Below, in pieces: positions 1 to 64,000 of a DNA stretch of 64,000 nt (position 1 is its first letter; each line of letters starts with the position of its first letter). Source of the stretch: Scenedesmus sp. PABB004 (taxonomy: Eukaryota). The stretch is from contig JABVCE010000004.1 of the NCBI GenBank assembly GCA_014905635.1, positions 1,488,001 to 1,552,000 on the forward strand. The letters run 5' to 3'. Under the pieces are notes generated by a model that worked only from the letters and a program-made list of their open reading frames with translations, searched no databases and had not been told where the DNA came from. The position numbers were made by a program, and so were the translations under genes.

Positions 1-927
1 CGGGGCGCGCGCAGCCGCTGGCGTGGGCCGCAGCCGCCGCGGGCCGTGCCCGCCGCAGCCGGCTGCCGCCGCCGGGTCCGGTCCGCGCCGGCGCCGCTGC
101 GTTCGCGCCGCGCCTGCTCCTTGAGCTCCTGCTTGAGCGCGCGCTTGTCGCGGTTGAGCTCCGCCTCGCGCCGGCTGAACTCGTCCTGCTGCAGCTTCAG
201 CGACAGCCCCCCGTCCGCCTTGAGCGTGGTGATGTTGTTCTGCTGCTCGTACAGCAGGTGCTTCACCTTCTGCTGGTAGATCTGCGGCGCACGCGGCAGC
301 GCGGCGCCGCGGTCGGCCGCGCAGCGAGCGGCCAGCCGCGCCAGGGCAGCTGGGCGCCGCCGCCACCCGCGGCACGGGCGCCCGCCGGTCGCGTGCGCTC
401 TGCCGCCCCGACCGCCGCTGCACCTTGAGCTCGCGCTGGTGCATGTCCTCGCTCTCCTCCATCTGGCGGTCCTGGTTGCGCATCTCGGCCTTGCGGTCCT
501 CCAGGTCCTTCTTGGTGATCTCCCAGAACGCGTTGATCTTGTCCTGCGGGCCGCATGGTTCGCGCGCGTGAGCGCGCCGCGCCGCGCCGCGCGCGCGCCG
601 CCTGCGTGCGTGCGCGTGCCGCCAGTCGCGCCGCGCCGCGCGCGGAGCTGGCGGCCCACCCGCTCGAGCTGCATGTAGTTGCGGTACTCCTCCTCCTTGG
701 TGTTCTCTCGCTCGAGCGTCTGGATCTTCTGGTGCAGCTCCTCGATGCTCGCCGCCTCGACGTCGGCTGGCGCCGGCGCTGCATCCTTCTTCTTCTCCTT
801 GGCGTCCTGCGGCGGGGTCACAGGGCGCGGGGTCACAGGGCGCCTGAGGCCACACACGGCCCTGCCACGCGCCGCGGTCCCTGCAGCGGCGCACCTTGGG
901 CTTGGCGGCCTTCTTCTTCGGCGCCAT
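1..927 (-). CDS. DRC4: Dynein regulatory complex subunit 4 (GAS8/PF2 family), 5' part; continues beyond window start
   Basis: Exons 927-895, 806-660, 543-424 and 281-114 join to [18 protein letters not shown]...[34 protein letters not shown]...[22 protein letters not shown]..., matching the GAS8 N-terminal signature ([20 protein letters not shown]). Confidence 0.92.
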
Positions 928-1512
928 TGCCGCTGCTGCTGGCGCGCGCGCCGCCGCGGCCGCGCCTGCGGCACCGGGCGCTGCTGGCCGGCCCGGCCGA
1001 GCCTGCCGCAAGCGCCGAGCTGCGAGCGAGCGCCCTGGGACGCGGGAGCGTGGAGCGGCGAAGACAAGGCGCGCTGCTGCTTGACCGAGCTCGCCCGCGG
1101 CGAGGGACCCACGAGCGTGGCTGGGCTTACGTCGAGAGGTGTCTCGCGTGCTCTTGGCTGACGAAAACAGCAGGAGCAGCTGCGCGGGGGCGTGACGACG
1201 CACGCTGGGCAGCTGAGCGGCCGGCGGCTGAGCGGCTCGCTCGGCGGCGCCCGCCGCGGAGAGATCAGGTTGCACACTCGCTCTCAGCCTGCTGCGCGTC
1301 TGCACGCGCCGCCCCCGCCCCCCGCCGGCCTCCCACGCGGCACGCTGCCTACGCCGACCACCGCGCGCGCGCGCCGCCGCCGCCGCCGCGCCGCGCGGCC
1401 CCCCGCGCGCCCCGGCGCCGGCGGGCAGCGCCGCGCGCCGTCAACGCACGATACAGAGGGTGCTGGCCCTGCAGCAGGCCCCTGGGCGTCCTAGAAGGCC
1501 CCCGGGGGCCTC

Positions 1513-3567
1513 CTAGTAGACCTCCACATGCCAAAGACCCTTGTGCTTCAAGCCCTCCACAAACTCCTCGAAGTTGAGGCCCTTTGCCTCAGCAACGCCC
1601 TTGAGCATGTCCAGGATGCCGGGCATCATGCCCTTGAGGCCGCAGAAGTACATGTGCGCGCCGTTGTCGAGCAGGTCAAACACCTCGTCGGCGTACTCCT
1701 CGACCTGCGCGGCGCGCGACAGGCACGCGGCGGCGAGAGAGACGCGGCGGCGAGAGAGACGCGGCGGGCGGCGGGCGGCGCGCGGGCTGGGCGGGCGCGT
1801 GCGCTGGGGCGCGCGGGCGCGGGCGGGCGGCGCGCGCCGCCGCCGCCGCGCCGGGGCGGCCCGCGCGCGGTGCGGCGCCGCGCCCCGCGCCGCGCGCGCG
1901 CCTTGTCCTGGATGTACATCTTGCCGCCGCGCTTGTTCTTGGGCCCCTCGCGGCTGAGCGCGTAGTCGAGGCGGAAGTTCTCGGGGAAGGTCGCGGTGAT
2001 CTGGGCCATCTCGTCGTCGTAGAGCTTCGCGTCGCTGTTGGCCACGCCCATGAAGATCCACAGCAGGCCCGTGAACTTCCAGCCGGGCACGTTCTCGAAG
2101 AAGCAGCGGCGCCAGAACGAGCGGAACGGCGCGATGCCCGTGCCGGTCGCGACGCAGATGAGCACGCTGTTGGGGTCCTCCGGCAGCAGCAGCACCTTGC
2201 CGGTCGGGCCTGGCGCGCGCCGCGGCGCGGCGCGGCGCGGGGCGGCGTCAGCGTCGGCGCCGCGCCGCGCTGCGCCGCCGCGCCGCGCCGCGGCGGCTCA
2301 CCGGTCATCATGATCTCGGTGCCGGGCGTGGCGTCGCAGAGGAAGTTGGAGCAGATGCCCTTCTTGGCGGGGTCATCCTTGCCCATCTCGGGGTCCCAGT
2401 ACGTCGCGCGGCGCACGCAGAGCGTGGTGGTGTTGCCGTCGAACGAGTCGCCGTAGCGGCTGGACGCGATCGAGTACAGGCGCACGCCGTGCGGCACCTC
2501 CTTGCCCTTGCTGTTCACCTTGGTGCCCTGCGAGGCGGACGCGCGCGCGCGCGGGCGCGGTCGCAGGCGGGCGGGCGGGCGGGCGGGCGCGTGAGCGGCG
2601 CGGCGCGCAGGTCGCCGGCCGGCGCCGGCCCCCGGCGGCGCTGCCGCCGCTCGCTGGCGCCGCTCGACGCCACTGCTGCGCGCTGCTGCTGCCACCGCCG
2701 CCGCCGCCGCCCGCGGCGCCGCCCCCAGCCGCTGCGCTGCCGCTGCGCTGCCGCGGCGCTGCCGCGGCGCTGCCGCGGCGCCCGGCACGCTGCCGTGCGC
2801 CAGGGCTCGCGTCTGCCCCCCCGGCGCGCTGCCGCTCCGGCTCGCCGCCGGGGCGCTCCATGCTGCTGCGCCCGCGCCCGCCCGCCGTCGCCCGCCAGCC
2901 GTCGCCCGCCGCCGCGCGGCGCGCGCACGCGCAGCAGCAGCGGCAGCGCGCGCGCTGCCGCCGGCCGCCGGCGCCCGTCCGGCTCGCCGCGGCGCCCGCC
3001 CGCCCCCGACCGGCCTCCCGGTCCGCCTCTGCCCGCCCCGCGACCGGCGCGCGGGCGCTCACGGGCGGGATGACGCCGTAGGACTGGCCCTCCCAGAAGG
3101 GAATCTTGCCCTCGGTCTCGATGACGATGTTGCACGTCTCGCCCGTCGCGTTGGGGCCGACGATGCGCTCCACGCTCTTCACCTTGGCCTTGAAGGGCGC
3201 CTTGTTGCTGTACGTGTTCAGCGGCATGGGGCCCTCCTCCAGCTTGAGCGGGACGTCCGCGCGGCTGATCTTGGTGGCCGTCGCGGTGGCGCGCACCACC
3301 ACCGCCGCGCGGGCGGGGCGGGCGCCGGCCTGCGGGCGCGCGCGGGCGGCGCGGCGTGAGCGGGGCCCGCGCCAGCGCCCTCCCGCTAGGGGCTGCTGCT
3401 GCCGCGCGCCCCCATTGCAGCCCCCGCGCACCACGCGCGTGGCCACGTTGGCACGAGCCATCTGCGGCGCGGGCGGGCGGGCTCAGGGGCGCCAATGCGC
3501 GCGCGGGCGCCGCGGCGCGGCGGGCGGGGATCATCAGCCCGCCCCTGCGCCGCACCTGGGCGGCCAT
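1513..3567 (-). CDS. FNR: Ferredoxin-NADP+ reductase, plastid (6 exons)
   Basis: Transit peptide, then [18 protein letters not shown]...[13 protein letters not shown] (FAD binding), [31 protein letters not shown] and C-terminal WHVEVY-TAG. Confidence 0.97.
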
Positions 3568-3883
3568 GCTGGGCGACGGACGGCGCGTCCTGGCGAGGCG
3601 GCGGGCGTGCGGGAAGGTGACGGCGCTCGGGGCCGCGCGCGACGCCAGGCGCGCGCCCGGGGCAGCTCTGGGGGCGGGCGGGGCTTGCCTTCGAAAACCG
3701 CGCAGCAGCGCCCTTCAGGGCGGCGCGCGGCGCATCGCCGGCCGCGCGGCGGCGCGGCGGCAGCTCCGCGCGCGGCGGCGGCGGGCGGGGGCGGGCCGCG
3801 CGCGCCGGACGTTTACGCGCTGCGGCCCCACGCCGGCGGCGACGACGCGCCCACGCCGCGCGGCCCAGGCCCCCTCACGCCGG

Positions 3884-5330
3884 CTACGGCGCGCCGGGCT
3901 CGAGCGCGGGCGCCTCGAGCGCGCGCGGCAGCGGCAGCGCGCGCGCCGGCGGCAGCGCGCCGACCTCGTCGTACTTGCCGTTGTCCCGCGGCGGCCACGC
4001 GCGCACCGGCCGCGGCAGCACGTAGCCCGCGCGCGCAAAGTTCTCGGGCTGCACGCGCGCGGGCGCGGGCGGCGCGGGGTCGGCGGGCGCGCGGGGCGGC
4101 GGCGTGCTCGCGCTCGCGCGGCACTGCCAGGGCCGCACCTTGAGCAGCGCGCGCAGGCCGAGGCGTGTGTAGTACACGCGGGTCACGCTGCCGCCCGCCG
4201 CCTCGACGAGCTGCTGCGCGGCGGGGCTGACCGAGCTGACCTGCAGGTGCAGCGGCACGTCGACGCGCTCCGTGCCCTGCGGCGCGGCGCGGCGGTCAGG
4301 CGTGGCGCCGCAGGCGCAGCCGCAGGCGCGGCCGCTGGCGCAGGTACGCCAGCGGCGGCGGCGGGCGCGGGTGCGGCGGGCGCGGGCGCGGCGGGTGCGG
4401 CGCGCGCACGTGCGCGACGAGCTCGACGCCCCAGCGGATGGTCTTTGCGACGCAGCCCGAGTCGCGGAGGTCCTTCATGGTGATCACCTCGCCCGGCTCC
4501 AGCAGCCCCCGCCGCACCCACAAGAGCACCTTGCTCAGCCCGACCTGCCGGAACAGCACCGGCGAGCTGCGCCGCGCGGGCGCCGCGCGGGCGGCGTCGC
4601 GTGGGAGGCGAGCGGGCGGCCGCGGCGCGCGCGCGGCCGCGGCCGCGGCGGTGCGGCCCGCAGGCGCACGCGCGCGCGCGCGCACCTGGGCGTGACCCAG
4701 ACCTTGGGGAACTTCTTCATTTGCTTGGTGCCGCCGTCAAACAGGATGTGCGGCTTGCCGCCTGCGCGGCGGCCGGCGCGCGGCGCGGTCGGCCGGGCGG
4801 CGCCGGGCGGCGGCGCGCGCGCGGCGCGGCGGCGCGGCGCACCCTTGCGCGACTTCTGGCCCTTGACGCCGCGGCCGCAGTACGAGCCGCGGTCGCCGCC
4901 GTTGCCGCGGCCCCAGCGCGTCGCCTGTGGGCGCGCGGCGCGGCGCGGCGCGGCGTCGGCCCCGCGCGGCGGCTCGCCGGCGGGGCGCGCCGCCGCAGGG
5001 GCGCGCGCCACCACAGTCCCGCACCGACTTGCGCGACCCCGGCGCGGGGCTGAGGCGGTCCAGCTGCACGCAGTGCTGCGGCGCGGCCGCGCCCGCGGCC
5101 GCCCAGCCGCACGCGCTGCTGTGCAGCGCCGCCGCCTGCGCCGGCAGCCGCCACGCCAGCTGTGGCAGCGCCGCGACCGCCTGCTGCGTCGGCCAGGGCG
5201 CTGCGGCGCCGCGGCGCGCCGCGGCGGGCAGCAGCGCGCCGCCGCCGGCAGCGGCGCCGCCGGCGCCAGCGGCAGCGCACGCGCCGCGCGTGGCTGCGGC
5301 GCCCAGCGCCGCGAGCGCTGAGCGCAGCAT
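3884..5330 (-). CDS. MRPL15: Mitochondrial ribosomal protein uL15m (6 exons)
   Basis: Presequence MLRSALAALG..., then LDRLSPAPGSRKS/ATRWGRGNGGDRGSYCGRGVKGQKSR, FDGG, VEAAGGSVTRVYYTRLGLRALLK/PENF. Confidence 0.9.
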
Positions 5331-5824
5331 TGGCTCGCGCCGGACCCGTCCGCGCTCCGGCGGGCTGGTGGCGGGCGCAGATGCGCGCGGTGCCGCAGCA
5401 GCAGGGCGAGTGCGGGTGCAGTGCTCGGCGCGGCGCGGCGTCGGGAGGCGGCTGGCGGCACAGCGGGGCGCCGTGCGGCGCAGATCGGTCCCCGCCGGCC
5501 TTGCGGTTTGCGGTCTCGCCGAGCCCCGCCGCTCTCGCTCCTGCTGCCGCTCGCGACCGCCCGGCGCGGCCCACCGACACTCCACGCTCCGCTCCACGTC
5601 GCCGCGCAGCCTCGGCGCCAGCCAGCACGCCCCCAGGCGCAGCGGGCAGCGGGCTCTCGGTCGGGCGCTCCCCGCGTCGCGCCCAGGCGCCGGCCGCTCG
5701 CCCCAGCCCGCGCAGCTCGGTTGGCGCCACCTGATCAGGCCGCTGCGGGCGTGGCGCAGCATGGCGCGGCGCGGCTGAGGGGCCCCGGGCAGCAGCAGCA
5801 ACACATGGGGCCCCGGCCCGCAGC

Positions 5825-8050
5825 ATGAGCGTGTCCATCCACTCCGCGCGCCTGCCCACCGGTGACACGCCCGTGTGCAATGTGACACTCGAGCCCTACG
5901 TGCTGGTGAAGCGGGGGGACACGACCGTGAACGCAGATGAGATTCCGGAGGAGGGCTCCCCCGAGCCCGGCCTGCAGCTGCGCTCCCGCTGGTACCGGAG
6001 CTCCATCCCACGCGGCGGCGCGGTGTGCAGCGTGCACCCCGACAAGGAGGCCAGCGTGCAGTGCACCGTGTGCCTGCGCAGCAAGGTCGCCGTGCACCTG
6101 ACGTACCACTGCACCGCCGAGTGCTTCCGCAGCAGCTGGCAGCAGCACCGGGAGTACCACCATGCCGCGCACGCCAACGGTGAGGCCCACGCCGCCGCAG
6201 CCGCAGCGCGGAGGGGGCGCACGCGTGCGGGCGCGCCGCCCGAGCGCGGGCCCGCCGCGCGCCGCCGCCCGAGCGCGCCGCGCCGTGCCGCGCCGCGCCG
6301 CGCCGCGCCGCCGCCCCCGCAGGCCAGGAGAACGGGCTCGACACGCCGGGCAAGGTCGTCAGCAGCACCATGAGCGCGGGCGGCGAGACCTGGGTCGAGG
6401 TGCGCGCGCCGCGCCGCGCCGCCTGCCGGCAGCAGACGCGGCAGCGGGCCGGCCGCGCAGTCCGCGCCCGCCGCGCCGCCGCGCCGCTCACGCGCCGCCG
6501 CCGCCGCCGCCGCCGCCGCAGGTGTCGCGGTCGCGCAAGTACACGCCCGCGCAGGACGACGTCGGCTTTGTGCTCAAGTATGAGTGCAGCGTGTTTGACC
6601 CGCACCACCACTACATCGACCTGGGGCGCCCCATGTTCGCCTTCACCAGCCGCGTGCGCCCCGCGCCAAACCTGCCCGTGCGCAACCTCGCGCCGCTGCC
6701 GCTGCCGCACGGCGTGCACCGCGGCGGCCCGGGCAGCCGCTTCACCGTGCTCAGCTACAACATGCTCGCCGACCTCTACGCCAAGGTGCGGCGCGGCGGC
6801 GGGCGGCCCGGCGGCGGCTGCGGCATCCGGCCCAATGGCGGCGGCGGCGGCGGCAGAGCTGCGGCAGCGCGGGCACCGGCGGCGGCGGGCGGGCGGGCGG
6901 GGCGCGGGGCGGGGGCGGCGCCGCGCCCTGCCGCTCGGGGCCCTGCCGCTCGGGGCCCTGCGCCTGAGCCCGCCGGCCGCCGCCTGGCGCGCGCCGCCCG
7001 GCGCAGAGCGACGTGTACAACCACTGCCCCGCGTGGACGATGGCGTGGCACTACCGCAAGCGCAACCTGCTCAAGGAGCTGCTCACGCACCGCCCTGACA
7101 TCATGTGCCTGCAGGAGGTGCAGAGCGACCACTTCAGCGAGTACCTGCACCCCGAGCTCGTCAAGGCGGGCTACATGGGCATATACAAGAAGAAGACGAC
7201 CGAGATCTTCACCGGCAGCGCGTACACCATCGACGGCTGCGCGACCTTCTTCAGGCGCGCCGGCGCAGCGCGCCGCCGCAGCGCGCCGCGCCGCGCCGCC
7301 GCGCCGCCGCGCCGGTGCCGGCCGCCGCCGCGCCCGCACCCGCCGCCGACGCGCGCGCGGCCGCCGCGCGCCGCGCCGCGCCGCAGGAGCGACCGCTTCC
7401 ACCTGGTGAAGAAGTACGAGGTCGAGTTCAACAAGGCCGCCATCAGCCTGGCCGACCAGATGACCAACCCGCACCAGAAGAAGGCGACCATGAACCGCCT
7501 GCTCAAGGTGCGGCACGCGCCCCGCGCGCGCGGCGGCGCGGCAGGGGCCTGCTGCCTGCTGCAGCGGCGGCGGCCTGGCCTGGCGGCGGCGGCGGCGGCC
7601 TGGCCTGGCCTCGCAGCGGCGGCGGCGCCGCCGCGCCGCTCACGCGCGCGCCCCCGCGCCGGCGCCGCGCAGGACAACGTGGCGCTGATCGCGGTGCTCG
7701 AGATGGCGCCCGACCCGGAGCGGTCGAGCAAGCAGCTCATCTGCGTGGCCAACACGCACATCCACGCCAACCCGGAGCTCAACGACGTCAAGCTCTGGCA
7801 GGTGCACACGCTGCTCAAGGGCCTCGAAAAGATCGCCAACAGCGCCGACATCCCCATGCTCGTCGCGGGCGACTTCAACAGCGTCCCCGGCAGCGCCGCG
7901 CACTCGCTGCTCGTCAAGGGCCGCGTCGAGCCGGCGCAGCTGCTCAAGCAGGGCCCGCGCGGGGTGAGCGCGCGGCGCGGCGCGTCGCAGCGCGGCGTGG
8001 CGCGGCGCGGCCGGCCGCGCGCCGCGCCGGCGGCGCGCTGAGCGCGCCCC

Positions 8051-8087
<37 letters not shown>

Positions 8088-8572
8088 GCGCAGGAGTCGA
8101 GCGTGGACCCGCTGGGCCTGCTGCGCGACACCAAGCTGCAGCACAGCCTGCCGCTCGCGAGCGCGTACGCCGCGCTGCTCGACTTCCCGCCCACCACGGA
8201 GCAGCTCAAGCGCCAGCGCGCGCGCCTCGACCCCACGCACCGCGAGCCGCTGTTCACCAACCTCAACAGGCGCGCGCCGCCGCACGCCGCGCGCGGCCAC
8301 AGCGACCTCCGCCGCCGCCCGCGCGCCGCCGCCGCCCGCGCGCCGCCGCCGCTCACGCGCCGCCGCGTCGTCCGGGGCGCAGGGACTTCAAGGCCACGCT
8401 GGACTACGTCCTCTACACGCGCGACAGCCTCGCGCCCACGGGCCTGCTGGAGCTGCCGGCGGAGGCGGAGGTCGTGGCCAAGCCCGGCGACAGCCTGCCC
8501 AACGCCAACTGGAGCAGCGACCACGTCTGCCTCATGGCCGAGTTCCAGATCCTGGCGCACAAGGCCGCCTGA
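5825..8572 (+). CDS. CCR4: CCR4-type deadenylase (plant-type, N-terminal Cys/His-rich region plus EEP nuclease domain; 8 exons)
   Basis: FTVLSYNMLADLYA, DIMCLQEVQ, IDGCATFF, VANTHIH, VKLWQVHTLLKGLEKIA, AGDFNS, TLDYVLY, WSSDH; N-terminal CSVHP..CTVC..YHCTAECF. Confidence 0.95.
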
Positions 8573-9340
8573 GCACCGCCGGCCCGCGCCGGCTGCGCGC
8601 GCGTGGGCGCCGCGCGGCGCCGCTGCCGCGGCAGCGCTGCGGAGCCCGGCGGCTCGGCGGGCGACCAAGCTGGGGAGGGGGAGGGGGGGGGGAGAGCAGG
8701 CGGTCGGTCGGGAGGCGGAGCGCCCGGGGCGGGGGCGCCCGCGCCGGGGGCGCCGCGGCAGCAGGCTGCCGCGCCCCGGCGGGGCGCCGCCCGCTGGTCT
8801 AGCGTCCCGCGCGGCCGGCGTGCGGGCGACTGGCTGCACCGCCGCAGCCGCGCGCCGCGGCGGCGCCCGGCATCGGCGGTGCCCCAGAGGTGCCGTGCTC
8901 CGCGCCGCGCGTGTGCGCCGCCTGCAGCGCTGCTGCGGCGGCTGCGTGAGGCTGCTGCCGTCAGCGACGGCGGCATGGCCACACGTGCGGCTGGGTCGGC
9001 GGGCGCGGCTGTGCTGTCCGTGAGCGGCGCGCGGCGGCGGGCTCGGACCGCCCGCGCGCGGGCGCCTGCTGCTGCGGGCACGGCGGGCTGCGGCGCGTGC
9101 GCACGCCTCCGCCCCACACATTTTGCCCTCTGCGCCCAGTGAGCTCGCTGGGCGCCTCGCGCCACACCCTGATGCTCGTGCTCGCCGCCGCCCGCCCGCG
9201 CGGCCCGCCGCGCCTGCGGTGCGCTGCCGGCGGCCGCCGCCGGCGCGTGAGAGCGGCGCGCTGCCGTGTGCCTGCCTGTCGCGTGCAGCTGCAGGCGGGG
9301 CCGCCCCCTGCCGCGGCCACTCAGCAGCGTGGCGCGGCGC

Positions 9341-9345
9341 TGTAA
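9341..9345 (+). promoter_or_regulatory. Putative green-algal polyadenylation signal TGTAA (CCR4 3' UTR)
   Basis: TGTAA about 770 nt downstream of the CCR4 stop, in sequence that is otherwise very A/T-poor. Confidence 0.5.
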
Positions 9346-9658
9346 CTGATTCCTTGGCCTCGCGATGCGGTTGCAGCAGCAGCTCAGCTCCGAGCCAGAG
9401 ACCCGCCCGACTCTCTCTCTCGCTCCCCCTCCCACTCTCGGCCGCGCGCCCCCCGACTCAGCCGGGATCGCGCCGCGAGCCAGCCAGGCTGCGGGCCTGC
9501 CGGGCTCGGCAGAAAAGAATGAACTAAACACTCAGGCCCAGGGCGCGCCCGCCCGGTCCGCGGGCGGGCGGCCCGCCCTGCCCTGCCCCGTGCCGCGCGC
9601 GCTGCCCTCGGCCGCCGCCACGCCCCCGCGCCGCCGGCCGCCGCCGCGCCGCGCGGGC

Positions 9659-10687
9659 TCACGCCGCCTTTTTCGCGGCCGCGTGGCGGTGCGCGCCCGA
9701 CTTGGCGAGCGAGCTGGTGATGAGCCCGGTGAAGACGAGGCCGACCGCCGCCCACTGCGCGGGGAGGAGGGGGTTGCCGTTGAGCAGCACGCTGCCGAGG
9801 ATGTTGAAGAACTTGCGCGTCGTGCACACGAGCGTGTTGACGAGCGCGCCGAAGCGCTTGATCGTCAGGAATATGAACAGCTGCCCGACCGCGCCGCAGA
9901 GGCAGAAGAGCGCGACGTCGCCGCGCGCGGCGGGGTGCGCCGCGACAAACGCCGCGAGCGACGCGCCGACGCCCGACGCGGACAGGTAGGCGCCGTAAAA
10001 GGCGGCGCACCAGAAGTTCATCCAGGCCATCATGTGGATGGGGTCGTTGGCCGGGTGGCGGCGGTTGATCTCGTCCTGAAACGCGTTTGTGTAGCCGTCG
10101 AGGAGCAGGTTGACGAAGCAGAGCAGGTACCCGAGCGGCGCGTTGGGCGCGGCGAGCCGCGCCGTGACCTTGGACGACGACTTGCGCGCAAAGAGGGAGA
10201 CGCCGAGGCCGATGCAGGTCATGCACACGTACTCGAGCGCGGAGTAGCGCTTGCCGTGCAGCAGGCTGCCGACGAGCATGACGGGGACCATCTTGCACGA
10301 CTTGGCGAGCACCTGCGCGGGGTAGCTGATGCTCCGCAGCGCGATGAGCCCGCACGCGGGGCCGATCGAGTTGGTCAGCGCGGGCCGCCAGTACGCCGTC
10401 CACGGCGGCAGCCCCGCGTCGCCGCCCGCCGCCGCCGCGTCGCCGCGCCAGCGCCGCCGCGCCCGGCCCGCCGCCAGGATTGCGTAGGCCCACAGGAAGC
10501 ACACCGCGCTCTGGGCGCCGTTGAGGGCCTCCAGGTGCTGGAAGCGCGCGCCGTCGGGCGCGTACGCCTTCATCTGCAGGTGCTCGGACACCAGGCCCTG
10601 CGTCAGGTAGGCCGCGTAGATGCCCGCCACGCACGCCAGCAGCAGCAGGCCGCGGCCCAGGCCGCCGCCCGGGCCCGCGTCCGTCAT
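9659..10687 (-). CDS. UAA-family UDP-galactose/UDP-glucose transporter (SLC35B1/UTr3-like), intronless
   Basis: GIYAAYLTQG, ISYPAQVLAKSCKMVPVM, LDGYTNAFQD, GQLFIFLTIKRFG, TTRKFFNIL; multiple hydrophobic segments; C-terminal KKAA ER-retrieval motif. Confidence 0.93.
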   Translation of the reverse strand: MTDAGPGGGLGRGLLLLACVAGIYAAYLTQGLVSEHLQMKAYAPDGARFQHLEALNGAQSAVCFLWAYAILAAGRARRRWRGDAAAAGGDAGLPPWTAYWRPALTNSIGPACGLIALRSISYPAQVLAKSCKMVPVMLVGSLLHGKRYSALEYVCMTCIGLGVSLFARKSSSKVTARLAAPNAPLGYLLCFVNLLLDGYTNAFQDEINRRHPANDPIHMMAWMNFWCAAFYGAYLSASGVGASLAAFVAAHPAARGDVALFCLCGAVGQLFIFLTIKRFGALVNTLVCTTRKFFNILGSVLLNGNPLLPAQWAAVGLVFTGLITSSLAKSGAHRHAAAKKAA

Positions 10688-10981
10688 GCGCGCGCTGGGG
10701 CGGCGGCGGCGGGGAGCGGTTGGCGGCGGCGCCGCTGCTGTTGCTGCGCCGGCCGCCGAGCGGGCGCGCGGGCGCGGCGCGGTGCGGAGGGAGGAGCAGG
10801 GATCACCACCAGCGAGCGCGCGGGCGCCTCCGCGGCGCATGGGCCGGCGGCGGGCGCGGCGGTGCAGGCGACGACAGAGACCTCGCGCTTCTGCCGCGGC
10901 GCGGCGCCGCGGCAAAGCCGGCGCCGGCGGCGCCGGCGAGGGACGTCCCCCGCCGGCGGCGGCGCCACACCGCCAGCCGCC

Positions 10982-13900
10982 TCAACGCGCCGCGCCGCTC
11001 GCCGCACCGGCGCGCGCGCGCGTCGCCGCGCCCGCTCCGACCGCGGCCCCGGCGGTGGACCGCCGCCACGCCCCCGGCCGGGGCGGCGCGGGCCGCCGGA
11101 ACTCGCGCGCCTCCACGCGCACGGTCACGACCGCGCGCAGCCGCGCCGGCGGCGCCCGCAGCGCCAGGCCGCCGCCTGCGCCGCGCTCAGCAGCGAGCGT
11201 CAGCGCTGTCGGGTCGGGCGCGAGATGTGGGGTCGGCACGTAGTCCAGCTCGGGCGCGGCCTGCGGCGCCGCGGCGCCCAGCAGCACCTCTGCCGCCGCC
11301 GCCGGCGGCGGCAGCCCGTCGGGCAGCCACGCGGCGGCGGGCCAGGGCGTCGCCGGCGGGCGCGGCAGCGACACGACGTGCCCCGCGCCGCGGTCGGCCG
11401 GGCCGCCGAGCCAGAGGTGGGCGAGGCGGCCGCTGGGCAGCAAATAGTGGCCGAGGCTGCCGCAGAACTGCGCGCCGGGCACGTGCGGCCAGGCGTGCAT
11501 GCACCGCCGGGGCGCCGGCGCCGGCGCGGCGTGGAAGCGGAACGCCGTCGGCGGCGCGGCGGCGTCGGGCGCGACCGTTGCGAGCAGCTGCAGCGGAGCG
11601 GCGCGGACTGGGTGAGCGCGCGCCGGCGCGCGGCGGGGCGAGGCGGCCGCCGCGCGCACCTCCAGCGGCCGCGCCGCCACTTCCGGCGCCGCTGCCAGCA
11701 CGGTGAGCGGCAGAGGCGCGCCGGCAACGGCGCTCGTGCCAAAGCAGGGCCGGTCGCAGCCTGCGGGCGGGCGGGCGGCGTCGACGGGCCATCAGCGGGC
11801 CCGCAGCACCCCGCCACATGGCACACCCTGTGTGTGCTCACCTGTCTGGGGGCGCTCGAGCACCAGCGGCGACTCTGCCGGGTGCGGCGCCGCCTCGGCG
11901 CCCTCGGCAGCCGTCGCCGCGCCTGCGCGCTGGCTGCTGCGAGCACCGTCACACTGCTGGTCTGCGCTGCCTGGCCTGGGCTCCTCGCCGGGCGTTGGCT
12001 CGGCGGGCGCTTCGTCGCCCAGCTGCGGCGCACTGGGTGCGTCCGTGGCGCCGCCGCCGCCGTCGCCCTGGCTCAGCAGCGCGTCCGCCGCCGCGCCCTG
12101 CTCCAGGTGCCGCTGCAGTGTCGCAGCGCGGGCCTCGCACTCGCGCTGCTCCTCCGCCTCGGCCGCTGCCGCCTCTGCCAGCTCTGCCGCGCTGGGCACG
12201 TGGAGCGCAGCCAGCTCCTGCCGCAGCGCCGCCCGGCGATGCTCGCTGGCCGCCAGCGTGGCGGCGGGGCTCCCCGGCGGCAGCCGACCGGCGCGCACCG
12301 CCGCCGCAGCGGCGCCGAGCTGATGCGCGACTGCCTGCTCGGGACCAGCGACCAGCAGCTCTCTGGCGGGGCCGGGCGCCACGTCCGACGCGTTGACAGC
12401 GAGCTGCCGGAACGCCACAACCGCCGGGGCCCAGGGGTCTGCGACGCGCGACCAGGCGCACGACGCGCCCGGCAAGGGGCTGCCTCCGCCGCTGCTGCCG
12501 CCGCCGCTGATGCGGCCGCCAGGGGGCGCCGAGGCGGGCCGCACCAGCCTGCCGCCGCCGTGCCGCCGCGGCGAGCCGCCCGGCCGCCAGGCGGCGGCGG
12601 GGGCGGCGCGGCTGCCGCCCTTGGGGCTGCTCGCGCGCCAGCGGTCTTCGTGCCAGAGGCTGCTGGCGCTGCCGCGCAGGGCGGCCGGCAGGCTGCCGCG
12701 CAGCACCTCGCCCTGCGCCGCGCGCGCCGCGTGAAAGTCGTGCAGCCGCTGCGCCTCGCGCTGCGCCGCCAGCCACTCGGCCTCCTCGGCGTCCTCCGTG
12801 GTGAGCGCGTCCAGCTCGGCCGCTGGGTGCGGCGGAGCAGGCAGGCGGTGGCGGTCAGCAGGGCGCAGCGCCGCGCCGCCAGCGCGCCACAACGGCACAG
12901 TGGCGCGCGCTCACTCTGCGTTGCGTCACGCAGGGCGGCCTCGGCAACGTGTGGCGTCGAGATCGCCGGCGCGCTGTCAGCGACGGCCTCCCCGACACAC
13001 TCGTCCAGCCACGCCACGAAGGCGGCGCGCACGTCCCCCGCCGCCGGGACGCTTGCCGCGCCTGCGCCCGCGCCCACGACCGGCCTGCCGCCGGCCAGCT
13101 CCAGCTGCGCCGTGCGGGCTGGGCCGCCGGCGGCGGCGGCCAGCAGCGCGCCCACGCCGTCGCTGAAGCTGCAGCGCTGCGCAGCCGCCGCGGCCGCCGC
13201 GGCCGTGGGCTGGGCGCTCGCGGCGGGGCGCTGCCCCGCGTATCTGGCGGCCAGGAGGCCCGGCGAGGCGCGGTCGGGGCGGTGCACCGGCACCACGGGG
13301 CGCGCTGTGAGAGCGCTCACGCGAGCGATGAGCTCCCCCGCCCGCCGGTCGTCGCTGGTGAGGCCCCGGGCGGCGGCGCCGCCGCGCGTGCTGGCCATGT
13401 TGGCCGCCAGCACCGCCGTGTCAGCCGCCGCCTGCAGCCACGTCGTGTGCGGCGGCGTTGCGCCGGCGCTGGCGGGGACGCTGCCGCGGCCGCCCGCGCA
13501 GCCGCGCTCGGCGCCGCCGCCGGCGCCGGGGCCCGAGGCCTCGTCACGTGCGCGCCCTGGCGCAGCGTGGCGCTCGCGGCGCACGCGCTTCAGCCCCGCT
13601 GCGTGCAGCAACGCGGCGTGCTTGAGCCGCAGCTCGGCGCGGTAGAGCGCGGCCACGTTCTCGCCCGCTGCGGCAACGTTGGCCAGCACCGCCGCCGCCA
13701 CGCTGCGGCGCTGTGGCTCCGGGCAGCCCTGCACGAGGCGCACGAGCGTGTACAGCCCGCGCCGGCAGACCGCCACCTGCCCCGCGTGGTGCGCAGTGAC
13801 GCCCAGCAGCGCCCACAGGGCCAGCATCCCCTCGCGGCCGTCCGGAGTTGCGGCGGGCGGCCCGCCCGGCGGCTCACCGCACTGCAGGGCGCCGCAGGTG

Positions 13901-16900
13901 CTGCCGCCGTCGCCCTCGGTGCGGCCGGCGCTGCGGCACCCGGCCAGGCGGCCGGCGCTGCTGGGGCGGCCGCTGGCCGAGAGCGAGCTGCCCGAGCAGG
14001 CCGAGGCGCTGCCCGACCTCGCCAGCCTCGCAGTCGCTGCTGCCGCCGCTGCCGCCTCGGCTGCCAGCTGCGCATGCCATGCCGGCAGCCACTCCCCTGG
14101 CCTCTGCAGTGCCGTGCACGGTGCCTGCAGCACCGCCCCCGGCAGCGGCGGCACCGGCACCGCCGCCGGCTCCGGCGCAGCTGCAACTGGCGGCGGCGGC
14201 TGCGGCTGCACGGGCGGCCTGCTGGCAGCCGGCGTGGCCGAGGCCGGCGCGGCCCGCTGCTGCTGCTGCTGCCACGCCCGGTGCTGCTCCGCCGCAAGCG
14301 CCTGCAGCTCTCGGAAGGCCCGCTGCTCCATGCGCAGCACCGCCAGCAGCGCTCCCACCACGCCCGGCGCGCAGCACGCCGCCGCGGCCTCGCGCTGCGC
14401 GCTGAGCCAGGCTAGCGCCGCCAGCGCGTGTCCGAGCAGGGGCAGGCGGGCGCCGGCTGGCTCCCCGTCGCCAGTCGCGGCTGCGAGCAGGCGCGTTAGC
14501 AGCTGCGCGGCGCCCCCGCGCCCCCCAGCGCGGCCAGCGAGTCGGGGCGCTGCACCGCAGCAGAGATGTAGCCCGCCGCCGCCACCTGCAGCTGGCGCGC
14601 GGGATCGGCCGCGCCACCGGTCGCGGCCCGGCAGACGGCGCTGGCGCTCTCAGGCACGCGCAGGCCGACCAGGGCTCCGTGCATGGCCTGCGGCGACAGC
14701 CGCGCGGCGGTGCCTGAGCGCAGGGGCGGGCGGCTAGGCCAAGGCCGAAGCAAGCGACCACCGCGGCCTAGCGCATGCGTGCCCACACACCTCGTCGGCG
14801 GCGGCGAGGTTCCAGCATGCGTTGAGGGCCAGGGCCTTGAGGCTGTAGCAGTGCGCCGCATCTGGCAGCGACGCCACGCTGGCCAGCAGCGCCAGGCCGA
14901 GCTCGTCGGCCTCCGTAAGCGCCACAGGGCCTGGCGGCGACAGCTCCGCCGCCCACCAGCTGCTCGCGCCGGCGGCGTGCACAGCACGCGTGCCCGGCGG
15001 GAGCTCCTCAGCCGCGGCGCGCAGCTGCGCGCGCTGCTGCAGCAGCAGCCACGCCGTCGTGAGGCAGAGGTGCAGCACGCCGAGCGCCGCTGCGGCGCGC
15101 GGCCCGGCGCCGGCCCCGCTGCAGCCGCTGCCCCAGCCGGCCGTGGCGCCGCTGGCGGGTGCGCCGCTGGCGGGTGCGCCGCCGAGCAGCCCCTCCAGGT
15201 GCAGCCGTGGCACGGCACTGGCGGGCGCGCCGTCTGCGCCGCACGCGGAGCCGCCTCGACTGTCCGCGGCCGCGGCGCGCCGCACGCGCTGCAGCGCCGG
15301 CCGCGCCAGCGCGTCCAGCATGCCCGCCCAGCGGCCGTCGATCAGCAGCTGCCGCTGGCCGCACTCGTGCTGCGCCAGGCACCAAAACGTGGCTGCTGCG
15401 TGCTGCGGTGCGACGCGGACCGCGGCGGCGGCGCTGCAGCTGCTGCCGCCGTCCTCGGTGGCGCCTCCGGCGTGCGACGCGCCGCGCGCGTGCCCCGTCG
15501 CGCAGGGCGCCGCCGCCTGCGCCGGCAGCTGCTGGCCGACGTGCTGCGCAAGGTAGTCAAGCAGCAGCGCGCAGCTAGGCGGCGGCAGCGGGCGGTTGAC
15601 CGCAGCAAGCGCCTGGCAAGCGGCGGCGATGACCTCGGCGTGCAGCTGCCGGAGCCCGTCGCCGCCTTCCTCCTTGTCGCGGGGTCGGTGCTCCGCCCTG
15701 ACAGCACTGTCTAGCAGCGCCTGGAGGAGCCCCGCACCCAGCAGATTGTCGCGGAGCACGCCCCGGAACGGCGGGTGCGGGTTGACCGCCGCTGCCAGCT
15801 GCGACTCCGTCTCCGGCTCCAGCTCCGACAGCGTCTCACCGCGGGGACGCTCGTAGCTGGCCAGCAGCATGACCGTGGCGGCGGCCAGGCATTGGGAGCG
15901 CGCCCCCTGCGACAGCCGGCGAGGGTGCGCTGCGCTCAGGCTGCGCAGGACGCGGCAGGCCGAGCGCGGCGGCGCGAGGGCGCCCACCCCACCCGCTCGC
16001 CGGGCACGTCCATGCGCAGCAGCGCGCCCAGCAGCGGGCGCAGGCTGTCCACCAGCTCCGAAGCGCCGTCGGGGCCCAGCACCGCGACGGCCGCAGCCGC
16101 GGCGCCCGTGGCAGCGACGCTGCACAGCGCGCCCGCCGCGCACTCGGCCAGCATGGCGCGCGTGCCGTCCGCGCCCTCGAGGCAGGCCGACGCCAGGCGC
16201 CCCAGCTCGCTCAGGTGGGCCAGCACCTCGCGCTCGCTCAGGTGTGGCGCGAGCGCGGAGGTGATAGTCCAGAGAGCAAGTGAGCCATAGTCAAGCAGCA
16301 TGCCTCGCAGCGCACTGGCCCCTGCTGCCTCCGCCCCCGCTGCCGCTGCCGCCTGCTCCGCCTGTGCAGCGGCCGCTGGCAGTGCCGGCTGCTCACCGGC
16401 GCCCGCTGGCCGCTCGCCGCCGAGCAGTGCCGCTCCCAGCAGGCGCATGAGACTGGCGTGCAGCTCGCGCAGCAGCTGCGGCTCCTGCTGCGCCATGAGC
16501 TCGCCGCTGCCGCGCTCGGTGCTGGCCCAGCCGCCGTCGGAGCCGCTGCCGCGCCGCGCGCCGGCCATGCGCGTCAGCACCGCCGCGCCGCACAGCTGCG
16601 TGCGCGGGTCAGCCGCCGCCAGGAGCGGCAGCAGCAGGCGACAGCGCCCTGCCGCCAGGAAGGCTGCGCGCCCATCGGCGTCGCGCAGCAGCACCGCTGC
16701 CAGCACCTCGGCCGCCAGCTGCGCGGGCTGCAGCTCCACGAGCAGCGGCGGCAGCACGGGGCCCTCCTCCTCGTCAGGGCCCAAGGTCAGGCCAAAGCAC
16801 TCGCTCCCGCCGGCGGCGAGCGGTGAGTCAGCTGCCTCCTCGCCAGCGTCCAGCAGCTCCAGGGTAGGCTCGCGCGTCGGCGGTGTTGCCTCGCTCGCGG

Positions 16901-18319
16901 TGGGGTGCACCGGCTCCGACGCAGGGACGGCAACCGCCACCTCCTCCTTCAACGAGCCGTCGGCAGGGCCCTGCGCCGGCGCCTCCTCAGCTGATCGCAG
17001 GCTGCTCGGCGGTGCCGCCGCCACGTCGGCCAGCAGTCGCACCCCAGTCCTGCTGCCCAGGACGCGCCGCCGCGCGTCCGCGTCAACCGCCAGCACGCCC
17101 AACGCGCCGAGGCTCGCCACCAGCATCGCGCGGCAGTCAGCGGGGCCGCACGCGCTGCCCGAGCCAGCGCCGCTGGCAATCGGCGGCCGCGCGGCCGCGC
17201 CGCACGCGCTGCCGCCACGCCGTAGGCGGTCGAAGCACGACTCTGCGATGCGCAGCAGTGCCTCGACCACGCCGAGCTGCGGGGGCGCAGGCAAGGCAAG
17301 TCAGGCCAGCGGCCAGGGCGGCGGTGGCCGGCGCTCGGGCCTCCCTCTGGCGCCCGGCGCACGCCCGGCGCGCGCGCCTGCGTGAGGCGCTCCCGCGGCT
17401 TGGCCAGCGTGCACGCGTGCCACGCGGCGCACACCGCGGGCAGCTGCAGCTCCCGCGACAGCAGCGGCTTGCACAGCGCCGCCATCACGCCGCGCAGGGC
17501 CGCGCCGGTGAGGCCCTCGCCGCGGGCGGCCGCGTCTGAGAGCAGCTCCCACACGCCCGCCGCGCCCTCGGCCATCAGCGCCACGTGCAGGCGCTTGCAC
17601 TCGACCTCGTTCTGCGCAGCACGCAGCGCACGCGAGCGCGTCGGCCTGCCGCGCCCGCAGAGCCGCTGCGGCCGGCGCGCACGCCGCGCACCAGGAGCTT
17701 TTCGCTGAGCCGCCGCAGCGCCGCGCGGCGCATCTGCTGCTGCGTGGCCACGGTCGCTGCGATCAGGCCGTCCAGCTGGGCCTGGCTGTCCAGCGGTCGC
17801 TCCGCGCCCGCCTCCGCGCCCAGCAGCAGCGCGTGCAAGTTGACGCCGCGCGCCACCGCCGCGCGGCACGACGCCTTGCAGCTGGGCGCGCCGCAGTCGG
17901 ACGGCGCCGCGAGCAGCGCCAGCTCGGTGACCTCGACGCGCTGCTGCACCAGCACCTCGCCGCTGCGCGGCGCGCCGCCCCCGGCGCCGCCTGGCCCGGC
18001 CGGCGGGCGCCTGCCCGGCGGCGGCGGCGCGAGCGGCACGTCGCTCGTGACCTCCGCCACGACCTTGCTCCGCCCTCCGGTCGGGCCGATCACGCGGGCG
18101 GCCACCCACTCGGTGAACGCATCGAGCGCGCAAGGGAGCGGCTCCTCGGCCGAGGCGGCCAGACGCACGGGCTGGCGAGCAGGCGGCGCGAGGCGGCAAG
18201 GCGACAGCGGCGGCGGTGCTCTTGGGCTGCCCGCTGCCGTCGCTGAAGAGCACCTCCATGCCCGCACGCACCTGCCACTGCCCGCTGCCATCGCTGACGA
18301 GCACCTCCAGCTCCGCCAT
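10982..18319 (-). CDS. Large uncharacterised alpha-solenoid (armadillo-repeat-like) protein, multi-exon; exact model uncertain and it may be more than one gene
   Basis: Joinable exons with helical motifs such as EGAAGVWELL, ASLGALGVLAVD, CAAGALCSVA, ATFWCLAQH, ALNACWNLAA and GLYTLVRLV..AAAVLANVA; ATG at 18319, first intron 18271-18172, last exon ends at 10982. Confidence 0.55.
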
Positions 18320-18663
18320 GGCCCCGGTCTGCGCACGGCGCGCCGCTGCTGCGCGGCGCCCGTGCGGCGCGCCGCGCGGCCGAGCACTGCGCCCTCAGCT
18401 GCCCCTCCCACGCAGACGGCTGGAATTGGTCTGGTGGAGAGGAGCGGGGGTCAGAGAGATGCAAGGCGCTGCGGCGCTGCGGCGCAGAACCGTCGGCGTC
18501 GTCCGCTCGCTGCCCGCGCCCGGCCCTGAGTCCTCCCGTGTCGCCACAGCACTTGATGGACAGCGCGGCATCGCCGTGACCCGCGGCAGCCCTGCGGGGA
18601 CCACGTCCGGCGGCTGCGCAGCGTGGACGCGGCGGCCGCCGTTGACCCGCTCGGCTCGCCGCC

Positions 18664-21600
18664 ATGGCGCAGCCGGACGAGGACGACGAGGAAATGAGCC
18701 CGCAGGAGGAGGAGGCAGGCGAGCCGGCGCCGCCGCCGCCTGCGCAGCGCGACCGGAGCGCGAGCACGCTCGCACGCCGCGCTGCCCGCGCAGGCCTGGC
18801 GGCCCTGCTGGACGCGCACGGCCTCTCCCGGGCCGACCTGGGGAGCCCTGACATCACCGAGCTGGAGATGTTCATGCAGCCATACGCGCGGGTGCGGGCG
18901 GATCAGCCGATCAGCCAGCGCGCCGCAGCGGCGGTGCCCGCGCGGCCCGTCACGCCTCCGCCCCGCTCCGCCCCGCACCGCGCCGCGCGCCACAGATGGC
19001 GGGCCTGCACCACTTCCCGCACCTCACCAGCCTCAAGCTCATCGGCCAGGCGCGGCGGCGCTCGCTGCGCGCGCGCTGTGTGCGGGGTGCGCCGCGCCGC
19101 GTGCTGGGTGTGCTGCGCGCCGCCGCCCACGTGGTGCACGTCCTCGCCGCCCCGCCCGCGCTGCCCCTGCCCGGGCCACGCAGGGCCTCTCGCGCATCGA
19201 GGGCCTGGCTGGCTGCCCCCGCCTCGAGGCGCTGTGGCTGGCAGAGAACCGGATCGCGTGCACGCGCGGCCTCGCGCCCGCGCCGCGCTGCCTGCGCGCG
19301 CTGCACCTCTACTCCAACCGCCTCACCTCGCTCGCGGGGCTGGAGGGCCTTGCAGCCCTCGAGGTGCGGTCGCCTGGGCGGGCGGCCGCGGCGCGCGCAG
19401 CACGGCGCGCGCGGCGCGCGCCATGCGCGGCGCGGGCAAAGGCGTGGAAGCCGGCGGCAGCTGACTGCCGCGCCGCGCCCTCACGGCCGCCGACGCAGGT
19501 GCTGTGGGTCTCGGACAACTACCTCTCCTCGCTGGCCGGCCTGGGCGGCCTGACGGCGCTGCGCGAGCTCCACGCCGCGCGCAACGACGTCGCGACCCTC
19601 GGCGACGCCCTGGCCGGCTGCACCGCGCTCAGCGCGCTCAACCTGGCAGACAACCGTATCAGCAGCTTCCAGGCGCGCGCGCGGCGCAGGGGCCGCCGCC
19701 CCTCCCGCCGCCGCCGTGGGGCCTCTGCCTGCCGGGCCGACGCCGCCGCGCCGCCGCCCTCCGCGCCGCCCGCGCAGGAGGTGGCCGGCCTCTCGCGCCT
19801 GCCGGCCCTGCGCGAGCTCTGCCTCGCGGACCCGCTCTGGGGCGACTGCCCCGTCGCGTCGCTGTGCAACTACCAGACCTTTGCCCTGGCAGCGCTGCGC
19901 CGCCTCACCGCGCTCGACGGCCGCCCGCTCGCGGACGAGACGCGCGCCGCCGCCGCCGCGACGGTCGCCAGGAAGCGGCTGTTCTACGCCATGCGCGCGC
20001 GCGGCCTGCGCCGCGCCGCCGCCGACGCCGCCGACACGGCGCGCGCCGGGCGCCGGGTGCGAATTCGTGTGTGCGCTGCTTGGAAGCAGCGCACACATGC
20101 GCTGCTTGGAAGCAGCGCACACATGTGCGCGCGTGCGCGCGCTGTGCCGCCGACGCGCAGCTGAGAGGCGCCGCGCTCGCAGGTGCTGGGCGCGCGCTGG
20201 GGCGCGATGGAGGCGCGGCTCGCGTGCGCGGCGCGGGCGCTGCAGCGCGAGCTGCTCCGGCAGGACGGCGGCGCGCAGCAGGGCCTGGCGGAGGAGCTGG
20301 CCGGCCTGGCGGCGGCGTCCGAGGCGGTGGCGGGCCGGCAGCAGGCGCTGGCGGCCGCGCTCGAGGCGGACGCGCGCGCCGCGCGCGCCGCGCTGGAGGG
20401 CGCGGAGGCGCGGCTGCAGCTGGAGCTCGACAGCGGCGGCAACGTCCGGCTCGAGGAGGCCGCGCCCGGCGACGCCTGGCTGGCGTCCTGCCAGGAGCTG
20501 CTGCGCGGCCGGCTGCTGGGCGCGGGCGCGCCGGGCGGCGGGGTCGGCGTCGTGGACATCGAGGTGGTCGCCGCCGCGCACGTGCACAACCGCCACCTGC
20601 GGCTGGCGTGGGACGCGGCGGCAGCCGCGGCGGCGGCAAAGGCGTCGGCGGCAGCGGTCGGCGGCGCCGCTGACGGCGGCGCGGGCGCCGGGCAGCACGC
20701 GGGCGCGGAGGTCCTGCTGTGCGGCGAGACGCCCGGTCTGCCGGGCGACCTGCTGCGCGTCGCGCAGGCGGGCTTCCGGCCGCCCGCCGAGGAGTGCGCC
20801 GCGCTGGGCCTGGACGGCGCGGTGCGGCTCGCGAGCTGCGTGGAGCTGGCCGACCAGCCACGCCTGGCGGCGGCGCTTGCCGGCAGCGGCGCGCCCGGCG
20901 CGGCGCCGCTGGAGGGGCAGCTGCTCGTGTGCAGGGCGCTGCTGGGCGGCGCGACGCGCGAGGCGGGCGGCTGCGCGGAGCTGCTGCCCGCCGTGCCGCG
21001 GCCCGGCGTGCCACCGCCGCCGCCGGAGGAGGCGCCGCCCGTGCGCGCCGACCAGCACCCGGGTGCGAGCGCGGTGTGGCGGCCGATTTTCGGCGGCGGC
21101 GCGGTGCAGGAGGCGGCGGGCCACCGCGCGTGGTACGTGTTTGACCCCGCGGCGGTGCTGCCAGAGTTTCTGGTCACCTTCCGGCTCACCGCCGCGGCGG
21201 GGTCGCCGCTTGCGGCAGCCGCCGCGGCGGCCGGCGGATCGCCGCCGGCCGAGCTCGCGGCCAGCGCGGCGGCCGACCCGCTGCTGCGGCTGTGCAGGCG
21301 CCCGCTGCGGCGCTGGCTGGCGGCGGCGGAGGAGCAGCAGGAGCAGCAGCAGACGCTGCCGCCGCCACACGAGCTGGAGCTGGAGCGACGCTGCGAGGCG
21401 CTGCTTGCGGCCGCGGCCGTGGCGACGCCCCCGTGCACGCGCCTGGACGCCGCCACGCCCGCGTCGCTCGCAGCCGTCGCGGGGTGCGCCGCGCCGCAGC
21501 TGGTGGCGCTCGCCGAGCTCTCACTCCACGACTGCGGCCTCTCGGACGGCGGCCTCGGCCTGGGCGGCCTCCTCGTTCACCTGCCCTGCCTGACGCGGCT

Positions 21601-24454
21601 GTGTCTCTCGTTCAACCGCCTGACCTGCCTGGACGGCCTCCTGCCGCCGGGCGCGCCGCCCCATGGCGCGCTGCGCGCCCTGGACGCCGCGCACAACGCG
21701 ATCGCCGCCTGGCGCGCGCCCTGGCTGGCGGGCTGCCCCTCCCTCACCGCGCTCGACGCCTCGCACAACCGGCTGGACGCCGTCGCTCACCTCCAGGAGC
21801 TCGCCGGGTGGGCGGCCGCGGCGGCTGCGCCCGGCAGCCGCTCGCGCACCTGTGCTGACGCCCGCGCCGCTGCCGCCGCCGCCGCACAGCTCGGCGCCGG
21901 GGCTGCTGGACCTGGACCTGCGCGGCAACAGCGTGCGGCGGCACAAGGCGTACGCGCTCACGCTCGCTGGCGCGCTGCCGGGCCTGGAGCGGCTGGACGG
22001 CGCCGGCGACGCGGCGGCGCGGCTGCGCGCCGCCGCGGGCTGCTGCATCACGCTGGCCTTGCTCCGCGACAGCGCGGCGCGGTGGCACCCCGCCGACGCG
22101 CGTGGCCCGGGCGAGCCGGCGCCGCCGCGCGCGGGCGGCCGCGAGTGGTGGTGCGCGCTGCACTCCCTCTGCCTCGACGGGCGGGGGCTCACGAGCCTGG
22201 TGGGCCTGGGCGTGGCGGGCCGGCTCGTGGCGGCGAGCCTCTCGGACAACGCGCTGACGGCGCTTGACGGCCTCGAGTGCTGCACCGCCCTGCGCGAGCT
22301 CAACGTCTCCCGCAACCTGCTGTCCGACCTCGGCCCGCTCTTGCGCCTGACCGCGCTGCGCGGGCTCGACGTCGGCGGCAACGCGGTCAGCAGCCTCGCC
22401 CCGCTCGCGGGGCTGGCGGCGCTGTCGCAGCTCGCCGTCGACGGCAACGCCGTGGCCAGCCTCGCGCCGCTCACCGGCCTCACTGATCTGCTAGAGCTGT
22501 ACGCCGCGCGCAACGCGGTCACCGACATCCGGGTGCGCCGATGCGCGCGCGCGCTGCACTGGCTGCTGCTGCGGCGGCGGCCGCGCAGGTGCCACAACGC
22601 GCGCCTGACCACACGCCGCGCGCAGGAGGCGGAGCGCCTCGCGGCGCTGCCGGGCCTGCTCGTGCTGGACCTTGGGGGCAACCCGGTCGCCTCGGGCGGG
22701 GGCGCGGGCGACGGCGACGGCTGTGCGGACGGCGGGGATGCGTGCAGCTGGGGCGGCGAGGAGCGCGGCGACTGCTACTACCGCCCGCGCCTGCTCTACG
22801 TGCTGCGCCAGCTCAAGGTGCTCGACGGCGTGCCCGCCGGCGAGGCCGAGCTCGCGGCGGCGCGCGCCAAGTACGCGGGCCGGCTGATGATGAGCTTTCT
22901 GGTGCGTGCAGGGAGCGGCCGCCTGGAGCGGCCGCCTGCGCCGCCGTCTTTGTGCCGGCCCCACCTCACCGCCGCCGCCGCGGCACGCGCGCGCAGGTGG
23001 AGCAGCTGGGCCCCGGCTGCGCGCTGCGCGCCATCGCCTGCCTCGACGTGTCGGGGCTGCGCATCCGCGACCTCGGCGCCGTGTTTTCGCGGGGGACGCC
23101 CTTCGCGGGCCTCACAGAGCTCGTCCTCGACGGCAACGCCCTGACCCGCCTCGCGCCGCTCTGCGGCCTGACCGCGCTGCGCACGCTGTGCGTGTCCGGC
23201 AACCGCCTGGGCGAGGCCGAGCCCGGCGCCGCGAGCTTTGCGCTGCCGCCCGCTGAGGCCGGCGGCGCGCCGCGACCGCTGCTGCCGGGCCTGACGGCAC
23301 TGCACGTCGGCGCCAACGGCCTCCCCTCGCTGCGCCTGCTGCAGCTCGGGTGCCTGCCGGGCCTGCGCAGCCTGCACGCGCCGGGCAACGAGCTCTCTCG
23401 CCTGGACGGGCTGGACGGCCTGACAGCGCTGCGCGAGCTCGTGGCAGACCGCAACAAGATCAGGCGCGGCCGCGAGGCTGCAGCCGGCGTGGGCCGCGGC
23501 CAGCCCGTCGCGCTCACTGCCGCACGCGTGCGCGCGCCGCGCCGCCGCCGCGCCGCAGGGCGCTCGACGGCGAGGCGCTGGCGCCGCTGGCGCGGCTGCG
23601 CGAGCTGCGGCTGGAGGACAACGCGCTGCGCTCGCTCGGCGGCCTCGGCGGCGCGCTGCGCGGCCTCACGGCGCTGCACCTCGGCGGCAACAGGCTCGCC
23701 GACGCCGCGGACCTGGACCGCCTGGGCGCGCTGCCGCGCCTCGCCGACGTCTCGCTGGCCGGCAACCCGCTGGCGAGCCGGCCGGTGCGTGCGCGGGGCG
23801 CCGGCCGGCGCCCGCGGCCGCACGGCGGCCGTGGCGCCGAGCTCCTCGTGCGCTGCGCGCTGCCTCACCTGCGGCCGCGCCGCCGCGTAGGGCTGCCGGG
23901 CGCTGCTGATCGGCCGCTGCGCGGCGCTCGCGACCGCCGACCGGCAGCCAGTGACCGACGACGAGCGTTCGGCAGCGGCCGCCATGCTCGCGCCGGCGCC
24001 GGTCGAGTCGGGCCCGCCCGACGCGGCGACGGGCCTGCTCGCCGCGGCCGCCGACGCGCGCGCCGCTGGCTGCGGCTGGCTCGCGTTCGCGCCGCCGCCG
24101 GCGCCGGGCACGGGGCCGGGCGCGCAGCGCGCCAGCATGCCGGCGGGGCGGCTCTCCGGCCCCGCCGCGCTGGCGGTGCTGGACTATGTGCAGCTCGCCG
24201 CGGCGATGCCCGGCCTGGGCGCCCCCGGCGGCGGCGGCGGCGGCGCGGCGGGCTCGGTGCCGACCATCCAGAGCGGCGTGCTGGTGCTGTCGGGCAGCGC
24301 CGCGTTCGGGTTGTCGGGCACCGCGATCAGCGGCGGCAGGCCGGCCAAGCGCGGCGGCGCGAAGGGCGCGCAGAGCCCCGGTGGCAGCCCGGGCGGCGCG
24401 GCGGGGCGCCGCGCGCTGGGGCAGAGCGGGAGCGTCGCGTACAGAGGCTACTGA
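18664..24454 (+). CDS. LRRC9: LRRC9-like protein: N-terminal SDS22-type LRRs, coiled coil, ADP-ribosyltransferase-like domain, C-terminal LRRs (about 11 exons)
   Basis: Many LxxLxLxxNxL repeats (LEALWLAENRI, LHLYSNRL, LNLADNRI, LNVSRNLL), LADPLWGDCPVASLCNYQTF, GNVRLEE...W..SCQELL, VHNRHLRLAW, WYVFDPAAVLPEFLVTF. Confidence 0.8.
20068..20123. repeat. Intronic 26-bp tandem repeat whose units are each a hairpin
   Basis: TGCGCTGCTTGGAAGCAGCGCACACA x2 (20072-20097, 20098-20123); 14-bp perfect inverted repeat at 20068-20081 and 20084-20097. Confidence 0.9.
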
Positions 24455-24576
24455 TGCATGCGCACTTGCCGAGCCCCGCGCCCCGCGCCAACTGCAGCGG
24501 CAGCTGCTGCCGCGCCGCGCGCAACGCACCGCGCGCGCCGCCGCGACCCGCGCTCGAGCAGCCCGTGGCGGCGGCG

Positions 24577-27038
24577 TCAGTTCATGAAGCCGCGGCAGGC
24601 CTTGGCGCCGCACATGCAGGGCACCTTGCGCGACTCCTCCTCAAACTCAAACTGCGCGGCACGCCGCGGCGGGGCGCGCCGAGGCGGGGCGGGGCGGGCA
24701 CCGCGGCGTCAGCCCCCGCGCGCCGACTGCGCGCGCGCCGCCCGCGCGCCTCCCGCGCTCGTCGCCCCGCGCCACGCCCTGCCCCGCAGCCGCGGCGCCA
24801 GCGCGCCTTGTAGTCGTAGGAGAGCTCCGTGCCCGGGGTGATGGGTCGCTTGGAGTAGATCCCGATCTTGCGGCTGCCGTCGACGGTGAAGATCTTGGTG
24901 TAGCAGTTGCCGTCGCAGCTGTGGTTGATGTACCGCGCGCGCCCGCCCCGCACCGTCGCGTCGGCCACCCACTCGCCGTCAATCCTGCGCGCGGCGGCGC
25001 GGCGCGGCGTCGGCGGCGCGCAGCGGCCGGCGCCCCGCCGCCGCACTCTGCCGCGCCGCGCGCCGCGCGCCGCCTCCACCCCTGCCGCGCCGCGCGCCGT
25101 GCGCCGCGCGCCGCGCCGTGCGCCGCGCCGTGCGCGCCACGCGCCGCGCCGCGCCGCGCCTGAAGAGGTAGGACGAGTCCTGGCCGCGCGCCTCGTAGCC
25201 CGCCTCGCGCGCGTCGCTGAGCACGGGGCGGATGAGCTCGCCGACGTATTCGATCACAAACTCGTCGGCCGGGATGTCCTCGCCCGCAAACAGCCCCCAG
25301 CCGTGCACGCCGCTGCGCTCAAACACGACCTGCCGGCTGCGCGACACGAGGCTGCGCCACCGCGCCGCCTCGCTCAGCCCGACGTTGCCGCGCGTGAGCG
25401 CGCGCAGCTGCGAGCGCACGCCGCGCTGCGCGCGCGCCGACGCGGCGGCGGGCTCCGCGCCGGCCGCGCCGCCGGCCGGGCCGGCCGCGCCGTCGGCGGC
25501 GCGCAGCAGGCTGGCCGGCAGGCTGTGGGGCACGGGCAGCGGCGCGCCGTCGCCGCCGAGGCGGGGCGGGCGCCGCGCCGCCTCGGCCGCGCGCGCGCGC
25601 GCCTCGAGCGCGAGCTGCAGCCCGCGGCACACGCCGGGGACCTTGGCGCTCGCGGCCGCCGCGCGCATCTGGTCCCGGTCCATGGTGCGCACGCAGCCGG
25701 GGCCCGGCGGCCCGGGCGGCGGCGCCGCCGCGCCGCGCGCACCGCGCGCGCGCTTGGCCGGCCTGGGGGCGGCGTCGCCGCCGCCCGCCGGCGCCGCCGC
25801 GGCGTCCCTGCGGCCGCTCGCCGCGGGGCGCTTGCCGCCGCTGCGCACCGGTGCGGCCGCGGGCGAGCCGTGCCGGCTGTGCTCATCGCGGGCGCGCTGC
25901 GCGTCGCGGGCGCCACGCGTGCGGCGGCCGCCCAGGATGGCCTCCTGGACCGCGGCGCGCGTCGCCTCGTCCAGGTCCGCCCCCGCCAGCGCCGCCAGCT
26001 GCTCCTGCAGCTGCTCGTCGCCGCCGCCGCCGTCCTCGCTGACGGACCGCGCGCGCACGTGCCGCGCCGGCGCGCCGCTGCCGCCGCTGTCCGACCCGGA
26101 GCGCCCGGGCGCGCCGCCCTTGCGCTTGCGGCCGCTGCCCGCACTGGGCTGCTGCTCCGACCGCTCCGGCTGCTGCCCGCTCGCCGCTGGCGCCGCCGCC
26201 GCGCCCGCCTGCTGGCTGCCGGCGGCGGCGGCCCTGTTGCGGCGCACGCCAAACATGGCGGCCTTGGCTGCCGCCTGCGTCTCGGAGTCAAGCCCCGCCA
26301 GGTACGCGTCCACGTCAGCGCCGCGGCCCGCCCCGGCCGCGCCAGGCGTCGCCCTGCTCCGCTTGGCGGCCGCGGCCTTGGCCGCGGGCGCGGGCTCCCC
26401 TGCTGCCTCCCGCTGCTGCTGCTGCGGCTGCGCCAGCTGCCCCCCAGCCGGCACCGGCGCCGTCGCTGGCGGCAGCTGCAGCACCTCTGCCTCCTCGCCC
26501 GCCGCGCGCAGCTCGGCCTCGTCAGAGGCGTACAGCGAGGAGTGGAACGAGCCGCTCTCGCCGGGCACCGGCACCCAGCGCCGCGTGCAGCCGGCAAAGA
26601 CGGCGCGCAGCACACGCCGGCCGCGCACGGCCCACGGCGGCGGCCAGGGCGCCGCGGGCGCGGCCAACCCGCGCGGGAAGGCCGCGGCCAGGCAGGAGCG
26701 CGGCGCGTGCGGCATCGGATCGCCGGGCGCCGCCCACGTGAGCCGCGCGCCGTCGTCTCCGGAGGGCGACGGCGCCGCGCAGCTGGGTGCGGCCGGGCCG
26801 TGTGGCTCGACGCCCACCGGCGGCGTGTGGGGCGCCGGCGGGCCCTCCGCCTTGTCTGGCGCCTGCTGGTGCCGGTGCTGGTGCTGCAGCTGCAGGCCAG
26901 GCGGCGCTTCCGTCGCTGCCGTCGGTTGGTGGCGCTGAGGCACCGTGGCCGCCGCCCTGGCGGCCGGCGGCGACGGCTGTGCCCACTGCTGCGCCTGCTG
27001 TGCGTGGTGCTGCTGCTGCGCCTGCTGCACCCGCTGCA

Positions 27039-27073
<35 letters not shown>

Positions 27074-29245
27074 ACCTGCTGCACCCGCTGCGTCTGCTGC
27101 GCCTGCTGCGCCTGCTGCGCCTGCTGCGCCTGCTGCTGCTGCTGCTGCTGCTGCTGCGCCTGCTGCTGCGCCTGCTGCTGCGCCTGCTGCCAGCGCTGCG
27201 CGTGCTCCGCCGGCCCGGGCTCGGCCTCCTGCGCGTCGCCGTACGCCGCGTCCAGCACGCGCAGCATGACCAGGTCCAGCGCGGCGACGAGGGGCCGCGG
27301 CGCGGACACGTGCGCGACGAGCGCAAACGGCGACACCCCGCCCTCCGATATGCGCTGGCGCAGCGTGTTGATGGACAGCGGCGCGCCGGGCGCCGCGCCC
27401 GCGGGCGCGCCGGCGGGCAGCCAGCAGTCTGTTGCGTCCTCAAAGGCAGGCAGCTCCTCCAGGACGCGCCGCGGGTCGGGCAGGCCCGACTCCAGCCCTG
27501 CAAGCAGGCCGTCCGCAGCCGCCCACGCCGCAGCGTGGCGCGCCGGCGGCAGCTGCTGCGCCGCCTGCAGCTGCTGCGCCGCGGACGAGAGCGCGAGGTT
27601 CTGCGTGTGCAGGCGCAGCTCCGCCAGGCTCGCCGCGGCCGCTGCGAGGCGCGCGTCGACGCGCGCCTCGAGCTCGGGGTCGGTCGCGGCCGCGCGCGGC
27701 GCGCCGTCGGGGCCCTCGCACGGCCCCGCCCACGCGAGCGCCTGCGGCAGGCTCATCTCGCACGCGTCGTCGCCCCAGTCAAACACGACCCGCACGGCGC
27801 GGCCCGCGTGCATGCCTGGGCGCGCGCGCGCGTGCGTGCGCGTGCGTGCGGGGCGCGGGCGCGGGCGCGCGTGAGCGGCGCCGCTGCCCCACCGCGCCGC
27901 CGGGGCGCTGCAGAGGGCAGGGCGGCGCGCCGCACCCGTGGGGAAGCGGCGCTCGACGTCGGCGAGCGCCTCGGGCCCCGCCCACTCGACCTCGTCGGGC
28001 GGCGACTCGGCGGGCCAGGTGGTGTAAAACCAGGCCTCACCCGCCGCGACCGCCAGCAGCCTGCGGTGGCGGCAGTGCCGGCAAAGCGGTGGGCAGCGCA
28101 CGCGGCGGGCGCACGCGCGCAGGCGCGCGCGCCCTGCGCCGCCGCGGCGCGCGGCCGGGCCGGGCGCACCGCCTGGCTGCGAGCAGCTCCGCCTTGGCCG
28201 CGAGCAGCGCGCCATAGGCTGCTTGGAAGCCCTGCAGCCCCGCCTGGCAGGCGCCGTGCGCCACCGCGGCCAGGCGCTCCGCCTGGCTCACGGCGTCCGG
28301 CGCGGCCGCGGGCCGGGGGCTCAGCGCCCCCTGCTGCTGCTGCTGCTCCTGCTGCTGCAGGCGCGGGCTCAGCGCCGCCTGCGGCGGCGGCGCCGATGGC
28401 TGGGCGCCGCCGACCGGCCACGCCTGCTCGTGCCCGGCGGCATCAGCGGCTGCAGCTGCAGGCGCGTCGGCCGCGGGCGCCGCGGGCGTTTGGGGCGGCC
28501 GCCTGCCGAGCGCGATCACCAGCCCCGCCCTGGCAGGCTTGGCGGGCGAGGTGGCTGACGGCGGCTGCTCGGCTGGCTGCTGCTCCTGCGGCTGCCGCTG
28601 CTGCTCGTGTGGCTGCTGCTGCTCCTGTGGCTGCTGCGCGGGCCGCGACTGCTGGGTCTGCTGAGGCTGTTGCTGCGCTTCCCGTGCCTGCTGCTGCTGT
28701 GGCTGCTGCTGCGCTTCCCGTGCCTGCTGCTGCTGTGGCTGCTGTGGCTGCTGCTGCTCCTGCGTCTGCTGTGGCGGCCGCGACGGCTGCCGCTCCAGCT
28801 GCTGCAGCTCTGGCGGCGCCTGGGGCGCCGTCGGCCGCCGCTCGGGCTCTTGCGGCGCCTGCTGCTGCTCCTGCTGCTGCTCCTGCTGCCGCTCCTGCTG
28901 CCGCTCCTGCTGCCGCTGCTGCGGCAGCGGTGGCCGCGGTGCAGGCTGCTGGCCGTCGGGCCGGGCCACTTGCGGACCGCTCGCCGACACCGGGCGGGCC
29001 TCGGCAGGCGCCCCGCCTGCTGCGAGCGCTGGCGCCTCGGCGCCGCCGGGCCGCCCCAGCACTGCGCTCCGCTGCTTGCCGCCCGGCTTGTCCGCCGCCG
29101 GCCGCTCGGCGGCGCCTCTGCGCTGCTCCGCAGGCCTGCTGGGCAGGCGGTCCAGGGCGGCACCGCTGCTGGGCCGCTCGCCGCCGGCGCGCGGCTCGTC
29201 GGCCGGCCGCGCCCGCGCCCGCTCCCGCTCCCGGCTGCGCTCGCT

Positions 29246-29277
<32 letters not shown>

Positions 29278-29833
29278 GGCAGCGGCTGCGGCTGCGGCTG
29301 AGCGCCTGCGGCATGCCACGGCCACGGCAGCGGCCGCGGCCGCAACTGCGGCTGCGGCTGCGGCTGCGGCTGCGGCTGCGGCTGCGGCTGCGCCCACGCT
29401 GGCGCCCGCGGCTGCGACTGCGCCCACGCTGGCGCCCGCGGCTGCGACTGCGCCCACGCTGGCGCCCGCGGCTGCGGCTGCGGCTGCGCCCGCGCCGGCG
29501 CAGGTCCCGCCCCGCACTGCTGGCAGGCCGCTCCCGGCTGCGCGCGGGCCAGCCGTTGCCCAGCCGGTCAAACACGCTCACCCGCTGCGCACCGCCGCCG
29601 TCCCGCCGGCTGCGCTCCCTGCTGCGCTCCCCGCCCCTGCTGCGCTTCCGGGCGCTGCGGCCCCTGCTGCCGCTGCGCCGGCGCTCGCGGCTGCGCCGGC
29701 GCTCGCGGCTGCGCCGGCGCTCGCGGCTGCGCCTACTGCTGGGGCTGCGGCTCAAGCTTGATCCGCTGGTGCTGGTGCTGCTGGTGCTGCTGCCGCTGCC
29801 GCTGCTGCTGCTCCCGCCGCTGCTGCTGTTGCC

Positions 29834-29883
<50 letters not shown>

Positions 29884-29974
29884 CGCTCCTGCGCGGCTGC
29901 CGCGCCGCCGGCGGCGCCTTCACCGGGCGCGCGGCCGCCCTCCCCGGCGGCGGCTGCGGCGCCTCGCCGCCCAT
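24577..29974 (-). CDS. SET1/ATXR7-like histone H3K4 methyltransferase (5 exons)
   Basis: [70 protein letters not shown], post-[17 protein letters not shown]; N-terminus low complexity. Start at 29974 is inferred. Confidence 0.88.
26984..27195 (-). repeat. CAG/poly-Gln and QQA coding microsatellite inside the SET gene
   Basis: (ctg)n and (ctgctgcgc)n on the plus strand, reading [10 protein letters not shown]... on the minus strand. Confidence 0.85.
29280..29880 (-). repeat. Coding minisatellites encoding an RS-rich region and poly-Ser
   Basis: (cggctg)n hexamers, a 30-bp unit x3 at about 29391-29480 ([10 protein letters not shown]), an 18-bp unit x3 at about 29676-29730 (RRRSRE), and a (ctg)n tract read as poly-Ser. 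Confidence 0.85.
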
Positions 29975-30426
29975 GGCGTCGACAGCGGGCTGCGCGAGGC
30001 GGGCGGCGCGCGGCGCGCTGCTGCGCACCCCGCGGCGCAGCGGGGCGCCGCGCGGCCCAAGCGCCGCAACCCCACGGCTGACGCGGCTGTGCGATCGACT
30101 GCAGGAGTGGCGGGCCGGGCGGCGGCGATCACACCTCACCACGCGGCAGCTGCGCGAGCGCGGCGGGGTTTGCCGCCGACCCACGGCTCGCGCTCACTGA
30201 GACCACCACCGCCGCCCCCAGCGCGCGCCTCCACAACTCCGCACGCCAGCTCACCGTCCTGACGAGCCCGCCAGGAGCAGCAGCACACCAGCACGCCCCA
30301 CCTTCTGCTGCTGCGCGACAACCGACCCCAGGCCCCAGGCAGGCGCCCCAGCGCACGGCCTGCGCACATCCTGACAGAATGCTGCGTCGCCGGCGTCAGT
30401 GAACGGGCGGGCGCGCCAGGCGCCCA

Positions 30427-33400
30427 ATGATGAGGCCTGCAGGTGCATGCGCGCCCCGCTGCCGCTGCCCGCCGCTGTCGCCCGCCGCCGCGCGCACCCG
30501 CGCGGAACGCGCAGCCGGCCAGCACCGGGACGTGCTGGAGGGATCGCACATGGCGCTTGGAGCGTAGCAGGAGGCAGAGCTGGGGGGCGCCGCGGCCGCG
30601 TGCGCTGCTCGCTGGGCTCACAGCAGCGCCGCGTCGCGTCGCGGCCGCAGGCTCGTTCACCGACTTTATCGAGTTTGAGCACTCGGACGATGGCGTCGGC
30701 GGCGGCTCCGAGGAGGAGACGCTGCTGTTTGCCGGCGGCGGCGGCCGCGGGCCGGGCGGGCCGTCGTCGGCGCCGCACGCCGCCGAGCGGCGCGGCCTGC
30801 TCGGCGCGCTCGGCCAGATATGGCGGGTGCGCAGAGCGGCGCGCGAGGGGCGCCGCGCGGGGGGCGCGCGCGCGCGCGCGCGGGCCCGGCTGAGCGCGCC
30901 CGCCCGCCCGCAGCCGGGGAGCGACGCGGAGAGCAGCCGGGTCAACCACCACTTCACCAACGAGGGTGCGGCAGCCGCCGCGCGGCAGCGACGCCGCCGC
31001 GGCGCCGGCGCGGCGCGCGCGCGCGCGCGCGGCGGCGCCGCGCCGCGCGCCTGAGCGGCGGAGCCCCACCGCGCGGCCGCGGCGCGCAGAGAAGCGGCGG
31101 CTGGACCTGTTTGAGAGCATCGACTACTTCGCACCCAACAGTGGTGCGCGCCGCGCGCTGCTGGGGCGGAGCGGGCGGGGGCGGGGGCGCGCGGCGCTCG
31201 CCGTGGGGGTCCATGCCGCCTGGGCAGGCGTCGCGGCGCGCCGCAGCAGCCCCCCTCCCGCCCACAAAAACCCCGCACTGCACCGCACCGCACCGCGCGC
31301 CGCAGCCGTGTACCGCAAGTGGCTCGCCCGCCAGGTGCGGCGCCCGCCGCCGCCGCGCCGCCAGCGCAGCGCCGTGCCGTGCCCGTGCCGGCTGCGCGCC
31401 CGCGCACACCGCGCGCCGCGCCGCCGCAGCCGCACCGGCGCGCGTGGGACCGGTGGCTGATGATGGGCAGCATCGGCGCGGCGACCGGCTTTGTGGGGTT
31501 CTGCCTCTACGTGGTGCGCGAGGGGCCCGGCGGAGCTGCGCCGCCGCGCCGCCGCGGCGCCTCGCGCCCCCGCGCGCGCGTGTGCGCGCCGCGCCCCGCA
31601 CGCCGCGCCGACGCACGCCGCGCCGCGCCGGCGCGCGCCGCGCCAGGTCATCGACGCGCTGGCTGAGTTCAAGTACGGCGTGACGCGCTGGCTGCTGCTG
31701 CACACCGACCTCGGCGTCGCGTGGCTGTTCAACACGCTGCTCTCGCTCTGCCTCGTCGCGGGGTCGTCGGCGCTCGTCGTGCGCGCCGCGCCCGCCGCGG
31801 TCAGCAGCGGCGTGCCGGAGGTCATGGCCTACCTCAACGGCGTGCTGCTGCCAAAGGTCTTCAACATCTTCACCGTCGCGGTCAAGTTTGCGTCGTGCGC
31901 GCTCGCCGTCGCGAGCGGGCTGCCGGTCGGGCCGGAGGGTCCCATGATCCACATCGGCGCCGCGCTCGGCGCCGCGCTGAGCCAGGGGCACTCCACGACG
32001 CTCGGGTTCACGACCGCCGCGTTCCGGCGCTTCCGCAACCCCCGCGACAAGCGCGACTTTGTGACCGCCGGCGTCGCGGTCGGCGTGGCGACCGCGTTCA
32101 ACGCGCCCATCGGGGGGCTGCTCTTCGCGTTTGAGGAGGTCGCGAGCTTCTGGCAGCACTCCCTCGGCTGGCAGGCGCGGCGGCGGAGGGCGAGGGCGGC
32201 GGCGGGGGCGAGGGCGGCGCGGCGGGGGGGGGGGCGCTGGCCGGTCGCTCGCGCAGCGGCCGAGCGGCGCCCCGCGCCGCCGCCGCCGCCGCCGCGGCCA
32301 GATCTTCTTTGCCTGCATGTGCGCCACGCTCACGCTCAACCTGAGCCGCAGCGCCGGCAAGGCCATCTTTCACAGCGGCAGCTTCGGCTGGTTCAACCAG
32401 GCGCGCCGGGGCCAAGTGCTGCGCGCGCGCCGCCGCCGCGCCCGCGCGCGTCCTGTCACCCACTGCCGCCACGGCCGCGGCGGCGGCCCACGCCCGCCCG
32501 CCCCCGCCGGCGCGGCGCGCAGGAGGTCGCGTTTGAGGCGGGGCTGGAGATCAGCGCGCACATCCTCGCCGTCGTGCCCGCCGCAGTCGTGGGCCTGCTG
32601 TGCGGCGGCCTGGGCGTGGGGTTCACGCTGCTGAACCTCAAGATCGCGCGCCTGCGCGACGCGATCGCGCTGCCGGCCAACGCGTGGCGGCGCTGCGTCG
32701 AGCCGTGCGTGCTCGTGGTCCTGTACGTCACGGGCACGATGCTGCTGCCGCGCCTCTTCCCCTGCACGCCCACGCACTGCGTCGCGTATGACCACGCCGT
32801 GTACTGCGGGCTCGGCAACGTCACCGCCGCGGCCGGCGGCGCCGCGCCGCCGCCCGACACGCCGCCGCTGTCGCTGCCCCTCTACACCTGCGCCGCGGGG
32901 CGCGCCGAGAACGGGACGTGGGTGCCCAGCACCGGCACGATCACGCCCGACTCGCCGAGCAACGCGAGCGCGGTCGTCTTCTACAATGAGCTCGCCACGC
33001 TCATGCTCAACACCGGTGCGCCGGCGCGCTGGATGCGGCGCCCGGGCGCTGGATGCGGCGCGCCGCGCCGCGCCGCGTGGTGCCGCCGGCCGGCGCTGGG
33101 GCACGGCCCGCTCGCGCGTGCGCGCGCCGCCGCCGCCACGCCCCGCCCCGCCGCCTCGCCGCCGCGCCGCCGCCCCGCGCGCCGCGCAGGCGACGAGACG
33201 ATCAAGCACCTGCTGAGTCGCGGCGCGCACCGGCGCTTTGGCTACGCGTCGCTGGGCGTGATGCTGGCCTGGTACTTTGTGGGCGCCGCGCTGTCGGCGG
33301 GGTCGGCGATCGCGTCGGGGCTGTTTGTGCCCATGCTCATGATGGGCGCGCTCACGGGGCGCCTCGTCGGCCTGGCCACCACCGACATTGCCGACAAGTA

Positions 33401-35040
33401 CGGACAGCTGCTCAGCAGTGAGTGCCGCGGCCGGCGGCGGGGGCGCCGGGCGGCGGCGGGGGCGCCAGGCGCGCCGCCGCGCGCAGGACCCGACGCCGCG
33501 CGCGCGCGGCGCAGGCTGGACGACCGCGGGCACCGCGAGCAACCCCTGGTCCTGGATCGACCCGGGCGCGTTTGCGCTCGTCGGCGCGGGTGCGACCGTC
33601 AGCGCCGCGCCGCCCCTCTCCCCCGCTCCCTTGCTCCCGCGGGCGCCGCCTCTGTGCCGCCGCCCACACCGCCGCGCCGCGCCGCGCCGCGCGCACACAC
33701 ACACACGCGCGCGCAGGCGCGTTCATGAGCAGCGTGACGCGGCTGACCGTGTCGCTCGCGGTGATCATGGTCGAAATCAGCGACGACGTGCACATGCTGC
33801 TGCCCGTGCTCGTGGCGATCATGGTCGCCAAGTGGGTCGCCGACGCGGCGTGCCACAGCCTCTACCACGCGCTGCTCGAGGTCAAGGCCGTGCCCTTCCT
33901 CGACCACGAGCCCGTGTCGCGCTTCTCGCTCGAGCTGCTCCCCGTCAGCGCGACGATGCGCGCGCCCGTGGTCAGCCTGGAGCTCACGATGAAGGCGCGC
34001 GCGCGCGCTGCGCCGCGCCGCGCCGCGCCGAGCGCCGCACACCGCGCGCCGCCGCGCCGGGCCGTCCGCCTCACACGCACACGCGCTCTGCCCCACGTGC
34101 TGTGCTGTGCCCGTCTGCCGCTGTGCCCCGGTGTGCGTGGGGGCGCAGGTGAGCGACATCCAGGCCATCCTGCGCGACACGAGCCACAACGGCTACCCCG
34201 TGGTCCGCGACAGCAGCGCGGGCCAGATCTGCCTCGGCCTCGTCACGCGCGCGCACCTGCTCGTGCTGCTGCAGCGCCTCATCGACGGCTACAACCCAAC
34301 CACCGGCTCGCCCGCGCCCAGCGGCGCGGGGGGCGCCGGCGGCGGCGGCGCCGCCGGCGGCGCGCGCGGCGGCGCGGGCGGCGCCACGGCGCCGGGCGGC
34401 GCGGCCGACACGCCCGCGCAGCAGCACCAGCAGCCGCTGCTGGCGCGTGAGCTGTCGTGGCAGGACCTGAACCGCAAGATGATGGAGCCGGTCGAGGCGT
34501 CTGAGCTGGAGCGGCGCGGCGGCGCGGCGGAGCAGCAGATGGTCGCGCTGCCGGGCGCCGCCGACTGGGAGCTCGACCTCGCGCCGGGGCTGCTCGCGCA
34601 GACGGTGGACCTCACGCCCTACGTGAACACGTCGGTCATGAAGGCGCGCGCACTTGCAAGACGGCGCGCACCGCGCCTTGCAGGACGGCGCGCGCCGCCC
34701 GCCGCGCCGGCGCCTGTGCTGAGCGCCGCCGCCGTGCCTGCGCCTGCGCCACGCGCGCGCGCGCGCGCAGGTGTCTGAGAGCATGTCCCTGGAGCGCGCG
34801 TACATCATCTTCCGCACCATGGGCCTGCGGCACCTCATCGTCGTCGACGCCCACAACCGCGTGCGGGGCATCGTGACGCGCAAGGACCTGCTCGGGTTCA
34901 AGCTCGACGAGGCCGTCGCGCGCGCGCTGCGCCGCGTCGACTCGGCGCGGCAGCTCGGGCAGGCCGCGTGGCTCGGCGGCGCGTCGCCGGCGGGCGGCGT
35001 CGGCGGCGGCGCTGCGGGCGGCAGCGGCGGGATCGTGTGA
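30427..35040 (+). CDS. CLC-family chloride channel/antiporter with two CBS domains (CLC-6/7/CLC-d-like; about 14 exons)
   Basis: FESIDY, SSGVPEVMAYLNG, GPEGPMIHIGA, KRDFVTAG, FNAPIGGLLFAFEE, SGLFVP, SLYH, HNGYPVV, FRTMGLRHLIVVD, GIVTRKDL. Confidence 0.95.
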
Positions 35041-35328
35041 GCGCGGCGCTCGTCGGCACTGCGCGAGTGTGGCTTTGGGTATCTGTCTGCACATTCTTTG
35101 CGCGCGGCGCTGCAGCGGGCGGGCGGGGCGGGCAGGCGAGTGGGCGGGCGCGCGACGTGCAACGCGCGTCGCGGTCAAACGAACGCCGCCGGTCGCCGCA
35201 CCCCACCAGACGCGCGACTCTGCGCTCAGGCCACGGCACAGGCGCGCGAGCTCTCGCTGTGCAGGCGGGGCGAGACCCCTCTCCGCTGCTCGCTTCGCAG
35301 CGGCGCCGGGGCGCGATGGGGCGATGAG

Positions 35329-36366
35329 ATGCCTGGCAGCGCCGCCAGCACGATCAGCGACGACTCCGACGACTCCGACGACCGGCTAGAGCGCGTGGCG
35401 TTCAAGCTCGTGCTGCTCGGCGACGCGGGCGTCGGCAAGACCGCGCTCGCGCGCCGCCTCGCCGCAGATGTTGCCCCGCCCGATGCAGGGTGCGGCGTCG
35501 CTGAGGGTGTGGGGCGGGGGCGGGTCTCGGGCCGCCCAGCAGCAGCCTGGCGCGCGACGGAGGCCGGGCGTGCGGCGGGGCCGCACGGAGCCGCCGCGCA
35601 CCGCGCCGCCGCAGGACCGCGCCGACCTCTGGCGTCGAGTTCTACGCCGCCGAGCTGCGGCTCACCGAGGACACGACCGCCACGCTGCAGGTCTGGGACC
35701 TCGGCGCCGCTGGCGTCGGCAGCCTGGCGATGGCCGCCAACTACCTCGCCGGCTGCGACGGCGTGCTGCTCGTGCACGACGTGGCCGCGCCAAACGTGCG
35801 GGGCGGGCGCCGCCGCGGCCGCCGCCGTGCACGCGGCGGTGGCGCGGTCAGCCGGCGCTGCCTCACCGCGGCACACACACACCGGCGGGCGGCCCGCCCC
35901 GACCGCGCCCGGCCGCCGCCCGCTGCGCGCGCAGAGCTTCGCCGCAGCCTGCGCCTGGCTGGGGCTGCTGCGCGAGATGTTTGCGCCCGCCGGCGCGCTG
36001 CCCTACGTCGGCGTCGTGGCCAACAAGGCCGACGCCGAGCCGCAGCGCGCCGCCGCGGCGCGGCTGCACGCGGGCGCCGCGGAGCTGTCCGACGCCTTCA
36101 CCTACTGCGTCTCAGCGGCGACCGGCGCTGGTGTCGCTGCGATGTTTATCCAGGCCGCCGCCGACCTCGCCGGCATCCCCCTCACCCCCGCGCAGCTCGC
36201 CGCCGCGGTGGCGCGCCGCGCGCCGGCGCCGGCCGACGACGACCGCCCGCCGCCGCTGGCGGCGGCTCCGGCGGCGCCGGCCGCGCCGCGCGGCCGCGTC
36301 GCCGGTCGATGTCGCTGCTGCTGCGCCGGCAGAGGCTGCTGGCCGGCGTGGGCAGCGCCGTGGTGA
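35329..36366 (+). CDS. RAB28: Rab28-like small GTPase, divergent (3 exons)
   Basis: Acidic N-terminus SDDSDDSDD, FKLVLLGDAGVGKT, PTSGVEFY, TLQVWDLG, VANKAD, VSA, AADLAGIPL. Subfamily assignment is from recalled motifs. Confidence 0.7.
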   Translation: MPGSAASTISDDSDDSDDRLERVAFKLVLLGDAGVGKTALARRLAADVAPPDAGCGVAEGVGRGRVSGRPAAAWRATEAGRAAGPHGAAAHRAAAGPRRPLASSSTPPSCGSPRTRPPRCRSGTSAPLASAAWRWPPTTSPAATACCSCTTWPRQTCGAGAAAAAAVHAAVARSAGAASPRHTHTGGRPAPTAPGRRPLRAQSFAAACAWLGLLREMFAPAGALPYVGVVANKADAEPQRAAAARLHAGAAELSDAFTYCVSAATGAGVAAMFIQAAADLAGIPLTPAQLAAAVARRAPAPADDDRPPPLAAAPAAPAAPRGRVAGRCRCCCAGRGCWPAWAAPW

Positions 36367-36662
36367 CGGCTGATCAGCTGCGAGCTGACCCGTGCGCCGC
36401 GAGCTCGCGTGCCCAGCGGTGACAGCGGCAGCGACTCCGCGCCCGGCTAGTGCGTGAGAACGCGCCGATCGGCGACTTCGTGGCGCGCTGGAGCGCAAAT
36501 CGCGCGGCCTGCTGACGCTTCAACCCTGACGCCCGCTAAGGTTGGCCGCCGCTGCGCGCTCGCTGCGCGGCGGGAGCATGCGGCACTCTAATTCGCTCGT
36601 CTCGCACCTCACACGCAACCCCCCGCCACACGCGGCGCTCGCAGGCGCCCCGCCGAGCTCGA

Positions 36663-37406
36663 ATGGCCGCGCCACGCCGCCGTCTCGCGCTGGCGCCGCC
36701 GCCGCCTCAGCGCCCCAAGCCCCAGGCGCACGACGACGGCGGCGTTGCAGACGCGCGCCCCGGCCACGGCGGCGCGGCCGAGCCCGTGGGCTGGGCGGCG
36801 GCGGCCTGGGGCGCGGCGCACGCGCTGCCGCCGCTGGCGGGCGAGCCGGTGGCGCCGCACGGCGTGCACGCGGCGGCCGACGGCGGCGGCCGCGGCGGCG
36901 GCGGCTACGCGCCGCCGCGGCCGCTCAGTCCCGCGAGCGCACAGGCGGCGCTCGCGGCGGCGGCGGCCGAAGTGCGCGCCGTGTTTGCCGCGGGCGGGCC
37001 GGCGCTGCTGGAGTGGGTGACCGCCGCGCCCGACGTGCAGGATGCGGAGCACCTGCGCCGCGCCGCGCAGGCGCTGGCCGCCTACGTCGCCGCCGAGGCC
37101 GCGCCCGGCGGCGCGGCGCACGCCGACGCGCACGGCGCGCACGCACTGCTGCAGGGCCTCGCCGCGCGGCCGGCGCCGTGCATGAGCGTGCTGGAGCTCA
37201 CCGGCGTCTGCCGCCCGCTGCTGGCCGTGGCGACCTACTCCCCCCACACCGCGCTGCGGGGCCTCGCCGCCGAGCTGGTGGACCGCTGGGCGCGCATCGC
37301 GCTCGCCGCCGCGCGGCGCGCCGAGGCAGCGCTGGCCGCGCAGCGCCGCGCCGGCGCCGGGCGCGGCGGCGGCGCGCTGCCGGAGCTCGCCGGCGTGGCG
37401 GTGTGA
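36663..37406 (+). CDS. TFIIS N-terminal (Med26/IWS1-type helical bundle) domain protein, intronless
   Basis: Coding-like 247-aa ORF containing LLQGLAARPAPCMSVLELTGVCRPL...LRGLAAELVDRW, which resembles the L..T.IG..V....A..LV..W consensus. Confidence 0.6.
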   Translation: MAAPRRRLALAPPPPQRPKPQAHDDGGVADARPGHGGAAEPVGWAAAAWGAAHALPPLAGEPVAPHGVHAAADGGGRGGGGYAPPRPLSPASAQAALAAAAAEVRAVFAAGGPALLEWVTAAPDVQDAEHLRRAAQALAAYVAAEAAPGGAAHADAHGAHALLQGLAARPAPCMSVLELTGVCRPLLAVATYSPHTALRGLAAELVDRWARIALAAARRAEAALAAQRRAGAGRGGGALPELAGVAV

Positions 37407-37691
37407 CGAGGCTGGGGTGGCGGCGGCGGCGGCGGTGTGACGTGTTGGCGGTGTGGGGCTGGAAGGCTCAGCGGCGAGCGTGCGCGTGTAGACACACCCC
37501 GGGCCGCACGTCACATGACGGCGCTTCGCTCGCTTTCAAACCGCGCGCGGGCGGGAGCTGCGCGCCGGGGCCCGAGCGCCACACGCTGCAGCCGCACACC
37601 GCTACGCACCTGCCCACAACGCGGAGGCGCCCCGCCCAGCTGCCAGCGCCGCTGCCGCCGCAACAGCGCGCTGCTGCCGCCGGCGGCGCCC

Positions 37692-40007
37692 ATGGCGGAG
37701 GCGCGGCCCAAGCGGCGCAGCGTGCTGCGCAAGAACGCGCTTCCCGATGCCACGCACTACGTGGGCTACGTGGAGGACGAGGAGACGCCCGAAATGATCA
37801 TGAAAAAGTTTGAGGAGATGGAGCGCATCCGCGCCGCCCCCGCAGCCCGCGCCGCCAGCCCGGGAGACGGCCAGGAACCGGCGGAGCGCGGGGCCGGCGC
37901 CGCGGGGCCCAGCGTCGGCGGCGGCGGCGGCACGGCCGGCGGCGGCGGCGCCGGCGACGCGGGCGCCGGCCCGCTGGACCAGGCGCAGCTGATGCAGGTG
38001 TTCAAGGCCACCAGCATGTACAACGTCAAGAGCGTGCTGTCAAACAACGCGGCGCTGATGGCGGACGCGCGGTCGCAGGACCGCGGGCCCGCGTCCGACG
38101 CGGCGTTCGATTCGGGTGCGCGCGGCGCCGGCTGCGAAGGCGGCGGGGGCGCCCGCGCGCGGGGTGCCCACGCGCCCTGAGTGGTTGCGGCGCCCCGCAG
38201 GCTCCGAGGACGACCTGGTGGCGGAGCTGCGCGGCTTCTGGTCCGACGACGACTGGGGCGGCCGGGCGAGCAAGAAGCGGTGCGCACTCGCGCTCGCGCG
38301 CCGCCGCGGGCGCGGCGCCGCGCGCGCCCACGCCGCCTGCCCCACCCCCGCGCGCCGCCCAGGTCCAAGGGCGCGCGCGGCGCGGCGCGGGACGGCGGCG
38401 CGCGCGGCCGCGGCGGCGGCCGCGGCGGCGGCGGCGCGCTGCAGCGCAACGCGCGCACCGCGATGATCGCCCAATACAACCGCGACACGCACGCCTTCAT
38501 CCGGCGCCGCGTGCGCGTGGCCGACCCCGACGCGCTGCTGCAGCTGCGCGTGCCGCCGCCGCCGCTGCCGCTCGCGTGGGGGCGCGCCGTGCGGCCGGCG
38601 GGGCAGCGCGCCGTGGCGGGCGCGGCGGCCGGCGGCGGCGCCGCGGCCGCGGCCCAGCAGCAGGCGCCGGCGGCGGCGCGTGGGCTGCTGCACCAGTGGC
38701 ACACGCTGCCGGCGTCGCGCAACTGCGACCCAACCAGCGACGGCGGCGGCAGCAGCAGTCAAGGTGCGGGGGCGAGGCGCGCCGCGCCGCGCCGCAGCGC
38801 CAGCGCCCACGCCGCCCGCCCGCGCCGCCCGCCCGTGCCGCCCGGAGCAGCAGGCGGGACGCCGCCGGGCGACGCGTGCGCGCGGCACGTGGCGCACGAC
38901 ATCCCGGGCTTTGCGTTTGGCAGCCTCGCCGTGTCGGAGTTTCAGGCGGTGCTCATCAACACCGGCTGGGAGCTGCGCCCGCAGGCGGCGGCGGACCAGC
39001 AGCAGCTGGACCAGCAGCCGCAGGGGCAGCAGGCGCAGGCGCAGCAGCAGCAGCAGCAGCAGGCGCAGCAGCAGCAGGGCGGCGTGGCGAGCTGGGCGCC
39101 GGCCGCCGCGCCAGACCTGCCGGCCATCAGCGGCGGCGGCGCCGGCGGCGGCGGCGGGCTGCCGGAGGCGGTGCAGCGCCTCGCGTGCGTGCCCGTGCCG
39201 GCGCTGTGCCCGCGCGGCTTCATCTTCATCTGGGCAAACAAGGAGCACCTCTCGGGTGCGCGCCGCAGCGCGCGCGCGCAGCACGCGCCGCGGCCTCCGC
39301 ACAGCCCGCACGTGCGCGCCCGCCCCGCCGCGCGCCCAACAAGCCGCCGCGCCGCGCGCGCAGCCGTGGTGCGGCTGATGTCGGCGTGGGGGTTCAGCTA
39401 CGTCGAGAACCTGACCTGGGTGCTGCTGGGCCCGGGGCACGACGTGCTGCGCCTGCCCTACCCCACGGCGCGGCGCTCGCACGTGACGCTGTACATCTTC
39501 CGAAAGGACGGTGAGCCCGCCGCGCCGCCCGCCCCACCGCACGCACGCCCACAGCGGCCCGGCCAGCTCGGGGCGCGGGGCGGCGGTATGTCTGCCCTCT
39601 GTCTGCCCGGCGGCGGCGCGCGCGCGCGCGCGCGTGGCGGCGCGCGAGCCGCCGAGCGCCGTCCCGCGCGCAGGTGAGGGCCGCGACATCGAGCTGCGCC
39701 ACCAGCGCAGCCCCGACGTCGTGCTGGACTGCGTGCGCGCGGTCGAGGGTGCGCCGGCGCGCGCGCTGCCGCCGCGCGCTGCGGCGCGCCGCCGCCGGCC
39801 CGTGCCCGACGGGTCCCGCCGCGCCGCCGCCGCGCCGCCGCAGGCCGCGAGTGGGACGTGCCGGCTGAGGTGTTTGCGACGATTGAGACGCTCCTGCCAA
39901 CGGGCCAGGGCGCCTTCCTGGAGCTCTGGGCGCCCGCCGAGGCCGGGCGCGCGGGCTGGACGCACGTCGTCGAGCGGCCGGCGGTAGGCGGCGCGGCGGC
40001 GCGCTGA
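37692..40007 (+). CDS. MT-A70 family adenine-methyltransferase-like protein lacking DPPW (MTA9/AMT6-7-like; about 7 exons)
   Basis: FQAVLINTGW at the motif IV position, PRGFIFIWANK, WGFSYVENLTW, RSHVTLYIFRK, IELRHQRSPDVV, IETLLP..FLELWA...RAGW; N-terminal YVGYVEDEETPEMIMKKFEE. Confidence 0.82.
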
Positions 40008-40306
40008 GCCCTGCCGCGTGAGCGCGCGGCAACCACTGGGCCCAGCGACTCAGGCAGGCCGACGCCACTCGCCCGTTGCAGCCACGCCAAGGTGCCTCTC
40101 CCGCACGCCGCCAGAGCAGGAGCAGCAGCGGCTTCGGCGGCAGCAGCAGCGGCGGCGCATGCGCAGAGCCGGCGGCGGCGCAGCCTCTCGCGCGCGAGTG
40201 GCAGAGCAGCGCCGAGCGGACCTCCCGTCCAGCCGAGCGGCGGCCCGGCGCGCTCGGCTCGCCCTGCACTCTCCTCGCGCTCTGCAGCCCTGCAGCGCGC
40301 GCGGGG

Positions 40307-41405
40307 ATGGCCGATCCGGGCTCTCCCAAGCGCCCGCGGCCCGAGGAGGCGACCGCGGCCCTGAAGCGGCCGCGCGGTGAGCCGGCAGGCGGCGACGGCA
40401 GCAATCAGCAGCTAGCGGCGCCGCCACCGCCGGGCGAGCCGCTGGACGCCGGCAACCTGCTGCCCGCCCTGCAGCAGCTCCTGGCCGTCTACAAGGTGTG
40501 GGGCCCGCGCCGGCGCGGGCGTCGGGCGGCCCGCTGCGGCGCGGCGCGGCGGGGGGCGGCAGCAGCGGCCGCTGCTGCAGCTCGGCGGGCCGCCGCGGCT
40601 CATAGGGGGCGCGCCTCTCCGCGCGCCGCCGCCGCAGGTGGAGTACTGGGCGCTGCTGGAGGAGATGCGGGCCAAGCGGCAAGCCTTCTGCGCCGCGGGG
40701 CGCGACGCGGGCGGCGCTGGCGACGACGCAGAGGCGGCCGGCGCGCCGGCGCCGGGCGCCGGCGGCGTGCGCGAGCTGCTGCTGGGCGCGGGGCAGCAGC
40801 AGCAGGGCGACGCGGCGCCGGGCGGCGGCTACGGCGACGCGCGCTGCGGCCACGGCGCCGCGGCGGAGCGCCTGCCGCCGCCGAGCGAGGCGGAGGCGGC
40901 GCTGCTGGCGCTGCCGCGCGGCGCCGACGGCGGCGCGGCGAGCGCGGAGCAGCTCGCGGCGTGGCACGCGCGCTTCGTGGGCGCGTCGGGCGGCGTCGCG
41001 GCGCTGGAGCAGCTGGCGAGCGCGGCGACGGCGCAGCTGCTCGACGCGCAGGGCGGCCTCGCGTGCCTGTGCGGCGCCGGCGGGCGCTGGGTGCTGCGGC
41101 GCACCGCGGTGACGGTCGGGCGCTCGAGCGACAGCAAGGGCGACGTGGACGTCGACCTCGGCAAGGCCGCGGGCGGCGTGTCGCGGCTGCAGGCGCAGCT
41201 CAGCCTCGGCCTCGACGGCGGCTGGAGCGTGCGCAACACCGGCCGCGCGCCGCTCGCGGTCAACGGCAGGCACGTGCCGCGCGGCGGCTGCGCGGCGCTG
41301 CCGCACCTGAGCCTGCTCGACGTGGGCGGCGTGGCGCTGCTGTTCATGGCCAACAGCATGGCCACGGCGCGCGCCATCGACCGCTCGACGCACCTCGTCA
41401 TGTGA
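40307..41405 (+). CDS. FHA-domain protein, MCRS1/microspherule protein 1-like (2 exons)
   Basis: LACLCG..RWVLRRTAVTVGRSS...VDVDLG...VSRLQAQLSL...VRNTGR.PLAVNG, with a KRPR-type NLS at the N-terminus. Confidence 0.75.
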
Positions 41406-41470
41406 GCGGGCGGCGGCCGGCTGTGTGCGCGCGGCGGCCGGCTGCGTGCGCGCGCTGTTGCAGGGGCCTG

Positions 41471-41520
41471 TGTAACGTTGCCGCAGCCCACGACCAGAGA
41501 GCGTGCGGATCAGCGTTACA
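41471..41520. promoter_or_regulatory. Facing TGTAA poly(A) signals of two convergent genes
   Basis: TGTAA on + at 41471-41475 (FHA gene) and TGTAA on - at 41516-41520 (orphan gene). Confidence 0.6.
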
Positions 41521-41771
41521 TGAGGAGCGTGAGTCGGGGCACAAGCAAACGTATCGTCCGAAGGAAAAAAGACCGCACCTCCGTGCGGGGCCGCCGACGG
41601 CCGCCGCGCCTGCGGGGGCCGCCGGCGGCGCTGCTGCTGCTGCTTCTGGCACCGGGGCAGGGGGCAGCCCCGCGGCGCGCCGGCGCGGCAGCTGCCGCGC
41701 CGCCGTCGCCGCCGCCCGCCCGCCGCCCTGGCCGCGTGCGGGGCACGCCGTGCGAGGGCGCGCGCGCGGCC

Positions 41772-42501
41772 TCACTGCCAGTACATGTCCTGGGGCATCG
41801 CCGGCCCGGTGCGGGGGATCTTCCAGCGCTTCCAGTGCAGGTGGTCCCACCACATGTGCTCCCAGCTGTCCGTGACGTTGCGGGGGCCGCCGCCCACCTG
41901 CGCGCGGCGGCGCGGCGCGTCGTCGGCCACGGCGGCGGAACCCAGCGGCGGCAGCGGCCGGGCGGCGCGCGGCGGCGGCGGGCGGGCGGGCAGGCGGCGG
42001 CGCTCACCAGCCACGTGCGCGGCGCCTGGCCGCGCAGCGCGTCCCGCCGCTGTGCCGCCTCGTTCACGCACGAGGCGAGGTAGTCAGGGCTGCGCGCGGT
42101 GCGGCGCGGCGTCAGGGATCGGGCGCGCACGGCCGGCGGGCGCCGCTGCCGCCGCGTCCCGCGCCCGCGCCGCTCACTCGTTCTTGCGCGCGCGCAGCTC
42201 GCTGCCAAACGTCTTGCCGGGGAACATGTGGCACACCAGCGACGTCTGCGGGGGCGGGCGCGCGCGGCGCGTGGGCGGGCCGCGCGCGGCAACAGCAGCG
42301 GCCGCCGCCGCTGCCGCCGCCGCTGTCGCGCTGCGGACTGGGCCGCGCGAGCCCCGCCGCGCGCCGCCCCAGCGAGATCGCGGCGCCCCGCACGTTGATG
42401 GCGAGGAAGAAGGCGCCGAAGAAGTCCCCGGGGACGTGCGGGATGGACGCCGGGCCCTTGTAGGGCTGGTAGGCCAGGAACACGGGCGGCTCCTCATCCA
42501 T
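41772..42501 (-). CDS. Uncharacterised 127-aa Trp/His-rich protein (4 exons)
   Basis: Exons 42501-42394, 42245-42178, 42089-42008 and 41897-41772 have GT-AG borders and consistent phases (384 nt); coding-like codons; TGTAA downstream. Confidence 0.72.
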
Positions 42502-43166
42502 GGCGTCCGACTGCGGCCTGGGGACGCGAGGGCGGGCGGCGGGGCCTGGCCGGCCCCCTGCGGCGCGCGGGCGCCGGACTGCGCAGTCGATGGCCGAAGG
42601 CGCGCCGCCTCAGTCGCGCATTGCCGGTCGGCCGATCCGGGGAGGGCGTGTGGGCGACGGGCGCGTACGTAGCGTGGCGGGGCGGCGACCGGGGTGCGGC
42701 GGCGGCAGCGGCGGTGCACAGCCGGGGCGCAGCGGCCGCCGCCGCTGTTCTGCCGGCGAGCCGCCGCCGCCGTTGTTGCTGCTGGCGCCGCCGCCGCCGG
42801 CACTGGCGCCGCCGCTGCCTCGGCCGCCGCCGCCGGCGATCGCCGCTGCCGGCCCGAGTGCTGCCGTGGGCCCCGCCTCCAGGCGCGCGGTCACCCGATC
42901 AACTCTCTCCCAAACTCGGACTGCCGACCGACAAACAACTCGGGCGCGCCCGCCCCTGCGCCCCTGCGCGCCGCGTGCGCTGGGGGCGGCGGGGCGGCGA
43001 GTGCGCGCCGCGGCGAGCAACGCCCGACGGCAGCCCCCTGCCGCGTGTGCGCACGGCCGACAACGCCAACGCCCGGCCAGCGCGGCCGGCCCGCCGCCCG
43101 CGGGGACGGCGCCACACACACAGCACACGCAGCACTCGCCCGCCGCGCCCGCCGCCCGGCCGCCCC

Positions 43167-46100
43167 TCAGTTGCGCGGCCCCGCGGGCGCGCCGGCGCCG
43201 CCGCGGCCGCCCCGGCCGGCGGCGCCGCCCGCGGCGGGCTTGGCGCCGCCGGGCCCGTCGCCGTGCGGCGTCGCGGTGAGGCGCAGGCCCTCGGCCAGCT
43301 TGAGGGTCAGCGCGATCGTCTGGCTCTTGCGCACCGCCTCGGGCTTGCCCATGCTCGGGCTCAGCTCAAACCAGAAGCGCCCCAGCAGCGTGGCGAGCAC
43401 GGTGCGCACCTCCATCAGCCCGAGCGCCTGCGGCGCGCGGCGGGCGGCACGGGGGCGCGGCGCCGCGCGGGCTGGGCTGGGCGCCGCCGCGCAGCGTGCG
43501 CGCTGCAGGCGCTGCCGGCGCCGCGCGCCGCCGCCGCCGCCGCCGCCTGCCGCGTTCGCACCTGGCCGAGGCAGCTCTTGAGGCCGTCGGAGAAGGGCGC
43601 GAAGCGCCGCGCGCGCCGCTCGTCGCCGTTGCCGCCGCCCGCGCCGCCGCCGCCGCCGGCCGTGCTGCTCTCGGCGCTGCCGGCCGGGGCGCTGGCGTAG
43701 GCGCAGTCGCGGCTGTCCAGCCAGCGCTCCTGCGGGCGGGGGCGGGGCGCCGCGCGTGGGCCGGCGGGCGTACGTGCGGCGGCAGCCCGGGACCTGTCAG
43801 GCCCGGGCCCGCGCGCGTGTGCCGCACCGGCTTGAAGCTCGCGGGGTCGTCCCAGTTGTGGGTGCTGTTCTGCAGCGTGTAAATCATCGGCCACACCACG
43901 ATGCCCTCCGGCACCCGGTAGGGACCGATCTGCGTCGGCGCCGTCGTCTCGCTGCGCGCCGGCGGCGGCGCGCGTGGGCGTTGGCAGCGCGAGCGGGCGT
44001 CGGCGGCGCGCCAGGGCGCGCAGGGGCGGGGGCGCGCGGCGCGGCACGCCCGGCCGAGCAGGGCGCGCTGCAGGGGCGGCGGCGGCAGGGGCAGCCCGCG
44101 CGGCGGCAGGGGCAGCGGGGGACGGCGGCGCGGCGGCGCACCGCACGCTGCCGGTGGCGGCGACGGGGAACATGCGCATGCTCTCGTCGACCACGGCGTT
44201 GAGGTAGGCCAGGCGGCCGAGGTCCTCGTACGCGAGCTGCCGCGGCGTCACGCAGTTGCCCTGCGCGGGCGCACGCAGGCGGCACGCGCCGCGCGCGTGA
44301 GCCGGCCAACGGCGGCGGCCGCGAGCTCCGGGCGGCGGCGCGGCTGCGGGCGCCGGGCCGGGCCGCACCTGGCCCTGGTGGAGCAGGCCCGCCGCGCTGA
44401 GCTCGCTCTTGACGCGCCGCTGCACCTCGGGGTGGGCGGCGACGTTGAAGCTGCGCGACGTGCGGGATGCGGGGCGGGCGGTTCGCCGGCGCAGGCAGGC
44501 GGCGGCGCGGGCAGGCGGCGCGGGCAGGGGCGGGCGGCGTCGCCGCGGCGGCGTGGCACTCACAGGCACCAGGCGATGGTGTGGCTGCTGGTGTCAAAGC
44601 CGGCCAGGATGAAGGCGCCGATCTCAGGCAGCAGCTGCTCCTTGCTCAGCGGCTTGCCTGCGCGCGCCCGGCAGGGTGGGGCGCGGCGGGCCGATGAGTG
44701 GCGCGCAGCGGGGCAGGCGCGCGCCGCGCCGCGCCGCGCGGCCGCCGCGGCGGCGCGCGCGGCGCGTCGCCCACCCGTGGCGGGGTCCTTGAGGCGCGCA
44801 AGGCAGGCCCACAGCACCGTCTCCTCCTCGGGCGGCACGCCGCGCGCGCGCAGGGTGTCGTAGATGCGGCCGTACAGCCCGCCCAGCACGTGCTGCGCGC
44901 ACCACACCTTGTAGCCCCACTGCCGCCCGCGGCGGCGGCGCGCGCGCGTGGGCGTCGTCAGGCAGTCGCGCGGCGGCGCGCGTGGGGCGGCGGCGCGGCT
45001 GCAGCACCGCACGGCCGCGGCGGCACGGCCGCTGCGGCACGGCCGCGGCGGCATGGCCGCGGCGGCGGTGCCTCACGCGCGGCGAGACGAGGTTGACAAA
45101 CGCCTTGCGCAGCGGGAACTTGATGCGCTCGTTGGCCTCCGCCAGCACCGTCGTCATCGCGTGCCCCACCTCCTCGCTGTTCACGCGCCGCTGCGGCGGG
45201 GCGCGCCGCGCGGGGCGCGCCGCGCGGCGCGGGCGGGGCGGGCGGTCGGCCGCCGCCGCCGCGCCGCGAGTGCGCCGCTCCGCCGCCCCGCGCTGCGCGG
45301 CGCTGCTGAGCCCAGCGCTGCGCCTCTTGCGCCGCGCGCACCAGGTCCATCTCGAAGAGCCCCTCCAAGAAGACGTCCAACAGCATCATCTCCACCTGGG
45401 CCGCCGCGCGCCACGGACAGCGACGCACGCGGGCGGGACACGATGCGGGGCAGCGACGTCAGGCCGGCGCCCGTGCGCGGCGGCGGCCGACCCCCCAACC
45501 CACACCCACACCCACACAGCCCTGCACGCTGCCGCCCGCCCCGGCGCGCCTGCTCCTGCATCTCCACCCCCGAGCGGCTGGTCTTGGACGCGAGCTTGAC
45601 CTGCTCCGCCAGGCCCTGCGCGTGCTTGAGCGCGCACGTGAAGTAGCGCCTGCGCCGCGAGCGAGCGCGCGAGGCGCGCCGCGTCGGCCGGGCGCGCGGC
45701 GCGCGCGGCGGCCGCCGGCCGCCAGCGGCGCGCCGTCGGCAGCGCGCGCGCGCCTGATGTTGACCTGGCTGAAGGCCTGCGCGGTGCCCTTGCGCACGTT
45801 GGCCCACTGCACCTCGTCGGTGGTGGTGAAGAAGCTGCGCCGGCCGAGGTGGTTGGTCGCGAGGTCAAAGAACTGATAGCCGATGCACCTGAGCGCGGCG
45901 CGCGGCGCGGTGAACCAGGGTCACTGCGCGGCGCCGCGCGGGCCCAGGTTCACGGCGGCGGCGGGAGCGCGGCGCCGCTCACTTGCGCGGCAGCGCGCCG
46001 GGGCCGCGGCCGAGCAGCTGCGCGACGAGGCCCGGGTCGCTCACGAGCACGACGTGCTGCCCGCCCAGGCTGAAGCGGCACACGCCGCCGTACTGGTCGG

Positions 46101-46489
46101 CCCACTCCTGCGCCGGCGCGGCGCGGCGCGGGCGTGAGCAGGGGGCTGCCGTGCGCGGCGGCGCGCGGTGCTGCGGCCGGCCGCCCGCCAGCCGCGCCGC
46201 CGCCGCGGGCCGCCGCACCAGCGCCTGGACGTGGTAGTCGGGGCGCATGAGGTAGGGGATGTGCCCTGCGCATGCGGGGGCGCGTGGGCGGGGCGCGTGC
46301 GAGCGCTGCGCGCGTGCGCGTGCGGCGCGGCGCGGCGTGCCGAGGCCCGCCGCCGCTGCGCGGGCGCGCACCGGCGAGCCGGTAGCCCGGCGGGCCGGGT
46401 ATCTTGCGGAGGTCGAACTTGGGGCCGAACAGGTTGTTGCGCAGCAGGTTGAGGTAGAAGCGCAGCTCCTCGCTCGCGCCCAGCGACAT
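43167..46489 (-). CDS. Cytochrome P450 (about 14 coding exons)
   Basis: IPGPPG hinge, I-helix FILAGFDTSS, K-helix ESMR, FKP/ERW, heme motif FSDGLKSCLGQ. Confidence 0.95.
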
Positions 46490-46888
46490 CTGCGCGCGGC
46501 GGCGCGCGGCGGCGGCCGTCGCGCGCGCTGCTGCCGCCGCCGCGCGCGCCGCTGCCGCGCCGCCGCGGCCGCAGCGGCCGCGCCAGCGGCGCGCTCACGG
46601 TGCCCCGCGCGTCCTGGGGCGCCCGGCGGGCGCGCGGCGAGGCGGCGATCGCGCGGCGGCGGCGGGCGCTGCGCGGCGGGCCTAAACGCTCACGGGCGCC
46701 TCCTGGGCGCGGCGCGCGAGGGAGTGCACGCGGCAGCGGTCCGGGCGCGCCAAGGACAGCGCGGGGCCGCGCGGCGCAGCGGCGGCTGGACCGCGACTGA
46801 CGACGACGTCGCGCGCCGCGCGCAGCCGCGATCGGGCTTCCCTGACCAGTCCGGCCCTCCCCCTCACCACTCGCCTGCCACTGCGACG

Positions 46889-48060
46889 ATGGACGCCGCC
46901 GCGCCGCCGCACGGCCCGCCGCCCGCGTGCGCTGCGCTCGCGGCGAGCTCAGCCGCGGCGGCCGGCCTGGCGCCCGTGGCTGTGCCGGTCAGCGTCAACG
47001 TCATCCATCTCGTCTGCCTCGACCACGCGCACGCGCGCGCGCTGTTCGACGCGTACGCCGCGCCCGCGACCACGCCCGACGCGCGGCAGCTCCTCGGCTG
47101 GAGCCTCATCTCGGTGCGGCGGCGTGCCGGGCCTGCGCGGCGCGGCACGCACACGCGCAGCGCCACCACGAGCGCCGCCGCCGCTGCGGGCCGCTGGCCG
47201 CAGGCGCTGTCGAGCCACAGCGCGCGCGAGGAGATGGTGCTGTACCCGGTGGTGCGCGGCACGCTGGGGCCGGCCGCCGCCGACGCGGCGCAGGCGGAGC
47301 ACGCCGCGCTCAAGTCGCAGCTCGCGGCGCTGGACGCGATGAGCGTGGCGGACCCGGCCTTTGACGGCACGCTGCGCGCGGCGATGGCGGCGGCGGTGGC
47401 GCACATGGCGGAGGAGGAGGCGACGACGCTGCCGGCGCTCGCGTCGCTGCTGAGCGCGGAGGCGCAGCTCGCGCTGGGCGTCCAGTTTGAGGCCGCCAAG
47501 GCGCGCATGCTGCGCAGCGGGGCCGCCGCCGGGGCGCGGGCCGGCGGGCGGCCTTGCGCGCGCCGCGCGGCGCCGCCTGCCCCACCCGCCAGCGAGCGCG
47601 CGCGCGCGCCGCGCGCCCGCAGGTGCGCGCGCCGACGCGGCCGCACCCCGAGGCCACCAGCTTGCCGCCATTCAACGAAACGGCGTTTGCAGCAGCCAAG
47701 CAGGTCGACACCGCGCTCGACCAGGCGCGCATGCCGAGCCTGGTGCCCTCGGTGGTGGGCCTCAGCCCCGCGGGCGCCGCCGCCCTGCAGGCTGGGGCGC
47801 CCGCGCCCCTGCCCGCGCCCGCGGGCGCCGCGGGGCAGGCCGAGCACGCCGCCGAGCCCGCCGCGGCGGCGGCGGCCAGCGTCGCGGGCACGCGCGTGGC
47901 GACGGTCGAGGGCGGCGGCGCGCGTGCCGCGTCGGGCGACACCGAGATGATGCTGGCGGGCCAGGCGGCGGGCGACGAGGGCATGGGTGAGCCGGGCGAC
48001 GACGACGACGCGCTCGGCGCGGCAGGCGGCATGCCGGGAGACCTCACCGCGGCTGCGCCG

Positions 48061-48110
<50 letters not shown>

Positions 48111-48201
48111 CGGCACGGCGAGCTGCGAGGACGTGCCGGCGGCCAAGCGCGCGGCGCGGGGGCTCGCGCCCAGCGGCGCGCCCGAGGGCGTCGGCGCGTG
48201 A
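46889..48201 (+). CDS. Hemerythrin/HHE cation-binding domain protein (3 exons)
   Basis: LDH, HSAREEMVLYP, AEH and HMAEEE metal-ligand pattern followed by APTRPHP. Confidence 0.85.
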
Positions 48202-48358
48202 GGGGCGCGCTGGGGACCCAGCAGCAGCCCGCAGCGGCGGCCGGCCGGTTGGCTCCGCGTTGCCGCTCAACGAGGGGCTGCTCGGTGGAAGCGTAAACAC
48301 GCGTTGTTACTCGGCGGCGCGCGCCGGCACAACTGCAGCCGCGGCCGGCGCCGCGCCG

Positions 48359-51300
48359 TCACGCCGCCAGCGCGGCGCGCACCGCGCCGAGCACCAGCTC
48401 CCGCAGCTCCGCGCGCTCGCTCCGGAACCACGCGTCCATGCCCGGCACGCCGCGCGTGAGGCGCAGCTCCAGCAGCACCTGCGCGCCGCCGTGTACGCGC
48501 GCCGTGGCGTACAGCGCGTCCTGCCCCGTGCCGGGCACCTGCGCGCGCGCGCGGGCGTGTGCGGGCGGGCGCAGTGGCGTCGGCGTCGGCGCCGGCCGCG
48601 GTGCCCCGCGCTCTCCCTCCGGGGGAGCGCGGCGCCCCGTCGGTTCCGCGCAGCGCCCGGGGCCGGCGGCCGCGCGCCGCACCGGGCGCTGCGCGAGCAC
48701 AAACACGCGGACGGCCGCCAGCGCCGCCTTTGCCGCGTCGCCGTCGGCGACGGTGACGTCGAGGCGCTGCGCGGGCGTCTCAGGCAGCGCGCGCCAGGCG
48801 GCGAGGAAGGCCTGGCCGTCGATGGCGCCGCCCTCCTCCAGCACCGCGGGCAGCGGCACCGCGTCGTCCCAGTACAACACGCCCAGCTGGTCGCTGCGCA
48901 GCGCCACCTGCGCGCGCGGCAGGCGCGGACGAGCTGGGACGCGCGCGGCCCTCGCGCGCGGCGCTGGGCGTGCGCGCGCCGGGCGGCGGCGGCGCGCGCC
49001 GCGCGCGCCGCGCGACGGGACGCGCCTGCAGCCGCGTGCTCGCCGGCGGCGGCGCGAGCTTTGCCGGGTTGAACGCCAGCGGCACCGCCGCGCGCCCGAC
49101 GCCGCCGGGCGCGAGCGGCCCCACGGCGACGACCTGGTCCGCGGGCGCGACGCCAAAGCTGCGGCGCGGCGCGGGCAGGGCGCGCGCGAGGGGCGCCGTC
49201 GCACGGCGCGGCACGCGGGGCGGGCGTCGCGGGGCCGCCGCAGCAAGCGCAAGCGGCCGCCGCAGCGCCGCACCTGTTGCTGTTGACCTGAAGCATGAAG
49301 CCGCCGACCGGCCCCGCGCTGCCGTTGCTGATGGCCAGGTCGTACACGAGGCCGCCGCCCCCCGCGCGGCGCAGCTGCCCCGCGACGCTCAGGCCCTTGC
49401 CCTTCTCGCCGCCCAGCAGCAGCGGCAGGCCCGCCGGCAGCGCGCCCGGCGCTGGCGGCGCCGCGGCGGCGGGGGCGGGTGGGGCGCCAAACATGTCGAA
49501 CGGGTCCGCCGCCGCGGCCGCGGCCGCGGCGGGCGGCGCGGCCGCAGCCGCTGCTGCGGGCGCCGCCGCCGCCGCCGCGGGCGCGATGTCCAGCCCGCCC
49601 AGCAGGTCGTCCAGGCCGCCTGCGCGCGGGGGCGACGGCGCGGGCGGGTGAGTGGTGAGCGGCGCGCGGGCCGGGGCCGGCGCGCGCGCGCGCAGGGCCG
49701 CGCCGCGCAGGCGGCGGCGCCGCGCACCGGGCGTGGCCGCGCCCGCCGCGGGCGCGGGCGCGGGCGGCGCCGGCCCGCCCAGCAGGTCGTCGCCCAGCAG
49801 GTCCACGACCGGCGCGGAGCTGGCGGCGGGCGCGGGCGGCGCCGCCGGCGCGCCGCCGACCTGCGGCGCGCCGCGCAGCGAGCCCCGCGGCGCCGGCGTC
49901 AGCGACGGCGGCGCCCGCGATCACGGCGCCGCGCGCGCGCCCGCGCGCGCGCGCCGCCGCGCACCGCCGCCGCGCCGCCGCCGCCGCCGCCGTCGTCGTC
50001 GAGCCCCGCCTCGACGAGCGCCGCGCCGGCGCCGGCGCCGCCGGCGGCGAGCGCGTCGACGCTCGCGACGGCGAGGCGCTGCCGGCTGACAAAGGTGTCT
50101 GCCGGCTTGTGGAAGACGGAGGCGAGGCTGGCGATCTGGTGCATGAGCGACCGCAGCAGCGCGGGGTCGAGGGTCGCCGCGTCGTCGGTGATGACCGGCT
50201 TGCTCGCGAGCACCACGTCCTTGGCCGCCTGGGGGTGTGTGTGTGGGGGGGGGGGGGGGGGGCATGGCGACGAGCGCGTGGGCGAGTGGGCAGGCCGCCC
50301 GACGACGCGGCCCCCCTCCCTCCCTCCCGGCGCGGCGGCGGCGCGGCGCGGCGCGCGCCTCGGGGTCTGTCGAGAGCAGGCGCCAGTAGACATACGCGCG
50401 GTCGCGCAGGTCGGGGTTGTCCGTCTCGTTCGTCGCCGCGCTGAGCACGAGCTGGATCATGCGCTGCACGCCCTCGGTCGGCTTCTTCAGGAAGAGCTTC
50501 ACCGTCGCCGTCAGCAGCTGCAGCTGGACCTGCGGCGCCACCACGCGGCGCGGCGCGGCGCGGTCGGCGTCGCGCGGTCGGCCGCCGCGCGCGCGCGCAC
50601 GCCCCCCCTCCGCGCCCCCCGGCTCGCAGCAGCGGCGCCGCGGCGGTCGCGCACCATGCTCGTCTCCTCGGGGAAGGTCTCCAGGAATGTCTCCAGCAGC
50701 TCGTCGGCGTTGTCGATGCGCTCCGCGTACTCGCCGATGATCCACACCATGCTCGCCTTGGCCTCGGGCTCGTCCAGCGCGTCGAGCGAGTCGCAGAGCT
50801 GCGCGATGATGCTCTCATACTGGTTGGGGTAGCGCCGGAAGATGTCCTGCGTGTGTGTGTGTGTGTGTGATTGTGGGGGGGGGGGGCGTGTGATTGTGTG
50901 TGCGTGTGTGTGGGCGTGTGATTGTTGGGGGGGGGGGGTGGACAGGCGGGCGGGCGGGCGGGCGGGAGGGCGCACGGCGGCGGCGGCGCGCCGTGCACAG
51001 CGTGCGCGCGCGCTTGATGACGATGACCGCCTCCTGGACCACGTAGTTGACCTTGGTCGCGATCAGCTCCAGCAGCACCGCGATGCACCGCTGCGCCGCG
51101 GCCTCCAGGCTCACCGCGCAGCGCCCGATCGCGCGCACCGCCTGCGGCGCGCGCGCGGCCGCGGGCGCTCGGCCCGGGCGCGGGCGCCGCGCCGCCGCCC
51201 AACCCGCCGCCACACAGTGCCGCCGCGGCCGCACCTTGCGCACAAAGTCGACGTCCACCTCCTGCGCGTACTCCTTGAACTCCAGGAGCACCTGGTCGAT

Positions 51301-52811
51301 GTTCTTGTCGCTCGCGAGCTGGATCATGATCTCCAGCTTCTCCATCTTGACGTAGATGGGGTCGTTGTACTTGCAGAAAAACACCTGTTGGTGCGCGGGG
51401 CGGCGGCGGCGGCGGCGGCGCAGTTTGTGTGTGGGCGCGCGAGCGTGAGCGGGCGGCGCGGCGTGCGCGCGTGGCGCCCGCATTTTATTCACGCGGCGCC
51501 GCGCGGGCGAGGCGCGCCGCCTGCGGCGCGCGTGCTGCGGGCGCGGGCGCGCACCTTGACCTCGTGCGCGAGGATGTGGGGCCAGCGCTGCACGATGAGG
51601 CTGATGTTGCGCAGCGCGACGTACTGCACCTCCGGCTCGGCGCTCAGCAGCGTGACGAGCGGCGGCGCGAGCTTGCGGCTCCACGCGCGGATGAGCTCCT
51701 CGTTGCTCACCTCCTCCATCATGCGCAGCACCACCTGCATCGCGCAACGGAGCGGCGGCGGGGGCGGGGGAGCGCGAGCGGGCGCGCGCGTCGGACGGAG
51801 TGCGGCGCGAGGCGGCGCGCGGGCCGGCTGCGCGCGCCGCGCGCGGCCGCGCCTTGGCGGCGGAGAGCACGACCGCGCTGTTGACGTGCTGCAGGCGCGG
51901 CAGCACGCGCTCCACGATCTTCTCCGCGTCCTTGCTGTCGGTGATGGTGTAGTTGACCAGCGCGTCGAGGATGAACACCTGAGCGACCACAGGCGCGGGC
52001 GAGCGCGCGCTGAGCGGGCCGGGCGGCGGCGCGGGCGGCGCGCGGGCGGCGCGCGGGCGGCGCGCGGGCGGCGCGCGGCCGGCCCGGCGGCGCGGCGCGG
52101 GCGACGCGCGCGCGGCCCGGCGGCGCACCTGGCCCCACTCGGTGCACTCGTTGAGCGCGGCGAGGAGCTTGAAGAGCGTGTGCGGCGTGATGGTGAGCAC
52201 CTCCTTGCCGCTGACCTCCTGGATCTCCTGCAGCGCCGCGAGCGCGTTTGCCACGACCATGGGGTTGGCGTCCGACAGCATCTCCTGCGCGCACGCGCCG
52301 CGGCGGCGGGGGTCGGTCGGCCGCGCCCGCCGCCGCCGCTGCTGCTGGTGCGGCCGCCGCCGGCCGTCGCGGCTGCTGCCGCCGCCGGCCAGGCCAGCCC
52401 CCCAGCGCGGGGTCCTATGCGCACGCACGCGCAGCATGTCGAGGAAGCCGCGGTCCTCCACGAGCTCGGGGTTGATGTCAAACAGCTTCGCCACGCACAC
52501 TGCCGCGGTCTTGCGCACGTACGGGTCGTCGTCCTGCGGGCCGCGGCGGCGGCGCGCGCGGCGGCGGCGTCGCCCCCCCCCCCACGCCCGGCGCACGTGC
52601 CACTGCTCCTGCTGCCGCCGCCGCTGCCGCCGCTGCTGCCGCAGCCGCGACGCCGCGCGCTGCTGCAGCCGCGACGCCGCGCGCCACCGGCGCGCCTTGA
52701 GGCAGCGCTGCAGCGGGTCGCAGAGGTACTCGGTGATCTTGTCCACGCGGATGCAGCCCATCGTGCGCACCGCGAGCGCGCGGATGAGCGGGTTGGGCTC
52801 TTGCGAGTCCT

Positions 52812-52857
<46 letters not shown>

Positions 52858-53298
52858 GGCGCGCTGAAGCAGCGGCGGCGGGCGCGCGCTGCCGGGGCGC
52901 GCGGCGCGCGCCGCGATCGCCCGCGCGCGCGCGCCTTGACGAAGGTGTTGACCGCCATGATGGCGAGGTCGGGCTGCGTCTTGGCGTAGTTGATGAGGTA
53001 GAGGTAGACGAGCTTCTTGAGCTCCAGGTCGTCCGTCTGCATGCAGTTCACGACCGCCGGGAAGAGCATGGAGACGTCCTTGCCCACCGTCATTGCGGCG
53101 ATGACCTTCTTCACCGCCTCCTTCTTCTTGTAGCGATCGAGCGAGGCGAGCTCCTCCTTGAGCTCGTGGATCTCGCCTGCAGCAGCGGCGGGCGGCAGAT
53201 GGGCCCCAACCGCCGCCCCGCGGCGCCCCCGGGACGCGCCGCCGGGACCGGACCCTCCCCGCACCCTTCTTGGTGGTGGAGAAGTATTTGCCGTCCAT
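48359..53298 (-). CDS. AP-1/AP-2 adaptor complex beta subunit (beta-adaptin; about 17 exons)
   Basis: [109 protein letters not shown], hinge with DLLG motifs and an appendage domain. Confidence 0.97.
50851..50940. repeat. Intronic (GT)n / poly-G compound microsatellite
   Basis: GTGTGT runs, GTGTGATTGT x3 and long G tracts inside a beta-adaptin intron. Confidence 0.85.
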
Positions 53299-53518
53299 GG
53301 CTGCGGCTGCTGGGGCCGGGCGGCGGCGCGGCGCGGAGGGCGGGAGCAGCGCCGCTCACGGCGGGGCCATCAGCCGCGTGCTGCGCGCCGCCTGTGCTGC
53401 CGGGGCCGCGCGAACGGTTGTGCGGGCGGCGGCGGCGCCGCGCGGCGATCGGCGGGCGCGAGCGGGGCGCACGCCGAGGCGTCGCACGGCGAGGGTTCAC
53501 CCCGTTCGACCCCGCGCG

Positions 53519-54647
53519 TCACGCGCCGCTGGGACCGCTGCCGCCGTCGCCGCCGCCGACGCGCTTGAGGACGGCGCTCGCGAGGCCATGCAGCGAGCGC
53601 ACCTCCCACGTGCTCGCGGCGGCGCGCGAAAGGATCGCGCGCACGTGCCCCACCGGCAGCCGCCGCCGCCCGTGGCTGCCCTGCGCGCCGCCGCCGCGGC
53701 TCTCGTCGCCGCTGAGGCCCACCGCCTCCGCGATGGCCGACGCCTTGGCCAGCAGCGCGCCGAGCTCCGCCGCCGACGCCGGCTGCAGGCCCTCGCGCGC
53801 GTCGGCGCTGCCCGCGGCGCCTGCGCGCGAGCCCGCGGCGCGGCGCGGCCGGCGCACGGTCAGCTGGCCGAGGCCGGCAGGGCGCGCGCGAAGGCCCGCG
53901 CGCGCGCAGCCGCGGCCGCGCACCCGTGGTGTCGAAGCCGAGGCCGGAGAGGCCGAGCAGCGCGAGGCGGCGCTCAAACACGCCCGCCAGCACGACCGCG
54001 GCCGCGTGGGAGAGGTTCATCGAGCCCTGGATGCGCCCGGTGGGGATGGCGCACGAGTGCGAGCACAGCCGCAGCTCGGCCTCGGTCAGCCCGCTCTCCT
54101 CGCGCCCAAAGACCAGCGCCGTCCGCCCCGCCCCCGCCGCAGCCGCCGCGGGGTCGAGCGCCGCGATCGCGGACGGAAACTTCTGCAGCAGCTCGCCGAC
54201 GCTCGCGTGCGTGAAGCGCGTGGCGCCGGCGCGGCGCGTGAAGCCTAAGCTGCCGGTCGTGTCGGCGAGCGCGTCGGCCAAGCCATCGACAACGCGCAGC
54301 CGCCCCAGCACCGCCTCGCCGCACGCGACCTTCCAGGCCTCGCCGGCGAGCGGGTCGCAGCGCGGCGCGACGACCACCAGGTCCGTGCACTCAAAGTTTG
54401 CGCACGCGCGCGCGACGGCGCCGACGTTGGCCGCCGTTTTTGGCGCCACCAGCACCACGCGGCAGCTGGCCAGCAGCTGCTCCGCGCTGGCGGGTATGAG
54501 CTGCTCGTCCGCCGGGTGCGCTGGCGCGGCAGCCCGTGCGCCGCTGCTGCCGCCGGCGGCGCGGCGCTGCCAGCTGCGGCCTCGCTGCGGCCGCGTTCGA
54601 CATGTTGTCGCGGCTTGCGATCTGTGGGCAAGCTGCGCCGACTGCAT
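53519..54647 (-). CDS. SPOUT-class tRNA/rRNA 2'-O-methyltransferase, TrmJ/LasT-like, probably organellar (2 exons)
   Basis: RVVLVAPKTAANVGAVARACANF, ALVFGREESGLT, SMNLSHAAAVVL, EVRSLHGL; transit-peptide-like N-terminus. Confidence 0.9.
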
Positions 54648-54853
54648 CGCGACCGTGTGCGAGCTGTGGGCGGCTGGCCGCTGCTGCGGTCGCCGCTGCT
54701 GTCCGGCCCCTGTGCTCGCGGCTGCGTGCTCGCGCACACGCGCGTTCCGGCGGGAGACAAATCAAGCAGTACGCTCAGTTCATTCGTTGGCCCGCCACCG
54801 CTGCGGGCCGCGCCACAAAGCCCTGCGCCACGGCTCGGCCGGCGCCCCCGCCC

Positions 54854-56433
54854 TCACGCCTGCCGCGTCACGACGAGCCGCTGGCTGCCGCTCCAGACCG
54901 CGCCCGGCGCGAGCGTGACGGGGCCGGACCCCGCGACGGCGGGCTCGATGCACAGCATGCGCTGCGCGCGGCGGCGGCGCGGCGCGGCGCGGCGGGCGGG
55001 CGGCGTGAGCACGGCCCGCGCCGCCGTGCGCAGCGCTGTGCGCGTGGGGGGGCGAGGGGGGGGGGCGCAGGCCCCACGCGCCGCGCCTTGTACTCGTCGT
55101 CGCCAAAGTCTGCCATCGCTGCGGCCTTGTCGACCCAGGGGTTCCACACCACGGCGTCGGGGAACGCGGTCTTGTGCACCTCCACCACCGCGCCGCTGCC
55201 CCGGTCCACGACCTGCACGCGGCGCGGGGGGGTCGGCCGGCCGCACGGCCCCCGCCGCCGCCGCGGCCGCCGCGAATGCGCACGCGGCGCGGCGCGCGCA
55301 CCCGCATGGCGCCGTCCGGCGCGGCGAGGTAGATGCGGTCCACCTCGCGGTCAAAGCCCACGGGGCCGGCCTGCGTGTGCCGCGCGCCGCCCGCGAGGCT
55401 GTCGGTGAAGGCCACGCCGTCGAGGCCCTCCACGACCACGGACGTGATGTCGGGCACGGCAAAGTAGGTGTGCAGCGCGGCGGTGAACGCCATGGCCGCG
55501 CCGCCTGGCGGCGCGGGGAGGCAGGCGCCGCGCGGCAGCGCCGCGGCGGCGGCGGGGCGCGGGCGGCAGGGCGGAGCGTGGGCGCCCCGCCGCTGCGCCG
55601 CTGCGCCGACGGCGTGCAGCGCGCGCACCCGTGTTCGTGACGGACAGCTCCTGCGTAAGGCTGCCGTCGCCGAGCTCCACGCGCACGCTCAGCTCAAAGG
55701 GGTGGGGGTACTTGGGGTCCTCAGAGCCGCTGGCCTTGAGCACCTGGCGGGGCGCGCGAGCATGCATGCCGGCCGGCCGTTGGTCGGGCGTGGGGGAGGG
55801 CTGGGCGGCGCACGGCGCCGGGCGGCGCGGGCGCGCGGCGCGCACCAGCGTGGCGGCGGCGCCCGACTCGGCGGCGAGCTCGAACCGGGAGTTGCGCGCA
55901 AAGCCGTGCTGCCCCAGCGGGCCCAGCTGGCCAAACTGGGGGAAGCACACCGGCACGCCGCCCCTGCGGCGCGCGGGCGCGCGCGCGCGCTCGCTTGCGA
56001 GTGCGGCGTCGCGCGGCCGCCGAGCCCGCGCCGCCGCCCGCCGCGCCTGATGGCCTTGGGGGGCTTGAATATGGCTCGGCTGCTGGTGAACAGAATGTCC
56101 TGCAGCGGCGCGGTCGGGCCCGGGGGTGTGCCGGGGCCGCCAGCCAGCTCGCGCGGCAGCGCCGAAGCGCTCGCCGCCCCCTGGCCAGGCCGCACCTTGC
56201 CGCTGGGGTCCTTCCAGGACGTCACGTGCGCGCCGTGGAGGTAGATCTCCGCGCTGGCGCCCTGCGGCGGCGCGTCGAGCGGCGGCGCCGGGCGAGCGGT
56301 CGCCGCCGCGACCGCTGCTGCCCGCGCCGCGAGCACGCGCACCGCCGCACGGCGCGCGGCGGCCACGTCGCACCTGCGGGGTGCGCAGCACCACCTTGTC
56401 CATGCCATTGCCGGCGTCCACTTCCACGGGCAT
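54854..56433 (-). CDS. Glucose-6-phosphate 1-epimerase (aldose 1-epimerase family; 8 exons)
   Basis: HGAHVTSW, KAIR/GGVPVCFPQFG, QHGFARN, ALHTYF, EVDRIY, VVWNPW, MLCIEP. Confidence 0.95.
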
Positions 56434-56806
56434 CGCGGCGGCGCGGCAGCAACTGCTTGACGGCGTCGGGCGGGGCGGCGCCGCAGGCGGGCGATCGTGC
56501 GCGGCAGGGGGCGCGGTACGCAGGGCGCGGGACTGGGTGCGGCGTGGTCACGGCAGCGGATGCGCGCGGTGCCTCAGTCGATTGATCCGTTACCAGCGCG
56601 CTGCGGCACCGCTGTGCCGCGTCGTACTACACACTGGCGCCCCGGGCGCTGCCCGCACGCTGCTGCAGGGAGCCCGCCCGGCCCGCTCGCCCGATCACCC
56701 GCCCGCCCGCTCGCCCGCCCTCCGCCCGAGAGTGGCGCAAAGCGCGGCCCGCGCGCTGCGGCTGCAGCGGCGGGCCCGCGCGCACGCGGCAGGCGCCGCC
56801 GCGCGC

Positions 56807-57983
56807 TCAGCTGTCCTTGAGCAGCGCCGCGGGGTTGGCGATGTTGCGCTCCATGGTGTGCTGCAAGTGCTGCAGCACCTTCTTGTGCTGCCCCGCCAGC
56901 TCCTGGTACCTGCACGCCGCGCACGGCGCACGCGCGAGGCGCACGCGCGAGGCGGTGAGCGGCGCCGCCGCGGTGGCGCGCGTCCCGCGCGCCGCGTTGC
57001 CACCGCCGCCGCACCGCTGCGGCAGGCTCTCCAGGTACGCGGTCTCCTCGGCCTTGAGCTCCCGCAGCTTGCGCGCCGGGTTGCCGGCCCACAGCTCGCC
57101 CGTCGGCACCGTCGCGCCCGCCGGCAGCACCGAGCCAGCCGCGAGCATCGCGCCGCTCTCGACCTGCGGCGCAGCGGCAGCGGCAGCGGCGCGCGTCGGG
57201 ACCAGGGCGGCGCGGAGCGCGCGCCCGCCGCCGCCCCGGCGCGCCGCGCGGTGCGGCGCAGCGGCGTGCGCCGCACCGTGCAGCCGTCCTGCACCACCGC
57301 GTTCATGCCGATGAGGCACTTGTCGCCGACGGTGCAGCCCTGCAGCACGGCGCCGTGCCCGACCGACACAAAGCTGCCGACCCACGTGCTGCTGCTGCCC
57401 GGGCTCAGCGAGCCGACCGCCGCGCCGTCCTGCAGGTTGGTGCCGTGCCCGATCTCCACGGCGTGGTTATCACCTGCGCGCGGGCGCGCGGCGTTGGAGC
57501 CAGGCCCCGCAGCCGCCGCCGCTGCCGCCGCCGCTGCCGCCGCCGCTGCCGCCGCCACTGCCGCCGCTGCTGCGCGCCGCCGCGCGCCCCGATCTGGCGA
57601 TCGCCGCGCCGCGCCGCACCGCGCACGGAGCAGTTGTACCAGATGGAGGTGTTGTCGCCCACGCGCACGTCGCCGGAGACCTGCGCGGACGGCGCTATCC
57701 AGGTGGTGGCAGCCACCTGGGGCACCTTGTGCCCCGCGTTCACCACGGGGTGCAGCCGCGTCACTGCGGCGGTGGGGGCACGGCCGGGGCGGTAGGGCGT
57801 CGCGGGCCGGCCGGGCGGCGCGCGGCGGGGCGCCCTGGGCCGCGGGCGGGCCGTCGCCCGGGCGCGATGGCACTCACGCTCCTCGGCGTGGCTGTTCACG
57901 CCCTGCCACACGCAGCCCAGGCGCTCCAGCGCCTGGCCCGCCTCCCGCAGCGCAAAGCCGGCCCGGTTGCGCAGCGTGTTCAT
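56807..57983 (-). CDS. Gamma carbonic anhydrase family protein, mitochondrial complex I-associated type (5 exons)
   Basis: [16 protein letters not shown]-terminal helix, [33 protein letters not shown], hexapeptide repeats, WAGNPA. Confidence 0.92.
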
Positions 57984-58272
57984 CGCGCCGAGCGCTGCAG
58001 GCCCGCCCAACTCGCGCACGAGCGATCACCGCGCTCTCGCCCCACGCGCGCGCGCCGGGTGACGGGTGGGCGTCGCAGGCGAGGGCGTGGGCGAACGAGC
58101 AGAGGGCGCAGGCACCGGGCTGGCACTCGAGGGCACAGCAGCAGCAGGGCCCGGAGACAGGGCCCCCGATTTGGCGCGCCGCCCCGCCTCAGCGGCGCAC
58201 CTTGCTCCCCTCTGCTCAACGCGCTCCGCCCGAGCGCCTCCCTCGCAGCCAGTCGCGCGCAGCAGGCACAAC

Positions 58273-60446
58273 ATGCAGGCGCTCAAGGTCGGCGGCGCGC
58301 GCCGCGCTCGTTCCGGGCCGCGCGGCCGCCGTGGCGCCGCTCACGCCCCGCCCCCGCCGGACGCACCCGCAGGCGCAGCCCGCGATGCGCGCCGGCGCCG
58401 CGCAGGCGCCCCTGGCGCGCGGCCTGGCCGCACGCCGCGTCGTGCGCGCCGCCCCGACGGTGCGGGGGCGCGCGCCGGGGGCACGCCGGCGGTGAGCGCC
58501 GCGCGCGCGCTCACGCGTGCCGGCGCCGCGAATGTGGGCCGCCGCCGCCCGCAGCGCGCCGCGGCGGTCGACGCGGCGGTCGACTGGGCCGCCAAGGCCA
58601 AGGAGCTCGACCCCAAGTCGCCCCTGGAGATCATGGACAGCGTGAGCGCCCCCGCAGCGCCGCGGCGCGGGCGCGGGCGGCGGCGCTCCGAGCGGCAGCG
58701 GCGCGCTCCCGGCGCACACGCCCGCGCGGCCCGCGCCGCGCGCCGTGCTCGCAGGCGCTGGCCCACTTTGGCAGCGACATCGGCATCGCCTTCTCCGGCG
58801 CGGAGGACGTGGCGCTCATCGAGTACGCGCACCTCACGGGCCGCCCCTACCGCGTGTTCAGGTGCGCGCCGCCACGCGCCACCCCACGCCGCCGCCGCGC
58901 GCGCAGCAGCGCGGCCCGCGCGCCCCGCGCGCCCAGCCACAGCGCCCGCGCGCCCCCGCCCGCGCCTCGGCAGCCTCGACACGGGCCGCCTCAACCCCGA
59001 GACGTACCAGCTGTTTGAGGCGGTCGAGAAGCACTATGGCATCCGCATCGAGTACACCTTCCCCGACGCGGCCGAGTGCATGGAGCTCGTGCGGGCCAAG
59101 GGCATGTTTTCCTTCTACGAGGACGGCCACCAGGAGTGCTGCCGCGTGCGCAAGGTGCGGCCGCGCGGCGGCGCAGGCGCGCGCGGCGCAGAGGCGCGGC
59201 GCGCGGGCGCGGCGCGCGGCGCGGCGGGGCGCCGACGGCGCGCGCCGCGCCGCGCCGCGCCGCGCGCCCCGCAGGTGCGCCCGCTGCGCCGGCAGCTGGG
59301 CACGCTCAAGGCGTGGATCACGGGCCAGCGCAAGGACCAGTCGCCCGGCACGCGCATGGCGGTGCCCGTGGTGGAGGTGGACCCCGTCTTTGAGGGCGCC
59401 GCCGGTGCGCGCGCCGCCGCGCCGCGCCGCGCCGCCGCCGCCGCCCGCGCGCCGCGCCGCACACGCCCAGCGCGCGTGCCGCGCCCCCCACGCCGCGCCA
59501 CGCCGCGCCCCGCGCCGCGCCAGGCGGCCCCGGCAGCCTGATCAAGTACAACCCGCTGAGCAACCTGAGCAGCGGTGAGGTCTGGAACTTCCTGCGCGTC
59601 ATGGGCGTGCCGACCAACAAGCTCCACGCGTGCGGCTACATCTCCATCGGCTGCGAGCCCTGCACGCGCCCCGTGCTGCCCAACCAGCACGAGCGCGAGG
59701 GCCGCTGGTGGTGGGAGGACGCGACCGGTGAGTGGGGGCCGCCGACGCGGCGGTGGCAGCGCGGCGGCAGGCTGCGCAGGGGCGGGGGCGGCCGCCGACA
59801 CCCCCGCCGCGCGCGGCTGCCTTGCGCGACCGACGCGACTGCCGCCGCCGCCGCCGCCGCCGCCGGCGCGCAGCCAAGGAGTGCGGCCTGCACAGCGGCA
59901 ACGTCAAGAAGGACGGCGACGCCAACGGCGGCGCGCGCACGGCGGAGCGCGACCTCTGGGCCGACGGCAGCGCGGTCGTGGCGCTGGACAAGGCGGCCGC
60001 GGAGAAGCTCGCGGCGGGGCCGCGCGACAAGGACACGCTGCTCGTGCTCTACGCCCCCTGGTGCCCCTTCTGCCAGGTGCGCCCGCGGCGCACGCGCCCG
60101 CGGCGCCCGGCGCCCGTGGCGCGGCGCGGCGCCGGCCCCGCGCGCCGCCGCGGCGCCCGCGCGCGGCGCCCGCACGGCGCTGACGCGCGGCGCCGCCGCG
60201 CGCGCGCAGGCCATGGAGCCGGCCTTTGAGGCGCTCGCGGCGCAGCTCGCGGGCGGGCACGTGTCGGTGGCCAAGTACCAGGCCGACGTCGACAAGGACT
60301 GGGCCAAGGCCAACCTGGGGCTGACCACGTTCCCCACCATCGTCATGCTGCCCAAGGCCAAGGCCGGGTTTGTCAAGTACCCGAGCGAGCGCCGCGACGT
60401 CGAGAGCCTCGCGATGTGGGTCAAGACCCTCGCTGGCACTGCGTGA
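58273..60446 (+). CDS. APR: 5'-adenylylsulfate (APS) reductase, plastid, with C-terminal thioredoxin-like domain (9 exons)
   Basis: [70 protein letters not shown]. Confidence 0.97.
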
Positions 60447-60775
60447 GGCGGCCCGCCGGGGCGCGTGTGCGGGCCCGCCCGCCGGCGGCCGCGCGGCGCG
60501 GCGCGGCGGCGCCCAGCGCCCGGCGCTGCGCGCAGCAACAGCTGCGCGCGGCGCGGGCGGCCGCGGCGGCATTAGCATTGTGTGGCGGCTAGCGACCGGC
60601 GCAGAGTGGGCGGCGGCGGCGCGTGGGCGGCGGCGCGTGGGCGGCTCGTGCCGGCGTGTCCTTGGGTCACACGTCAAGACGTCAAGAACTGAACTTGTGC
60701 GTGAGGCTCGCGCCCGTTCCGCGCCAGATCCGAGCCCGTTCCGAGCCAGCCCAACACAGGCCCAGCCAGAGCGCG

Positions 60776-63700
60776 TCAGAAGCGGCCGCGCCCGCGCCGC
60801 CCGCCGCCGCGGCCGCCGCGGCCCATCATGCCGCCGCCGCCGGGCATGCCGCCGCCGGGCATGCCGCCGCCCATGGCACCGCCGGGCATGCCGCCGGGCA
60901 TGCCGCCGCCGGGCATGCCGCCGCCCATGCCGCCGCCGGGCATGCCGCCCCCCATCATGCCGCCGGGCATGCCGCCGCCGCCCATCATGCCGCCGCCCAT
61001 CATGCCGGCCTGCATCATCATCATCATCTGCTGCTGCTGCAGCAGCGTCGGCGTCATCATGCCCGGCGCCATCATGCCGCCGCCGATCATGCCGCCGCCG
61101 GGGGCCATCATCATGCCGCCGCCGCCGCCGGCCATCATGCCGCCGCCGGGCATGCCGCCGCCCATGCCGCCGCCGCCGGGCATGCCGCCGCCGGGCACCA
61201 TGCCGCCGCCGCCGCGCCGCCGCCGACGGGCATGCCGCCGCGGCCCGGCGCGCCTGCCGCGCCGCCGCGGCCGCGGCCGCGGCCTCCGCCTGGCCCGGCT
61301 GGCCCGGGCCCCGCGCCGGGCCCCGGCGCGGCGCCGGTCATCTGCTGCAGCTTCTCAAAGTACTTGCCCCGAATCTGCTCGTCGCTGTGCGGGCAGGGCT
61401 GGCCCCGCGCCTGCCAGCGGGCCTTGATGCGCGCGGTGTACCTGCGGCGCGACCGCGGGGCGCGCGGCGTCAGCGGCGCGCGGCGGCGAACGCGCGGCAG
61501 CCCGGCCGCTTGCGCCCCCCGGCGCCGCTGCTGTCCTGGCGCTGGCAGCTGGCAGCTGGCAGCTGGCAGCTGGCAGCTGGCAGCTGGCAGCTGGCAGCTG
61601 GCGCGGGCGCCCCACCTGCGGGCAGACCCCGCAGATCCGCACCCAGGACTGGGGGAGGGGCGGTGGCACCACATGCGCGCACAAACAGAACCCTCAGCAG
61701 CACACAGCAAAAAAACGCAAACCCTAAACCAGAATAAACACACGGGGGCGTGAGTGGGGCGGCGCAGGGCGGGGCGGGGCGGGGCGGGGCGGGGCGGGGC
61801 GGGGCGGGGCGGGGCGGGGCGGGGCGGGCGGGGCGGGGCGGGGCGGGGCGGGGCGGGGCGGGGCGGGGCGGGGTGGGGCGGCACGGTGCGCGGTGCGGTG
61901 CGGCCGGTCAGCCATGCTGAGCCACAGCCAGCCAGCACGCGTGCCGTGCTTGGAGCGCGCAGGTGGTTGCGCACCATCCACGGGTGGTGGCGCATGCGCA
62001 CCACCACCACCGCTCAGCACCGCACAGCACAGATGCAGTGCAATGGGCGGCCGCCACACACAGTCGCGCGCGCTTCTCGCCTCGCGGCGCGGCGGACGCG
62101 CCGCGCGCAGTGCCGCCGCAGCAGCCCCTGCGGGCCCGCGCAGGCAGCCAGGACGCGCGCTGGCGCAGGCGCGCAGACGGCACACACAGGCGTGAGCGCG
62201 GCGCAGCGATCAAGTGAGCAAGTGAGCAAGTGGAGAGGCACGGTCCCTCGTCCCCCGTCCCTCCTGCGCCGAGCAAGCCAAGCCATCCCTGCAGTGCCCA
62301 GACCCCCCCTTCTGCACCCTTGAAGTGAAGGCAGCCAGTGTCTCGTCCCGGCCCCCCACCGTCCCCCTTGGCTTGTGCTCGACCTCCCTCGCCTCGCACC
62401 CAAGCTCGAATCAGGCCGCCTGCAGCACGCCCACCCAGCCCCCGGTGCGCCGCCGCCCTGCGATTGTGGAGACCCCTGACCGGTTGAGTCCCTCCCCCCT
62501 GCCTCAGCGAAGACTCCCACACAGCAGCCAGCAGTCTGACTCGCGCCGCCCCGGCCCGCCCCCACAGCGCAGTCCCTGGGCGCCGCACCCGCCTGCGGCC
62601 GCGCCTGCCGCTGCGACTGCACCGCACCCAGATCCGGCCCCGCTGCCACCTAGTTGGCCCGGCCCGCTGGCTGGCTGCACCCCCACGCCCTGGCGCGGCC
62701 GCCGCCCAGCCGCAGCACGCGCCAACAGCACACCAAGACCAGGCACGCGCGCACGGCTCCAAGGGAGCGCACAGCGCGCAGCGCGTCGCGGCGCGCAAGC
62801 TGCCGCGGCGCGCGCGGGCGTGCACGCGGCGTGCACAGAACGGCCGAGCCGGCGGCCCCGAGCTCGTGCAGAAAGGGCGGGCGGCAGGCTACGCGCTGGC
62901 GGCGCGCGCGGGGCAACAGCAGCGACAGCACGCCCACGGCACGCCACCACCCCACCGCCGCGGCCGCACTCACTCTTCAAGCGTGGGGATGCTGACCGGC
63001 GCCACGCCGCCCGCCATGCCGTTGCCAGCGCCGCCGGGGCCGCCCTGCACCCGGGGCACGCCCGCGCCGTTGGCCGCGCCGGCGCCGCCGCGCTGCGGCT
63101 GCTGCTGCTGCGCCGCCGCCGCCGGCGGCGGCCGCCGCTGCTGCTGCGGCTGGCCCGCCGGCGCGGCGGCGCCGGCCGCCGCCGCCCGTGCCCTGCGGCG
63201 CCGGCGCGGCGCCGCCGGCGTCGTTGGCGACGTAGGCGCCGACCGTCTTGAGGCGCTGCTGCACCTTGTCATACGCGGCGAGGTACATCTCATATGTGAG
63301 CTCGTCCGCGCTCGCCTCCTCCTGGCCGCCGCTGTCGGCGCGCGCGCTCGCCTCGCGCTCCGCGCGGCTGCCGCCGCCGCCGCCGGCGCCGCGGCTGCTG
63401 CGCGCGGGGCTGTGGCTGCGGCTGCGGCTGCGCCGGTGGTGGTGCGCGCCGTCGCCGCTGCGGCTGTGCGGGGGCGGGCTGCTGCCGCGGCCGTGCGGCT
63501 GCTGCTGCTGCCCACCCGGCGCGAGGCCCTCCAGGCGGCCCACAAAGCGCGCGAGGCCGTGCTGCGGCGGCCCCCGCCGGCGCGGCCAGGCGGCATGCCC
63601 GGCCGCCCGGGCGGCGGCGGCGGCTGCGCGCCGCCTTGCATGCCGCCGGGCCCGAGGCGGCCGGCCATGCGCTGCTGCTGCATCGCCATCATCTGCTGCT

Positions 63701-64000
63701 GCATCGCCATCGCCGGCTGCGGCTGCAGCGGCATGCCGCCGCCCAGGCGCTGCGCCATGCCCGGCGCCAGCGCCGCCACGCCGCCGCGCGGCATGCCCGC
63801 GCCCGACAGCGGGCCCGTCGCGGGGCGGCCCGCCGCCGCGGCGCGCTGGTTCATCGCCGCCAGCAGCTGCTCGCCCGCGCGCGGCGCAAGCTCCTGGCCG
63901 TCGCGGTGGCGGTTGAGCGGCGCTGGCGGCTCGCCGCGCCGCGCGGCCCAGGGGTTTGTGACGTGGCGCACCACGTCGAACGGGATCGGCACGTCGCACT
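60776..64000 (-). CDS. YTH-domain protein (YTHDC1/CPSF30-L type), 3' part, with Gly/Met/Pro-rich RGG-ending tail; three apparent frameshifts
   Basis: IPFDVVRHVTNPW...NRHRDGQELAPRAGEQL matches the end of a YTH domain; intron GA|GTGAGT (about 62972) to CAG|G (about 61442) joins PTLEE-YTARIK; stop at 60776. Confidence 0.68.
61541..61602. repeat. Heptamer tandem repeat (GCTGGCA) x about 9, intronic
   Basis: Direct reading of the sequence. Confidence 0.95.
61767..61880 (+). repeat. (GGGGC)n pentamer array, about 22 units, intronic, G-quadruplex-prone
   Basis: Direct reading of the sequence; near-perfect array with one GGGC and one GGGGT variant. Confidence 0.95.

Follow-up and report, generated by a model that had tools for sequence, protein, structure and literature searches.

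Frequent GC-AG introns with a strict AG|GCGCG donor in an extremely GC-rich green alga

Introns that begin with GC and end with AG are frequent in the window, the stretch of 64,000 nucleotides analysed here, which comes from the nuclear genome of an extremely GC-rich green alga, a chlorophycean close to Scenedesmus and Tetradesmus. Judged by protein homology and codon statistics, the GC-AG introns whose exact borders were placed are genuine, and GC donors make up roughly 20-33% of the introns by these estimates. They probably belong to the ordinary U2-type GC-AG class, whose high frequency here would result from extreme GC pressure, with tolerance only where an exonic AG compensates.

A direct check of the sequence found AG|GCGCG, on one strand each, at all 24 positions that the first-pass annotation had proposed as GC donors. 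The window has a GC content of 79%, and the heptamer occurs 81 times on both strands compared to the 105-117 copies expected under Markov models of orders 1-3. The motif is not enriched and alone carries no meaning, so the GC-donor claim depends on the gene models. Four genes, picked because proposed donors fell in them (beta-adaptin, CLC channel, CCR4-like deadenylase and aldose-epimerase-like), were each aligned to 4-8 homologs with a spliced protein-to-genome aligner that permitted any donor dinucleotide and required an AG acceptor. This donor-blind alignment chose exactly the proposed donor base at all 13 sites tested, with gap-free junctions through conserved motifs and 3 to 8 homologs for each. 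At the 7255 donor, the homologs that did not place the junction exactly (2 of 5) placed an equivalent one shifted by 3 nt. One beta-adaptin intron had the borders gtcaag|GCGCGCGC ... CGCAG|gac (52810..52934). Restricting the models to GT donors lowered the score by about 320 units in the adaptin gene, 210-260 in the CLC gene, 160-180 in the CCR4-like gene and 88-116 in the epimerase-like gene. Permitting CG instead of GC donors rescued a nearly equal score (+273 to +315 vs +293 to +320); the score gain is thus unspecific, and the case for GC stands on the exact blind placement and on the flanking AG. Removal of the GC introns restored conserved open reading frames, with 81-95% protein identity to Tetradesmus and Scenedesmus homologs. 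The length of 9 of the 11 GC introns in the adaptin, CLC and CCR4-like genes is not a multiple of 3, and their excision is therefore needed to keep the frame. All 39 modelled introns of the four genes end in AG, an acceptor imposed by the aligner.

Table 1 Coordinates of the GC-AG introns and AG|GCGCG donors in the window.
Feature	Position	Strand	Evidence
GC-AG intron, beta-adaptin, phase 0	52810..52934	-	4/4 homologs, blind alignment
GC-AG intron, beta-adaptin, phase 0	52534..52695	-	At least 3/4 homologs, blind alignment
GC-AG intron, beta-adaptin, phase 0	51735..51852	-	Blind alignment
GC-AG intron, beta-adaptin, phase 0	50229..50358	-	Blind alignment
GC-AG intron, beta-adaptin, phase 0	48908..49025	-	Homology; codon step test failed
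Odd beta-adaptin intron, absent from the first-pass annotation	50847..51012	-	Blind alignment
GC-AG intron, CLC channel, phase 0	32175..32301	+	Blind alignment
GC-AG intron, CLC channel, phase 0	32401..32522	+	Blind alignment
GC-AG intron, CLC channel, phase 0	33995..34148	+	Blind alignment
GC-AG intron, CLC channel, phase 0	34644..34770	+	Blind alignment
GC-AG intron, CCR4-like deadenylase, phase 2	7255..7386	+	3/5 homologs exact
GC-AG intron, CCR4-like deadenylase, phase 2	8270..8382	+	5/5 homologs
GC-AG intron, aldose-epimerase-like gene, phase 2	55964..56046	-	8/8 homologs
GC-AG intron, aldose-epimerase-like gene, phase 0	54962..55086	-	8/8 homologs
Probable GC-AG intron, NAD_binding_1 (ferredoxin-NADP-reductase-like) gene	1705..1901	-	Step test; predicted acceptor
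Probable GC-AG intron within SET domain, phase 2	24985..25159	-	Step test and Pfam
AG|GCGCG donor 24806, end of SET domain	24802..24808	-	Step test; acceptor 24652 predicted only
AG|GCGCG donor 19673, LRR gene	19671..19677	+	Step test; predicted acceptor 19777
AG|GCGCG donor 23464, LRR gene, phase 2	23462..23468	+	Step test; predicted acceptor 23558
AG|GCGCG donor 19050, LRR gene, less certain	19048..19054	+	Step test
AG|GCGCG donor 45549, P450 gene	45545..45551	-	Step test; predicted acceptor 45396
AG|GCGCG candidate donor 45753, P450 gene, phase 2	45749..45755	-	Step test; predicted acceptor 45650
AG|GCGCG donor 47501, hemerythrin-domain gene	47499..47505	+	Step test; acceptor uncertain
AG|GCGCG candidate donor 113	109..115	-	Step test; acceptor at or beyond window start
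AG|GCGCG doubtful donor 17377	17373..17379	-	Step test failed

The odd intron at 51012 matches neither a GT nor a clean GC donor. It reads AAG|CGCGCG...AG, or can be taken as a GC-AG intron from 51009 with one added Arg; the exact fit to the conserved VIVIKDIFRRYP requires the CG start, and the GC-AG option adds one residue.

A codon-usage step test extended the analysis to the whole window. It was positive at 22 of the 81 AG|GCGCG sites against a background of 4.0% (p = 6e-13), and all 22 had been proposed in the first-pass annotation, with none outside it passing. Two of the 24 proposed sites failed: 17377 and the homology-verified 49025, the latter because its upstream score is low (9.9). 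Among the GT motifs, 17 of 37 AG|GTGCG and 29 of 132 NG|GTGCG sites were positive; AG|GCGGC (2 of 92) and NG|GCGCG with a base other than A at -2 (36 of 960) were at the background level.

Pfam matches are consistent with several of the predicted junctions. NAD_binding_1 is continuous across 1901 (profile 2-80 up to the donor, 81-106 from the acceptor). The SET profile matches at 1-36 upstream and 49-105 downstream of the 25159 intron; with the acceptor at 24985 the frame is open again, has a positive coding score and matches SET in Pfam. The SET match stops at the last residue before donor 24806. In the LRR gene, an LRR_4 match reaches within one residue of donor 19673, and LRR_8 matches stop at donor 23464 and resume at residue 2 past the predicted acceptor. 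A Pfam search gave no signal on the pieces flanking 45549 and no family match around 17377.

The share of about 20% first put forward (24 of about 115 introns) was borne out, the GC donors being real and frequent. GC-AG introns are 13 of the 39 in the four verified genes, a proportion (33%) that overstates the window-wide share because these genes were chosen for carrying proposed donors, and counting motifs over the whole window gives about 22 GC among 76-80 step-positive donors. The statement that about half of the donors preceded by exonic AG are GC also agrees with the data: 13 of 22 in the verified set and 22 of 39 in the step-positive set.

In most eukaryotes, ordinary U2-type GC-AG introns make up about 1% of the total, and their consensus is near AG|GCAAGT. 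The introns described here resemble them in having GC at +1/+2, an AG acceptor and a donor whose other positions are nearer the consensus than in GT introns, but they are 20-30 times more frequent, and the compensating consensus is GCG at +3 to +5 plus exonic AG instead of AAGT. Exonic AG at -2/-1 precedes 13 of 13 GC donors and only 9 of 25 GT donors (Fisher p = 1e-4). GCG at +3 to +5 is present in all 11 tabulated GC donors, which read GCGCG[CG], and in both epimerase-like GC donors. GCG also occupies these positions in the 25 GT donors, and the donor consensus of the lineage is (A/C)AG|GYGCG. The CGCAG acceptor, too, is common to GT and GC introns (all 33 tabulated acceptors are AG with C at -3), and the two classes are of similar length (Mann-Whitney p = 0.69). 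GC donors are thus stricter than GT donors, needing A at -2 and G at -1, which is the usual GC-AG compensation and not a relaxation.

GC pressure fits the loss of T at +2, as the first-pass interpretation had it. Intron interiors are 89% GC, and a chlorophyte contig of 64% GC (L040) carries GT introns that match 32175 (there tggcag|GTAGGT) and 33995 (there atgacg|GTAAGA) in position and phase, a comparison of two introns in one relative. In two sequences of 51% GC (L011, L012) a CLC-family intron carries a classic GC donor, ctgcag|GCAAGA or GCAAGT. Inside the introns, the base in the G_G context is C in 439 cases, G in 124, T in 31 and A in 28. C at +2 is found in 59% of the AG-context donors compared to about 93% at neutral G_G sites, which suggests a mild remaining disadvantage of GC donors.

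The other half of the first-pass interpretation, a relaxed or re-specified 5' splice-site recognition through variant U1/U6 snRNA or altered U1C, LUC7 or PRP8, is unlikely, and relaxation as stated was not supported. Such a system would accept C at +2 and prefer C at +4, and the GC donors would then be a second native code instead of a tolerated erosion. The composition of +4 speaks for it: across 38 donors this base is C in 35, A in 3 and never G, although about 20% G is expected from the neutral G_G sites (p about 2e-4). The canonical-U1 base-pair count likewise does not predict which motifs are used, NG|GCGAG (1 of 144) and AG|GTGAG (0 of 7) not being enriched. Irimia and Roy (2008, PMC2483917), who call the 5' splice-site consensus GTGCGTG of Ostreococcus lucimarinus atypical, suggest in the accessible text that complementing snRNA changes are worth exploring there. 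That species is also a green alga whose GT donors have G, C and G at +3 to +5, but it is intron-poor, with strong signals tied to the low intron number, whereas this window is intron-rich, and the accessible text of the paper contains 'GC-AG' 0 times and reports no GC donors (PMC2483917). Against an altered recognition stand the stricter flanking consensus of GC donors, the background level of NG|GCGCG and the retention of T at +2 well beyond what neutral sites would predict. Moreover, C at +4 is common to GT donors and is therefore uninformative on +2 specifically; the mismatches to U1 at +4 and +6 emphasised in the first-pass annotation are not special to GC introns. The published GTGCGTG consensus of Ostreococcus lucimarinus (PMC2483917) is a green-algal parallel that counts for the ordinary U2-type reading. 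An Rfam search of the 64-kb window gave no match.

It is very unlikely that the junctions are mis-modelled, with nearby GT sites as the true donors and proteins bearing small lineage-specific insertions or deletions. In-frame GT sites do lie within 45 nt of most proposed donors, including GTGCGC 15 nt downstream of 17377 and GTGCGG 30 nt downstream of 19050, and these two donors are doubtful. The blind model was also overfitted at 7943, where the likelier solution is a 7-residue insertion and a GTGAG donor situated 21 nt further downstream. However, the 13 verified junctions are gap-free, limiting the models to GT lowers the score of each gene by 88-320 units, and the codons added up to a downstream GT score -4.4 to -12.8 bits, the lowest value being that of the 10 codons added at 19050.

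Still less probable is a sequencing or assembly artefact in which T at +2 of ordinary GT donors would have been systematically read or polished as C. DNA of 79% GC is hard to sequence, and a one-base loss of G at 51012 would make the odd start there AG|GCGCG. An error process would be blind to the exonic context, so the confinement of +2 C to donors after exonic AG (0 of the 16 verified donors without AG, all of them GT) speaks against an artefact. A 392-nt contig (X1) from freshwater metagenome sequencing, with 4 other letters and a depth of 2-5 and possibly linked to the source sample, spans 52881-53274 with no difference listed at donor 52933-52934 and weakly points the same way.

U12-type introns, marked by the donor [AG]TATCCTT and a branch site like TCCTTAAC, resemble the GC class in their non-GT or unusually uniform donors. 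A separate splicing system for this class, be it minor (U12-type) introns or a family of mobile introners, would fit the uniform donor heptamer but is largely refuted and the least probable of all, since the donors lack the U12 motif, the acceptor, length and +3 to +5 bases are those of GT introns, the 3' regions examined contain no U12-like branch motif and no common internal sequence beyond GC-rich repeats, and minor introns and minor snRNAs are absent from Chlorophyta according to the accessible part of a 263-species survey (PMC11347168).

One of the closest known systems, and a precedent for the GC-pressure reading, is the haptophyte Emiliania huxleyi (65% GC), in which 56-65% of the donors are GC, with AG acceptors, as checked by RT-PCR and RNA-seq, an excess ascribed to GC content in the accessible text of Feldmesser et al. 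2014 (PMC4028052). This window, at 79% GC, shares with it very GC-rich nuclear DNA, GC donors in the tens of percent (13 of 39) and AG acceptors at all modelled introns, albeit imposed; as in that species, gene predictors expecting GT mis-model such genes (PMC4028052). Here, in a green alga, the GC donors are not the majority (about 20-33%), and AG|GCGCG is strict, whereas the accessible Emiliania huxleyi text, logos aside, gives no flanking-base rule (PMC4028052).

Under the preferred reading of ordinary U2-type introns, GC-biased substitution pressure, arising from mutation bias and/or GC-biased gene conversion, would convert the +2 T to C, and the C would survive only where the exon ends in AG and +3 to +5 remain GCG. 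The contacts at -2 and -1, possibly with U1, U5 or U6, would offset the lost +2 contact, following the compensation logic of GC-AG introns elsewhere but gauged against the lineage's own consensus. GC pressure, and not an altered spliceosome, would then set the frequency of GC donors, and a changed U1 or U6 is not needed to account for them. The absence of G at +4 is not explained by pure GC pressure and canonical U1 pairing, which makes a recognition feature peculiar to this lineage conceivable.

All 24 positions claimed as GC donors by the first-pass annotation read AG|GCGCG on the strand assigned to them. The heptamer is not over-represented in the window (81 copies, 105-117 expected under Markov models), so the GC-donor claim depends wholly on gene models. 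The window (64 kb, 79% G+C) carries an intron-rich eukaryotic gene array, recognised in a six-frame Pfam scan, encoding: a NAD-binding reductase, a CCR4-like deadenylase, a single-exon UAA transporter, LRR and SET proteins; a CLC channel with CBS domains, a Ras-type GTPase, a P450, a hemerythrin-domain protein, beta-adaptin; a SpoU methylase, an aldose-epimerase-like protein, a hexapeptide transferase and a PAPS-reductase-family protein. The closest protein matches are chlorophycean, Scenedesmaceae for the most part: once spliced, the CCR4-like protein shares 95% identity with its homolog in Scenedesmus sp. NREL 46B-D3, and beta-adaptin and CLC share 82% and 81%, respectively, with those of Tetradesmus obliquus. 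The best matches of beta-adaptin and CLC (T. obliquus OEZ86_000650 and OEZ86_000660) have neighbouring locus tags on a single contig, and the NREL 46B-D3 matches of beta-adaptin and the CCR4-like protein lie on a contig of identical size (330375); gene order (5800-8600, 30600-35000, 48500-53300) therefore looks conserved in Scenedesmaceae. The UAA-family nucleotide-sugar transporter apparently lacks introns in an otherwise intron-dense neighbourhood. An Rfam gathering scan of the window gave no matches.

Donor placement was analysed by spliced protein-to-genome alignment in which any donor dinucleotide was allowed and an AG acceptor was required, making the aligner blind to GT and GC. All 13 claimed sites tested, distributed over four genes (CCR4-like, CLC, beta-adaptin and epimerase-like), were placed at the claimed base. 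GT-only models lost 88-320 score units per gene; in the controls, GT+CG rescued +273 to +315, nearly as much as GT+GC, because a neighbouring register absorbs the intron cheaply, and GT+GG rescued +172 to +194. Score gain was rejected as a test for GC, since any added dinucleotide recovers much of the loss; the case for GC is the exact blind placement and the gap-free junctions, not the score. The aligner also put one CCR4-like donor at a CT dinucleotide, where the likelier model combines GTGAG at 7964 with seven inserted residues specific to the lineage; this placement is a warning that blind alignment can overfit. A simple acceptor picker, which found 8 of 11 known acceptors, served as a lead only.

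Coordinates of donors and other features in the window (donors given as first intron base)
Feature	Gene or domain	Position	Strand	Result
GC donor	CCR4-like	7255		Blind placement: 3/5 homologs exact, 2/5 one codon off
GC donor	CCR4-like	8270		Blind placement: 5/5 homologs
GC donor	CLC	32175		Blind placement
GC donor	CLC	32401		Blind placement
GC donor	CLC	33995		Blind placement
GC donor	CLC	34644		Blind placement
GC donor	Beta-adaptin	52934		Blind placement
GC donor	Beta-adaptin	52695		Blind placement
GC donor	Beta-adaptin	51852		Blind placement
GC donor	Beta-adaptin	50358		Blind placement
GC donor	Beta-adaptin	49025		Blind placement
GC donor	Epimerase-like	56046		Blind placement: 8/8 homologs
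GC donor	Epimerase-like	55086		Blind placement: 8/8 homologs
Claimed GC donor	NAD_binding_1	1901		Pfam profile continuous across site: 2-80, then 81-106
Claimed GC donor	SET	25159		Pfam profile positions agree, given acceptor 24985
Claimed GC donor	SET	24806		Pfam profile positions agree, given acceptor 24985
Claimed GC donor		45549		Pfam on surrounding pieces: nothing usable
Claimed GC donor		45753		Pfam on surrounding pieces: nothing usable
Claimed GC donor		17377		Pfam on surrounding pieces: nothing usable
Claimed GC donor		47501		Pfam on surrounding pieces: nothing usable
Downstream in-frame GT		17362
Downstream in-frame GT		19080
Downstream in-frame GT		55077
Downstream in-frame GT		32416
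Downstream in-frame GT		49016
CT placement	CCR4-like	7943-7963	+	5/5 homologs
Odd intron	Beta-adaptin	50847-51012	-	Invariant motif fits only with CG start
Transporter	UAA family	9662-10981	-	Single open frame matches Pfam profile end to end (3-309 of 311)
(AC)n or C-run tract		50847-50880		Right before acceptor
(AC)n or C-run tract		50229-50260		Right before acceptor
(AC)n or C-run tract		33716-33740		Right before acceptor
(AC)n or C-run tract		51385-51440		Right before acceptor

The coding-signal drop was scored across every candidate donor of the window, over 16 codons per side, with a codon log-odds table derived from the verified exons and introns; random positions passed this step test in 4.0% of cases. 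Three motif classes exceeded the background (p ~1e-13): AG|GTGCG (17/37 passing), NG|GTGCG with -2 other than A (29/132) and AG|GCGCG (22/81). There was no excess for NG|GCGCG with -2 other than A (36/960), AG|GCGGC (2/92), AG|GCCGC (2/56) or AG|CGCGC (6/135). The 22 AG|GCGCG sites that passed are all on the first-pass list, which missed none; the listed sites that failed are 49025, verified by homology, and 17377. In-frame GTGCG donors occur 15 nt downstream of 17377 and 30 nt downstream of 19050, the extra codons scoring -4.4 and -12.8 bits respectively (-4.5 to -6.5 at homology-verified sites with similar downstream GTs); 17377 is doubtful as a GC donor and 19050 is a probable one. In-frame GTs are present 9-30 nt downstream of five of the 24 GC donors, and could be alternative 5' splice sites.

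The 39 introns of the four homology-resolved genes comprise 13 GC-AG, 25 GT-AG and one odd intron, a GC share of 33% that is biased upward because these genes were picked for carrying claims. Counting introns by clustering all coding-to-noncoding steps was too noisy (250 events including antisense echoes), so the motif-class excess was used instead, giving a window-wide GC-donor share near 28%; the first-pass hand count of ~115 introns gives 21%. That about half of the donors preceded by exonic AG are GC, as originally estimated, agrees with 13/22 verified and 22/39 step-positive donors.

The exon end is the sole clear difference between GC and GT introns: it is AG in 13/13 GC donors versus 9/25 GT donors (Fisher p=1e-4), and -3 is A or C in 10/11 GC donors. 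C at +2 is strongly rejected at donors without exonic AG (0/16 verified). T at +2 is still favoured in the AG context, where C reaches 59% versus ~93% at neutral sites and is thus under-represented (yardstick, G-flanked intron-interior sites: C 439, G 124, T 31, A 28). A simple rule for the tolerated +2 C is thereby obtained from sequence alone.

Other features of the modelled introns (39, in 5800-8600, 30600-35000, 48500-53300 and 54900-56300) are common to both types. G, C and G predominate at +3 to +5; +4 is C in 35 and A in 3 of 38 donors (32 tabulated: C 29, A 3; six epimerase-like, all GCG), and G at this position, expected in ~20%, is absent (0/38, p ~2e-4). The extended acceptor CGCAG|G is likewise shared (base counts over 33 introns: -3 C in 33/33; -5 C, -4 G in 28/33), and lengths are alike (87-221 nt with a median of 127 in 33 introns; Mann-Whitney p=0.69). 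Length is not a multiple of three in 9/11 GC introns. Intron interiors are 89% G+C, and no T-rich tract precedes the acceptors of the modelled introns. The sparse A residues lie 20-50 nt upstream, within words of the CTCAC, CTGAG or CCGAC type that are possible branch sites. In several introns, an (AC)n tract or a run of C (e.g. ACACACACACACACACGCAG) stands right before the acceptor.

One beta-adaptin intron departs from both types: the invariant VIVIKDIFRRYP motif fits only with a CG start, the junction at 51012 being atcaag|CGCGCGCG...CGCAG. Alternatively, the intron is of the GC-AG type and begins at 51009, which adds an Arg to the protein, or the assembly lost a single G, whose restoration would give AG|GCGCG.

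Ordinary GC-AG splicing by the major spliceosome is the most economical reading: composition pressure would determine how frequent GC donors are and compensation which sites are permitted, a donor without the +2 contact needing -2 A and -1 G together. Such compensation would match what is known of GC-AG introns elsewhere, shifted here to the lineage consensus GYGCG. The first-pass observation of frequent GC donors is upheld. From the interpretation proposed in the first pass, the erosion of donors under GC pressure is retained, and the re-specified recognition machinery is unproven and not required. Such machinery, in the form of co-evolved U1/U6 snRNA or 5' splice-site-binding proteins, would be implied by a rival reading that we consider improbable, a two-letter donor code MAG|GYGCG in which +4 C is positively required and +2 C is a native alternative. 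Speaking for a lineage-specific recognition feature are the absence of +4 G from all 38 donors and the canonical-U1 base-pair count, which was not clean as a predictor of donor use and fails to predict the motifs used. If true, no earlier case of such a two-letter code would be known from green plants and algae, and the lineage would offer a natural setting in which to ask how much departure from GT a 5' splice site can bear.

A scan of metagenome contigs with the large CLC exon gave 48 loci. One locus, L040, on a 64%-GC chlorophyte contig, has introns at the residue and phase of the window's 32175 and 33995, with GT donors (tggcag|GTAGGT and atgacg|GTAAGA, respectively); the CLC genes are comparable, since a GT intron at residue 502 is common to both. 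These two L040 introns fit the idea that T gave way to C at long-established introns as the lineage became GC-rich. Two 51%-GC loci have, at another place in the CLC gene, an intron of the classic ctgcag|GCAAG kind. In the three best-matching loci (L001-L003; 74-76% GC, 78% identity in the large exon) CLC looks almost intronless, with no introns orthologous to those of the window, leaving L040 as the sole informative locus; high GC is not always coupled to an intron-rich, GC-donor architecture.

Among the public sequencing runs listed for the region there was no RNA run, and X1, freshwater metagenome DNA, was the only run with part of it (share 0.06); at 85% likeness X1 gave 626 placements, mostly partial and driven by GC repeats, with only a few short contigs from a close relative usable (low depth, 97-99% alike). 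One of them spans 52881-53274 with no difference listed at 52934, the only verified GC donor clearly covered. A sequencing or assembly error turning +2 T to C is unlikely in this context, the stronger argument than X1 coverage being that an error process would not restrict the change to donors after AG.

There are precedents. A report on E. huxleyi (65% GC) gives GC donors of 56-65% with AG acceptors, checked by RT-PCR, EST and RNA-seq, and describes JGI models that mis-modelled introns through GT-AG expectation (PMC4028052). The 5' consensus GTGCGTG, termed 'atypical', appears for Ostreococcus lucimarinus in a 2008 paper, which poses the question of a snRNA match to atypical donors (PMC2483917); the same question applies to the GYGCG donors of green algae with high GC. 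The literature covered, mostly outside subscription journals, yielded no account of GC-AG introns being common in any green alga; this is therefore a new lineage for a known phenomenon, its context rule being unusually clean. Gene finders limited to GT-AG will mis-model about one quarter of the introns in Scenedesmus sp. PABB004 and its relatives, and annotation of the PABB004 genome needs GC donors enabled in the AG|GCGCG context. The window shows the reach of base-composition pressure on a core splice signal: over half of the donors with exonic AG no longer have T at +2, against none of the 16 verified GT donors without it.
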